Below, in pieces: positions 1-64,000 of a DNA stretch of 64,000 nt (position 1 is its first letter; each line of letters begins with the position of its first letter). Origin of the DNA: Anaeramoeba ignava BMAN (taxonomy: Eukaryota; Protista; Anaeramoebae). The stretch spans positions 251,466-315,465 of the forward strand of contig JAPDFW010000082.1 of NCBI GenBank assembly GCA_028826165.1. The letters are read 5' to 3'. The notes under the pieces are model-generated. The model was not told where the DNA came from and did no database searches. It worked only from the letters and a program-made list of their open reading frames with translations. A program made the translations under genes and the position numbers.

Positions 1-3000
1 TGAAGAACAATATAAAAGATTACAACCAAGAGTAGTGATCAAAATTACAGATTGATTTAAATTAAAATTCATTTATAAAATTTAAAATTCATTTATAAAA
101 TTAAAATTCATTTATAAAATTAAAATTAAAATTAAAATTAAAATTAATTTATAATTAATTTATACTAAAATTCATTTATAAAATTAAAATTAAATTATAA
201 TTAATTTATACTAAAATTCATTTATAAAATTAAAATTAAAATAAAATTAAAATTAAAATTAAAATTAAAATTAAAATTAAAATTAAAATTAAAATTAAAA
301 TTAAATTATAATTAATTTATAAAATTAAAATTAAAATTAAAATTAAAATTCATTTATAAAATTAAAATTAATATTCACTTATGAAATTAAAAGATTTATT
401 ATGAAAAATTACTTGATCCATGCGTTGAAAACCTCAGAAAATCATGTATTCAACACCAAAAATACTCACAAAACGAAAGAATTCTATTTCATTATAATGG
501 ACATGGAGTTCCAAAGCCAACAAAAAATAGAGAATTATGGTTTTTTAATAAAGATTACACACAATACATCCCAGTATCAATATATGAAATATTTGTCTGG
601 CTTGGAAACTCGGCAATTTTCGTACTTGATTGCACAAAAGCAGATTTACTTCGCTCAGCATTTTTATCTGAAGAAAACCCATTTATGAACACAAAAATAA
701 CTGAAGAAAAAGATTACATTTTACTTGCGCCATGCCAACACGATCAAGAACTTCCAGTTGATCCGAAGTTCCCAGCCGATTTATTCACAAGTTGCCTAAC
801 AACACCAATTCAAATTGCATTAAGATGGCATATTTACTCAAATATTTATTCGAAAACATTATTGAATAATATTCATGTGGAAGATCTTGACAAAATCCCC
901 GGGACGCTATTAGAAAGACTGTCTCCGCTGGGGGAACTTGATTGGATATTCACAACAATAACAGATATGATAGCATGGTGTTCATTTCCAAATGATTTAT
1001 TTAAAAAATTGTATCGAGAAGATCTTCTTGTTGCCGCGCTATTCCGCAATTTCTTGCTTGCTGAGCGTATTTTGAAATCAATGAACTGCACTCCATTCTC
1101 AATTCCGCAACTCTCTCCAACAGATCAGCATCCTCTTTGGAAAGCTTGGGATCTTGCTGTTGATGCTTGTATTTACCAACTGCCTGAATTCTTATCAGAT
1201 CCAAATTATGTTTTTAAGCCAAGTTCATTCTTCCGTGATAATGTAATTGGTTTTGAGAATTGGATCATGTTCGGCACAAAAATAAAATATGGTGTTGATC
1301 TTCTTCCTTTTCTTCTACAGCTACTTCTTAGCCAGAATTACCGTAAACATGCTCTTCATTTGATTGTTAAATTTATGGATCTTGGCTCTTGGGCAGTTTA
1401 TAAAGCTTTAACTGTGGGTATTTTTCCTTATATGTTGATGCTTCTCCCAACACAAGAACTTGAAATCAAAATGATTTTGGCAGCAATTTGGGGGAAAATT
1501 TTAATTTATGATAAAGTACATTTCAAATATTTCAAATAATTTAAATATTTATTGAATAATAATTTAAATAATTTAAATATTTTAAATATTTTAAATTTTT
1601 AGTCTTGCCAAATCGATCTTGTCAAAGAAAAAGGTTATGTTCATTTTATTGATTTATTGTCGGCTCCTCAATTACCTCCTGAAATTGAATCTGCTGCTGC
1701 TTTTGTTATTGCACTTACATTAAATAATTGCAAAGATGCAAAAATTGGATGTTTAAATTCAAATTTACTGCAAATTTGTTTATCAAAATTGGGAGAAAAA
1801 TCAGAATCTCGAAAATGGTGCAGTTTATGCTTATCAAAATTATTAGAGGGATATGAAAAAGCTAAAGAAAAAGCAATTTCTGCAGGAATTTCAGATAAAT
1901 TACTCAAATTACTCAAGGATCCAAACCCAATTATTCGAGCATGTTCGATTTATGGATTATCAAATACAATCAGTGAAAATATAGAAGAAGAATCAAGAAA
2001 TTCACAAGAATTTAGTGTTAGTGTCTCACTATTAGCAGCTGCAAATGACGGAAGTCCAATTGTTAGAATGGAACTGCTTGTGTTTTTATCGAAATTGATT
2101 TCTCTTCATGAAGGTTTGAATCATTTTTAATTTCTTTTGATACAAATTTTTGAATTTGTTCCACTTTTTAATAACTTTATATTTTATTTTATTATATTAT
2201 GATATTTTAATTTTATTTTATTTTTACAGAAAAAGTTCAACAAGTCGCACTAAAAATTGATGAAGAATTAATTAAATTCAAAAAAGACCCAACAGATCAA
2301 ATTGATTCTGAGCATAATACAGCAATATTTTCTTTGTGGTGGAAAACATTGGTGAAATTTAGCACGGATCCTTACATCGAAATTCAAAAAATATCGAAAG
2401 ATTTTATCACGAAATTAAGGTACTATTGGGTTCCATTTGGGATCTTTGATTCAATGAGAATGCAAAGCTCAAATCCATCAAAAGCGCAGCAAAATAACAG
2501 AAGTTTAAACTCTTCAACTCAAAATTTATTCTCCAAAATTCCCAAAAGCGCATATTCTATTCTTGTTAGAAAAGAAAACTTGGAAGATCTAACGATAATC
2601 GCAAATCAACAAGAAATCCTCAAAAATAACCAATCTAATTCAGTAGCAAAAATGTTATTCCAAAAAGATAATTTACAAAATATCGAGGATGTGCAAATAA
2701 ATAGCAATTCCAAAGAAATCTCTCAAGATTCACCAAAAAACAAGATCACCCCAAAAAGTTCCAATCACAAACTACATGAGGAAAAAAGAAAGCCTCGCGG
2801 AAGCACAAAAAATTTACCAAAAGAATCAAGAAAAGCAAGAAGAGGCTCCTCTTCAAAAATACTTGATAAAAATGAGCAAAAAGAAAATTCACAAAATAAT
2901 ATTGAATCACAATCCAAAGACGAAGATCTGACAGATGAGACCTACAAATCAACTCAAGTATTTGCGAAATCATTTACTAACTTTTTTGCTGTCGATTCCT

Positions 3001-4814
3001 TTTTCGAAACACCAAATAAAATTTCTGACAAAACACCAAGAGAAAACGGAAGAACACTTCATAATAGTCTCGACATCCCCAACACAGAAGAACGAATAAT
3101 CCCGTTTAAATCAACCCTTTTCGATTTTTGTGTTGATTTGTATTCTGTCCCTGAAATTTTCCAGATTAAAAATAACGATCTTGTTTTCCATTCCAATACA
3201 ACAAGCAAAATCAACACTCCAAAAAATTTAAGAACACAAAATATCATTGAAAAAACAAAAAACTCAATGATCGAAAATGTCAAAGAAATTGTGAACCAAA
3301 AAACAAAGTTCCAGCTAAATGATCAATGCGCACTGATCAATAGTCACACAAACAAAGTTTCGTCAGTGGTTTTCCATCCATATGAATCCATGATTGTCTG
3401 CAGCGACAAAAAAAACCAGATATTTATTTGGGATTGGAGAAAAAGCTCCGGAAAATTAGTTAATCAATTCAATAACGGAAATTCGGGACAATCACGCATA
3501 TCTTTCTTATCACTAATCAACGACTTGACACCAGATCCGTTTGTTATTTCTGGAACAACAGACGGAGTTTTGAAGATTTGGAAGGATTGCTTTTCCACAA
3601 AAGAAACAGACTATCCAAATCATCTTGAATCAAACACAAAAAATAAGGCAAATTCAAGAAATTCGAAAAATTATCCAAGTCTTTTATCAGCTTGGTCGAT
3701 GTTCCCTTCATATGATAACAAGAAGGCAATTACTTTGGAATCAAGCGCTGTTTTTGATTGGAATCCGCATAACGGACTTGTTTCGGCATTTGGCGAGAAT
3801 CGTGTCATCAAAATTTGGGATGTTCAAATTGAGAATGAATACCAAACTTTGCCAACAAATAGTGATCGTGGATTGAGCTGTTTGAAGCACGATCCTAAAA
3901 ATCCTAATATTTTATTTGGTGGCTCCTATAATGGCAATCTTTTGGTTTATGATATTCGAATAAAATCTTCTGGATCTTTGGTTCACTCTTTTTCTGAACA
4001 TAGTCATACTGTTTTAAATATTTGTAAACAAATTGGATCTGAAGAAGTTTTGATTTCTGGTTCTGTTCAAGGTGATATTAAGTTTTGGGATTTAAGAAAT
4101 CCATATGCAACGAAAACATTAATAGCTTATCAGGGGTTGATGACAACACTTGAAATACATGATTATTCTCCTTTAATTGCATGGTAATTTAGAAATATAT
4201 TTAAAAGAATATTTAAAAGAATATTTAAATAAATATTTAAATAAATATTTAAATAAATATTTAAATAAATATTTAAAAGAATATTTAAAAGAATATTTAA
4301 TATTTAATTCAATTCAATTCAATATTTAATATTTAATTCAATTCAATTCAATATTTAATATTTAATTCAATATTCAAAAGAATATTTAAATAAATATTTA
4401 AATAAATATTTAAAAGAATATTTAATATTTAATATTCAATTCAATTTAATATTTAATTCAATTCAATTCAATTAAATTCAATATTCAATTCAATTTAATA
4501 TTTAATTTAATTTAATATTCAATATTTAATATTTAATATTTAATATTTAATATTTAATTCAATTCAATATTTAATATTTAATATTTAATATTTAATATTT
4601 AATTTTCAATTTTTATAGTGGATCTAATAATGATTTTATAAAGATATTTAATACAAATGGTGAACTAATTAATACTGTTGGATATTATGATTCTTTTCTT
4701 TCTCAGAAACTTGGAATGGTTCATGCAGTTTCTTTTCATCCTTATCAAATGTACTTAGCATCAACAACAGATTCTTTAATTTCTGTTTTTACTCCAAGTT
4801 TTTTAAAAAATTGA
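1..4814 (+). CDS. RPTOR: Raptor/KOG1 (TORC1 scaffold), 5'-partial; exons <1-31, 394-1515, 1603-2113, 2230-4183, 4619-4814
   Basis: Spliced translation gives RNC motifs EEQYKRLQPR, ERILFHYNGHGVPKPT, PADLFTSCLTTPI and GELDWIFTTITDMIAW, then HEAT repeats and C-terminal WD40 repeats. All four introns are GT-AG and frame-consistent. Confidence 0.97.
55..390. repeat. Intronic (AAAATT)n array with TCATTTATA variant units
   Basis: Visible hexamer tandem in Raptor intron. Confidence 0.9.
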
Positions 4815-5025
4815 ATATAAAAAATTAATATTCTATGAATTATTTTGGTTTCTTTTTGTTATTTTTTTTTAGTGAAGTGATAAAAAGAAAAAAAACAATT
4901 TTTCTTATTTATATTTTTATTCGATTCTTTAATTTTTGATTTTTAATTTTTTTATTCGATTCTTTAGTTTTTTTTATTTTTTCATTTTTTTCATTTTTTT
5001 CATTTTGCTTTTTTTTAAAAAAAAA

Positions 5026-7436
5026 ATGAATTTAAATTTAATAACTTACATCATAACAGCAATATTTTTACTACAAACAATCAAGACACATCCCAAAGTA
5101 GTAATAAACAACATAACAAAAGAAGAAACACGAAACGAAACAGAAACAGAAATTGCAGGATACACATGTTATTCAGGATATATATTAGCAAACGAGACAT
5201 CAGGAGCGTATCTATTTTTTGTTTATATAGAACGAAACACGAGCAATCCATTGCAGTTAGTACTAGCAGGAGGACCAGGATGTTCATCTTCAGATGATCT
5301 TTTTCTTGCTCTTGGACCATCTTTGATCCAACCTGATGGATCCTTTATAAACAACTCTAATGCATGGACTGATATCTTCAATCTTCTCTTTATTGATAAT
5401 CCTGTTGGTTCTGGTTATTCTTATATTGATGATCCGGATGGTTATCCTACTAACCAATCTTTGGTTTCTCAACAACTTTATACTTCTTTATTGGTCTTTT
5501 TTGATAAATATAATATCTCACAAGATAAAGATTTTTATATTTATGGTGCTAGTTATTGTGGTAAATATATTCCTGCTTTGGGATATAAGATTTTACAAGA
5601 AGGTTTTGTTATTAATTTGAAAGGAGTGATTATTGGTAAGTTTTCCAAAACTAATTTTAATTTTATAAATGAATTTTAATTTTAATTTTAATTTTAATTT
5701 TAATTTTGATTTTAATTTTAATTATAATTTTAATTTTCAAAATGAATTTTAATTTTATTTTTAATTTTAATTATAATTTTAATTTTAATTTTAATTTTAA
5801 TTTGAATTTTAATTTTAATTTTAATTTTAATTATGATTTTAATTTTAATTTTAATTTTAATTTTCAAAATGAATTTTAATTTTATTTTTAATTTTAATTA
5901 TAATTTTAATTTTAATTTTAATTTTAATTTTATAAATGAATTTTAATTTTAATTTTAATTTTAATTTTAATTTTAAATTTAATTTTAATTTTAATTTTAA
6001 TTTTAATTATAATTTTAATTTTAATTTTAAAAATGAATTTTAATTTTAAATTTAATTTTGATTATAATTTTAATTTTAATTTTCAAAACGAATTTTAATT
6101 TTAATTTTATTTTTATTTTAATTTCTAAATTTAATTATAATTTTAATTTTAATTTTAATTTTAATTTTCAAAATGAATTTTAATTTTAATTTCTAAATTT
6201 AATTTTAATTTTAATTTTAATTTTAATTTGAATTATAATTTTATTTTTAATTTTAATATTAATTTTAATTTTAATTTTAATTTGAATTTTCAAAATGAAT
6301 TTTAATTATAATTTTAATTTTAATTATAATTTTAATTTATATATTAGGTGATGGAATAACAGATCCAGTAAGTCAAATGAATTATTCATATTATGCATAT
6401 GCAACTGGATTAATTGGAGAGTTACAATATCCAATAATTCATGCAAAAGAACTTGAATGCGTAAATTTAATGCAAAATGAAAGTTGGTTAGATGCAGCAA
6501 ATTGCATGATTGATATTTGGGGAGAAATTGTTAACATGTCTGGAGGTGTAAATGTTTACGATATAAGATTATATGGAGATTATAATTTCACAGCATTAGA
6601 TAACTTTATGCAATCAAACTCAACAAAAGAAACATTTGGAGTTGATTTGAATACAACTTGGTGGGATTGTGATGGTCCTCCAACTCATTATTTATACGAA
6701 GATATGCCCAAATCAGTTAAATCAGATTTCGAGGCTCTTTTGGCAAATGGAACCAAGATTTTCTTATATACTGGTCAATTTGATTTAATCATTACTTTGG
6801 TTGGTTCTTTGAATTTTTTGAGTAATGTCAATTGGGAATATATGGATGATTTTAATAATTCTACAAGAATTATTTGGAAAGTTGATGATGAAATGGCTGG
6901 TTTTGTTAAGCACTATAAAAATCTTTGGTTTGGAACAATTGTTGGTGCTGGTCATTTAGGGTAATTAATCTTCAAAATAAATTTCATTTTTATTATTTTT
7001 ACTAATTTCAATTTTCCTTTTTTTCAAAAACAAAATAGAGTTGTAAGAATTTTTTAAAAATCAATTTAAATATTAATTTAAATATTTGATTTAAATATTA
7101 ATTTAAATATTGATTTAAATATTAATTTAAATATTTATTTAAATATTAATTTAAATATTGATTTAAATATTAATTTCAATATTTGATTTAAATATTTATT
7201 TAAATATTAATTTAAATATTTGATTTAAATATTAATTTAAATATATTAATTTAAATATTAATTTGAATATTGATTTAAATATTTGATTTAAAAATATTTG
7301 ATTTAAAATCAAAAAATGAAATTTAATTGAATTCTGTTTTTTCCTTTATTAACCATAATAATATTATTAGGTTGATCAAGCAAAACACACTCATAATTTA
7401 GCTTATCGTTTCGTTAATGATCTTCCTTTCGATTAA
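5026..7436 (+). CDS. Secreted serine carboxypeptidase (peptidase S10); exons 5026-5635, 6348-6960, 7039-7042 (4-nt micro-exon), 7371-7436
   Basis: Signal-peptide-like N-terminus; GGPGCSS, IDNPVGSGYS, catalytic GASYCG, GQFDLI, and AGHLGVVDQ matching AGHxxxxDQ. Confidence 0.93.
5655..6335. repeat. Intronic (TTTTAA)n array
   Basis: Visible hexamer tandem in S10 intron 1. Confidence 0.9.
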
Positions 7437-7575
7437 TTTTTTTTTCTTTTTTTTCTTTTTTTTTTCAAATTCAAAATTCAAAAAAAAAATTATCCAAAAT
7501 AAAATTGGATGGAAAAAATCAAGGATTTAAAAAAAAATTCAAATTTTAAAAAAAAATTATTTGAATCAAATTAAA

Positions 7576-10313
7576 TCACCAACCAAGCACTTGTTGAATA
7601 CTTTTAATTAAAATATTTGACATTATTGCATGAGCTTCAACATTCTAAAAAAAAAAGAGGAAAGGAAAAATTAATTTAAAAATTATTAATTAAAAATTAA
7701 AAAAAAAGATTCCAAAATTACAGGCTATTCAAAAAAAAAAACTTTAAAATAAGAAAAAATTCTTTAAACAACCAAAAAAAAAACTTAATCAAATTACACT
7801 AAAAAAAAACAAGAAAATTAAATTTGTTAGTAAAAATTATAAAGTATTATTTAAAAACAAAAAAATAACAAACTGTGTTTGGCAACCTTCAAGATCTGGA
7901 GTAAGAATATTTGTCCAATTAACAAAATAGACATTTGGTTGTTCAAGTGAGATAATTTCTTGAATTAATTTAACTGGATCACCATACCTTTTAATATTCA
8001 AAATAATATTCAAAATAATATTTAAAATAATATTTAAAATAATATTCAAAATAATATTTATATTAATATTCAAATTAATATTTAAAATAATATTCAAAAT
8101 AATATTCAAAATAATATTCAAAATAATATTCAAAATAATATTCAAAATAATATTTAAAATAATATTTAAAATAATATTCAAAATAATATTTAAAATAATA
8201 TTTAAAATAATATTTAAAATAATATTCGAAATAATATTCAAAATAATATTCAAAATAATATTTAAATTAATATTTAAAATAATATTCAAATTAATATTCA
8301 AAATAATATTCAAAATAATATTTAAAATAATATTCAAATTAATATTTAAAATAATATTTAAAATAATATTCAAAATAATATTTAAAATAATATTTAAAAA
8401 TAATATTTAAAATAATATTTAAAATAATATTCAAAATAATATTTAAAATAATATTTAAAATAATATTCAAATTAATATTTAAAATAATATTCAAAATAAT
8501 ATTTAAATTAATATTTAAAAATAATATTTAAAATAATATTTAAAATAATATTTAAATTAATATTTAAAATAATATTTAAAATAATATTTAAAATAATATT
8601 TAAATTAATATTTAAATTAATATTCAAATTAATATTCAAAATAATATTTAAAATAATATTCAAAATAATATTCAAATTAATATTTAAAATAATATTTAAA
8701 ATAATATTTAAAAAAATATTCAAAATAATATTCAAAATAATATTCAAAATAATATTTAAAATAATATTTAAAATAATATTTAAAATAATATTTAAAATAA
8801 TATTTAAAATAATATTTAAAATAATATTTAAAATAATATTCAAAATAATATTTAAAATAATATTTAAATAAATACATTGGACCAGTAGTTATAAACATTG
8901 GGATATCTCCATAAAAATATCGATAATGTGATATTAAATCACGATATCCTTTGATAAAAACATCATCATCTGGATGAGCTATTATTAAGATAGTAAAAAA
9001 AATTCAGAGAATTAAAAAAAAAATGAATATAAAAATATAAGAATATCTGAAAATATGAAAATATACGCAATGTAGAATAATCATTTCCACCAAGATGAAG
9101 TACCATTGCATCTGGTTGCCATTTTGAATAATCCCATGAATATTGTTCTGATGTATTTGAACGGAGACTACTATTCATATAAAATCCAAAAGGACGTGCT
9201 GATGTTTTATTTGGATCGCCATAATTTCTAACAACTCCAATTCCAGAAATAGCTTCAATAAAATAATCAGCATCAAAATATCTAGAAACCTAAAATTAAA
9301 ATGTTATTTTTGAATTGAACGAAAAATAATTTGTGGTTTAATTATTAATTTTATTTTCCAATTTATTCTTACAACAGGTCCATCTATTTTGGGAATATAA
9401 ATATATAAATATAAATATAAATATAAATATAAAAATATAAATATAAATATTTACAAGCAAGATAAACGTCTTCAGTTTCTGCACTAAATAAAAATAAAAA
9501 TAAAAATAAATATTTAAAATATTTAAAATAAAAATAAATATAAATATAAATATAAATACCTAAATGGTTCATCAATAGATTTACACTCATCTCCATATCC
9601 AGCAACTACTGAATCACCTTTAAACAGAAATTCAAAAAAATTAAAATTTGAAATCGGATAAAAAATTAAATTAAAAAATTAATAAATGTTTTTTGTTTTT
9701 TGTTTTACCAATAAATTCAAGTTTTCGATTTTTTAAACTTTTTGATTCTGGATTGACATATAAATTTATTCCACCATCAATAATGGCTCTATAAAATTTT
9801 GCAATTGATAAAGCTTCTGTTCTTTTATATAAACTAACGCTATAAGTTTGTGAAGGATCCAAATTAGAAGCAATCTGATATCTTGTTTTTCCTTCATTTA
9901 CAATTAATTTAAGTTCTGAAGTTATATTAATTTTTGAATTGAATGATTGAATTATTATTTGGAAAATATTGGATGTTGTATCAGCTTCTAATGATCTTTT
10001 GTTTTGAGGAAATTTTTGAACATCATCAAATTCAACCCAAATTTCTTGTGTTGATGAAACATTAAATTGTAAATAAACTCCCTGTTTATTTTGGATAAGA
10101 ATTGATTTTAGTTAATTTTTTTTTGTGAATTGTTTTGATTTTTTATTATTTATTGTTATTTTTTTTTTGTACTGGCCAATCAATTATTGCACAATTTTCT
10201 TTTGAATCAAAAACAAATCTTCCAATAATTGAAACACTTGAATCACCAAAAACTTCTAAAATTAAAGAAAAGTAAAATAAAAAACTGATAAATTTTGAAA
10301 AATTTTGTTTCAT
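7576..10313 (-). CDS. Secreted SGNH/GDSL esterase, CE2 (acetylxylan esterase)-like; 11 exons: 10313-10173, 10081-9709, 9617-9560, 9483-9455, 9383-9373, 9289-9067, 8978-8876, 7987-7874, 7798, 7724-7722, 7644-7576
   Basis: Spliced product: signal peptide, IIGRF...IDWPG, LYKRTE, LEFIGDSVVAGYG, ETEDVYLAYG, ISGIGVVRNYG, PDAMVLHLGGND, GCQTHPNVEAH. All junctions are GT-AG. Confidence 0.88.
7992..8868. repeat. Intronic 12-mer array AAAATAATATT(T/C)
   Basis: Period-12 tandem in esterase intron; produces the spurious NIIL ORFs. Confidence 0.92.
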
Positions 10314-10424
10314 TTTGATAAGAAAAATGAAAAAAATGAAAAATGAAAAAATAGAAAATTTATTCTCTTCTTTTTTTAAAAACAAATTGATTACAAAATC
10401 CAATTTAATTTAATTTAATTTAAT

Positions 10425-13400
10425 TTAGAATTTTACACTATTATTATTATTATTGTTATTTTTATTTTGAGAAGATAATCCTTTATATTCATTAATTTCA
10501 GATAAAAGTTCTTTATAATGTAAACTTCTTAAAAATCTATAATGAAGAATTTTATCAGATATTAAACTTGAATGAACAATTTTTAAAGCTTCATCAAAAA
10601 GAGTTGCAACTGGATTTTCTCCCATTTGATTTAATTGTGATAAAATATTTTGTTGAATTTCTTGAGGAATATTAATTGTATTTTGTGAATCTTCTTTAAG
10701 AAAATTATTAATTATATATTCAGCATGAATTTTTGCAATTGAATCTTCCCATAACAAACAAAATTGTTGATAATTATGAACATGAAACCAAAAAAGAAGT
10801 TGATTTGCTTTTAATGAAGAATATTTTTCAAGATTTTGTGATTTTGATTCATAATCTTGTTCATATTCATTAACAGTAAAATTAAGTAAATGTTTTATAT
10901 AAAGATTGATAAAAAATTGTAATTTTACAAGTCGAACTGTTTCACTTTCACAATTTTTTGCTTTCATATTATTAAAAAAATCATGAACAGTTACTGATTC
11001 TGAATGTGATAAAGAATTTCTAAGAATTCTATTTCTATTTCTCTTGTTTCCACTTCCTTGGAAAAATCTTACTAAAGCTACATCTTTTTTGGATTTACTT
11101 TTTGGATTTTCTTTGTTTTTATTTTTAGTTCGATTTTGTTGACTAGTTAAATCAATTTCGTTGTTTTCTTTTTTATTGTGAAATTTTTTTATATCAAAAT
11201 CGGATCTATTTTTATTAGAATCAATTTCTAATGAATCAATCATATTTTTAAAATCAAAGGAAACTACTGTTCTTTCAGGAAGAGAATGAGGTGAATGTGA
11301 ACGTTTTTCTTTTGAATTTTGTTTTTCTTTTTCTTTTTCTTTTGATTTTTGTTTTGAATTTTGTTTTTGTTTTTCTTTTTCTTCATTAAATAATGAATTT
11401 TTTGGATCTAAATCAAAATCTGATTCAAATATTTGAGAATTAAATAAGGAATTTATAAATTCTTCTTTAATCATTTCTTGTTTGTTAAATTCTTCATCTG
11501 ATTCAAAAGTTGGAAAATAACCTTCAAATTGTGTTGAAATATTTGAATTTGTTTCTTCATTTTTAGGTAAAGAATCATTTTCAGAAAAATCACTTGATTG
11601 AATTTCATTTTGTTGAGAATTATTTTGATTACTTAATTAAGAAATATTAAAAATGAATGAATAAAGAAAAACAATTTTAATTTTTTAAAATTTGGATTAA
11701 TTTATTTTATATTATTTTATATTTATATTTATTCTTACTTATTTGAAGGAGGAGTATTTTTAAAGCCAGGAGAATCAGGAATAACCCAATCATCTTCATC
11801 TTCATCTTCATCTTCAATATTTTCATTTTGAATATTTTCATTTTGAATTAAATTTATATTTTCATTTTCAATTAAATTTATATTTTCATTTTCAATTAAA
11901 TTTATATTTTCATTTTCATTTTCAACTTCTTCAAGTTCTTGTAAAAGTTTCTCAATCTTTGTTTGATTTTCAATATTCAATTTAGATAATCTATCAATCT
12001 CAATTTGAAGTTGAGTATCTGATAAATTTTGGAACATATTAACATTAACATTAGCATTTTTATTTTGTTCAATTTTTCTTGGTGTTCCAAATAAAAGTTT
12101 AGTTTGAAAATCAATTTCTGGTTCCATTTCACCTCCACTTCCCAATTCTGTACCTAATCCTAATCTAAATTCTGTTTCTGTTCCTAAATCAATTTCTGTA
12201 TCAATATTCTCATCTGTGTCATTTTGAGCTGATTTATTTCCTGTTTGTGATTCTGTTAATGAACGAGAAAGTGAATCGGTCTTTGATTCTGATTTTGATT
12301 CTGATTTTGAATCAACAATATTATCAAATTCAAATAAAACTTCATTTTCTGTAAATTCTCCTTTCTCAAAATCAATATTAGCAAATCTTTTTTCTAAATT
12401 TGCAAATGGTGTATTATTTTCACCATCTGGTTCAAATAATAAATCTAAATTTGCCTCTTTATGCCGATCAATTAATACTTTCAAAATTTCTTCATTACAA
12501 TATTTTGTTGCAACATGAAGAACATTTCGTCCTTTTTTTGTTTTCTTTTTTTAAAAAAAAAGATTATAATCCAAAAACAAATAAAAATTATTATAAAAAT
12601 TGTAATTATAATTAAATATTCAATCTAATTTACTTGACTGTAATCAAAATGATATTTTGCTAAATTTTTGATAATTTCAATTTTCAATTTATGTTGCTGT
12701 TCATCAATTTCAATATATTTCATCAATTTTAATGCTGTATGAAAAGCATTTTCTCCTTTAGAATTTTGAATATTTAATAATTTTGAATTTGCTGATAATC
12801 TTCTTAATAAAACTTTTGAATAATAAAAAACATAAATAAAAGCAAACACAATTAAGAATATAAATTAAAAAAATTTTCTTTTTCTTTTTCTATTTCTAAA
12901 ATAATTTGGAAAAGAAATACTTTCAACAGAATTATAATTTCTTGATAAAATTGCACAATGTAATGGTGTATTTCCTGTATTTATTGATTTAATCATAATA
13001 CTTCTAAGTGGTCTTTTATTTAAATAGTCTGTAAAAATTTCATCATATGGAAAAATAGAACAAACCCAAGCTATTTTTATATAAAATTTCAATCATTTTA
13101 ATTCTCATTTCCTTTTCAAAAATATAAATATTATTTTAATTACGATTTATAAATTCAAAAAAATTTATTAATAATGGAATAAGATGTATTTTAGCTGAAT
13201 TTTCAAGAGTTGCTAATCCTTGATTCATTAAAAGATTTTGAACCCAATTTTGAATATTTTCTTTTGTTAAATTTGATTTATTTTTTGAATTCTTTTTTTG
13301 TTTTTTTTTTGAATTAAATTTTTTTAATTTAAATTTTTTTTCAATAAATTTTTTTTACTTTTTGAATATCTTTTGCCAGTTTTCGTAATTCAGTAAAACT

Positions 13401-13658
13401 ATGAATTGTATTCCAAGCTGCAAATTTAATAAATATTGTAATTTCATAAAATTTTTCTTTTGATTTCTTTTTTCTTTTTAAATCCTTTTTTTTTTTAAAT
13501 TGAAAAATTATTTTAAATTTTTGTTTTTTATTATTTCTTTTTTTCTTTTATTTATTTACATTTGGGGTTTTTGTTGTAGAATTAACAGTTATATTTATTA
13601 TTAATGAAAGTATTCTAAAAAAAATTGAAGGTGGAATTCTCTCAATTTGATCATTCAT
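10425..13658 (-). CDS. Multidomain signalling protein: PX-like N-terminus, ankyrin repeats, acidic/coiled linker, C-terminal RGS domain (7 exons)
   Basis: Ankyrin motifs GNTPLHCA, GENAFHTA, GRNVLHVA; RGS-like LLFWFHVHNYQ...IINNFLKEDSQNTINI...FDEALKIVHSSL...YRFLRSLHYKEL. PX similarity is weak and one acceptor is ambiguous. Confidence 0.72.
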
Positions 13659-13944
13659 TTGTTTTTAATTTTATTTATAATTTTTGATTTGTTTTCGTTT
13701 TTTATTTTATTTTTATTTTTATGATAATTGAAAAAAAAAAAATAATAAATCAAATAAAGAAAATATATTTAAAAAAGAAAAAAGAAAAAAAATGAAAAAT
13801 TTAAATTTGAAAAAAAAAATATTTTTAAAAATAAATGAAAAAAAAAATCAAAACAATCCATTTAAAAGAATTTAGATTTTATCCCCTAAATAAAAAATCT
13901 TTTCTCATTTCCGCATTTTTCTTGATCACAAAAGAATTTGAAAT

Positions 13945-14310
13945 TAAAAAATAATTTAAAAATAATTTAAAAATAATTTAAAAATAATCTAAAAATAATT
14001 TAAAAATAATTTAAAAATAATTTAAAAATAATTTAAAAATAATTTAAAAATAATCTAAAAATGATTTAAAAATAATTTAAAAATAATCTAAAAATAATCT
14101 AAAAATAATTTAAAAATAATCTAAAAATAATCTAAAAATAATCTAAAAATAATCTAAAAATAATCTAAAAATAATCTAAAAATAATCTAAGAATAATCTA
14201 AAAATAATTTAAAAATAATCTAAAAATAATTTAAAAATGATTCTAAAAATAAATTAAAAATGATTTAAAAATGATTTAAAAATAAATGATTTAAAAATGA
14301 TTTAAAAATA
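13945..14310. repeat. Intergenic 11-mer array AAAAATAAT(T/C)T flanked by about 65-bp imperfect direct repeats
   Basis: Period-11 tandem; flanking copies near 13892-13957 and 14353-14419. Confidence 0.88.
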
Positions 14311-14609
14311 AATGTCAATTTTGTAATAAATTTAAATTATTTCAAAAAAAACAAAAAATCTTTTCTCATTTTTTCATTTTTTTTGATCACAAAAGAATTT
14401 GAAATTTAAAAAATAATTTGTTTTTCTTTTCTTTTCTTTGTTTTAAATTTAAAAATTTCCTTTATTTTTCAAAAAAAAAAATTTCTTATTCGAAAAGAGA
14501 AAAAAATTTTGAAAAAAAAAAGTGGAACAAAAATTTTTCAAAAAGAAAAAGAAAAAGAAAAAGAAATTTAAATTTAAATTCAAATTCAAATTTTTTTATA
14601 TTTAATAAA

Positions 14610-15155
14610 TTAATTCCAAGAATCAAATAATTCTTCCCATTTCTTTTGAGTTTTTTCATTAAAAACATGACCAATTTTTTCAATTTCATCTAAAATACAT
14701 TCTCTAATTAATAAATAATTAGAAAAAATGTTTTTCTTTGTTTGAATTAATTCTAAAAAAGAAGAAATTGTTAAAAAATCTGGTCCAATTTTAGATTCCC
14801 AACAAATATTTAAATTATTCATTTGTAATTGATATTTATCAAAATAATTAAAAATTTCTTCATAAATAGATAAAAAATTTTGATAAATTCCTTCAAATTG
14901 TAGCATTAGTTTTCTTAATTCATAAAGTAAATTTTCTATTGATTTAATTTGATTTGAAATTAAATCGTTTTTAATATTTGAAAATCCTATTAAAATTCCA
15001 TAACATTTTTCTTTAAAAAAAAGTGATGTTCTTGAAGAAATATCAAGAATTTTTTCAATAATAAGTTTTGAATAATCATTTACTTCTTTCCAATCTTCAA
15101 AAACTTGATTAATTTTTTTATAAAAAGATTGAAATTTTTTAAAATGTTTTTCCAT
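14610..15155 (-). CDS. C1orf109/AIRIM-like helical protein, single exon
   Basis: 181-aa ORF with W...SR...YGIL..F..IK..LI..Q...IE.LL..L...M..F pattern recalled for the family; TCATTTT-type motif upstream. Confidence 0.55.
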   Translation of the reverse strand: MEKHFKKFQSFYKKINQVFEDWKEVNDYSKLIIEKILDISSRTSLFFKEKCYGILIGFSNIKNDLISNQIKSIENLLYELRKLMLQFEGIYQNFLSIYEEIFNYFDKYQLQMNNLNICWESKIGPDFLTISSFLELIQTKKNIFSNYLLIRECILDEIEKIGHVFNEKTQKKWEELFDSWN

Positions 15156-15461
15156 TTTTTTTAAAAAGAAAATAAAAAAGAAAAAAATGATTTTAATAAA
15201 TTATTTGATTTAATTAGAAAAAGGGGGTTTTGATTTAAAAGGAAATTTTTAATTATTATTATTTAAATGAAAAAAGAAGAGAGAAGAAACAAAAATAAAA
15301 TTTTTTTTTATTTGGAAAAATTATTTTTATTTTTTTTTCATTTTTTTTCTTTTTCTTTTTTCATTTTTTTTTTTTAAAAACAAACAAATAATATTTTCAC
15401 TTTCTTTTTTTTTGTGTTTTTTTTTAATTAATTAATTAATTAATATTTTAAAAAAAAAATA

Positions 15462-18400
15462 ATGACAAATATTCCAGATTTTCTTAATCCAAACAAAGAA
15501 AAAATCGAAAAAAATAACGAAATTGAAACAAATATTATTCAAACACCAAAAATTGAACAAGAAAATGATTTTATTATTCCTATACCATCATTTGGAGAAG
15601 TTGAAAATAAATCAAATCAATCAAATAAATTAGAATCAAACAAAGAAAATCAAAATATAAAAGAAATTAAAAGTAAAATAATTAAAAATTAAAACAAAAC
15701 AAAACAAAAGAAAAGAAATAATAAAAAAAATTTTTTTTGTGTTTTTTTTTTTGCTTTTTTCTTTTTTAAAAAAAATAAATATATATAAATATAAAAGAAA
15801 AAGAAACAAAAGAAACTAATTATAATAAAATTTATCAAACAAAGAACCCAGAAATACAACCACAAATAACTTCAGGGAATTATCAAAAAGGTATTTATTA
15901 ATTTAAAATTTATTTATTAAATTAAAATTCATTTATAAATTTAAATTAATTTCGAAATTAAAATTAAAATTAAAATTTAAATTAAAAAATAAAATTTATT
16001 TATAAAATTTAAATTCATTTATAAAATTAAAATTCATTTATAAATTTAAAATTCATTTATAAAATTAAAATTCATTTATAAAATTCAAATTAAAATTAAA
16101 ATTTATTTATAAATTTAAAATTAAAATTAAAATTTAAATTAAAATTAAAATTAAAATTAAAATTAAAATTCATTTATAAAATTAAAATTCATTTATAAAT
16201 TAAAATTTAAATTAAAAAATAAAATTAAAATTAAAATTCATTTATTAAATTAAAATTAAAATTCATTTATAAATTAAAATTAAAATTGAAATTAAAATTC
16301 ATTTATAAAATAAAAATAAAAATTAAAATTAAAATTAAAATTTTTAGATCTTGATGATTTAAACCAATTAAAAAGAGCAATATCTGTTCAAAGTAAAAAA
16401 AACTTTGAAATTGAAAAAGAAATCAAACAATTAGATCAAAAAATCGCACTTTTAATCAAAAATCGAATTACATTAAACGAAGTACAAATATCGAACATAG
16501 AAGATCAAGAAGAAAAAGTAATATCAATAAAAGATGAGAGAGTAAGGGATCAATACAGTGGATTATTCTATTTAATGTATCACATGCCTAAGTATATAGC
16601 GACAGTAACAAGATATGTGAATCCCGGCGAATGTGAAAAATTACTTCAAATTGTGATGTTTACAATTTATGGAAATCATTATGATCAAAGAGAAGAAAAA
16701 TTACTGCTTAATTTATTTGAACTTGCACTTTATTCTGAGTTTAAAAATTGCACACATACTAATACTTTATTGAGAGCAAATACTACAATTACAAAATTAT
16801 TATTTACTTATACTAGAAGAGGTCCTGGTCAACTTTACTTGAAAAAATTATTGGCGGATCATCTTCAAGCTATTGCTTCTGATGAAGAGCTTAATCTTGA
16901 AATTAATCCTGTTAGAATTTATGAACAATGGGTTAATGAAGAAGAATCAAGAACTGGAATAACTTCTGAAATGAAAAAGAAAGTAACTTATGAAGAAGCT
17001 GCTGAACATCCAAAAGTTATAGAATTATTAGGTCCAAGAGTTTTAAAATTACAAGAATTATTTAATGATGTTTGTTATAAAATTAAAATTCATTTATAAA
17101 ATTAAAATTCAAATTAAAATCAAAATTTAAATTAAAATTCATTTATAAAATTAAAATTAAAATTAAAATTAAAATTTATAAAATTAAAATTTATTTATAA
17201 AATTAAAATTAAAATTAAAATTTATTTATAAAATTAAAATTAAAATTAAAATTTATTTATAAAATTAAAATTTATTTATAAAATTAAAATTTATTTATAA
17301 AATTATTTTTTAAAGTTATTACAATTAATTGCAGACAAAATCGATATGGTTCCTTATGGAATTCGTTTAATTTGTAAACAAATCAGAAAATTAACTCTTG
17401 AATTTTTCCCTAATGCAGATAAATATGATATTGCTGCACTTGTTGGTGGTTTTTTTATTCTTAGATTTCTTAATCCAGCAGTTGTAACTCCAACAGCATA
17501 TCACATTGTAGAAGGAAAATTAACACCAAATGCAAGAAGAAATTTAACACTTCTTGCAAAACTCTTACAGTTATTATCAAACATGGTTGATTCATTTGGG
17601 AAAAAAGAAATTTATATGGCAATTTTAAGGGATTTTATGGTTGAGAAAAAAAAACAACTTGCAATATTTCTTGAGGATATTTGCGATGTTGCAGACTTGG
17701 AAACAGATGATGAACTTGATCAATTTCTCGCACTTTCCTCAGAGAATGTGACTATTAGTGTGACACTTAATGAACTGTTTTTTATTCATGAACTATTTGC
17801 AAAATATTCAGATAAAGTTATTCAAGATGAAAATGATCCTTTAAAAACTGCACTTGATAAAATGGGAGAAGCACCAAAACAACTTGATCGAGATCAAAAC
17901 CCAACTGTTCAACTTACATTAGCAAATCATTACGCAAATCCACTCTCGAAAGAACGAGGAAATGTTCTTAAAATGTATCAAGAAACAAAAGAAATGTTGG
18001 CAACAATTTATCAACAATTATTGGATGGATTGAAGGAAGAAGAAGTTGATGCTAAAATATTTGTAAAAAATTTACAGAAATTGAGGAACGAAGCAAAGGC
18101 ATCAAAAGACAGAAAAGCAAATCGCAAGATTAAACGCATCATGTTTAATATGAAGAAGTTATTGAAAGAAAAAATCATCTCAAAAAATAATAATTTCAAA
18201 AAACTTCGGTCTGATGTCGCAAATTATATCAAACAGAGACAAATCAATCATCAAAGAATTGTTAACGAATCTTCACTACTCATGTCAGTGAAAGAAAGTG
18301 TTGATCGACATTTTGATTATTTAAAGAACCAACTTGGAATTTATAGGGAATATTTGGATAATGTCAGAAAACAAGCATTTGAAAAGAATCAAAAAACTTT

Positions 18401-18719
18401 TAAAGGATCTCAACAAAGAAAAAAGAAAGTAATGAAATTTTCTCATAACGAACTTGAGAAAATTGGAGTTTTATCAGATTCAGAAGTTCCAAAAGAAAGA
18501 AGAACTTTTGTTTACTTCAAAATATCAACTACTTCTTCACCTGGTATTTTTAATTTCGAACTTTGTTATAAGAATAAACCAAATCCTCTTTATGTTACTA
18601 ATCTTCATATGGAAACTATTTTGGAAGCTCAACATAATTCTGAAATTTTTCTTGAACTTGATCATGTTGCTTTGAATGTTAATTTCTTAATTCATTTATT
18701 GAAAAAGAATTTTCTTTAA
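15462..18719 (+). CDS. IQGAP-related/Gap1-type RasGAP (RasGAP + RasGAP_C); exons approx. 15462-15672, 15798-15890, 16348-17069, 17316-18719
   Basis: LDQKIALLIKNRI, MFTIYGNHYDQREEKLLL, LLRANT, LNLEINP, VPYGIR, GGFFILRFLNPAVVTP, RRNLTLLAKLLQ, and C-terminal LNVNFLIHLLKKNF. Confidence 0.92.
15900..16340. repeat. Intronic (AAAATT)n/TCATTTATA array
   Basis: Visible tandem in RasGAP intron 2. Confidence 0.88.
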
Positions 18720-18844
18720 AATAATTTTTTTCTTTTTAAAATAATTTTTTACTTCATTTGAAATTCTCAATCAAAATTTTTAATTAATTAAACCCAAAAA
18801 AACAAATTAAAATTAAAAATTGAAATCAAAATTGAAATCAAAAT

Positions 18845-21211
18845 TCAAAATCGAATTTCATAAAATTTTTCAGGAGAATAAGTTATATAACGAACCCAAG
18901 AAAAGGATTCATAATTTGATTTTTCATAAATTTTTAAAAATTCAACACGAATTCCAGAAAGAATATGATTTGGCATTCCAAATTGGATTGTAATTGGTTG
19001 TTTTTCATTTTTAGTTTTTGTATCTTTTGAAAATGAAGATAAACCGAAATGGGCTTTAAGAGTATATTCTTTTTTGCCTTGAAAAATCTTGAAGAACCAA
19101 ATCAAGCAATTCAAATCAGGACGATAATCACATTTTCCTCTTGAGGTTTTAATTTTTGGAGAATCAGCAAATTCAGAAACAGGAATAATTACTAAAACTT
19201 TTTTTGCTTCCCATTTTTCATTAAACATTGATTTTACTTTGATTAAATATTCAATTCTTGAACCTGGATGTTTTTCAACCATTGTTTCCACTAGAAATGG
19301 TGGTTTTACTTTTCCTGAAATTCTGTATGACATTAATTCAAATTTTATATCTGGTGGAATGAATGTGATTGTTCTTGATGATTCAAATTCTTTCAATCTA
19401 ACACATGGATGAAATTTGAGATCATCAAATTCAATTTGCGGATTTGCTTTTGATTTTTCTGTTGTTGAATCTTTTGAAAATTTTTAATTTTTTATTTTAA
19501 TTTTTTAATTGTTTTTTATTTTACTTAATGTTTCTGAAAGTCTAATTTTGTCGTTAAGTCCTAAATGAACTGTTGGATTTCCTGTCAATCTAGGGAACAT
19601 TTTAATTGAACCAATGATTTCAGAACTAATTATTTCATTTGATTTGAATTTAATTTGATTTAAATTTAATTTGATTTGATTTTATTTTGATTTGATTTGA
19701 TTTAATTTGATTTGATTTGATTTAATTTGGTTTGATTTATTTTAATTTGATTTAATTTAATTTAATTTAATTTAATTTGGATTTAATTTGATTTAATTTG
19801 GATTTAATTTGATTTAATTTGATTTAATTTAATTTAATTTGATTTAATTTGAATTTAAATTTATTTAATTTAATTTGATTTTATTTAAATTGATTTGATT
19901 TAATTTAATTTAATTTGATTTAAATTTGATTTAAATTTGATTTTATTTAATTTAATTTTATTTGATTTGATTTAATTTGATTTGATTTTATTTTTTTGAT
20001 TTGATTTGATTTAATTTGATTTAATTTAAATTTATTTAATTTAAATTTATTTAATTTGATTTAAAATTTTGATTTAAATTTAAATTTGATTTAAATTTAA
20101 ATTTGATTTAATTTAATTTAATTTAATTTAATTTGATTTTTTAAATTTGATTTAAATTTGATTTAATTTGATTTAATTTGATTTAAATTTGATTTAAAAT
20201 TTAATTTGATTTGATTTAATTTAATTTAATTTGATTTAATTTAATTTTATTTGATTTTATTTTTTGATTTGAATTTAATTTGATTTGATTTGATTTTGAT
20301 TTTATTTAAATTGATTTGATTTGATTTGATTTGATTTGATTTGGGTTGATTTGATTTGATTTACTTTTGATTTAATTTGATTTAAATTTGATTTAAATTT
20401 GATTTGATTTGATTTAATTTGATTTAATTTAATTTTATTTAATTTAATTTGATTTAATTTAATTTTATTTAATTTAAATTTGATTTAATTTGATTTAAAT
20501 TTATTTAATTTGATTTAATTTAATTTTATTTGATTTAATTTGATTTAAATTTAATTTGATTTAATTTGATTTTATTTGATTTAATTTGATTTGATTTGAT
20601 TTGGGTTGATTTGATTTGATTTACTTAATAACTCTTCCAGTTGAGGAAATTGTCATTTGAAGTTTTTCAGACACATCAACATAAACCTCATTCTTTTTAA
20701 ATATAGCATTTCCAGATCTCCAAGATACAGCACTTGTTAAAACAGTTGTGATTGAATTTTTTTGATTACTTTCAACAAATTGATTTGCTTCTGATGAAAT
20801 ATATTCCTTTAGTAGACTAGATTCTGAAAGTTGAGGATAACCAAAATCCATCATTTCATCAAGTAATTGATGAATTAAAACATAATTATCTGTTATACTT
20901 TCTTCATTCACGATTTGAAAATAATCTTGAAAAACTTGAATTGTTTTATAAAGAAATTCTATAATGATTCCCACATTTAAATTTGTTGTTGTTTTTGCTA
21001 TTCCTACAAAATCAAGTGAATTGTGTGTTATAAAAATATAAGATGTTCCTTCTTGATCCTCAATTATAGGCTTTTTTTCACTTTCATTTTCTTGTTCTCT
21101 TATTTTATTAAAAAAATTTTTGATTTTTATTATTGAAAATTCTCCTCTATATATTCTTGATATTAAAATAGTTCCTTTTGGATTTATTATTAAAATTCCT
21201 GAACAAGCCAT
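18845..21211 (-). CDS. Adaptor complex medium subunit, AP-1 mu-like; exons 21211-20625, 19625-19525, 19470-18845
   Basis: LISRIYRGE, EESITDNYVLIHQLLDEMMDFGYPQ, SAVSWRS, KNEVYVDV, LGLNDK, DDLKFHPCVRL, FIPPD, SGIRVEFLKIYEKSNY..WVRY. Confidence 0.93.
19640..20620. repeat. Intronic pentamer array (ATTTG/ATTTA)n
   Basis: Visible tandem in AP mu intron 1. Confidence 0.9.
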
Positions 21212-21495
21212 TTCAAACTATTTTTTATTACTATTAATTATTTTATATTTTATATTTTTAAATGATTATTGATTATTAAAAAAAGAGAAAAGAGAAAAAG
21301 AAAAAAAATGAAATCTTTTTCTTCTTTTCTTTTAATTTTTAATTTTTAATTTTTATTTTTAATTTTTTGATTTTAATGATGAAAGATGACGTTTTATGCA
21401 ATAAAAATAAAACAACATTATTTAATTTTTTTTTCCCTTTTTTTTTTCAAATCATTTTTCTTTTTCATTTTTTTAAAAAAAAAAATAAAACTAAA

Positions 21496-24400
21496 ATGCT
21501 TGGTATTAAATTATAAATTACAAAAAACAAAACAAAAGAAAAAGATCCGAAATTCATTTATTAATATTTTTCCATTTTAAACCAATTTGAATTTATTATT
21601 ATTTATTATTAATTAATTAATTTGATAAAAAGATATTGAAGCAGAAAAAACTTGGAAAACAATTGAATTTAATAACGTTAAACCTCCTACTCAAAGATTT
21701 CGACCAGCTCATGTTCTTTACCAAAATAAAGTATGGATTCATGGAGGAACAACAACAAATAGTGGTGATTGCGATGAACTTTATCAATATGATATTGGTA
21801 TTTTGATTTCTTTATTGATTCTATTTATCAAATTTTCATTAATTTAATTCCTATTTTTTTTTTTTCTTTCTTCTAAAAAAAAAAGAAACTTGTGAATGGA
21901 AAGAAGTAGTTCAAAAGGGATCAATAATTGGCAAAAGACATGGTCATACTGCTGTTGTTTATCACGATTTTATGTTTGTTTTTGGAGGTTTGTTTTCTCT
22001 TTTTTGATTTTTTTTTTAATCCAAAAAATTTTTCCGTTTTTTTTCAATTTATGAAAATATAATTTATTAATATATATCTAATTCTTGATTTAATTATTTT
22101 TAGGTTATGGAGGTAATGAAAATCCCTTTTATATGTTTGAATTTGGTAAGTTCTTTTCTAGAAAGTATTTTTTTGCTTTTTAATTTTTTTTTCTCATTTT
22201 ATTTTTTTGTTAAATAAATAAATAAATAATTAAATAATTAATTAAATAATTAAAGCAACTGGTATTTGGACTGTTGTAAAATGTGAAGGAGAATTACCAA
22301 ATAATTATCGATATCATACTGCTGTTGTTTATAAAGAGTAATGATCAAAATCAAAATTAAAATCAAAATCTAAAATCAAAATTAAAATCAAAATCTAAAT
22401 CTAAATCAAATTAAATCTAAATCTAAATCTAAATCTAAATCAAAATCTAAATTAAAATCAAAATTTAAATCTAAATCAAAATCAAAATCTAAATCTAAAT
22501 CTAAATCTAAATCTAAATCTAAATCTAAATCTAAATCAAAATCAAAATCAAAATCAAAATCAAAATCAAAATCAAAATCAAAATCAAAATAAAAATCAAA
22601 ATCAAAATCAAAATCAAAATTAAAATCAAAATCTAAATCAAAATTAAAATCTAAATCAAAATCTAAATCTAAATCTAAATCAAAATCAAAATCTAAATCT
22701 AAATCTAAATCTAAATCTAAATCTAAATCTAAATCAAAATCAAAATCAAAATCTAAATTAAAATCTAAATCTAAATCAAAATCAAAATCAAAATCAAAAT
22801 CAAAATCAAAATCAAAATCTAAATTAAAATCAAAATCTAAATCAAAATCAAAATCAAAATCAAAATCTAAAATCAAAATCAAAATCAAAATCAAAATCAA
22901 AATCAAAATCTAAAAAAATCAAAATCAAAATCAAAATCAAAATCAAAATCAAAATCAAAATCAAAATCTAAATCAAAATTTAAATCTAAATCTAAATTAA
23001 ATTTAAAGCGAAATGCTTGTTTATGGAAAAACTGGATTTTTCAGTTCTGGAAGTTCTTTTCATATTTATAATTTCTTATCAAATACATGGACAAGAGTTG
23101 CGATTGATGATCCTCTTTTTTATTCAGATTCAAGTCATACAGCTGTTGTTTATGGTCATTCTTGTTTTATTTATGGAGGTTATTCCCATGGAGCATCAAA
23201 TAATCGTTTTATACGTTATGATTTCCGTAAAAATATTTAATATCAAATATATTTATAATTAAATATATTTAATATCAAATATATTTATAATTAAAAATAA
23301 TTAAAATCAAAATATATTTAAAATTATATTTAAAATCAAAATATATTTAATATTAAATATATTTATATCAAATATAATTAAAATCAAAATATATTTATAA
23401 TCAAAATATATTTAAAATCAAAATATATTCAGCAAATAAAAAATGGTCTGAAATTAAAGTTAATGGTCCTCCACCACCAAATCGAGAATCTCATTCTGCA
23501 ATAATAAAATATCATGAAATGGTTACTTTTGGTGGTTCTGAAAGGAAAGTAGGAACATTTGGAACAATTTTCAATTATAATTTTCTTGAAAATAAATGGC
23601 ATGAAATTGTCCCACGAGAAGGAACAGCACCTGATCCACGAGGTAAATAAATTATTCTCCAAATTTAATTAAATATTTTTTGATTTAATTTAATTTAATA
23701 TTTTGATTTAATTAAATATTTTGATTTAATTAAATATTTTGATTTAATTTAATATTTTTTGATTTATTTTCATTGAATATTTTGATTTAATTTAATATTT
23801 TTTGATTTAATTAAATATTTTGATTTAATTGAATATTTTGATTTAATTTAATTTTTTGATTTAATTGAATATTTTGATTTAATTTAATATTTTGATTTAA
23901 TTTAATATTTTTTGATTCATTTTCATTTAATATTTTGATTTAATATTTTTTGATTTGATTTAATTTAATATTTTGATTTTCATTTAATTAAATAAAAATA
24001 AAAAGATGACCATTCAGCAGTAATTTCTGAATCTAAAATGATTATATTTTTTGGAGTAACTTCAATGAATTCCAACTCAGAATTCTCACTTAATTCAGCA
24101 GCATTTAGTGATGCATTTGTGTATCAATTTGAAATGAATATTTATTCTGACATGGAAAGATTTCTAACTAGAGAAGAATTCACAGATATCAGAATTGACA
24201 CTATGGATTCGAAATTTATATCGTGCCATTCAGAAATTGTTGCAGCACGATTTTTACCACGAAAATTTAGCAAAAATTTTTTCTTGCAAATTGTGAAATT
24301 GGAAGAATATGAAGTAGTGAAATTACTTTTAGAATATATTTATTACGATAAATACAGTTGCGAATACACGGATTTGAATGATAAACTCCAAGCATTAGCG

Positions 24401-25321
24401 AGTAAATTAGGGCTTCAAGAGCTCGAGGATTTATGTTCTGCAAAAGAATTGTTCAAGAAAACGCATTTGGGAGAAAATTTCAAAAAACTTTATTTGGAAG
24501 AAGAATCAAAAACATTCACAATAATTTGCCAAGAGAAAAGAATCCGGGTTCATAAGTCTATTTTGATATCAAGATCCGAATTATTTAGAGGACTTCTTTT
24601 TTCTGCCGATGATACAAGCGATGAAGTGAATGATATGAGTGGATTATCTCCAGAAATGCTTGAACATTTTATTTACTTTCTTTATACTGATTCTATTCAG
24701 GATAACTTGGATCTTAAAGACTACATTGCTTTACTCGGTATTTCCGATTATTTTGGTCTTTCAAATAATTTGTTGGATTGGCAAATTGAAAAAATTTTGA
24801 TCCAAAAAATTGATATGAATACTCTTCCTGATATTTTTGAAAAGGCTCTTACTCTTGATTTGAATTCTTTGAGAACTGCTTGTCTTGAATTTATTTTCCA
24901 GAATGATTTGGATAAAAATCCTGATTTCGATGATGTTTGTCAAGGTGAGCTTGATGTTGTTAAAGAACTTGCTCAAAATTATCGAAAGAAAAGAGAAACT
25001 GAAATTCAAAAGAATTTGGAAAAAGAAAAAAAGAAAAAGGAAGAAGAAGAAAGGCAAAAAAAAGAAACGGAAAGAAGGATTCATTTGTTAAATCCAGATT
25101 TCAATGATCAGAATTTATTACCTTTTACTTTTAATTCATCTCCAATTCCAAATCCACCAAATACTTCAAATACTTCAAACACTTCAAATACTTCAAATAC
25201 TTCAAACAATTCAAACAATTCAAACACTTCAAACAATTCAAATACTTCAAACAATTCAAATAGAAATTCACAAAAAAAGATTGACAAAAAAGAGATTAAA
25301 AAAAAATGCAATTTCATGTGA
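21496..25321 (+). CDS. Kelch-repeat + tandem BTB protein (LZTR1-like architecture) ending in polybasic + CaaX; 8 exons
   Basis: Spliced Kelch blades (RHGHTAVVY..MFVFGG, YHTAVVY, RESHSA..YFFGG), two BTB domains (TDI...CHSEIVAAR; VHKSILISRSELFRGL), terminus KKEIKKKCNFM*. Confidence 0.88.
22345..23005. repeat. Intronic hexamer array (AAAATC/TAAATC)n
   Basis: Visible tandem in Kelch-BTB intron. Confidence 0.9.
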
Positions 25322-25530
25322 GTTTCTTGAACAAAAACATTTTATCCGAAATGAATCACAATAATTTCTTTTCTATTTTCTTTTCTATTTCCTTTTTTAT
25401 TTTCTTTTTATTTTCTTTTCTATTTTGGTATTCAAATAAATAATTATGAAATTTTGTGATGAAAAAAATGGGTTTGCTTTTTTTTTTAATGAAAAAAAGA
25501 AGAATAAAAACTCCAATTTTATAATTTTTC

Positions 25531-28500
25531 TTAATTTTCTTTATCTTCTTTTTTAATTTCATTTTCTTTTTTAATTTCATTTTCTTTTTTAATTTCATTT
25601 TCTTTTTTAATTTCATTTTCTTTTTTAATTTCATTTTCTTTCTTAATTTCATTTTCTTTTTTAATTTCATTTTCTTTTTTAATTTCATTTTCTTTATTAA
25701 TTTCATCTTCTTTTTTAATTTCATTTTCTTTATTAATTTCATTTTCTTTTTTAATTTCATCTTCTTTTTTAATTTCATTTTCTTTTTTAACTTCATCTTC
25801 TTTCTTAATTTCATTTTCATTATTAACTTCATCATTACTTTCATCATCACTTTCATCATAATCTCCATCACCAATAATAGCTTCTGTTTGATTTTCTAAA
25901 TTTTTTTTTCTCTCTTGATAAGATTGAAGTTTTTGAGGAGCTTTTCCCATAAATTTAAGAAAGAAAGGATAAAAATTTCCATTTGGATTAACAAAAGAAT
26001 TAATATGTAAATCATCAAAAATTGCAAAAACAACTTCTTTAAATCTTCCATTAAACTCTTCAGAAAACAAAGTATTATAAAACAATTCTGCCATATGTTT
26101 AGCAGGATTACCGAAAGCGCCACATCCATAAGCAGATAAAACAATATATTCATGTCCATGATTAGCACAACAAGCTAATAGTGACTCTATTTTCCTTTTT
26201 GTTACTCTTTCATCATCTGGATGTAATCGATATTCTCCTTTTCGATTTATAAGTTTGGAATCATGTGGAGCAGCAGAAGCAACAAATGATAGTAAATAAG
26301 GTTCCTCAAGAAATTGGTATTTCTTTTTTTCTTCATCTCGGAATATAATTACACTTTAAATTAAAAATTATTTGAAATATTTTGAATTTTAATTGATTTT
26401 TATTTATTTTTATTTTAAAATTTACTTCGGCGAATAAACACAACCATTTGTAGGAATTGGATATTTCCATTTTCTTTTTGGATCAAATTTTTTTTTTGGA
26501 TCTTCTAATAGTTGATAATAGTTTGATCTTCGAAAAATATTTTCTTCTTGTGCTCTTGCTCCAGCTTTATATCCCTTTTTGATTTTAAATTTTAATTTTG
26601 AATTTAAATTTTAATTTTAATTTTAATTTTGAATTTAATTTTAATTTGAATTTAATTTTGAATTTGAATTTGAATTTGAATTTGAATTTGAATTTGAATT
26701 TGATTTTAAATTATAAGATAAAAGATAAAATACTCCTCCTGGAACAAAAGGATTTGCCATGTTTAAAACAATAGGTTGGGATTTTGTTCTTTGTAAAATT
26801 TCATATGCTGCAACTAAGCAATCTGAATCAACAACATTAACTTTTGTTTCATAATTTGGATTAGGTCCAAGTTCTGGTTTTTCTTTATACATAACACAAT
26901 TTTGAGCTTGTTTTTCCACAAATTTTGAATTAAATTCCCATTTTACTCCTGATGGAGTAACATAACTGATTATTTATAAATTAAATTATAAATAAAATTA
27001 TAAATAAAATTATAAATTATATTATAAATAAAATTATAAATAAAATTATAAATAAAATTATAAATAAAATTATAAATTAAATTATAAATAAAATTATAAA
27101 TAAAATTATAAATTAAAATTATAAATTAAATTATAAATAAAATTATAAATAAAATTATAAATAAAATTATAAATAAAATTATAAATAAAATTATAAATAA
27201 ATTATAAATTAAATTATAAATTAAATTATAAATAAAATTATAAATAAAATTATAAATAAAATTATAAATAAAATTATAAATAAAATTATAAATAAAATTA
27301 TAAATAAAATTATAAATAAAATTATAAATAAATATAAATTAAATTATAAATAAAAATATAAATAAAAATATAAATTAAATTATAAATTAAATTATAAATT
27401 AAATTATAAATTAAAATTATAAATTAAAATTATAAATTAAATTATAAATAAAATTATAAATAAAATTATAAATTAAATTATAAATTAAAATTATAAATAA
27501 AAATTATAAATAAAATTATAAATAAAATTATAAAATAAAATTATAAATAAAATTATAAATAAAATTATAAATAAAATTATAAATAAAATTATAAATAAAA
27601 TTATAAATTAAATTATAAATAAAATTATAAATAAAATTATAAATTAAAATTATAAATTAAATTATAAAATAAAATTATAAATAAAAATTATAAATAAAAA
27701 TAATAAATTAAATTATAAATAATATTATAAATAAAATTATAAATAAAAATTATAAATTATATTATAAATTAAATTATAAATAAAAATTGTAAATTAAATT
27801 ATAAATAAAATTATAAATAAAAATTATAAATAAAATTATAAATAAAATTATAAATAAAATTATAAATAAAATTATAAATAAAATTATAAATAAAATTATA
27901 AATAAAATTATAAATAAAAATATAAATTAAATTATAAATAAAAATATAAATAAAAATATAAATTAAATTATAAATTAAATTATAAATTAAATTATAAATT
28001 AAATTATAAATTAAATTATAAATAAAATTATAAATAAAATTATAAATAAAATTATAAATTAAATTATAAATTAAATTATAAATAAAATTATAAATAAAAT
28101 TATAAATAAAATTATAAATAAAATTATAAATAAAATTATAAATAAAATTATAAATTAAATTATAAATAAAATTATAAATAAAATTATAAATAAAATTATA
28201 AATTAAATTATAAATAATATTATAAAATTTTACTTCATATGTTCACAATATCTAATAGTGTGATTTTGAATTTCTCTAAGCCAAGTTGAAAGAGGTTCTG
28301 GTTTATAATCCTCTCTATATTTTAAATGTTAAAATTTTAAAAAAGAATTATGAAAAAGATTTAAAAAAAAAAGTTTCAAAAGAGGAAAATAATAGAAGAA
28401 ACGAACATAATTCCTGCTTTACGAAAAGGTTTTAAATCTTCTTTTAATTCTTTTTCTTGTTCTTTTTCTTCTTTTTCTTTTAATTCTTTTTCTTTTTCTT

Positions 28501-28531
28501 TTTCTTCTAATTCTTGTTCTTGTTTTTTCAT
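25531..28531 (-). CDS. Bacterial-type poly(ADP-ribose) glycohydrolase (DUF2263/TIGR02452 macrodomain); 5 exons
   Basis: Spliced VLNMANPFVPGG|GYKAGARAQEENIFRRSNY (GGG-x6-QEE signature), VYSP, FVASAAP, LSAYGCGAFGNP, VVFAI; acidic KKENEI repeat tail. Confidence 0.9.
26975..28228. repeat. Intronic 12-mer array TTATAAATAAAA
   Basis: Period-12, almost pure A/T, in PARG intron. Confidence 0.92.
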
Positions 28532-28593
28532 TATTAATTAAAAAAATGAAATAATAAAAAATGAAAAAAAAAAATTAATAATAGAAACAATAT

Positions 28594-28597
28594 GGGG
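28594..28597. promoter_or_regulatory. Candidate G/C-run promoter box (representative copy in the PARG/hydA divergent spacer)
   Basis: Isolated GGGG in an almost pure A/T spacer; similar runs occur in other upstream spacers. Confidence 0.4.
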
Positions 28598-28767
28598 ATA
28601 TAAATTTATACATACTTCTAAAAAACAAAAAAAATTAATTAAAAATTAATAAATAAAAAATTAAAAAAAAAATTTTTACAAATCATTTTTTTTTTTACAT
28701 TTAAATAAAAAAAAATTTTATAAAAAGCAACAAAAAAGTCAAAAAAATTAAAAAAAAAAACCATAAA

Positions 28768-30591
28768 ATGTTAACAGCAAAACATTTTACAAAACAAGAA
28801 ATACTTTCAAAAATACCAATTTTCAAACAAGCATTGACAACAACAATGAAAAACACAGTTGTCTTTAAAATCAATGACAAACTTTGTGAAGCAGAAAAAG
28901 GGACAACAATAATAGAAGCATGTCGAAAATACGGGGTGCCAGTGCCAACTTTATGTTATCATCCAATGCTTCCACCTGTTGGTAAATGTCGGTTATGCCT
29001 AGTTGACATTAACAACTCAGGAAAATTATCACCGGCATGCACGACCCCAGTAGCGCAAGATATGGAGATTCAGACAAACACACCGCGGGTAATCAACACG
29101 GTGAAAACAAACCTTGAGCTTTTACTTTCAAGCCACCCACAGGAATGTACGGGATGCGAGTCAAGCGGGAGATGCGAATTGCAGAAATTAGCGTATATTT
29201 ATGACATTAAAGGAAAATTCGGGGGCAAAATGAATGAAAATCGGGAAGCCGTTGATCGTAGTTCACCTTCTGTTCTGCGAGATATGGAGAAGTGTGTTAT
29301 GTGCGGGAGATGTGTGCGAGCATGCTCGGTTTTACAAGGAATGAACATTTTAGGATTTGCCGGGAGAGGGGACACTTCTGTTCCAGAAACGGCATTTGGA
29401 CTTCCTATTGGAACCACGACTTGCATCAATTGCGGACAGTGTTCGTTCTATTGTCCTGTGGGGGCTATCACGGAGAACTCGTGTGTGCGGGAGGTGCACA
29501 ATATACTTAAGAACAAGGACGGACGCATTGTAGTTTTCCAAACTGCACCAGCAACACGAGTTGCGATCAGCGAGGAGTTTGGGATGGAGCCTGGGACAAT
29601 CTCCACAGGAAAGCTCGCGGCTGCATTACGAGAGCTTGGAGCAGACGCAGTATTTGACACCAACTTCACTGCGGATCTGACGATTCTTGAAGAGGGAAGC
29701 GAGCTTCTTGATCGAGTAGCGAACAAAGGGGTGTTGCCGATGTTTACCTCATGCTGTCCTGCTTGGATCAACATGGTCGAAAAACTATATCCCGAACTGA
29801 TTCCAAATCTTTCATCCGCTCGATCGCCTCAGGGAATGATGGGGTCGTTGATCAAACGGTACTGGGCTCAAAAAATGGGGGTTGATCCAAAAAAAATCGT
29901 GTCAGTTTCAGTGATGCCCTGCACAGCCAAAAAGGACGAAATTACGCGTCCTCAATTGACCCTTGATGACGGAACCCCCGAAACAGACTTTGTGCTCACG
30001 ACCCGCGAGCTGGGAAAACTCATCAAACTCAACAACATTCCGTTTGCTTCTCTTAAAGAAATCCCCCATGATGATCCACTTGGAGAATCCACTGGAGCTG
30101 CCGACATCTTCGCAAACACAGGCGGCGTTATGGAAGCTGCTTTGAGAACCGCCTATGAAATTGGCACAGGCTCCCCGCTCCCAACAATGCACTTCACTCC
30201 TGTAAGAGGTTTTGATTCAATGAAAGAGGCTCACATCGACTTCAACGGCATAGACTTTAAGGTCGCTGTTGTTCATGGTGCCGCTAACATCCATAAATAT
30301 ATCGAAAAAATGAAGAAGGGAGAAGTCAGTCACCACTTCGTTGAGTTCATGGTCTGCAAAGGAGGTTGCATCGGTGGCGGAGGTGAGCCAAAATCTATCT
30401 CTGCTGACTATCTTCTTAAAAGAATGAATGGTATCTATAAAATTGATGATACTAAAGAAATGAAAAAATCTCATGTCAATCCTTCAATTCAACGTCTCTA
30501 TAAATTCTTCCTTGAAAAACCCCTTTCCCATAAATCCCATAAACTCCTCCATACTCATTACAAAGACAGATCCACTAACTTTAACAAATAA
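28768..30591 (+). CDS. hydA: Long-form [FeFe]-hydrogenase (2Fe-2S, His-ligated 4Fe-4S, 2x4Fe-4S, H-cluster), intronless, with probable organellar presequence
   Basis: PTLCY..GKCRLC..ACTT, H..ECTGC...C, two CxxCxxCxxxC motifs, H-cluster motifs TSCCPAW, MPCTAKKDE, EFMVCKGGCIGGGGEP, and C-terminal LLHTHY. Confidence 0.98.
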   Translation: MLTAKHFTKQEILSKIPIFKQALTTTMKNTVVFKINDKLCEAEKGTTIIEACRKYGVPVPTLCYHPMLPPVGKCRLCLVDINNSGKLSPACTTPVAQDMEIQTNTPRVINTVKTNLELLLSSHPQECTGCESSGRCELQKLAYIYDIKGKFGGKMNENREAVDRSSPSVLRDMEKCVMCGRCVRACSVLQGMNILGFAGRGDTSVPETAFGLPIGTTTCINCGQCSFYCPVGAITENSCVREVHNILKNKDGRIVVFQTAPATRVAISEEFGMEPGTISTGKLAAALRELGADAVFDTNFTADLTILEEGSELLDRVANKGVLPMFTSCCPAWINMVEKLYPELIPNLSSARSPQGMMGSLIKRYWAQKMGVDPKKIVSVSVMPCTAKKDEITRPQLTLDDGTPETDFVLTTRELGKLIKLNNIPFASLKEIPHDDPLGESTGAADIFANTGGVMEAALRTAYEIGTGSPLPTMHFTPVRGFDSMKEAHIDFNGIDFKVAVVHGAANIHKYIEKMKKGEVSHHFVEFMVCKGGCIGGGGEPKSISADYLLKRMNGIYKIDDTKEMKKSHVNPSIQRLYKFFLEKPLSHKSHKLLHTHYKDRSTNFNK

Positions 30592-30888
30592 TTAGTTTGT
30601 TTTTCCTTTCTTCTTTCTTTGGATTTCTTTCTTTTTTACTTTTTACTTTTTTACTTTTTTACTTTTTTACTTTTTTTTTTTTCTTCGAAAAATTTTTTCT
30701 TTCAAATTTTTTTTTCGTTTTTTTTCATTTCGATCAAAAAAAAAAAACCAATAAAAAACCTTTCTTTTTTTTAAAGAAAAAACCAAATTAAATTTAAAAC
30801 ATTTTGGATTTTAAAAAATTTATACTAAAAATTCAGAAAAAAAAAGAGGAATGAGAAAAATTCCTTTTTAAAATGCTATTTTTCATTA

Positions 30889-32859
30889 TTATTTTTCATT
30901 ATTTTCATTTTCATTTTCATTTGAATTTTCATTTAAATTTTCATTTGTGTTTTCATTTGTGTTTTCATTTAAATTTTCATTTGAGTTTTCATTCATTTCA
31001 ATCTCAATATTTCGAATATCTTCGTTTGAATCTTCCTTTTCCTTCTCATCTCTTTCTTCAATCAATCTATACAATTCCTTTGTGACTTCCGACTGACGAT
31101 CAAGAACAAGAAGAAGTCTTGTCAACTTATTCTTAATAATTTGATTTTCATCCAAAACGGTTTTTTTGACATTTTTTTCCGTTTTGATTCCTCCAAGTCG
31201 TCTCTGCAAATGCTGCTCCAATTTCTCATACTTTTTCTGATGCTCGGCACGTTCTCGGTCAAGCCTATCTTTAATCTTAGAGATCTGTTCGTTTTTATAA
31301 TGAAAGGCATCAAACATTGAATCAAAAACTTCTTTTAAATGATTTCGAATTTTTTCTTGATTTGCCGGATCTTTGACAAGTTCCAATTTTTGTTGAATCA
31401 GCTCGATATGTTGGTTCAGAACCTCTTCTGGCTCCTCTTGGTTCTGTTCTTCAAACCGTTTATCGGCTTCTTGAGTGTCCTCATCTTCCGTTGAATCCGT
31501 TGTAGTTCCTGAATGTGTGTCCAATAAAGAAATCACTGGCGACGGTTGATGATCCTCTTTTTTTGCAGTTTTTTCTGTTGTTGTTTCGTTTTTTCGTAGT
31601 ATTAATTGTGCAAATTGTTTGTTGTTTAGTGAGAAAAGTGTTATCCAAACTGTATAAATGATTTCAGTTTTTTCTTGGTGTGGAAATTTAAAAAACCAAG
31701 GTGTTTGATATGTTCCTGAGACAGAACTTTTAAATTTGAATTCAATTTAATTTTAATTTTAATTTAATTTAATTTAATATTAATTTTAATTTTAATTTAA
31801 TTTTAATTTTAATTTTAATTTAATTTTAATTTTAATTTTAATTTTAAATTTAATTTAATTTTAATTTAATTTTTAATTTAATTTTTAATTCAATTTTAAT
31901 TCAATTTTAATTTAATTTAATTTAATTTAATTTTAATTCAATTTTAATTTAATTTTGATTTAAATTTTAATTTTAATTTAATTTTAATTTTAATTTAATT
32001 TTAATTCAATTTTAATTTAATTTTAATTCAGTTTTAATTCAATTTTAATTTAATTTTAATTCAATTTTTAATTCAATTTTAATTTAATTTTAATTCAATT
32101 TTAATTTAATTTAATTTTAATTCAATTTTAATTCAATTTTAATTTTAATTTTAATTTTAATTTTAATCTTAATTCAATTTTAATTCAATTTTAATTTGAT
32201 TTTTAAATTTAATTTAATTTAATTCAATTTTAATTTAATTTTAATTTAATTTTAATTTTAATTTTAATTTTAATTTTAATTTTAATTTTGATTTAATTTT
32301 AATTTAATATTAATTTTAATTTTAATTTTAATTCAATTTTAATTTAATTTTGATTTTAAATTTAATTTAATTTAATTCAATTTTAATTTAATTTTAATTT
32401 AATTTTAATTTTAATTTTAATTTTAATTTTAATTTAATTTTAATTTAATTTTAATTTTAATTTAATTTTAATTTTAATTTTAATTTTAATTTTAATTAAA
32501 TTTTAATTAAATTTTAATTTAATTTTAATTTTAATTTTAATTTTAATTCAATTTTAATTTAAATTTTAAATTTAAATTTGGAAAAAAAACTTTAATATTT
32601 TTTTTAAAACAGATAAAACTGCCAAATCTGAGCGTAATCCTAGATGTGGTTGTTGTGCAGCTGATATCTCTGAGATTCTCTTTCCAATAATTTGTGTATC
32701 ATTAGGATATCCTGATAATTTAATAAAAGAAGGATTTACTTGATTTATAAGCGTTAAATGGTCAATTATAAGAACTGCTTCTTTTGATTCTTGAATTGAT
32801 TTAAAATATTTTTTATTTCCTTTTTTAGAAATCTTTTTTGAAACTAAATCGTTTCCCAT
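30889..32859 (-). CDS. N-myristoylation-motif PAS-domain + coiled-coil protein; 2 exons (about 32859-32591, 31726-30889)
   Basis: MGNDLVSKK start; PAS-like AVLIID...VNPSFIKLSGY....IIGKRISEIS; frame-consistent GT-AG intron; C-terminal coiled coil. Confidence 0.75.
31730..32575. repeat. Intronic (TTTTAA/TTTAA)n array
   Basis: Fills the PAS-protein intron. Confidence 0.9.
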
Positions 32860-33376
32860 TTTTTGCTTTTTGTAGTTTTAATTTGTTTTGTTTTGATAAA
32901 GTCTTTTTGAATGAATCAAAATTTTGAATTGTTTTTATGTTGTTTTTGTTGTTGTTGTTATTTTTATTATTTTTATTATTTTTGTTTGTTTGTTTTTGGT
33001 TTATATCAAAATTCAAATAAATTGAAAATAAAAAGCAAAAATAATTAAAATAAAGAAAGATAAAAAAGATAAAAAAGAAAAAGAGAAAAAATGAAATTTT
33101 TTTTTTTTAATAAATTAAAATTAAGAAATAATCCCCCTTTTTATTTTATTTTAATTTTTATTTTCAATTTAATTATTTTTTAATGAAGAAAAATTTCGAA
33201 TTTTTAATTAGAATATTGATAAAAAACCAAAAATAAAACAATAAAAAAAAATTTTTTTTCTCTTTTTTTTTTTCATTTTTTTCTTTTTTCTCATTTTAAA
33301 CAAAAAAAAATAACGATAAGAATAAATTCAAATTTTAATTATTATTTTAATTATTATTATAATTATTATTATAATT

Positions 33377-36195
33377 ATGAGTGATAACGAAAAAACATTT
33401 GAATCTGTTGAAGAAGAAATTTTATATTGGAAAAATCTTTATCAAAGAACAAAACAAGAATTAGAAGATGTTCAAGAAAGTTTTGATGAATATCGAGAAG
33501 GTTCAATTGATCTTGAAAAAGAACTTGAACAACAAAATGAAGAACTTGAAACAAAACTTAGTGAATTAAAAAAAAATTATGAAAATGTCCAAGAACAATT
33601 TACAGATTTTAAAGTTTAGTTTCAAATTTAATTATAAATTTTGATATAAATTTAATTATAAATTTAATTATAAATTTTGATATAAATTTAATTATAAATT
33701 TAATTATAAATTTAATTATAAATTTAATTATAAATTTAATTATAAATTTAATTATAAATTTAATTATAAATTTAATTATAAATTTAATTATAAATTTAAT
33801 TATAAATTTTGATATAAATTTAATTATAAATTTAATTATAAATTTAATTATAAATTTAATTATAAATTTAATTATAAATTTAATTATAAATTTAATTATA
33901 AATTTAATTATAAATTTAATTATAAATTTAATTATAAATTTAATTATAAATTTAATTATAAATTTAATTATAAATTTAATTATAAATTTAATTATAAATT
34001 TAATTATAAATTTAATTATAAATTTAATTATAAATTTAATTATAAATTTAATTATAAATTTAATTATAAATTTAATTATAAATTTAATTATAAATTTAAT
34101 TATAAATTTAATTATAAATTTAATTATAAATTTAATTATAAATTTAATTATAAATTTAATTATAAATTTAATTATAAATTTAATTATAAATTTAATTATA
34201 AATTTAATTATAAATTTAATTATAAATTTAATTATAAATTTAATTATAAATTTAATTATAAATTTAATTATAAATTTAATTATAAATTTAATTATAAATT
34301 TAATTATAAATTTAATTATAAATTTAATTATAAATTTAATTTAAATTTAATTATAAATTTAATTATAAATTTAATTATAAATTTAATTATAAATTTTTAA
34401 TTATAATTATAAATTTAATTATAAAATTTAATTATAAATTTAATTATAAATTTAATTATAAAAATTTAATTATAAATTTAATTATAAATTTAATTATATA
34501 AATTTAATTATAAATTTAATTATAAATTTAATTATAAATTTAATTATAAATTTAATTATATAAATTTAATTATAAATTTAATTATAAATTTAATTATAAA
34601 TTTAATTATAAATTTAATTATAAATTTAATTATAAATTTAATTATAAATTTAATTATAAATTTAATTATAAATTTAATTATAAATTTAATTATAAATTTT
34701 ATAAAAATTTAAATTTAATTATAAATTTAATTATAAATTTAATTATAAATTTAATTATAAATTTAATTATAAATTTAATTATAAATTTAATTATAAATTT
34801 AATTATAAATTTAATTATAAATTTAATTATAAATTTAATTATAAATTTAATTATAAATTTTGATATAAATTTAATTATAAATTTAATTATAAATTTAATT
34901 ATAAATTTAATTATAAATTTAATTATAAATTTAATTATAAATTTAATTATAAATTTAATTATAAATTTAATTATAAATTTAATTATAAATATTTTCTTTC
35001 TTCTTTAAAGAGAAAAGCTGCTGAAATGATTCAAGAAAATAACGAAACTATTTCTACACTTCAATCAAAAAATGAAAATTTATCTACTTCTTATAAAAAA
35101 ATTGAGAAAAGAAAACGAGAATTAGAACAATTAAACGATGAATTAGAACGACGCCACAGGTATTTTCATTTATAAAATTAATATTAAAATTAAAATTCAT
35201 TTATAAAATTAAAATTAAAATTAAAATTAAAATTAAAATTAAAATTAAAATTAAATTTAAAATTAAAATCAAAATTAAAATAAAAATCAAAATTAAAATT
35301 AAAATTAAAATTAAAATTAAAATTAATATTAAAAATTAATAAAAATCAAAATTAAAATTAATTCTCTTTTATTCTAGAGAGATAATGGCATCAAATGATA
35401 TGCTTACAGGAAAGCTCGAAACAGCATTAGAACAACAAATAATGTTACAAACTGAACTTGAAGCAGGAGAATTCCAAAGTCGAGAAAATGTACAAAGATT
35501 AAAAGAACAAATTTTAGGTATGAATAAATAAATAATAATAAAAAAGAAAAAAAACCAGAAACAAAGATTAAGATGAAAAAATATGAATGATAAAAATTGT
35601 TCAAAAATCTTATTCTTTATCCTCAAAAATGACAGATCTTAAAAATGAAATCCAAGCAGCAAAAGTAAAAGGCGAAAAAACAAAAGAAAATGAAAAAGCA
35701 AGAATTGAAAAAAAAGAAGATAAAAGCACAAATGAAACGAATGAAATAAGTATTGAAAATCATATCACAAAGAATGACAATCCATCATTACCAGAAAAAC
35801 AAGAAACAAATTCAATTCAAAATTCAATTCAAAATCCAATTCAAAATCCAATTCAAAATTCAATTCAAAATTCAATTCAAAATTCAATTCAAAATTCAAT
35901 TCAAAATTCAATTCAAAATTCAAATCAAAATTCAATTCAAAATTCAATTCAAAATTCAAATCAAAATTCAATTCAAAATAATCCTAATTCAGATGATGTT
36001 TCTAAATCTAGTACTGAATTGATTCTTGTTATCAAAGAGGTTGTTCATGTGAGTTTTTTATTCATAAAAATGTTTTGCTAATTCAGTTTTTAAATCATTC
36101 ATTCATTTTATTATACAAATATTATTTTTCAGGAAATCGAAAACAAAACAAATATGTTAAAAAAGTACTTCCGAAAAGTTACGCAAGAGAATTAA
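33377..36195 (+). CDS. nudE: NudE/NDE1-NDEL1 dynein regulator; 5 exons
   Basis: FESVEEEILYWK...ELEDVQESFDEYREGSIDLEKELE, RELEQLNDELER, LETALEQ, QRLKEQ coiled-coil signatures. Confidence 0.9.
33625..34990. repeat. Near-perfect intronic 12-mer array AATTTAATTATA
   Basis: Identical 60-nt lines repeat over hundreds of bases in NudE intron 1. Confidence 0.95.
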
Positions 36196-36329
36196 AATAA
36201 GAAGATGATTTTCAGTTATTTTCTTTTCTTTTTCTTTTCTTTTCTTTAAAGATTGAAAGAATGTTCCACTTTTTTTTTTCGTTTTTTTTTCTTTTAAATT
36301 TGTTGTAATAAAATTTAAAATTCAAAAAT

Positions 36330-36365
36330 TTTTTTTTCATTTTTTTTTTCATTTTTTTCATTTTA
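36330..36365 (+). promoter_or_regulatory. Candidate initiator (Inr)-like TTTTCATTTT cluster (representative copy upstream of LSG1)
   Basis: Three TCATTTT copies within about 50 nt of the ATG; the same motif sits on the sense strand upstream of most genes in the window. Confidence 0.55.
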
Positions 36366-36385
36366 AAATTTTATATAAAAAAAAA

Positions 36386-39300
36386 ATGAATCCAAGAAAA
36401 CAAAAAGGAAAGAAAAATACAACAAATAAAAAAAAGGGAGTTGGTAGAGCAATTTTAAATAAAAAATATGGAAAACAACAACAAAACAAAAAACAAAACA
36501 AAAAAGAAATTGCAAAAGTAAATAAAATTGAAAAAATAAATTGAAAAAATAAATTGAAAAAAATAAATTGAAAAAATTAAATTGAAAAATAAATTGAAAA
36601 ATTAAAAAGAAAAATATTGAAATTGCTGATCAAAATCGAAGAAAAGAACCAACTTTAGTTTCTAAAACTGAAACTTCACAACTTGAAGAATTTTTAGAAA
36701 CTGCATTAACTGCTGATAAACAATTTATGACAACTGAATATAATGTAAAAATTATTGATGCAAGTAATTATAGTTCATTTTATGAATCAGAAATTAGAGT
36801 GACGAAAGAACAACAAGAATTGCAAAAAAAGCATGAACCTGACTTAAAAATTCCACGCAGGTAGTTTCAAAATAGCATTTAAAATATCAAAAAAATGTTT
36901 AATTTGTTATTTTTAAATTTTTTCTTTTAAATTATTTTTAAATTATTTCTTTTTTGAATTTTATTTAGACCTAAATGGACTTATTCAACAACTCCAACAG
37001 AACTTGAAAAAATAGAACAAGAAACCTTTTTAGAATGGCGAAGAAATATTGCAAATTGTTTTTAAAATTAAAGTCTAAAATTAAAATTAATAATAAAATC
37101 AAAATCAAAATTAAAATTAAAATTAATATTAAAATTAAAATTAAAATTAAAATTAAAATTAAAATTAAAATTAAAATTAAAATTAAAATTAAAATTAAAA
37201 TTAAAATTAAAATTAAAATTTATTAAAATTAAAATTAAAATTAAAATTAAAATTAAAATTAAAATTAAAATTAAAATCAAAATTATTAAAATCAAAATTA
37301 AAAATTAAAATTAAAATTAATTAAAATTAAATTAAAAATTAAAATTAAAATTAAAATTAAAATTAAAATTAAAATTAAAATTAAAATTAAAATTAAAATT
37401 AAAATTAAAATTAAAATTAAAATTAAAATTAAAATTAAAATTAAAATTAAAATTAAAATTAAAATTAAAATTAAAATTAAAATTAAAATTATTAAAATTA
37501 AAATTAAAATTAAAATTAATATTAAAATTAATATTAAAATTAAAATTAATATTAAAATTAAAATTAAAATTAAAATTAATATTAAAATTAAAATTAAAAT
37601 TAATATTAAAATTAAAATTAAACTTAGACTTGAAGAAAATGAACTTCTTGTTCTTTCTCCTTTTGAAAAAAATCTTGAAATTTGGAGACAACTTTGGAGA
37701 GTTTTGGAAAGAAGTCAGATCATTTTACAAATTGTTGATGCAAGAAATCCCCTTCTTTTTAGATCTAAAGATCTTGAGAATTATGCAAAAGAAATAGATC
37801 CAAATAAAAAAAATATTCTTCTTCTAAATAAAGCAGATTTAGTTCCTCTTAGATATCGTAAATTATGGGCAAAATATTTTATTGAAAAAGGAATAGATTT
37901 TATTTTTTTTTCAGCAGCTGAAGATATGAAATTAGGAGATATTATTCAAAATCAATTTAGTGAAAATGGAAATGAAAATCAAAATCAAAATGAAAATGAA
38001 AATCAAAATGAAAATGAAAATCAAAATCAAAATCAAAATCAAAATCAAAATCAAAATCAAAATCAAATTGAAAATCAAATTGAAAATCAAAATCAAAATC
38101 AAAATGAAAATGAAAATCAAATTGAAAATCAAAATCAAAATCAAATTGAAAATCAAATTGAAAACCAAATTGAAAATCAAATTGAAAATCAAATTGAAAA
38201 CCAAATTCAAAATCAAATTGAAAATCAAAATCAAATTGAAAATCAAATTGAAAATCAAAATGAAAATGAAAATCAAATTGAAAATGAAAATCAAAATCAA
38301 ATTGAAAATGAAAATAAAATTGAAAATAAAAATCAAATTGAAAATGAAAATCAAATTGAAAATCAAAATCAAAATGAAAATCAAATTGAAAATCAAAATC
38401 AAATTCAAAATCAAATTCAAAATCAAATTGAAAATCAAATTGAAAATAAAAATGAAAATGAAAATCAAATTGAAAATAAAAATGAAAATGAAAATCAAAT
38501 TGAAAATAAAAATGAAAATCAAATTGAAAATGAAAATCAAATTGAAAATCAAAATCAAATTGAAAATGAAAATCAAAATCAAATTGAAAATCAAATTGAA
38601 AATCAAAATCAAAATCAAAAAGGAAAAGAAATCAATCAATGTGAGATTTTTAGTACAAAAGATCTTATTCAAACACTAGAAAAATTAGGAGAAGAATTTG
38701 GATTTTTGAAAGATAGAGAAAGAGTAGTTATTGGGATGGTTGGATATCCAAATGTAGGAAAAAGCTCAACAGTAAACATACTACGGGGAATGAAAAAAGT
38801 AGCAGTAAGTTCAACACCTGGAAAAACGAAACATTTACAGACAATAGATATAGGAGAAAAAGTGACACTTTGTGATTGTCCAGGGTTAGTACTTCCAAGT
38901 TTTGTGGGAAGTAAACACGAATTTTTATGTAATGGAATCCTCTCAATTGATCAACTGAGAGATTTTCGCGGTCCAATAACTTATATTTGCTCAAAAATAC
39001 CAAGAGAAGCATTTGAAATGCTTTATGGAATCAAACTTCCCCCTCATAGACTTGGTGAAACTCGAAAAGATCATGTTAAACCATCAGATCTTCTTCAAGC
39101 ATATTCAAAAATGCGCAGTTGGATGTCAAAAGCTGGTATTCCTGATCAGTCAAGAGCTGCTCGAGTGATTTTGAAGGATTTTGTTTCAGGAAAATTACTT
39201 TATTGTCATCTTCCATTAAACTCAAATCAAAATGAAAATCAAAATCAAAATTTAAATCAAAATTTAAATCAAAATTTAAATCAAAATCAAAAATCAAATC

Positions 39301-39644
39301 AAAATCAAAAATCAAATCAAAAATCAAATCAAAAATCAAATCAAAATCAAAAATCAAATCAAAAATCAAATCAAAATGAAATTGAAATTCAACCTTGTAT
39401 CGAATTAATTCATAAATTAAAACCTTCTACTCAGAAATCTCATTCAAATAAAACTAAAAAAATTTCTCAAGAAAAAAATTTAAGAAATGAAAAAATTAAA
39501 CAAGAATTTCAAGATTATACTTTTTTCGAAAACCAAAAAAATGTTGAAGCAGTGACTAAAGGGAAAGAACAAGTTTATGGTTTTCGTCGTCTTCAACCAA
39601 AGCATGATATTTCAAAAGAAATTCCTTCGAAATCACGCAAATAA
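36386..39644 (+). CDS. LSG1: Large-subunit GTPase 1 (circularly permuted GTPase); 4 exons, third intron lacks an in-frame GT donor
   Basis: IPRRPKW, FLEWRR, SPFEKNLEIWRQLWRVLERS, VDARNPL, NKAD, GYPNVGKSS, TPGKTKH, DCPGL, RAARVILKDFVSGKLLYC. Confidence 0.95.
37075..37620. repeat. Intronic (AAAATT)n array
   Basis: Fills LSG1 intron 3. Confidence 0.92.
37962..38620 (+). repeat. In-frame N/Q/I/E microsatellite insert in LSG1
   Basis: AATCAA/AATGAA/ATTGAA units, stop-free in the LSG1 frame. Confidence 0.9.
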
Positions 39645-39919
39645 TCAAATTCTTTTTTTTTTAGATTCACAAATTTATTTTCTTTCCTTATTCATTTCAT
39701 TCAATTTAAAAAGAAAAACAAATTAAAATACTTTTATTTTTTTTTTAGAAATAAAATCTTTTGAAAATAAATTAGTGAAAAACAAATTTATTAAAAATTT
39801 TGATTAATTTTCTTTCTTAATTAAGAAAGAAAGAAACTAAAGTAAAAAAAAAAGAAATGAATAAATTGGATTTTTTTTTTCAACTATTTTTCGTTCAAAT
39901 CCAATTTTTCATTTTCATT

Positions 39920-40300
39920 TAAATTTTGATTTTGATTTTGAATTTGATTTTGATTTCCAATTTGATTTTGATTTTGATTTTGATTTAAATTTTAATTTTA
40001 ATTTTAATTTTGATTTTGAATTTTGATTTTCATTTTGATTTGATTTTGAATTTGAATTTAATTTTGAATTTGAATTTTGAATTTGATTTTGATTTTGATT
40101 TTGATTTTGAATTTGATTTTGATTTTGATTTTGATTTTGATTTTAATTTTAATTTTGAATTTGATTTTGATTTTAATTTTAATTTTGATTTTGATTTAAA
40201 TTTTGATTTAAATTTTGATTTTAAATTTGAATTTGAATTTTGGTTTTGATTTTGATTTTGATTTAAATTTTGATTTTGATTTTGATTTTGATTTTAATTT
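39920..40300. repeat. (TTTTGA)n array at mucolipin 3' end
   Basis: Visible tandem overlapping the predicted stop. Confidence 0.88.
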
Positions 40301-43300
40301 TGATTTGTATTTTCATTGTTTTTGTTTTTGTTTTGTTTTTGATTTTCATCAATAAAACTATTTGGATCTGAATCTGTGGAAGAAATCTATTGTTTTTTTT
40401 TTTAATTAATAAAAAAAAATCAATTTTCTAAATTTAAAAGAAGAAAAATATTGAATCCAAACTTTAGGTAAATATTGTTCATCTTTTTTTTTTGATTTCA
40501 CAGTATTTTGTTTATTAAAATCATCTGCATCAGAAAAAGAATAAGAATCAGAATCACTTTGACTAAAACTGAGTTGGTCTGAACCTAAAAATTGGGATAA
40601 ATGTTTTTGGATCAAATCCGGATTTTTTGAAATTTCTTCATCAGAGAAAATATGTTCCAATTCAGAATCACTTGGCAAATCTTTAATTTCTTGTTTTGGA
40701 AATTCTTGACCTGTTTGGATTTCAATTCCAGCTTTTTCAATTTTATCATCCATAATAAATTTTTTGAGTTGATGTCTTGCTTCCAAATGTTTTGGTCTTC
40801 TTTGTTTTTCAGCTCTAATATATGAAGCCTCAATAATTGTGATAAAAATATTCAACCAAACATACATAAATATGCATATAAATGTATAAACATAAATTCT
40901 TGCAACAACAGCTAGTAATCCACTTTTACGATATGTTCTATTGAATGTATCCCGAATAACATCTCCGTTTAAAACTGCAAATAATGTTAAAAAAGATTGA
41001 TCGATTGTGGCGAAATATTGTGAATAGTTTCCAAATAATATTGTTCCCATAACTATTTTTAAATTCAATTCAATTCAATATTTAATATTCAATCCAATAT
41101 TCAATTTAAATAAATACTTAATATTTAATTTTCAATTTAATTAAATATTTAATATTTAATTTAATATTTAATATTTAGTATTCAATTCAATTCAATTCAA
41201 TTCAATTTAAATAAATATTCAATTCAATATTCAATATTTAATATTCAATTCAATTTAAATAAATATTTAATATTCAATTTATTAAATATTTAATATTTAA
41301 TTTAATATTCAATTAATTCAATATTCAATATTCAATTTAAATAAATATTGAATTCAATATTCAATATTCAATTTAAATAAATATTCAATTCAATATTCAA
41401 TATTTAATATTTAATTTAAATAAATATTTAGTATTCAATTTAAATAAATATTTAATTTAAACTAATATTCAATTTAAATAAATATTTAATATTTAATTTA
41501 ATATTCAATTTAAATAGATATTCAATTCAATTAAATATTTAATATTTAATATTTAATATTCAATTTAAATAAATATTTAATATTCAATTTAATTAAATAT
41601 TTAATATTTAATTTAATATTCAATTTAAATTAAATATTTAATATTTAATTTAATATTCAATTTAATTTAATATTTAATATTCAAATATTTAATATTCAAT
41701 TTAATATTTAATTTAATATTCAATTTAATTAAATATTTAATATTTAATTTAATATTTAATTTAAATAAATATTTAATTTAAATAAATATTTAATTTAAAA
41801 TAAATATTTAATATTCAATTCAATTCAATTCAATTCAATATTTAATTTAAATAAATATTTAATATTTAATTCAATATTCAATTTAAATAAATATTTAATA
41901 TTTAATTCAATATTCAATTTAAATAAATATTTAATATTTAATTCAATATTCAATTTAAATAAATATTTAATATTTAATTCAATATTCAATTTAAATAAAT
42001 ATTTAATATTCAATTTAAATAAATATTTAATATTTAATTCAATATTCAATTTAAATAAATATTTAATATTTAATTCAATATTCAATTTAAATAAATATTC
42101 AATTTAATTAAATATTTAATATTTCAAAATGTTTTTGTTGTTTTTACATGCATAACCCATAAATATTGGAAATGTTCCAAGTAAATGCCTAAGTACATGT
42201 GGTATTGCTTGCCTAAGTGTAAGAATCATGAAATAAAATTTTGGACTCCATTGGAAATATCTTATTTTTTAAAGAAAGTTAAAATATTAAATATTTTGAA
42301 TTTTGAATTTTGAATTTTGAATTTTGAATTTTAATTGATTTACCCAGTCATACTTCCTAAAGTTAATAAACATGCAATCCCAAGAAATATATTATCAGTA
42401 TAACTCGATTGCTCATTTCCACCAGCATATCTTAAAAGAAAATAAATTTCTGAAGCAATATTAACCAAACTACTCAACATTGAAAAAACATGCCAAAAAT
42501 CAAAAAAAGCCAATCGAAATTCACTTTTATTTCTGAAAAATGTATTATTTGGTTCTGATGATAATTGTGATTTTGAGGAATTTTTCACACTTTCTTCATA
42601 AAAGAATTTTGTTTGCTAAGAAAAAAAAACATTTTTTTTATAAATAAATATTCTAAATAAATTCCCTTATAATTTTTTTTTAAAAGAATTTTTTCAAAGG
42701 TTTACTTTATATAATTTGTATTCATGAATAACTGTTCGAAGTGTTAAAATCACATTTAATGCAGAAAAAACAATAATAAAAAATCCAATTAAAACGATTG
42801 ATGTTTTGAATTGTATTCTCATTGGCACTAAAATAAATATAAATAAGGGAGAGAAGTTTTGAATTTGAATTTGAATTTGAATTTGAATTTTGAATTTGAA
42901 TTTTGAATTTGATTTTAATTTTGATTTTAATTTTAATTTTAATTTTGATTTTGATTTTGATTTTTAATTTGATTTTCATTTTGATTTTGATTTTGATTTT
43001 GATTTTCATATTGATTTAGATTTAGATTTTGATTTTGATTTTGAATTTGATATTGATTTTGAATTTGATTTTGATTTTGATTTTGAATTTCGATTTTGAT
43101 TTTGATTTTGATTTTGATTTTGATTTTGATTTTGATTTTGAATTTCGATTTTGATTTTGATTTTGATTTTGATTTTGAATTTGAATTTTGAATTTGAATT
43201 TGATTTTGATTTTGATTTAAATTTTGATTTTGATTTTGATTTTGATTTTGAATTTGATTTTCATTTTGATTTAGATTTTGATTTAAATTTTGATTTTGAT

Positions 43301-45252
43301 TTTGATTTTGATTTTGAATTTGAATTTGAATTTGATTTTGAATTTGATTTTCATTTTGAATTTGATTTCGATTTTGATTTAGATTTAAATTTTGATTTTG
43401 ATTTTGATTTTCATATTGATTTAGATTTTGATTTTCATTTTGATTTAGATTTAGATTTTGATTTTGATATTGATTTTTATACTATTAAAAGAACTAGAAC
43501 ATTGGCCAATAATAGGTTCAAGAGTGACATAAATAACTCCACCACGTGAAATATAATTAAAACTTGTCTAAATTTTAATAAAATAAAATAAAATAAAGAT
43601 TTTAGAAAGATAACAAAACAGCATTAAAATAGTATCCAAATATACTTTAACTTCCCAAGAAGTACAAACAGGAGGATTTGCAGGAAATAACTCCATAATA
43701 TAAAAAGATAAATAAGCAGAATGAAAAGTAGACATAAAATCCATCATTTCTGAATTACTTTTATTAGCAAAAGGACCAATAGGATTTGATTCGCAAAGAA
43801 TGTATTTTTCTGTATTTATTAAAAAATGATTAAATAATTATTTCTTGATGAGAAACACTTTATATTAGCAATCCCTTTTTATATAATACCTTCTGTTGTT
43901 TCAAGATTTCTTCTTCCTAAAGTTGATATATCATTAAATTTGGATTTGGAATATTGGCTAATTGTTAATGTTGGACACTTGATACTTCCGTTATAATTTC
44001 GTGGAAAACTTTTTTTGAATTTGATTTTGATTTTGAATTTGATTTTGATTTTAATTTTGAATTTGATTTTCATTTTGATTTTGATTTTGATTTTGATTTT
44101 GATTTTGATTTTGATTTTGATTTTGATTTTGATTTTGATTTTGATTTTGATTTTAAATTTTGATTTTGATTTTGATTTTGATTTTCATTTTTAATTTGAT
44201 TTTTAAATTTTGATTTTGATTTTGATTTTGATTTTGAATTTTAATTTTGATTTTGATTTTGATTTTGATTTTGATTTTGAATTTGATTTTGATTTTGATT
44301 TTGATTTTGATTTTGATTTTGATTTTAATTTTGATTTTGATTTTGAATTTGATTTTGAATTTGATTTTGAATTTGAATTTGATTTTGATTTTGAATTTGA
44401 ATTTTGATTTTGAATTTGATTTTGATTTTGAATTTGATTTTGATTTTGATTTTGATTTTGATTTTGATTTTGATTTTGATTTTGAATTTTGAATTTGATT
44501 TTGATTTTGATTTTGATTTTGATATTGATTTTGAATTTGATTTTGAATTTGATTTTGATTTTGATTTTGATTTTAATTTTGATTTTAATTTTGATTTTCA
44601 TTTTGATTTTGATTTTGAATTTGATTTTGATTTTGATTTTGATTTTGAATTTGGATTTGATTTTGAATTTGAATTTATAAATGAATTTATAAATGAATTT
44701 GATTTTGATTTAATTACTCAAAAAATCCCACAACAGTTGAATTGAATGTAAAATATTGCTCAACAATATCACCAATAAGTTGAATAAAATCATGGGAACT
44801 AGTCACAGTAAATTCAAGTTCACCATCCATTGTATCGAAATAAGAACTATAACCTGGTAGAAAAACTTCTGCTAACATTGATTCTGTATTTGATATAAAG
44901 GGTATTTGATGTTTTGTTCTGTAAATAACCTATTGAGTAAAAATTAGTCATTAAATTAAATACAAAATAATGAATATAGAAAGTTTTTATATGCTGATGA
45001 ATATATTGTTTTTTTTTGTTTTGGATATTTTTTTGATTGATTGATTTTTTGTTATTTTTTTTTGGAAATTAATTCAATTTTAACTTGTGCTGTTAAAAGT
45101 GCAAATATTGTAACTCTAAATAGAAATTTATACGGTATTCTGTGATATTTTATTAATTTTGCCCATGGACTTAATGTTAGGTAATCTTTTGGTGGAATTG
45201 GTTTCAATTTAAAACCACAAAATGTTGTTGTTTTTTCTTGATTTGTTGTCAT
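40294..45252 (-). CDS. Mucolipin (TRPML)-like cation channel; 10 exons
   Basis: LSPWAKLIKYHRIPYK N-terminus, luminal loop with Cys pairs, TM segments, pore LFAVLNGDVIRDTF, IYVYTFICIFMYVWLNIFITII. Nine GT-AG introns, frame-consistent. Confidence 0.9.
41060..42125. repeat. Intronic composite AATATT(T/C)/AATTT array with a longer higher-order unit
   Basis: Visible tandem in mucolipin intron; 41825-42085 translates as repeated NIELNIKYLFKL. Confidence 0.88.
42860..44710. repeat. Two intronic (TTTTGA)n arrays (42860-43475 and 44015-44710) separated by exons
   Basis: Visible tandems in mucolipin introns. Confidence 0.88.
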
Positions 45253-45329
45253 TTTTATTTATTTTTTCAAAAAAAAAAGAAAAACAAAGAAAAAAATGGT
45301 TTACGAAAAAAAATAAAATTCTTTTCTTT

Positions 45330-46300
45330 CATTATTTTGAATATATTAAATATTTTGAATATTTTGGATATATTAATTATTTTGAATATATTAAATATTT
45401 TGGATATATTAAATATTTTGGATATATTAAATATTTTGAATATTTTGGATATATTAAATATTTTGAATATATTGAATATTTTGAATATATTGAATATTTT
45501 GGATATATTAAATATTTTGGATATTTTGGATATATTAAATATTTTGAATATTTTGAATATTTTGAATATTTTGGATATTTTGGATATATTGAATATTTTG
45601 GATATTTAATTATTTTTGAATATATTGAATATATTAAATATATTCAATATTTTAAATATTTTGGATATATTAAATATATTGAAATTATTTTAAATATTTT
45701 GGATATTTTTGATATTAATTTTGGATATTTTAAATATTTTAAATATTTTCATTATTTTGAATATTTTGAATATTTTGAATATTTTGAATATTTTGGATAT
45801 ATTGAATATTTTGAATATATTGAATATTTTGAATATTTGGATATTTTAAATATATTAATTATTTTAAATATTTTGAATATTTTGGATATTTTGAATATTT
45901 TGAATATATTGAATATTTTGAATATTTTGGATATATTAAATATTTGGATATTTTGAATATTTTGAATATTTTGGATATATTAAATATTTTTGAATATTTT
46001 GAATATATTAAATATTTTGAATATTTTGGAATATTTTGGATATTTTAAATATATTAAATATATTAAATATATTGAATATTTTGGATATATTAAATATTTT
46101 GGATATTTTTGAATATATTAAATATTTTGGATATATTAAATATTTTGAATATATTAAATATTTTGAATATATTGAATATTTTGAATATATTAAATATTTT
46201 GAATATTTTAAATATTTTGAATATTTTAAATATATTAAATATTTTGAATATTTTAAATATTTTGGATATTTTAAATATTTTGGATATATTAAATATTTTC
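45330..46300. repeat. Intergenic 9-mer array (ATATTTTGA/ATATATTAA/ATATTTTGG)
   Basis: Period-9 tandem between the NAA80-like 3' end and the mucolipin start. Confidence 0.9.
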
Positions 46301-46379
46301 AATTATTCTAATTATTTTCATTGTTTTCATTATTTTCAATATTTTCATTATTTTCATTATTTTGATTAGTTTGAATATA

Positions 46380-47003
46380 TTAAATATTTTCATTATTTTC
46401 ATTGTTTTCATTATTTTCATTGTTTTCATTATTTTCAATATTTTCATTATTTTCATTATTTTGATTAATATTTTTCTTTAACCAAATTATTCCACTTTCT
46501 TTGTTTACACCTTTTGATTGAAAAGATGAACAAAAAATTTTAAGTTGTTCAGAGTTATATTGTTTTGCAAGTAAACCCAAAGAAGAAACTGGTTCACTAT
46601 CAACATAACCAAGATGACGATAAAAACCTTCTTGATCTTTTGTGGATAAATAAAGAGTTTCTGCGCCTCTCTTTGCTGCATAATTTTCAGTGCCTTCCAT
46701 AATCATTCTCCCATATCCTTTCCCTCTTTTCCCTTTATCAACAACAACTGACTCAATAAGAATCTTATTAAATCCAATAGTATCAACACTACAAACAAGA
46801 GATAATCGACTATGTGCAATTACAATAGGTTCTTCATTTTGATTTTCATTCAAATTTTCTTTTTCTTCAATTAATAATAAACTTAATGGGAAATCATCAA
46901 AAGATTTTTCTAAATTTGTTTTACGTGCAAAATCACTATATTTTTTTATTAATTCAGTTATTTCTTCTTCTGTTTTTTTTGTTTTTTTTACCTTCTTTTC
47001 CAT
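46380..47003 (-). CDS. GNAT acetyltransferase, NAA80 (actin N-terminal acetyltransferase)-like
   Basis: SFDDFPLSLLL, HSRLS, ESVVV...RGKGYG acetyl-CoA loop, LYLSTKDQEGFYRHLGY. Confidence 0.75.
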   Translation of the reverse strand: MEKKVKKTKKTEEEITELIKKYSDFARKTNLEKSFDDFPLSLLLIEEKENLNENQNEEPIVIAHSRLSLVCSVDTIGFNKILIESVVVDKGKRGKGYGRMIMEGTENYAAKRGAETLYLSTKDQEGFYRHLGYVDSEPVSSLGLLAKQYNSEQLKIFCSSFQSKGVNKESGIIWLKKNINQNNENNENIENNENNENNENNENNENI

Positions 47004-47274
47004 TCAGAATTTAATAATTTTACAGTTTGAGGAATTAAATCAAATTTTTTATATTTATGAATTTCAACAATTTTCAAATTCATTTCAAAATAAGAAATCG
47101 GAAAAAAAAAAATAAAAAAATGAAAAAAACAAAATCAATCAAAATTCCAAAAAAAAAATTTCTTTATTTGATTCTTTTTAGTTTAATTGAAAAAAAATCA
47201 AAAAAAATTAAAAAAGAATTTTTGATTATTTTAAAAATTTTTTTTGAAGATTCTTTTAATTTTAAGAATTTAAT

Positions 47275-48507
47275 TTATTGGTTCTTAATAGGTAATGTGG
47301 AAACAAATCCCACAATGAAAATAGATGAAGCAGAAGAAGCAATTAAATTTGAAGCAGGTTCAAATGATCCAAAAATGTAAAAGATGAAAATTAAAGCAAC
47401 GAAGATATAAAATATTAAGTTATAGAAAATTGAAAATGAGATTGCTTCTTTCTTAATAAGATTTAAAATATCTTTTTTAGCTTGACTTGGTCCATCTGTG
47501 TTTTCTTTTTTGTTTTTGTTTCTAATTTGTTGTTCTTTATTTGTAAACATTCTAAAGAATTAAAATTCATTTATAAAATTAAAATTAAAATTAAAATTAA
47601 AATTAAAATTCATTTATAAAATTAAAATTAAAATTAAAATGAAAATTAAAATTAAAATTCATTTATAAAATTAAAACTAAAATTCAAATTAAAAATTAAA
47701 ATTAAAATTAAAATTAAAATTAAAATTAAAATCAAAATTAAAATTAAAATTAAAATTAAAATTAAAATTAAAATTAAAATTAAAATTAAAATTAAAATTA
47801 AAATTAAAATTAAAATTAAAATTAAAATTAATATTAAAATTAAAATTAAAATTAAAATCAAAATTAAAATTAAAATTCATTTATAAAATTAAAATTAAAA
47901 TTAAAATTAAAATTAAAATTAAAATTAAAATTAAAATTAAAATTCATTTAAAATTAAAATTAAAATTAAAATTAAAATTAAAATTAAAATTAAAATTAAA
48001 ATTAAAATTGAAATTAAAATTAAAATTAAAATTAAAATTAAAATTCATTTATAAAATCAAATTTAAAATTAAAATTAAAATTAAAATTAAAATTAAAATT
48101 AAAATTGAAATTAAAATTAAAATTAAAATTAAAATTAAAATTATTTACTTGAAACGTAAAGAAAATGTTGTGTTATGAAGAGGTAAAACTAATAAAAGCC
48201 CAGAAAAAATTGAATTAAAGATAAAAAGAAGCCACCATTCAAGAAACTTTAATTGGAATATTGTAATGAAAATATCTTAAAAATTAAAATTACAAAAGAA
48301 ATGAAAAATTTATTAATTTTAAATTTTAAATTGATTTAAAACAATTATTATACAATTTATTAAATGTGACGCTATAAATCCTGTTGCAAAATAAAGTGTT
48401 TGTTGTTTTTTTGTTGATTTAACTCCTGTATCTTCTAATTTTTGTGCAATTATTTTATCAAATTCTGCTAAATCTTTGTCTAATTGTGAATTTTTTGTTT
48501 TAGACAT
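47275..48507 (-). CDS. SSR3: Translocon-associated protein gamma; 3 exons
   Basis: Four hydrophobic segments; EAISFSIFYN...FYIFGSFEPASNLIASSASS matches the TRAP-gamma C-terminus. Confidence 0.82.
47560..48145. repeat. Intronic (AAAATT)n/TCATTTATA array
   Basis: Fills SSR3 intron 2. Confidence 0.9.
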
Positions 48508-49076
48508 TTTAATTTAGAAAAAAAAAAAGAAATTAAAGAAAGAAAAAAAATGAAAAAAAAAAATAAAAAAAATTTTTTTTGTTTAAATAGAAAAAACTGA
48601 CTAATAATTATTATTTTTTAAGTAATAATTTTATTTATTTTTGTTTTATTCAGAAATGATAAAAATTAAATGTTTTTCTTCTTTTTTATGTTGATGTTTT
48701 TATTCAGAAATGATAAGAATTAAATGTTTTCTTCTTATTTTTGTTTTCCTTTTTGTTTTTGTTTTTGTTTTTTTAAAAGAAAGAAAAAAGGAGAAAAAAA
48801 GAGAGAAAAAAATTTTTTTTCTTTTTGGGTCAAAATAAAATTAAAAAATTAAAAAATTGAAAAGGAAATTTAATATTAAAATTAAAATGAGTATTATTTT
48901 TAGTTAATTTTAGTTAATTTTATTTAATTTTATTTATTAAATTTTTGGATTAGAATAAGTTGAGTCATTTTTTTTTTAATAAATTTTTTTTTTTCACTTT
49001 TTCACTTTTTCATTTCTTTTAAATTTAGAACTTAAAAAGAAAAATAAAGAAAAATAAAGAAAAACAAAGAAAAACA

Positions 49077-52000
49077 ATGGAATTTATAACAGAATTAACA
49101 AAAGAATGTGAAAACGCAAAATATCTTATAAATGATTTTATCCAAAAAATTTTAACACTTGATATTTCAATTCCATTTGAATCAGATGTTGAATATTTAG
49201 AAGTAAAAAAAACAAAAACAAAAACAAATAAAAACAAAAATAAATGGAAAAACGTATTTAATTAAATTTGTTTTTTTTTTGGATTTGAATTTAGCTTATG
49301 GAAGCTCATTATATGATGTCTAGTCTTACTTTAGATGGAAATAATAATATTAGTGATGTTCTTGGTGTCCCACAACCAAAAGATAAACCTTTAAGTAATT
49401 TTCGTTTTTTTTTTCTTTTAATTTTTCTTTTTCTTAATTAAATTTTTTTTTTTTTGCTTTTCTTCTTTCTTTTTTTTAGATTTTGAGGAAACTCAAAAAA
49501 TGGTTATTTCTATTCAAAAAGTTAAAACTAAAATTGAAGAAATCAAAGAAGCTAAACTTAAAACTATGGCTGTAATTATATTTTTATTTTATTTTTCTTA
49601 TTCTTTCTTTTATTCTTTATTTTATTCTTTCTCTCCTTTTTTTTTTAATAGAGAAAACCAAGAATTATTAGATGGGCACAAAAATTAAAAACCACAGAGA
49701 AAGAATCATTAGCTCTTCATTATATTTTATTACTACATGTTGGAAGCAAAGTAATCCCTTTCCAATCAAATTAAATCAAATCAAATCAAATCAAATCAAA
49801 ATTTAAATCAATATTTAAATCAAAATTTAAATCAATATTTAAATTAATATTAAAATCAATATTTAAATCAATATTTAAATCAATATTTAAATCAATATTT
49901 AAATTAATATTTAAATCAATATTTAAATTAATATTTAAATCAATATTTAAATCAATATTTAAATCAATATTTAAATCAATATTTAAATCAATATTTAAAT
50001 CAATATTTAAATCAATATATTTAAATCAATATATTTAAATCAATATATTTAAATCAATATTTAAATCAATATTTAAATCAATATTTAAATCAAATATTTA
50101 AATCAATATTTAAATTAATATTTAAATTAATATTTAAATTAATATTTAAATAAATTTTTAAATTAATATTTAAATCAATATTTAAATTAATATTCAAATT
50201 AATATTTAAATTAATATTTAAATCAATATTTAAATCAATATTTAAATCAATATTTAAATCAATATTTAAATCAATATTTAAATCAATATTTAAATCAATA
50301 TTTAAATCAATATTTAAATCAATATTTAAATCAAATATTTAAATCAAATATTTAAATCAATATTTAAATCAATATTTAAATCAATATTTAAATCAATATT
50401 TAAATCAATATTTAAATCAATATTTAAATCAATATTTAAATCAATATTTAAATCAATATTTAAATTAATATTTAAATTAATATTTAAATTAATATTTAAA
50501 TTAATATTTAAATCAATATTTAAATCAATATTTAAATCAATATTTAAATCAATATTTAAATCAATATTTAAATTAATATTTAAATCAATATTTAAATTAA
50601 TATTTAAATTAATATTTAAATCAATTATTTAAATCAATATTTAAATCAATATCAAAATTAATATTTAAATCAATATTTAAATCAATATATTTAAATTAAT
50701 ATTTAAATTAATATTTAAATTAAATCAAAATTAAAATATTTAAATAAAATCAAAATCAAATCATAAATTTAGATTCGTGGATTGAAAATTAGAGAATCAC
50801 AAGATCCAGTTAGTTTAGCACTTCATGCCAAAATGACTATTACAGAATTACTTGAATTCGTTAAACCACAAAGACTTTATATCAAACAAGGAATCTTTGA
50901 ATATTTTGATACAACACATGCTCTTCAAAACAACATGTCACTCAAACAAGAAATCATTCTTGCATTAGTTGGACAAGATTTAACAGGAGAACAATCACTT
51001 AAAATTGATAATACAGCACTTTCAGAAGTTCTTGATGAAGAAAAAGATCCAGAAGAACTTAAAAAGAAAAAAGAATTGGAAAAGAAAATTCGTGAAGAAG
51101 AAAAACTCAAGAAAGAACAAGAAATGAATAAAAATGTTCCTGATTTTGAAGACGAATCAGATCTTTACAACTTCATTTCGCAACAAGTAATCGCAGAAAA
51201 AACAAAACCAGATGAAATCGAGGATGAATTGGAACAACAGTTAAAAATTGAAATGGAAAATCAATTAGAAAACCAATTAGAAAATGAATTAGAAAATGAA
51301 TTAGAAAATGAATTAGAAAATCAATTAGAAAATCAATTAGAAAATCAATTAGAAAAAGAAGATGATTTAGATAAAGATAAAGAAGATAAAGATAAGGATG
51401 AAGATGAAGACCAAATGAAACCTTATAAAACAGACTTGGAATATCTTGAAGACCATTTTTCACGGTTTACAATGTTGATTAGAGTCTCCAATGAAAAACA
51501 AAACGAGGCTCAATCAAGATACTATGGTGGATCATCCCAATCAGAAGCTGTGATTCGGGAGTACTCAGCAAAGGAAAGAGTCGCCCGAATGAAATGTGAG
51601 AAAAGATTGGAACTCACAAAAGAAGCAGGAGATTGGCTTCCAAGAATGGAGAGATTAGCTGAGGCAAGAAAGTTGAATGAGTTTGAAAAATATGTTGTTT
51701 TGTTTTTAATTGGATCTAACATTTCCCAAGACATGCAGAACGCAGGAGCTGCACGGGGATCAAATGTGGAATCAATTCTGAGGATATTTTGCGAAAACCT
51801 TCAAGATCAAATTTCCAAAAGAAAGTATTTCTACAAAAGCGGAGCATTGATTCGTGATGGAATCATTCGGGCATCAGGATCAGGATTGGATAACAATCTC
51901 AACGATCTGTACTTGATGGTGGATCGAAGAATGCTTGACTTTGTTATGGGATTAGACACTGAGATGAGTGAGTTGATTGAGGGATCCCATTTATACACAA

Positions 52001-53574
52001 GTAAAGTCAAACTTGAATCGGTTATTCTTCCTGAAGAGCAAAAAAAACTAATAACAGAAACAATGAAGAACTACGAAAGTTTCACGAAATGCAGAAAAAA
52101 GCTTGGATTGGATGAAGTTATCAGCTATGGAGGCGGAATTGTAATGCTTTTCTATGGCGCTTCAGGAACAGGAAAGACAATGATGGCAAACGCACTTGGA
52201 AATGAATTGGGTCGCAAAATCATGCTTGTCAACTTTCCTTCTTTGGGTCAAATGAGCGCAGGAGAGAACATGAAGTACATCTTCCGAGAAGCAAAAATTC
52301 ACCAGGCTATCTTGTTCTTTGATGAATGTGAAGCCTTGTTTGAATCAAGAGAACACGGGAAATATGATGTCAATTTATTATTAACGGAAATTGAAAGATT
52401 TGACGGAATTATCATTTTGGCAACAAATCGATCCTTTGATTTGGATGAAGGAATGCATCGAAGAATAACGGTCGCTGTTGAGTTTGCCAAGCCAGATCCA
52501 CTTTTAAGAGAACGAATTTGGATGACTCATTTACCTCAAACACTGAAATCATCAGAAGATGTTGATATCAAAGCTCTTGCAATGAAATACGAATTGACTG
52601 GAGGATTTATTAAGAACGCGGTTCTTTCCGCTTTGAGTGTTGCTGTTTCAAGAGATGGACCTGATAATGTTGTTCTGACTCAATCGGATCTTGAACAAGG
52701 AGCAAAATTGCAATTGAGAGGAAGATTGAGAATGACTGAATTCCACCGCAGAGTGGTTCCACAACGAGGACTTGATAATCTTGTTCTTCCGAAGGAAACC
52801 GTCGAGACACTCATCGAAATCATCAATTCCGAAAAGGCAAGACAGGTTTTATACAATTGGGGATTCGACAAGAAAATTGGATTTGAAAGAGGAACAACTG
52901 TCCTCTTTACTGGACCACCAGGCACAGGAAAAACACTTGCTGCTGAAGCTATTGGTTTCGAGATTGGAAAACCCTTGAAGGTTATCAACGCGGCTGAGGT
53001 TCTTTCGAAATGGGTTGGAGATACACCAAAGAATATCGATTCTTTATTTGAAGAAGCCACTATGCATGATTCATTGCTTGTTTTCGATGAAGCTGAAGGT
53101 CTTTTTGGAAGGAGACACGAGACTCAAGATACCTCCACTGATAGATACGCAAATATTGATGTTGGACTCTTACTTTATCACATGGAGAAATTCAACGGTG
53201 TTGTCATCTTATGCACTAACGTTATTGGCGCTATTGATCCAGCTTTTTTCAGAAGAATGAAATACATTGTCGAGTTCAAAATCCCAGAAATCCAACTTCG
53301 TGAGGCTCTTTGGAAGAAATTGATTCCTGATTCTGCTCCTAAAGCTGATGATATTGATTTCTCAAAATTGGCAAAACTTTATGAATTTGCCGGTGGAAAT
53401 ATTAAAAATTCCGTTTTTAGAGCTGCTTCTCGTGCTGCTTTAAGACCTCAAGATAAACGTTTAATTACAATGGATGATTTGATTAATGCTGCTAATGAAG
53501 AGAATATTAAAGTTAAAAGAAGTCGTGGTGAACTTTTGGATAATGAAAAGGAAAAGAATTCAATTTATGTTTAA
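49077..53574 (+). CDS. Double-domain AAA+ ATPase of bacterial Afp15/Pvc15-like type; 5 exons
   Basis: Walker A GASGTGKT and GPPGTGKT; Walker B FFDE and VFDE; DRYANIDVGLLL; LTGGFIKNA/FAGGNIKNS. N-terminal module (SDVEYLE / TDLEYLE...PR..R.A) occurs twice. Four GT-AG introns upstream of 50773. Confidence 0.9.
49770..50760. repeat. Intronic 12-mer array ATATTTAAAT(C/T)A
   Basis: Period-12 tandem in AAA ATPase intron 4. Confidence 0.92.
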
Positions 53575-53832
53575 GCTTTTATTCTTTTCTTTTCTTTTTA
53601 ATTTTCATCAATTTCTTCCGTTTTTTTTACTTCTTTTTTTACTTCTTTTTTTACTTTTCATTGAAAAAGAAAATAATAATTTAAAAAATGAAAAACGGAA
53701 AAAAATTCTTTTTCTTTTTCTTTTCTTTTCTTTTCTTTTCTTTTCTTTTGATCCACTTTTTTTTTTTAATTTGAAAAAAAAATTTTTCTTGATTTGTTTT
53801 TTTTCATTTTTCTTCTTTTTAATTTTTCTAAA

Positions 53833-56800
53833 ATGTTCTTATTAAATTTTATTTGTTTTCTTTTTCTTTTATTTCTTGGTTTTTCAATGAAATTAGATTC
53901 AGATTTTACATCAGATAAAAACTGGGATTTTTATACAAAATTTTGTTTTGACCAAAGTTCAAGCAGTTTGTTTTATTCTTATTATTTAAAAAGATAAAAA
54001 TTTTCGAAAATGATTTTTTTTTTTTTGCTTTTTTTTTTATTTAATTTAATTTAATTTAATAAGATTATGGTAATTTTACCTGGGATATTACAACAGATTC
54101 AGTTTTTTATCAATTTGATTTTTATGATGATAGTTCAAATTCTTGGGAGGATGTTAGTTTAAAATTCAATTAAAATCAAAATCAAAATCAAAATCAAAAT
54201 CAAAATCAAAATCAAAATTAAAATCAAAATCAAAATCAAAATAAAATTTAAATCAAAATCAAAATCAAAATTAAAATCAAAATCTAAATCAAAATCACAA
54301 TTCAAAATTAAAATCAAAATCAAAATCAAAATCAAAATTCAAAATCAAAATCAAAATTAAAATCAAAATTAAATTCAAAATCAAAATCAAATTCAAATTC
54401 AAAATCAAATTCAAAATGAAAATTTAAATCAAAATTAAAATCAAAATCAAAATCAAAATTAAAATCAAAATCAAAATCAAAATCAAAATTAAAATCAAAA
54501 TCAAAATCAAAATTAAATTCAAAATCAAAATTAAATTCAAAATCAAAATCAAAATCTAAATCAAAATCTAAATCAAAATCAAATTCAAAATCAAAATCAA
54601 AATTAAAATCAAAATCGAAATTAAATTCAAAATCAAAATCGAAATAAAATTTAAATCAAAATCAAAATCAAAATTAAAATCAAAATCTAAATCAAAATCA
54701 CAATTCAAAATTAAAATCTAAATCAAAATCAAAATCAAAATCAAAATCAAAATCAAAATCAAAATCAAAATCAAAATCAAAATTAAAATCAAAATCAAAA
54801 TCAAAATCAAAATCAAAATCAAAATCAAAATCAAAATCAAAATCAAAATCAAAATCAAAATTAAAATCAAAATCAAAATCAAAATCAAAATCAAAATCAA
54901 AATCAAAATCAAAATCAAAATCAAAATCAAAATCAAAATCAAAATCAAAATCAAAATCAAAATCAAAATCAAAATCAAAATCAAAATCAAAATCAAAATC
55001 AAAATTCAAAATCAAAATCAAAATCAAAATCAAAATCAAAAATCAAAATTAAAATCAAAATCAAAATCAAAATCAAATTCAAAATCAAAATCAAAATCAA
55101 AAAATTCAAAAAAAAATCAAAATCAAAATAAATCAAAATCAAAATCAAAAATCAAAATCAAAATCAAAATCAAAATTCAAAAATCAAATTTAAAAATCAA
55201 AATCAAAATCAAAATCAAAAAATTAAAATTAAAATCAAAATCAAAATCAAAATCAAAATCAAAATCAAAAAATCAAAATTCCAAATTAAAAATCAAAAAT
55301 AAAAATTCAAAATCAAAATCAAAACCAAAATCAAAATCAAAATCAAAATTCAAATCAAAATCAAAATCAAAATTTAAAATCAAAATCAAAATTTAAAATC
55401 AAAATCAAAATCAAAATCAAAATCAAAATCAAATTCAAAATCAAATCAAAATCAAAATTTAAAAATCAAAACCAAAAATCAAATCAAAATCAAATTCAAA
55501 ATCAAAATCAAAATTAAAATCAAATTCAAAATCAAAATCAAAATCAAAATCAAATTCAAAATTCAAAATCAAATTCAAAATCAAATTCAAAATCAAATTG
55601 AAATCAAAATCAAAATCAAAATCAAAATCAATATTAAAATTAAAATCAAATTCAAAATCAAAATCAAAATCAAAATCAAAATCAAAATCAAATCAAAATC
55701 AAAATCAAAATCAAAATCAATATTAAAATTAAAATCAAATTCAAAATCAAAATCAAAATTAAAATCAAAATCAAAATCAAATTCAAAATCAAAATTTAAA
55801 TCAAATTCAAATTCAAAATCAAAATCAAATTCAAAATCAAATTCAAAATCAAATTCAAAATCAAATTCAAAATCAAATTCAAAATCAAATTCAAAATCAA
55901 ATTCAAATTCAAATTCAAAATCAAAATTAAAATCAAAATCAAATTCAAATCAAAATCTAAAAGGTTTATCATTCAAGTGATTCTTGCTCAACAAAATCCT
56001 CAAAAGCTATAGATATTTCACAAATTGAATCAAAAGTTCCTGGTTTTGATGAATTTTTAGATATTTCAAGACCAAGATTTTGGTATTTTGCAGTTTCTAA
56101 TTGTCCAAATAATCGAATTAGTTTAACTCATGTTGATGTTCATATTTGGAACAGTGGTGCTTCAAAATTAAACAAAGAATTTTCTTGTAATGAACAAGGT
56201 ATCAAAATTCAAAATCAAAATCAAAATCAAATTTAAATCAAAATCAAAATTTTAATCAAAATTTAAAATTTAAATCAAAATCGAAATCAAAATCAAAATC
56301 AAAATCAAAATTAAAATCAAAATCAAAATCAAAATCAAAATCAAAATCAAAATTTAAATCAAAATCAAAATCAAAATCAAAATTTTAATCAAAATCAAAA
56401 TCAAAATTTAAAATTTAAATTTAAATCAAAATCTAATTCAATATCAAAATTAAAATTAAGGATTGGTTGTTATGTTTTTGATTTTTATGATAATTTTCAT
56501 CATTATGCTTTCCATTTATACTTTTGAATCATGGAAACTTTTTAAAGAAGGGAATTTCCATGCTGTATTTTTTAACATAAATTCAAAACCAAAAAATTCA
56601 ATTCCAAAAATCTAATTTAAAAAAAATTTTCCGATTTTTTGATATTTTAAGTTGGCTCGTATTTCTTTTTTAGCTCTTGTTTTTGAAACAGTTGGATTAA
56701 TCTGCGTTTTCGCTCATTTTGCTGCTTATGCAAATGATGGAAAAGGATCATTTGGTCTTAGAGTAAAAAAAAATTCCCAAATTTTTTATTATTATAAAAA

Positions 56801-57838
56801 CAATTCAACATTGAAATTTATATCAAAAAAATTTTTTTCTTTTATTTAACGGGGAACTAAATAATCTATTCTTTTAAAATTGAAAATATTTTGGATTAAT
56901 AAAATAATTAAAGGTGTTTGGAGAACGTAAGTTTTAAATATTTAATATTTAATATTTAATATTTAGTATTTAATATTTATTATTTAATATTTATTATTTA
57001 ATATTTTATATTTATTATTTATTATTTAATATTGAATATTTTATATTTATTATTTAATATTTATTATTTAATATTTTATATTTATTATTTAATATTTAAT
57101 ATTTAATATTTAATATTTACTATTTTATATTGAATATTTATTATTTTATATTTAATATTTTATATTTTATATTTTATATTTAAAATTTAGTTCTTGAGGT
57201 TATCGCATCTATTATTTTAATGCTATTTGTAATTTTAGTTGCAAAAGGTTGGACAATTTCACGTAGTTATATATCTTACAAAAAAGTATTATTTGGTGTT
57301 ATATTGGTACTTTTAGTACTTTACATAATAATGCATATTGTTGGATATTTAACAATGGATAGAGCAACAACAACTTATATTTGGGAAACTACTCCTGGAA
57401 TTATGATTCTTGTTATTCGCATTTTGATTTTAATTTGGTTCATTTTTGAGATTTCAAATACTTTTAAAATTGAAAAAGATTTTGATAAGAAAAAATTTTA
57501 TAAAGTATTTGGATTCATTTTTGGTATTTGGTTCATTTCTCTTCCAATTATTGTTTCTATTAGTTCTACTGTATCTAATACTTATCGAGAAAAAGTAAAT
57601 TATTTTTTTAAAAAAAAAAAAAAAGTGGAACAAAATTTTTATTATTTAAATTTTTATTATTTAAAAGACTGCAACTGCTTTATTTTTGATTTTTGAAATG
57701 TTTTCTTACTTTATTGTTATTTACTTATTATGGCCTGCAAAAACTTATCATTTTTTCAATATTCAAGCAAAAACAACAGAAGAAAGAATGAAATTATCAA
57801 AAACTGAAACAGCAGAAAGAGCTTTTGATGAATTATAA
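53833..57838 (+). CDS. GPR180/TMEM145-like multi-pass membrane protein; 8 exons including a 13-nt micro-exon 56914-56926
   Basis: Signal peptide, KFCF, YDD, RPRFWYFAVSNC, EFSCNEQG, YANDGKG, LVAKGWTISR, WFISLP, REK, LLWP. Confidence 0.85.
54170..55960. repeat. Intronic (AAAATC)n array, about 1.8 kb
   Basis: Longest intron in the window; an internal block near 54240-54315 recurs near 54643-54718. Confidence 0.92.
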
Positions 57839-58072
57839 AAATAAATTAAAATAATAATAAAAAAGGAGAATTATTTCTTTTTTTTAAATTTTTTTTTTCT
57901 CCTTTTTATTTTATTTTAATTTGCCCACAAAAACAAAAAAAAATTTTAATTAAAAAAAAAATAAAAAATAAAAAAAAATTTAATTTAAAAAAAATTTTTT
58001 TTTTTTCATTTTTTTAGTTTCTTTTTTTTTTAAAAACAAAAAAAAAATTATAAAAAGAATCAAACATATAAA

Positions 58073-59101
58073 ATGGGAAAACTAAAATCAACAGAATTAA
58101 GAGCTATGAATAAAACTCAATTAACTGAAAAACTTGATAACCTTAAAACAGAGTTATGGAATTTAAGAGTTAGCAAAGTTGCATCTAGTTCACAATCTAA
58201 ATTGACTAAAATGTATATTTTATTAATTAAAAACATAAAATTATGTTTAATTTCTAATTCTATTCAAAATTAAAATTAATTTCTAATTCTATTCAAAATT
58301 AAAATTAATTTCTATTTCTATTTATATTTCTATTTCTATTTCTATTTCTATTTATATTTCTATTTCTAATTCTATTTCTATTTCTATTTCTATTTCTATT
58401 TCTATTTCTATTTATATTTTAAAATTAAAATTAAAATTAAAATTAAAATTAAAATTAAAATTATTAATATTAATATATTAATATTAAAATTAAAATTAAA
58501 ATTAATTTAAAATTAAAATTAAAATTAAAATTAAAATTGAAATTAATATTAAAATTAAAATTATAATTAAAATTAAAATATTAAATTCAAAATTAAAATA
58601 TTAAATTAAATTCAAAATTGAAATTAAAATTAAAATTAAAACTAAAATTAAAACTAAAATTCATTTATGAAATTAAATTTAAATTTAAAATTAAAATTAA
58701 AATTAAAATTAAAATTAAAATTTATATTAAATTCAAAATTAATATATTAAATTTAAAATCAATATTAAATTTAAAATTAAAATTAAAATTAAAATTAAAA
58801 TTAAAATTAAAATTAAAATCAATTTATAAAATTAAAATTAAAAATTAAAAATTATAGTAAAACTGTTAGAAAAGATATTGCACGAGTTTTAACTGTCATA
58901 AATCAAAAAAGAAAAACAGCACTTTTTAATCAATACAAACATGATAAATACAGACCATTAGATTTAAGACCAAAATTAACAAGAGCAATGAGAAGACGAT
59001 TAACACCTAAACAAGCTCACAAAAAAACTTTAAAACTTCAAAAAAGATTAAGACATTTCCCAAAAAGAAAATTTGCATTGAAACAACCAATAACAAACTA
59101 A
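58073..59101 (+). CDS. RPL35: 60S ribosomal protein L35 (uL29); exons 58073-58212, 58858-59101
   Basis: [13 protein letters not shown]...[18 protein letters not shown]...[19 protein letters not shown]. Confidence 0.97.
58270..58850. repeat. Intronic (TCTATT)n then (AAAATT)n arrays
   Basis: Two consecutive hexamer tracts in the RPL35 intron. Confidence 0.88.
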
Positions 59102-59680
59102 ATTAATATTTTTTTTTCATTTAGAATGATAATTATCTCAAAAGAAAAAAAACAAATTTTGATTCATTTTTTACTTTTACTTTTTTCTTTTACTTTTACT
59201 TCCTAATTGGTTTGATTTGATTTGATTTGATTTGATTTTCCCTTCATCTTTTACTTTTTACTTTAAAAATTACTTCAATAAACTCATAAAGAATCCTTTT
59301 AAAAAAAAAATTTATTTTCATTAATTTTTATACTTTTTATTAATTTTTATTAAGAAAAAGGAAATTATCCTTTTTTTTTTTCTTCTTTTTAATTCCAAAT
59401 TCCAAAAAAAAAACAAATTTATTCAAAGAATGTTGGATTAAAAAAGGAAAATAAAAAAGGATTTGTTTTTGATATTTGGTTTCACAAACAAAATAGAAAA
59501 TTTTAAAGAAAAAAAAAAAAGAACTTTAAAAGAATTTGAAGAAAAATAATCATTTCAAATAATGATTATTTTTATTAATCACTTTTACTATCTGTATCTT
59601 TATCAGAAAAACTATCTGTAATATGAATATTATCATCTTCACTTACATAATCTTTTTCTTTTTCGTTTTCACTTTCGTTT

Positions 59681-62600
59681 TTATTTGATTTGAATTTGAT
59701 TTTGATTTGATTTTGAATTTGATTTTGAATTTGAATTTGATTTTGATTTTGATTTTGAATTTGATTTTGATTTTGAATTTGATTTTGAATTTAATTTTGA
59801 TTTTGAATTTGATTTTGATTTTGAATTTGATTTTGATTTTGATTTTGATTTTGATTTTGAATTTGATTTTGAATTTGATTTTGATTTTGATTTTGAATTT
59901 GATTTCGATTTTGATTTTGATTTTGATTTTGATTTTGATTTTGATTTTGATTTTAATTTTTCATCATTTTCATTTTCAATTTGATTTTGATCTTCGTTTT
60001 CATCTTCATCTTCATCATCTGGAAATTGAAAATAATAATTGCTTTGAATATGATTATCAAGAAAAGATTGATATTGGTTAATTTGATGAAGATGATTATT
60101 ATCTACTTTGGGGATTATATCATTTTCTTGGATTTGATGATCCCTTAAATAACCATTTTGATTATTGGAAACAAGTTCATTTTCATTTGATTGAATAGAT
60201 TGAGCAAGATAGTTCAAGAAAGAATTATCCGGTTGTGGAGTTAACGCGACAAATTGATATTCTTTTGTTGAGAATTTTCTCTTCGCTTCTAAATCTTTTT
60301 CTGGAGAATGAGCTGCTTTTTGGATTGAACGAAATAAGTCCTTTATGCAAGGTATAAGCTGATCTAATGTGTAGTTTGAGAAATTACTTAAATTATCTGG
60401 GAATTCTTCTTTTCCTCGAAATGATAAAGCTAAAACAATTCCAGATGCAGCAATTTGAGAAGGAAAATACTGAATCATTGAGTAATTATATAATGATAAT
60501 TCAATGAAATACTAAATTTTGATATATTTTGAATATAAAATATATTGAATATAAAAATATTGAATATAAATAAATATATATTGAATATAATAAATATATT
60601 GAATATAAAATAAATGAATATAAAAATATAAATATAAATTATATATTGAATATAATATATAATTAAATATAATAAAATAATAAATATATATTGAAATATA
60701 AAAATATATTGAATATAAAAATATATTAAATATAAATAAATATTTAATAAAAATATATTGAATATATATTGAATATAAATATATTTGAATATAAAATATA
60801 TTGAATATAAATATATATTTTGAATATAAATATATTGAATATAAATATATATTGAATATAAATATATATTGAATATAAAAATATATTTTTGAATATAAAT
60901 ATAATGAATATTGAATATAAAAATATATGAATTAAAAATATATTGAATATAAATATATATTGAATATAAATATATATTTTGAATATAAATATATTGAATA
61001 TAAATATATAAAAATATATTTGAATATAAAGAATTTTGAATATAAATATATTTTGAATATAAAATATATTGAATATAAATATATATTGAATATAAATATA
61101 TTGAATATAAATATATTGAATATAAATAAATATATTGAATATAAATATATATTTTGAATATAATAAATATATTGAATATAAATATATTGAATATAAATAT
61201 ATTGAATATAAATATATATTGAATATATTGATCATTTGATATTTACGCTTGCAAGAAAATAATCAAGTTGATCACCTTGAGCTGCAATAATGTAAAAACG
61301 AAGAAAAAATTTAGGAGTTGCAATAGGGCTAATTGAATAATCTAATGTTTGAAGAATTACTCTTTCCATTCTTAAAATCTATATTTATATATAAATTTAA
61401 ATCCAAAAATAAACAATTTAAGTTGATTTAGATTTGAAAAATTAAATATTAATAAAATAAAATAAAATAAAATAAAAAGTGGAACAAACATGATTTGGAG
61501 GAAAAGGAATTTTCTGCTGCCCAAGAAAGGTCAGTTGCAGAAATTGAGTTTCCACCAAAATTGTTATCTTGAAATTTTCTAAATTTAAAATAAATATTAA
61601 TATTAATATTAGAATTATTAAAATAATTAATTTACGATGCTAAAAATAAACAAGAAACAGCTATTAATTGTAATAAATTGAGCGGTTCATCTTTTTTTAA
61701 TAAGAAACGATCCATCAGTAAAATTGTATGATAAAGTAAATCTGAATTTAAAGAAAAAAAAGTAATAACTTCATTAATCCAGTTAACAACAAATGCTCGA
61801 TGTCTTGTTGAAATTGGAGCACTATTTGAGCTTAGATTTTGCATTGCTCGATATAAGATTTGGGGTTTCTATTGTGAATTATGTCAAAATGATCCAAAAA
61901 TTTCGTATCATTTTTTGTTTGAATAAAATGAATTGAAAAAAGTGATTTTTTTTTTTGATTACTTCTATTGCCTTCATTGTTTGATAAGTATCATATTGTA
62001 ATTCGGAAAAACGTTCAAGTGAATTTTCTGATGTAAGTCTTGGAGTTTTTGGAGTATTGTCATTTTCAATATCGAATTCATTTCCAAAATTTTTTTGGAT
62101 TTTCTTTTGGAATTGATTTTCGAATTGATTTTCTTTTTCATTTTCAAATTCCTTTTCAATTTCAAATTCTTTTTCTTTTTCTTTTTCATTTTCTTTTTCT
62201 TTCATTGATTTATGAATACTTTCAGCAAAATGATTTTCCTTAAATAAGTTTGTTGATTCCTTTTTTGAATTTCCATTTTCTTTTCGTGATTGATTTGAAA
62301 AATCCATTTCTTCAATTAAATCACTTGAGTCTTCTTTTATAAATGAATTTTGATTTGGATCTGAATTTTCAGTTGAATCAATATCTCTAAAAATACCATT
62401 TTGTGCAGATAAATTAACTGGGGTTAACTTTTTGTTAAAGTTTTTTTTATTGAGAATTCTTTCAACATCTTTTTCCTTTTGTTTTTCTTTTTGTTTTTCT
62501 TTTTTATGAGATGTAGTTCTTGGTCTTTTAATTTGCTCAATATTTTCTGAAGAAAATGGAGTTTCTGGTGCACTTACTGTTGATTTTGGACTAGTTTTAT

Positions 62601-63359
62601 TCGGATTTATTGTGGACTTTTTCTGAAATGAGAAAAATTTTATTTAAAAAAAAATTACGAAAAAATGGGGAAAATCAGTAAAAAAAAATTTTTTTTTTGA
62701 ATAGGAAAAATTATTGTGAATAAAATAAAATGAAATCATTTAAATAAAATCACAACAAATTAATTGTGAATAAAATTATTGTGAATAAAATATAATAAAT
62801 GAAAATAAGGTGAATAAATTTAAATTAATTAATTGAATTTATTCAGATCCAATTTACTTGTATTGGATCATTTCCATTTTTGATTTGATTTAATTTAATT
62901 TGATTTGATTTGATTTGATTTGATTTAATTTGATTTGATTTGATTTAATTTAATTTAATTTAATTTAATTTAATTTGATTTGATTTAATTTGATTTAATT
63001 TATTTTATTTAATTTGATTTGATTTGATTTATTTTGATTTATTTTATTTAAAATCTATTCACCTTATTTAAAATTTATTATAAATTATTTAAAATGTAAA
63101 TGATAAATTAAATTATTTCCGTTTTTCTTTTTATTATAAATTTGAGTTTATATTTGAATTTATATTTGAATTTATATTTATTTATATTTGAATTTATATT
63201 TGAATTTATATTATTAATGTAATTTTTTGTATTTATAAAAAAAAAAAGTGTTTCAAATACTTTTTGTGTTGTAAATTCTTTGTTGGATTCTTTTGTTTCT
63301 TTTTTCTCTCGTCTTCTTGTTCGATTAGTATTCATATTCAAATTCAAATTTTCATTCAT
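59681..63359 (-). CDS. A/B-type cyclin; 6 exons, one anomalous junction near 61490 and possible frameshifted C-terminal tail to 59576
   Basis: Cyclin box HRAFVVNWINEV, ILLMDRFL, LQLIAVSCLFLASKF, ILRMERVILQTLDY, YFIELSL, YFPSQIAASGI. Confidence 0.85.
60520..61230. repeat. Intronic TTGAATATAAATATA-type array
   Basis: Visible variable-length tandem in cyclin intron. Confidence 0.85.
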
Positions 63360-63888
63360 ATTCGAAAACTTATAACAAAAAAAAAATGGAAATTTAAAAA
63401 AAAAAAACAATTCATTTCTTAAATATTTAAATTGGGGGTTTAATTCAAAACAAATTTAATAATTGAATATTAAGAACAAATTTACACTTATTTTCCTTTT
63501 ATTAACGCTTAATTTATACTATTAATTTCTTATTTAGTTTCAGATATTTTTTTAATTCCTTATCTTCTTCTTTTCTTTTCTTATAAATTTAATTTAATTT
63601 TATTTTATTTTTCCTTTTTTTTTTTAGATTTGAATTTTGGATTTATGGATTGGATTTAGTTTTATTTTTTAATTTGTATTTTTTGAAATTAGATCAAAAG
63701 TGGAAAATTTTTGCTTTTTGTTTTGTTTTTCTCTTTTTTTTTTCTCTTTTTTAAAAAAACAAAAAAAGAAACGATAAATTAAAAGAAATGACTTTGAAAT
63801 GACATAAATGTTTTTTTTTTAATTTTTTTTTTAATTTTTTTTTTCATTTTTTTTTCCTTTTTCCTTTTTAAAATTTAAATTTAAATTT

Positions 63889-63992
63889 ATGTTACAAAAA
63901 AAAGAACAATTTTTCGATGACAAACAAGATTCATTACCTCTTGTTCTTTTTAAACCTTCTCCAATTTATCCAAAATCAAATAATCAAATAAA
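63889..63992 (+). CDS. First exon of an unidentified gene running off the window
   Basis: ATG-initiated open frame MLQKKEQFFDDKQDSLPLVLFKPSPIYPKSNNQI ending at a GTAAGA donor; TTTTCATTTT motif about 45 nt upstream. Confidence 0.6.
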
Positions 63993-64000
63993 GTAAGACA

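Follow-up and report, generated by a model that had tools for sequence, protein, structure and literature searches.

We studied a 64-kb window of the Anaeramoeba ignava BMAN genome (the whole stretch of 64,000 nucleotides analysed, with a G+C content of 10-34% and, by a rough check only, about 20 genes), in which some internal exons are only a few nucleotides long. The initial annotation had listed five such micro-exons, of 1, 3, 4, 11 and 13 nt, and had remarked that four of them have a length not divisible by 3. Both statements proved correct: all five exons lie between canonical AG and GT sites at the positions given in Table 1, where they are spread over three genes, namely a CE2 esterase, an S10 carboxypeptidase and a GPR180-like gene. 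Every one is an internal exon of at most 15 nt between GT-AG introns of viable length (71-328 nt), preceded by AG and followed by a donor of the GTAA type. Every one also restores the reading frame together with conserved residues that are kept among related genes, and the residues encoded by the CE2 and S10 micro-exons align without gaps to homologues. In these comparisons the joined CE2 and S10 models were aligned locally with fetched proteins, and database searches were run with single exons or with returned proteins. A sixth candidate, in the LSG1 intron at 37054-37630, was rejected, as the interval holds only three G bases and no AG...GT pair.

Table 1 Genes, micro-exons and related features of the window (positions are those of the 64,000-nt stretch; exon sequences in capitals, flanking intron bases in lower case)
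Feature	Position	Strand	Remarks
S10 serine carboxypeptidase gene, exons 5026-5635, 6348-6960, 7039-7042, 7371-7436	5026..7436	+	Pfam PF00450; gap-free C-terminal alignment
4-nt exon AGTT, context ag/AGTT/gtaaga	7039..7042	+	GG/ becomes GGA GTT (Gly-Val)
CE2-family SGNH esterase gene, 11 exons	7576..10313	-	Model; P0273 match; PDB CE2 matches; 45-homologue alignment
CE2 exons	10313-10173, 10081-9709, 9617-9560, 9483-9455, 9383-9373, 9289-9067, 8978-8876, 7987-7874, 7798, 7724-7722, 7644-7576	-	
11-nt exon ATGGACCTGTT, context ag/.../gtaaga	9373..9383	-	Finishes Tyr codon, encodes Gly-Pro-Val (YGPV)
Three introns (75, 73, 77 nt) around the 1-nt and 3-nt exons	7645..7873	-	
1-nt exon T, context ag/T/gtaatt	7798..7798	-	Completes CA/T, predicted catalytic His codon
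3-nt exon CCT, context ag/CCT/gtaatt	7722..7724	-	Encodes Pro after predicted catalytic His
Predicted spliced CE2 sequence ACACATCCTAATG	within 7987 to 7576	-	
GPR180/TMEM145-like gene, part: 56652-56762, 56914-56926, 57191-57594	56652..57594	+	Pfam PF10192
13-nt exon GTGTTTGGAGAAC, context ag/.../gtaagt	56914..56926	+	Encodes VFGE and first base of Leu codon

The CE2 model contained ten introns, all GT-AG, and an open coding sequence of 1125 nt (374 aa). Single exons matched the CE2 structures 2w9x, 4xvh, 2wab and 2waa in the PDB, and one gave a weak match to PF17996. With an N-terminal beta-sandwich and an SGNH domain, a GDS nucleophile (GDSVVAGYG) and a C-terminal GCxxHP His (GCQTHP), the product is predicted to be a member of the CE2 family. 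The model was aligned with 45 full-length homologues from a representative search, and no gap appeared at the micro-exon sites. At the 11-nt exon YLA-YGPV-VSRYFDA fitted the family pattern (Y..YGP..AR), and GCQT-H-P-NVEAHAIM fitted the invariant GCxxHP..H..M block, in which the His-Pro pair is invariant in the 45 homologues; the C-terminus of the model ended in the family's W. Judged from these motifs, the 1-nt exon would provide the last base of the codon for the catalytic His, which is block V of the SGNH fold, and AG-T-GT at 7798 was the sole such site in the interval. The three introns surrounding the 1-nt and 3-nt exons each had a separate GT and AG and a run of 9-11 T, and the first one contained TACTAAC.

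A word search with the A. flamelloides CE2 orthologue (P0001) as query found P0273, a 374-aa TransDecoder ORF from a Trinity-type contig in the EukProt A. ignava transcriptome. It was identical to the 11-exon model at 373 of 374 residues (the exception being K97Q) and contained both YGPV and GCQTHPNVEAH, that is, the residues of the 11-, 1- and 3-nt exons. As there is a single CE2 locus in the A. ignava assembly, the transcript comes from the gene in the window. The public NCBI model, KAJ5072202.1 (P0284), has the 11-nt exon but QF in place of HP, as would result from a donor four bases further on; this keeps the frame and deletes the catalytic His. The protein cluster (90%) that includes the CE2 transcript contained no isoform with a skipped micro-exon; the only other member, P0285 (isoform i5), retains intron 6.

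The S10 gene of the window is made up of four exons separated by introns of 712, 78 and 328 nt, with a coding sequence of 1293 nt (430 aa). Its two large exons matched PF00450 (E=1.7e-44 and 1.3e-19), so that the domain extends over the length of the protein; the serine motif, GESYxG in the family, reads GASYCG in this gene, and the GxGH motif is present as GAGH, which lined up with the part of cathepsin A and CPY that carries the catalytic His (GAGHL opposite GAGHM in cathepsin A). Two codons downstream of this predicted catalytic His comes the 4-nt exon, which determines the reading frame of the final exon (VDQAKH...RFVNDLPFD). The resulting C-terminus, GAGHLGVVDQAKHTHNLAYRFVNDLPFD, aligned without gaps to the homologous pattern GHxxPxDQP....M..RF....PF, and without the exon the gene would read GHLGLIKQNTLII followed by a stop. 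A PDB search with the 21-aa last exon gave no match.

Twelve S10 copies, 38-69% identical, were found in the A. ignava genome. All 12 have a 4-nt exon at the identical codon, in the form of AGTT, ACCT or TCCT, the latter two restoring the canonical Pro, and the introns flanking it have diverged in sequence and length. Two copies, L009 and L011, have the gene up to GHLS in one exon of 407 codons, and the sole introns seen in them are the two around the micro-exon, 4 nt apart. When ACCT is included, the L009 model agreed with the transcript-derived protein P0272 (432 aa) at 430 of 432 residues. At the micro-exon, each of the seven public A. ignava S10 models examined has a faulty end: it stops in the first intron, runs on past the micro-exon into the second one, or skips the micro-exon out of frame. 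Note that in CE2, as in most S10 copies, the His is adjoined by a WCCT unit and then A, whereas the S10 gene of the window has AGTT and then G.

The third gene matched the PF10192 transmembrane domain of the GPR180/TMEM145 family (E=3.6e-32 on 57193-57594 and 0.0059 on 56652-56762). In this alignment the upstream exon ended at domain position 65 and the downstream exon started at 71, and the micro-exon with its split codon supplies five residues, 66-70. Both paralogues have kept the 13-nt exon (GTTTTTGGAGAAC in L016, ATTTTTGGAGAAG in L017), with diverged flanking introns. A word search with the L017 exon matched no transcript-derived protein for this gene, a blank that was not counted as evidence.

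Short-spaced AG and GT pairs are common by chance in AT-rich DNA, and the A. ignava genome is 80.65% A+T (PMC11550330). The apparent exons might then be chance AG...GT pairs in long introns of broken or mis-assembled genes, whose true transcripts come from elsewhere. A genome-wide count of TTTTAG-N(k)-GTAAGT was indeed at the chance level (42, 46 and 43 matches for k = 1-13, 14-26 and 27-39, with about 64 expected by chance, so that the count is powerless). Against such an artefact, P0273 agreed with the CE2 model over nearly its entire length and its locus is single-copy, while 12 gene copies share the 4-nt exon and three share the 13-nt exon. Presence in the mature mRNA has protein-level support for the 1-, 3- and 11-nt exons through P0273 and for the 4-nt exon through the paralogue L009 (P0272); this evidence consists of transcript-derived proteins, not nucleotide reads, and covers neither the 13-nt exon nor the window's own S10 copy. 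An artefact is on this evidence extremely improbable.

The initial annotation had proposed, as one of two readings, that intron gain in this genome ignores exon size, and had suggested beforehand a comparison of intron positions with sister species. In this comparison A. flamelloides was found to lack introns at the micro-exon sites of both CE2 and S10. Its CE2 orthologue (L002:3001-4152) is intronless, an uninterrupted frame of 384 codons with 40% G+C as compared with 22% in the flanks, and its two S10 genes read CAT ATG TCA CCT ATG without interruption, with no intron at the His. In the CE2 tree the two Anaeramoeba proteins grouped as sisters (support 1.0), and the pair fell within a Bacteroidota-like clade (0.96) that includes Geofilum and Prolixibacteraceae sequences; by its sequence relationships the CE2 gene is of bacterial descent. 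Because the sister pair lies inside this clade, the ten introns of the A. ignava gene were gained after the transfer from bacteria. The S10 tree was weakly supported and fits either a gain in A. ignava or a loss in A. flamelloides. Taken with the missing S10 intron at the His, the CE2 result supports gain that takes no account of exon size.

We consider it likely that the micro-exons are ordinary constitutive coding exons left by tightly packed, lineage-specific and size-blind intron gain. The finding that four of the five sizes are not multiples of 3 fits unselected intron positions, for which two thirds would be expected. The published genome has 32,108 introns (2.13 per gene), with a modal length of 76 nt and an intron G+C content of 8.14% (PMC11550330), to which the introns of 71-91 nt seen here can be compared.

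Introns were placed at random in the three genes, keeping the intron number of each gene. Exons of up to 13 nt were expected 1.45 times and observed five times (P=0.008), and exons of up to 4 nt were expected 0.46 times and observed three times (P=0.009). The excess over random placement is about threefold (P about 0.01, post hoc), and these P values are too small, with their significance overstated, because the three genes were picked for having micro-exons. The initial annotation had named a micro-exon frequency no greater than under random intron placement as a refuting outcome, and in this window, at least, the frequency was above that level.

Such an excess raises the question of whether new introns arise preferentially beside existing ones and in this way over-produce micro-exons, whether through repair of breaks that recur at the same place, through a hot spot of insertion, or through an intron being duplicated along with its neighbouring bases. 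This would refine the explanation given above. Besides the threefold excess, CE2 has three introns within 4 coding bases, and L009 and L011 have only two introns each, 4 nt apart; two introns placed in a gene of 1.3 kb would be separated by no more than 4 nt with P=0.006, and on this account the L009/L011 pair suggests clustered rather than size-blind random gain. The WCCT-then-A unit that adjoins the His in CE2 and most S10 copies, although not in the S10 gene of the window, points the same way. On the other hand, in a comparison that excluded positions 7113-7160 the introns flanking micro-exons resembled each other no more than they did unrelated introns within their gene, their matches elsewhere in the genome were limited to low-complexity stretches of 66-74% identity, and the statistics are post hoc and concern three selected genes. 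Clustered gain is therefore a possible, if doubtful, refinement. Two specific origins were rejected. The flanking introns are not tandem copies of each other, by the same lack of resemblance, and an introner-type origin was discarded after the best non-self genome matches of 7645-7873 proved to be these low-complexity ones, with no near-identical copies.

The other reading of the initial annotation was that the micro-exons act as splice-controlled switches, where regulated skipping near the catalytic His would turn the secreted hydrolases off by way of a truncated or His-less protein or of NMD. Skipping is predicted to remove the catalytic His of CE2, since a direct join of the outer exons, without the 1-nt and 3-nt exons, shifts the frame and reaches a stop after seven codons (predicted GCQTQMLKLMQ and stop), and it is predicted to replace the C-terminus of S10. 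Micro-exons also occur at a catalytic His in two independent loci. Even so, the only variant in the CE2 protein cluster retains intron 6 and none skips a micro-exon, the 4-nt exon is kept throughout the S10 copies, and the 11- and 13-nt exons lie away from catalytic residues. Regulated animal micro-exons are mostly frame-preserving, against the four frame-shifting sizes found here. The full-length assembled CE2 transcript includes the 1-, 3- and 11-nt exons, and we found no support for the switch, which is very unlikely.

The smallest exons do sit at active sites, as the initial annotation held, and do so at two independent loci, CE2 and S10; in CE2 and in the L009-type S10 genes the cluster of introns adjacent to the His is also the tightest of the gene. 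However, the sample is n=2 and open to ascertainment bias, since a reader of the sequence notices known motifs most readily. We therefore treat the placement at the catalytic His as real at two loci and unexplained rather than meaningful.

Constitutive inclusion after size-blind gain could work as follows. The A. ignava lineage would have inserted many short AT-rich introns (about 75 nt) regardless of the distance to the next intron, and each of them would be recognised across itself, by intron definition. Exon length would then be irrelevant, since introns of this size with their own signals can be recognised across the intron. For the exons of 1-4 nt, neighbouring introns would have to be spliced out in turn, as the 3' site of one intron and the 5' site of its neighbour fall on the same few bases. 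Loss of any of the four exons whose size is not a multiple of 3 through skipping would give a frameshifted, truncated protein, and inclusion may for this reason be under purifying selection. Successive removal resembles recursive splicing at AG/GT ratchet sites, which amount to zero-length exons and are known in Drosophila and vertebrates, in that juxtaposed 3' and 5' sites are necessarily used in succession. In A. ignava, unlike recursive splicing, 1-4 coding bases are retained in the mRNA and the introns are of about 75 nt, not tens of kilobases.

The initial annotation held that either of its two readings would be an undescribed feature of this spliceosome. This holds insofar as the A. ignava genome paper and its supplements make no mention of micro-exons (PMC11550330); it does not hold for such sizes in general, exons of 1 nt and of up to 15 nt being known in plants (PMC4674806, PMC8831610). 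Exons of 1 nt are established in Arabidopsis APC11 and land-plant VPS55 (PMC4674806, PMC8831610), and there too a lone coding base lies between two canonical GT-AG introns, is missed by the reference annotation, is spliced constitutively and is absent from relatives with an intronless gene. The A. ignava exon differs in belonging to an anaerobic protist and to a gene of bacterial descent, in lying within a predicted catalytic His codon, in directly preceding a 3-nt exon, so that three introns fall within four coding bases, and in having a transcript-derived protein rather than RT-PCR as its support. Plant micro-exons of up to 15 nt are likewise ultra-short and internal, encode parts of conserved domains, are sometimes adjacent (5 nt and 12 nt in rice) and are pervasively misannotated (PMC8831610). 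Most of them are ancient and conserved across land plants (PMC8831610), unlike the CE2 and S10 exons of A. ignava, which are absent from the sister species; the density in the window, five micro-exons in about 20 genes, also contrasts with plants. Animal neuronal micro-exons share the very short length and the tendency to be overlooked by standard aligners (PMC7821500, in part), but they are alternative cassettes with sizes mostly divisible by 3, whereas four of the five A. ignava exons shift the frame and no alternative use was seen.

As far as we could find in the literature, no spliceosomal 1-nt exon outside land plants seems to have had transcript-level support before the CE2 T exon. The new elements are the lineage, the neighbouring pair of 1-nt and 3-nt exons inside the catalytic His-Pro, the sizes that are not multiples of 3 in enzyme cores, and CE2 introns acquired after the transfer. 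As the 1-nt exon lies directly beside the 3-nt exon, three introns must be removed from within four coding bases of the His-Pro, and the pair offers a stringent natural test of minimum exon length. The CE2 gene is also a clean case of intron gain, being of bacterial descent, intronless in the sister species and split by ten introns in A. ignava. Public gene models of this organism get several micro-exons wrong, and enzyme predictions for A. ignava need a micro-exon-aware re-annotation, given that the CE2 model reads QF for HP and that the S10 models examined have wrong or truncated C-termini in seven of seven cases. It is conceivable, though rather unlikely, that hundreds to thousands of exons of up to 13 nt occur mis-annotated across the genome, that gain is locally clustered, that some of these exons are perhaps regulatory, and that exons have no practical lower limit of length. 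If so, the absence of a lower size limit would extend to frame-shifting exons inside catalytic codons and to runs of two or more tiny exons.

In all seven public models of A. ignava S10 (serine carboxypeptidase) genes that were examined, the 4-nt exon had been missed, which left the C-terminus either truncated or shifted out of frame. The public model of the CE2 esterase gene, KAJ5072202.1, presented QF at the place of the catalytic HP of the transcript-derived protein, a variant in which the catalytic His is lost and the frame remains intact; a donor located four bases further on would give this result. Two other observations concern the same gene: residue 97 was Lys in the genome versus Gln in both transcript-derived isoforms, which could reflect variation between strains or alleles or else a fault in the assembly, and intron 6 was retained in transcript isoform i5 (P0285, 301 aa), the protein terminating inside the intron.

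Positions and composition of the features described here (slashes mark exon boundaries; -, minus strand)
Feature	Location	Details
Public S10 models with wrong C-termini	L007-L014 (A. ignava S10 loci)	KAJ5069195-7, KAJ5074442, KAJ5074446, KAJ5070520, KAJ5073477
CE2 HP/QF site	window 7868-7873 (-)	
CE2 residue 97	window 9932-9934 (-)	
CE2 intron 6	window 8979-9066 (-)	
CE2 intron 7	window 7992-8868	888 nt; 73 copies of 12-nt AT-rich repeat
S10 intron 3	window 7053-7307	~20 copies of 12-nt AT-rich repeat
His-adjacent units	window 7039-7798; L007-L014	
His-adjacent unit, CE2		CA/T/CCT/AAT
His-adjacent unit, S10		TC/ACCT/ATG
Introns flanking CE2 1-nt and 3-nt exons	window 7645-7873 (-)	
A. flamelloides small S10 exon	L018:1847-1882	~36 nt; GGPGCSSLWG
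LSG1 intron interval	window 37054-37630	
GC skew segments (2-kb windows)	window 54001-56000; 44001-46000	-0.80; +0.58

The S10 gene of the sister species A. flamelloides differed from those of A. ignava in its intron positions, and it also contained a small coding exon. The LSG1 GTPase gene was rejected as a further micro-exon case: the intron between ...RRNIA and LEENELL had no in-phase GT donor, the interval containing only three G bases. To keep the spacing of the homologues, the intron would have to be of TT...AG type, unless the assembly is in error.

Tandem repeats enlarged introns in both CE2 and S10, next to neighbouring introns of 71-91 nt. GC skew reached extreme values of both signs, and the negative segment lay in the GPR180-like gene, inside a long intron.

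In CE2 and most S10 copies, the micro-exon unit adjoining the catalytic His read WCCT followed by A; the S10 gene of the window itself had AGTT followed by G instead. The shared unit may be either a coincidence of the Pro codon or a target preference. All three introns flanking the 1-nt and 3-nt exons of CE2 presented an unbroken run of 9-11 T before the AG, the remaining seven introns of the gene lacked such a run, and the donors following micro-exons were nearly always GTAA. These T-runs and GTAA donors, small in number, may represent reinforced signalling at micro-exons.

Follow-up and report, generated by a model that had tools for sequence, protein, structure and literature searches.

Can the catalytic His-Pro of an esterase be encoded by an exon of one nucleotide followed directly by an exon of three? 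The question is raised by a gene of the protist Anaeramoeba ignava on the minus strand of the window analysed here, a stretch of 64,000 nt (C83:251466-315465, C83 being the contig that carries the esterase gene, in an assembly of 42.8 Mb and 147 contigs). A sequence-only reading of the window had joined an exon ending in CA to a single T, then to the codon CCT, then to the last exon, which gives the peptide GCQTHPNVEAH. Every exon and intron coordinate that it listed between 7874 and 7644 proved correct on re-reading of the sequence, and its His-Pro was borne out by a transcriptome-derived protein together with a unique splice path.

Gene model and the path to His-Pro

The esterase gene has 11 exons (141, 373, 58, 29, 11, 223, 103, 114, 1, 3 and 69 nt) that make up 1,125 nt and encode 374 residues, and a search of the whole assembly found one such locus. 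Its features, in window coordinates, are the following.

10173..10313, minus strand: exon 1, 141 nt, with the start codon; 47 of 47 residues equal the EukProt transcriptome protein
9709..10081, minus strand: exon 2, 373 nt, covering the greater part of a putative N-terminal beta domain of CE2 type (CE2_N, E 0.01), with one residue, K97Q, unlike the EukProt transcriptome protein
9560..9617, minus strand: exon 3, 58 nt, the GDS motif with catalytic Ser174
9455..9483, minus strand: exon 4, 29 nt, matches the EukProt transcriptome protein
9373..9383, minus strand: exon 5, an 11-nt microexon required for frame, matches the EukProt transcriptome protein
9067..9289, minus strand: exon 6, 223 nt, carrying the oxyanion-hole residues Gly220 and Asn273
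8876..8978, minus strand: exon 7, 103 nt, with an exact junction to exon 8 in an RNA-run contig
7988..8875, minus strand: intron 7, 888 nt, full of an AT-rich tandem repeat of about 12-nt type, removed in the RNA-run contig
7874..7987, minus strand: exon 8, 114 nt, whose 3' end is CA, the first two bases of the His351 codon, followed by GTTTGT
7799..7873, minus strand: intron 8, 75 nt, with the non-consensus donor GTTTGT; a rival donor, the one GenBank uses, lies 4 nt inside at 7869
7798..7798, minus strand: exon 9, 1 nt, T, the third base of the catalytic His351 codon
7725..7797, minus strand: intron 9, 73 nt, GT-AG
7722..7724, minus strand: exon 10, 3 nt, CCT, the single codon of Pro352
7645..7721, minus strand: intron 10, 77 nt, GT-AG
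7576..7644, minus strand: coding part of exon 11, 69 nt, 22 codons and the stop; a C-terminal helix that ends in the family's terminal Trp

The N-terminus encoded by exon 1 is hydrophobic and, judged by eye, resembles a signal peptide. The 29-nt exon 4 and the 11-nt exon 5 that follows it are both confirmed by the transcriptome protein, and the GenBank annotation is correct for both.

The introns around the two smallest exons had been described as canonical and of normal short size, and so they are: introns 8, 9 and 10 measure 75, 73 and 77 nt against a published genome mode of 76 nt, and all six of their ends, read from the genomic sequence, are GT or AG. Their donors (GTTTGT, GTAATT and GTAATT) do not carry the U12 5' motif (G/A)TATCCTTT. 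The published genome of A. ignava BMAN is about 81% A+T and has 32,108 introns of modal length 76 nt, with non-canonical ends in 0.17% (PMC11550330). Intron 8 contains a branch-site-like CTAAC 32 nt short of its end, and among 37 local introns no other has that motif within its last 60 nt; the branch motif reported for A. pumila is CT(G/c)AC, and this one case is only a hint of a branch site.

Exon 9 is flanked by AG upstream and GT downstream, sits between introns of plausible size, and is needed for both the frame and a conserved motif. When the 229-nt stretch was shuffled with dinucleotides preserved, a bare AG-N-GT arose in 2,408 of 20,000 shuffles (12%) and a canonical path restoring His-Pro in 23 of 20,000, so the signal lies in the reading frame and the motif.

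Transcript evidence came through a chain of searches, in which the exons alone led to a homologue in A. flamelloides and that homologue, used as the query, led to an A. ignava protein in EukProt. This protein, EP01156_Anaeramoeba_ignava_P022603, reads GCQT-HP-NVEAH. Compared exon by exon with the genomic model it matches all 11 exons, with the single whole-codon difference K97Q. Its record is named c20849_g1_i1.p1 (ORF type complete), a format we take to be that of a de novo transcriptome assembly. All splice paths from exon 8 to the last exon were then enumerated with GT/GC-AG introns of at least 20 nt, and exactly one, with exons of 114, 1, 3 and 69 nt, gives the transcript peptide; permitting AT-AC introns returned the same single path. 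On this protein-level evidence the mature mRNA encodes His-Pro, and this path is the only one able to give it. We infer from the uniqueness of the path that the T at 7798 is the letter of exon 9.

A CE2-like esterase and its catalytic histidine

The closest solved structure to the protein is Clostridium thermocellum CtCE2 (PDB 2WAO), with an E value of 1.5e-26. Ser174, Gly220, Asn273 and His351 align with Ser-612, Gly-658, Asn-705 and His-791 of CtCE2, so that the Ser-His dyad of carbohydrate esterase family 2 (Ser174 and His351) and its oxyanion-hole residues (Gly220 and Asn273) are both present. In CtCE2 the mutations S612A and H791A each abolish esterase activity (PMC2661963). Among aligned homologues His351 is conserved in 115 of 116 and Pro352 in 113 of 116, and the spacing from the Gly to the His-Pro is three residues in 94 of 120 homologues. 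The CE2_N profile (PF17996) scores the A. ignava protein at 24.8 bits, below its cut-off of 27.9, and the A. flamelloides orthologue at 29.1, above it.

By its sequence the product is a CE2-like SGNH esterase with a Ser-His dyad and predicted activity. Like CtCE2 and carbohydrate esterase family 2, it has an SGNH domain, with a putative beta domain at the N-terminus, and it has no triad Asp, as in dyad-type CE2 enzymes. It differs from CtCE2 in being eukaryotic, encoded by an intron-rich gene and predicted from sequence. The A. ignava esterase has Gln-Thr before the His where CtCE2 has Asp-Trp, and therefore lacks a Trp platform at that position.

Translation of the possible mis-spliced products indicates what each microexon contributes. 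Skipping the 1-nt exon had been expected to frameshift the last exon, and it does, but the His codon itself survives as CAC; the product reads His-Leu, stops six residues on and loses the C-terminal helix. Skipping the 3-nt exon deletes the Pro, as had been foreseen. Skipping both, or retaining intron 8, removes the His.

Splicing of the crowded introns

The one public RNA run found to contain the locus was examined over 7440-7995, clear of the long repeat, through reads assembled into contigs. An Illumina-type contig joins exon 7 exactly to exon 8, which means that the run contains spliced RNA, and it then stays unspliced through 7873-7704, retaining introns 8 and 9 and the start of intron 10. 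Since 114 nt separate the exon 7-8 junction from the retained introns and the reads were assembled with 31-letter words, the two may come from separate molecules. No spliced contig across the microexons and no contig on exon 11 was found in this run over that stretch; because variants are lost when contigs are built and part of the records is filtered out, the missing junction is no refutation. The contig covers 7704-7987, where it departs from the genome assembly at two places only: position 7948 has a synonymous change, and a poly-T tract at 7774 is 2 nt shorter. It independently confirms the genomic letters at both microexons, and the sites are thus not assembly errors.

The unspliced contig fits slow removal of introns 8-10, or a library with much nascent RNA. 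The genome paper reports a library depleted of poly(A) RNA (PMC11550330), and introns beside plant microexons are reported as detained or unspliced (PMC8831610). Retention is not specific to the microexon introns, since Trinity isoform i5 of the transcriptome cluster retains intron 6.

The transcript data and the assembly differ in K97Q, in the synonymous change at 7948 and in indels in introns 6 (8979-9066) and 9 (7774), pointing to a second allele, a strain difference or an assembly error.

We consider it very probable that this is a CE2-like SGNH acetyl-esterase gene (Ser174-His351) whose active-site loop is split by three spliceosomal introns of normal size placed 1 and 3 nt apart. Each of introns 8-10 would be recognised across its own length of about 75 nt, by intron definition, and the three would be excised one after another. 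A spliceosome is too large for splice sites 1-3 nt apart to be used simultaneously; two spliceosomes cannot share such sites, so removal must be sequential. If either exon or both were skipped, the intron to be removed would measure 149, 153 or 229 nt, which is two to three times the mode of 76 nt, and this difference would favour the correct path. Removal is probably slow and would leave retained-intron intermediates. Intron definition with sequential removal has also been proposed for APC11 (PMC4674806). By analogy with plants, the downstream intron would be expected to go first and intron 8 last. The sequence-only reading had proposed constitutive microexons and splicing by intron definition only, both of which may hold. 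The cassette would be a gene architecture maintained by selection for the active site.

A regulated switch, in which retention or skipping of the tiny exons disables the esterase under some conditions by making a truncated or Pro-less protein, seems unlikely. It would suit the single contig obtained, with its retained introns 8, 9 and start of 10, and the fact that each skipped or retained product loses the His, the Pro or the last helix; in a convergent neighbour gene, too, a 4-nt exon appears to be needed immediately past the catalytic His. Against this, no isoform skipping the microexons was found among the three members of the transcriptome cluster, where one isoform includes them, intron 6 is likewise retained in one isoform, and retained forms are expected as nascent RNA.

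It is highly improbable that the His-Pro arises by another route, such as RNA editing where the junction reads QF, splicing at non-canonical sites to 4 nt within the intron 10 pyrimidine tract, or a second copy or allele with a contiguous His-Pro. The evidence for His-Pro is indeed at the protein level, and the differences between transcriptome and assembly (K97Q, the intron 6 indels and the SNP at 7948) would fit the existence of a second allele. Editing, however, would have to make three changes, of two kinds. Non-canonical introns make up only 0.17% of those annotated, and no alternative GT/GC-AG or AT-AC path exists. A second copy is opposed by the single locus in the assembly, and a second allele by the variant-bearing RNA-run contig, which keeps both microexon sites.

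The GenBank protein KAJ5072202.1 reads GCQT-QF-NVEAH, with the catalytic His missing. Its exon list was deduced from its peptide, and the QF is the product of the GTTATT donor at 7869. This model, a single 225-nt intron giving a catalytically dead protein, is in frame, canonical and publicly annotated, but that it is the correct one is highly improbable, given a de novo transcript protein with HP, a His that is nearly invariant among homologues, and an active-site Ser, Gly and Asn that are all intact. The GenBank annotation missed the 1-nt and 3-nt exons and lost the His, as the sequence-only reading had anticipated for automated annotation. That reading had also named an mRNA from the GTTATT donor as an example of a form that would count against it; the form exists as the GenBank model and is contradicted as the main form by the de novo HP protein.

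Tiny exons in the genome and their origin

A scan of 264 kb of C83 found that AG-N3-GTA sites show a peak and cluster in two ankyrin genes. Positions with the prefix L are local coordinates within the contig (L004:5503 = C83:65503).

C83:114492-118483 (L009:4492-8483), plus strand: ankyrin gene with a long last exon and a Pfam BTB match; eight pairs of predicted 3-nt exons
C83:65503-61708 (L004:5503-1708), minus strand: ankyrin gene with seven predicted 3-nt exons, all omitted by GenBank
L004: 5349; 5108/5053; 4795/4735; 4478/4409, minus strand: the 3-nt exons of the second gene, from sequence

In the first gene one pair of 3-nt exons lies between successive repeat exons of 93-99 nt, and GenBank omits all 16. 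Protein searches for transcript versions of the two genes returned GenBank models only.

A genome-wide scan for such patterns was run as TTTTAG-N(k)-GTAA and came out positive for 3 nt and negative for 1 nt. For k = 1-5 the counts were 77, 167, 571, 75 and 134, with about 126 expected per offset; enrichment is seen at k = 3 alone, often with sites clustered a few hundred bases apart, and 1-nt candidates show no genome-wide excess (77 against about 126). A reversed-pattern control was set aside, being inflated by GATTTT repeats. Four of the 24 local 3-nt exons fit the strict TTTTAG-NNN-GTAA, and together with the genome-wide excess this would imply, very roughly, about 2,700 3-nt exons in the genome. 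Since 1-nt sites are not in excess, the 1-nt exon of the esterase stays an extreme case even where tiny exons are habitual.

Several other sites were noted. The convergent serine carboxypeptidase-like gene at 5026-7437 (plus strand) appears from its sequence to need a 4-nt exon, AGTT (7039-7042), right after its GAGH motif; the flanking introns are 78 and 328 nt, the frame shifts without the exon, and the intron upstream of it has CTAAT 37 nt before its end. At 28612-28617 (minus strand), between two A+T-rich intron-like stretches, there may be a small exon whose ends could be set in three ways (AG-AA-GT, AG-AAGTAT-GT or AG-TAT-GT). An isolated AG-AAA-GTAAGT at C83:102075-102077 (L008:2075-2077, minus strand), in A+T-rich DNA that lies upstream of a coding region, is a possible 3-nt exon outside the ankyrin genes. 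L004:5587-8739 (plus strand) is an open frame of 1,050 codons with a RING-finger-like start and long Asn/Gln/Glu repeats, and it sits opposite a simple-repeat DNA strand.

As for the origin of the esterase introns, the A. flamelloides orthologues are intronless in two strains, although the species has about 39,000 introns genome-wide (PMC11550330 supplement), and are sister to the A. ignava esterase in a quick tree (SH-aLRT 100). A Pelomyxa homologue has five introns, none at shared positions and none near the His-Pro. With these three comparison genes, the simplest reading is a gain of introns in the A. ignava lineage, most likely including introns 8-10, in a genome that would be tolerant of very small exons. 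Loss in A. flamelloides could explain the pattern instead. Recent duplication of introns 8-10 from each other is not supported: the pairs score 40, 59 and 40 where the background is 32 +/- 8 and reaches 71 at most, all in low-complexity sequence. Lateral transfer of the esterase gene from bacteria was considered; Pelomyxa is among the nearest tree neighbours.

The sequence-only reading had held that 1-nt exons are extremely rare, with one reported, in APC11; this understated the literature. Spliceosomal 1-nt exons are published for Arabidopsis APC11 (PMC4674806), plant VPS55 (PMC8831610) and Fusarium CYP621A (PMC12940212), and Coprinopsis cinerea has 13 microexons of 1 nt, 57 of 2 nt and 27 of 3 nt (PMC12230235). 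Adjacent microexons of 5 and 12 nt have been validated in rice (PMC8831610).

The CYP621A exon is like that of the esterase in being a GT-AG 1-nt exon in a conserved enzyme motif, frame-critical and missed by annotation, with transcript support and an intronless homologue as a length marker (PMC12940212). It supplies the middle base of a structural Gly in the PKG motif, is a solitary microexon with larger exons on either side and has been conserved across at least 20 species, whereas the esterase exon completes a catalytic residue, has a 3-nt exon directly after it and is lacking in the sister species. The plant APC11 and VPS55 exons are likewise spliceosomal, frame-critical and misannotated, with sequential intron-defined removal proposed and flanking introns detained; unlike the esterase exon they are old, land-plant-wide, single, flanked by longer introns and experimentally validated. 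C. cinerea shares with A. ignava a short-intron genome with many tiny exons, but it is fungal and has no 3-nt peak, where A. ignava has a strong peak at 3 nt only. The A. ignava ankyrin genes, in the same genome, resemble the esterase in their runs of 3-nt exons with introns of 55-100 nt between them, omitted by GenBank. Their 3-nt exons all have phase 0, leave the frame intact and fall within the variable loops of proteins from a large family. The esterase gene is single-copy, and its 1-nt exon shifts the frame and sits in a codon that is invariant.

In the searchable literature, which covers few subscription journals, we found no paper pairing 'microexon' with 'metamonad'. Nor did we find there any 1-nt exon described as lying within a catalytic codon or as having a 3-nt exon directly after it, and the supplements of the A. 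ignava genome paper mention no microexons. The esterase is a tandem pair of 1-nt and 3-nt microexons building an active site, in a lineage for which we found no published microexons.

One tentative and rather doubtful view of the genome is that A. ignava has undergone a lineage-specific planting of new introns 1-4 nt from existing ones, with serial splicing that sets no lower limit to exon size. The esterase would then be the extreme, frame-critical case in a class of 3-nt exons that numbers roughly in the thousands, and enzyme output could be gated where such cassettes lie beside catalytic His residues and are removed late.

Backed by a transcript, the locus takes splicing to its physical limit: exons of 1 and 3 nt stand in succession, and five bases of active-site sequence, counted from the last base of the codon that exon 8 leaves split, are drawn from four exons. 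Within the searchable literature it adds a eukaryotic supergroup to those in which spliceosomal exons of 1 nt are known. It offers a natural substrate of 230 nt for the order in which closely packed introns are removed and for what blocks skipping, and the intronless orthologue makes the origin of the adjacent introns testable. The public model makes an intact enzyme look like a pseudo-enzyme, and because the same error is found in the ankyrin genes, A. ignava needs re-annotation of both its proteins and its intron counts.
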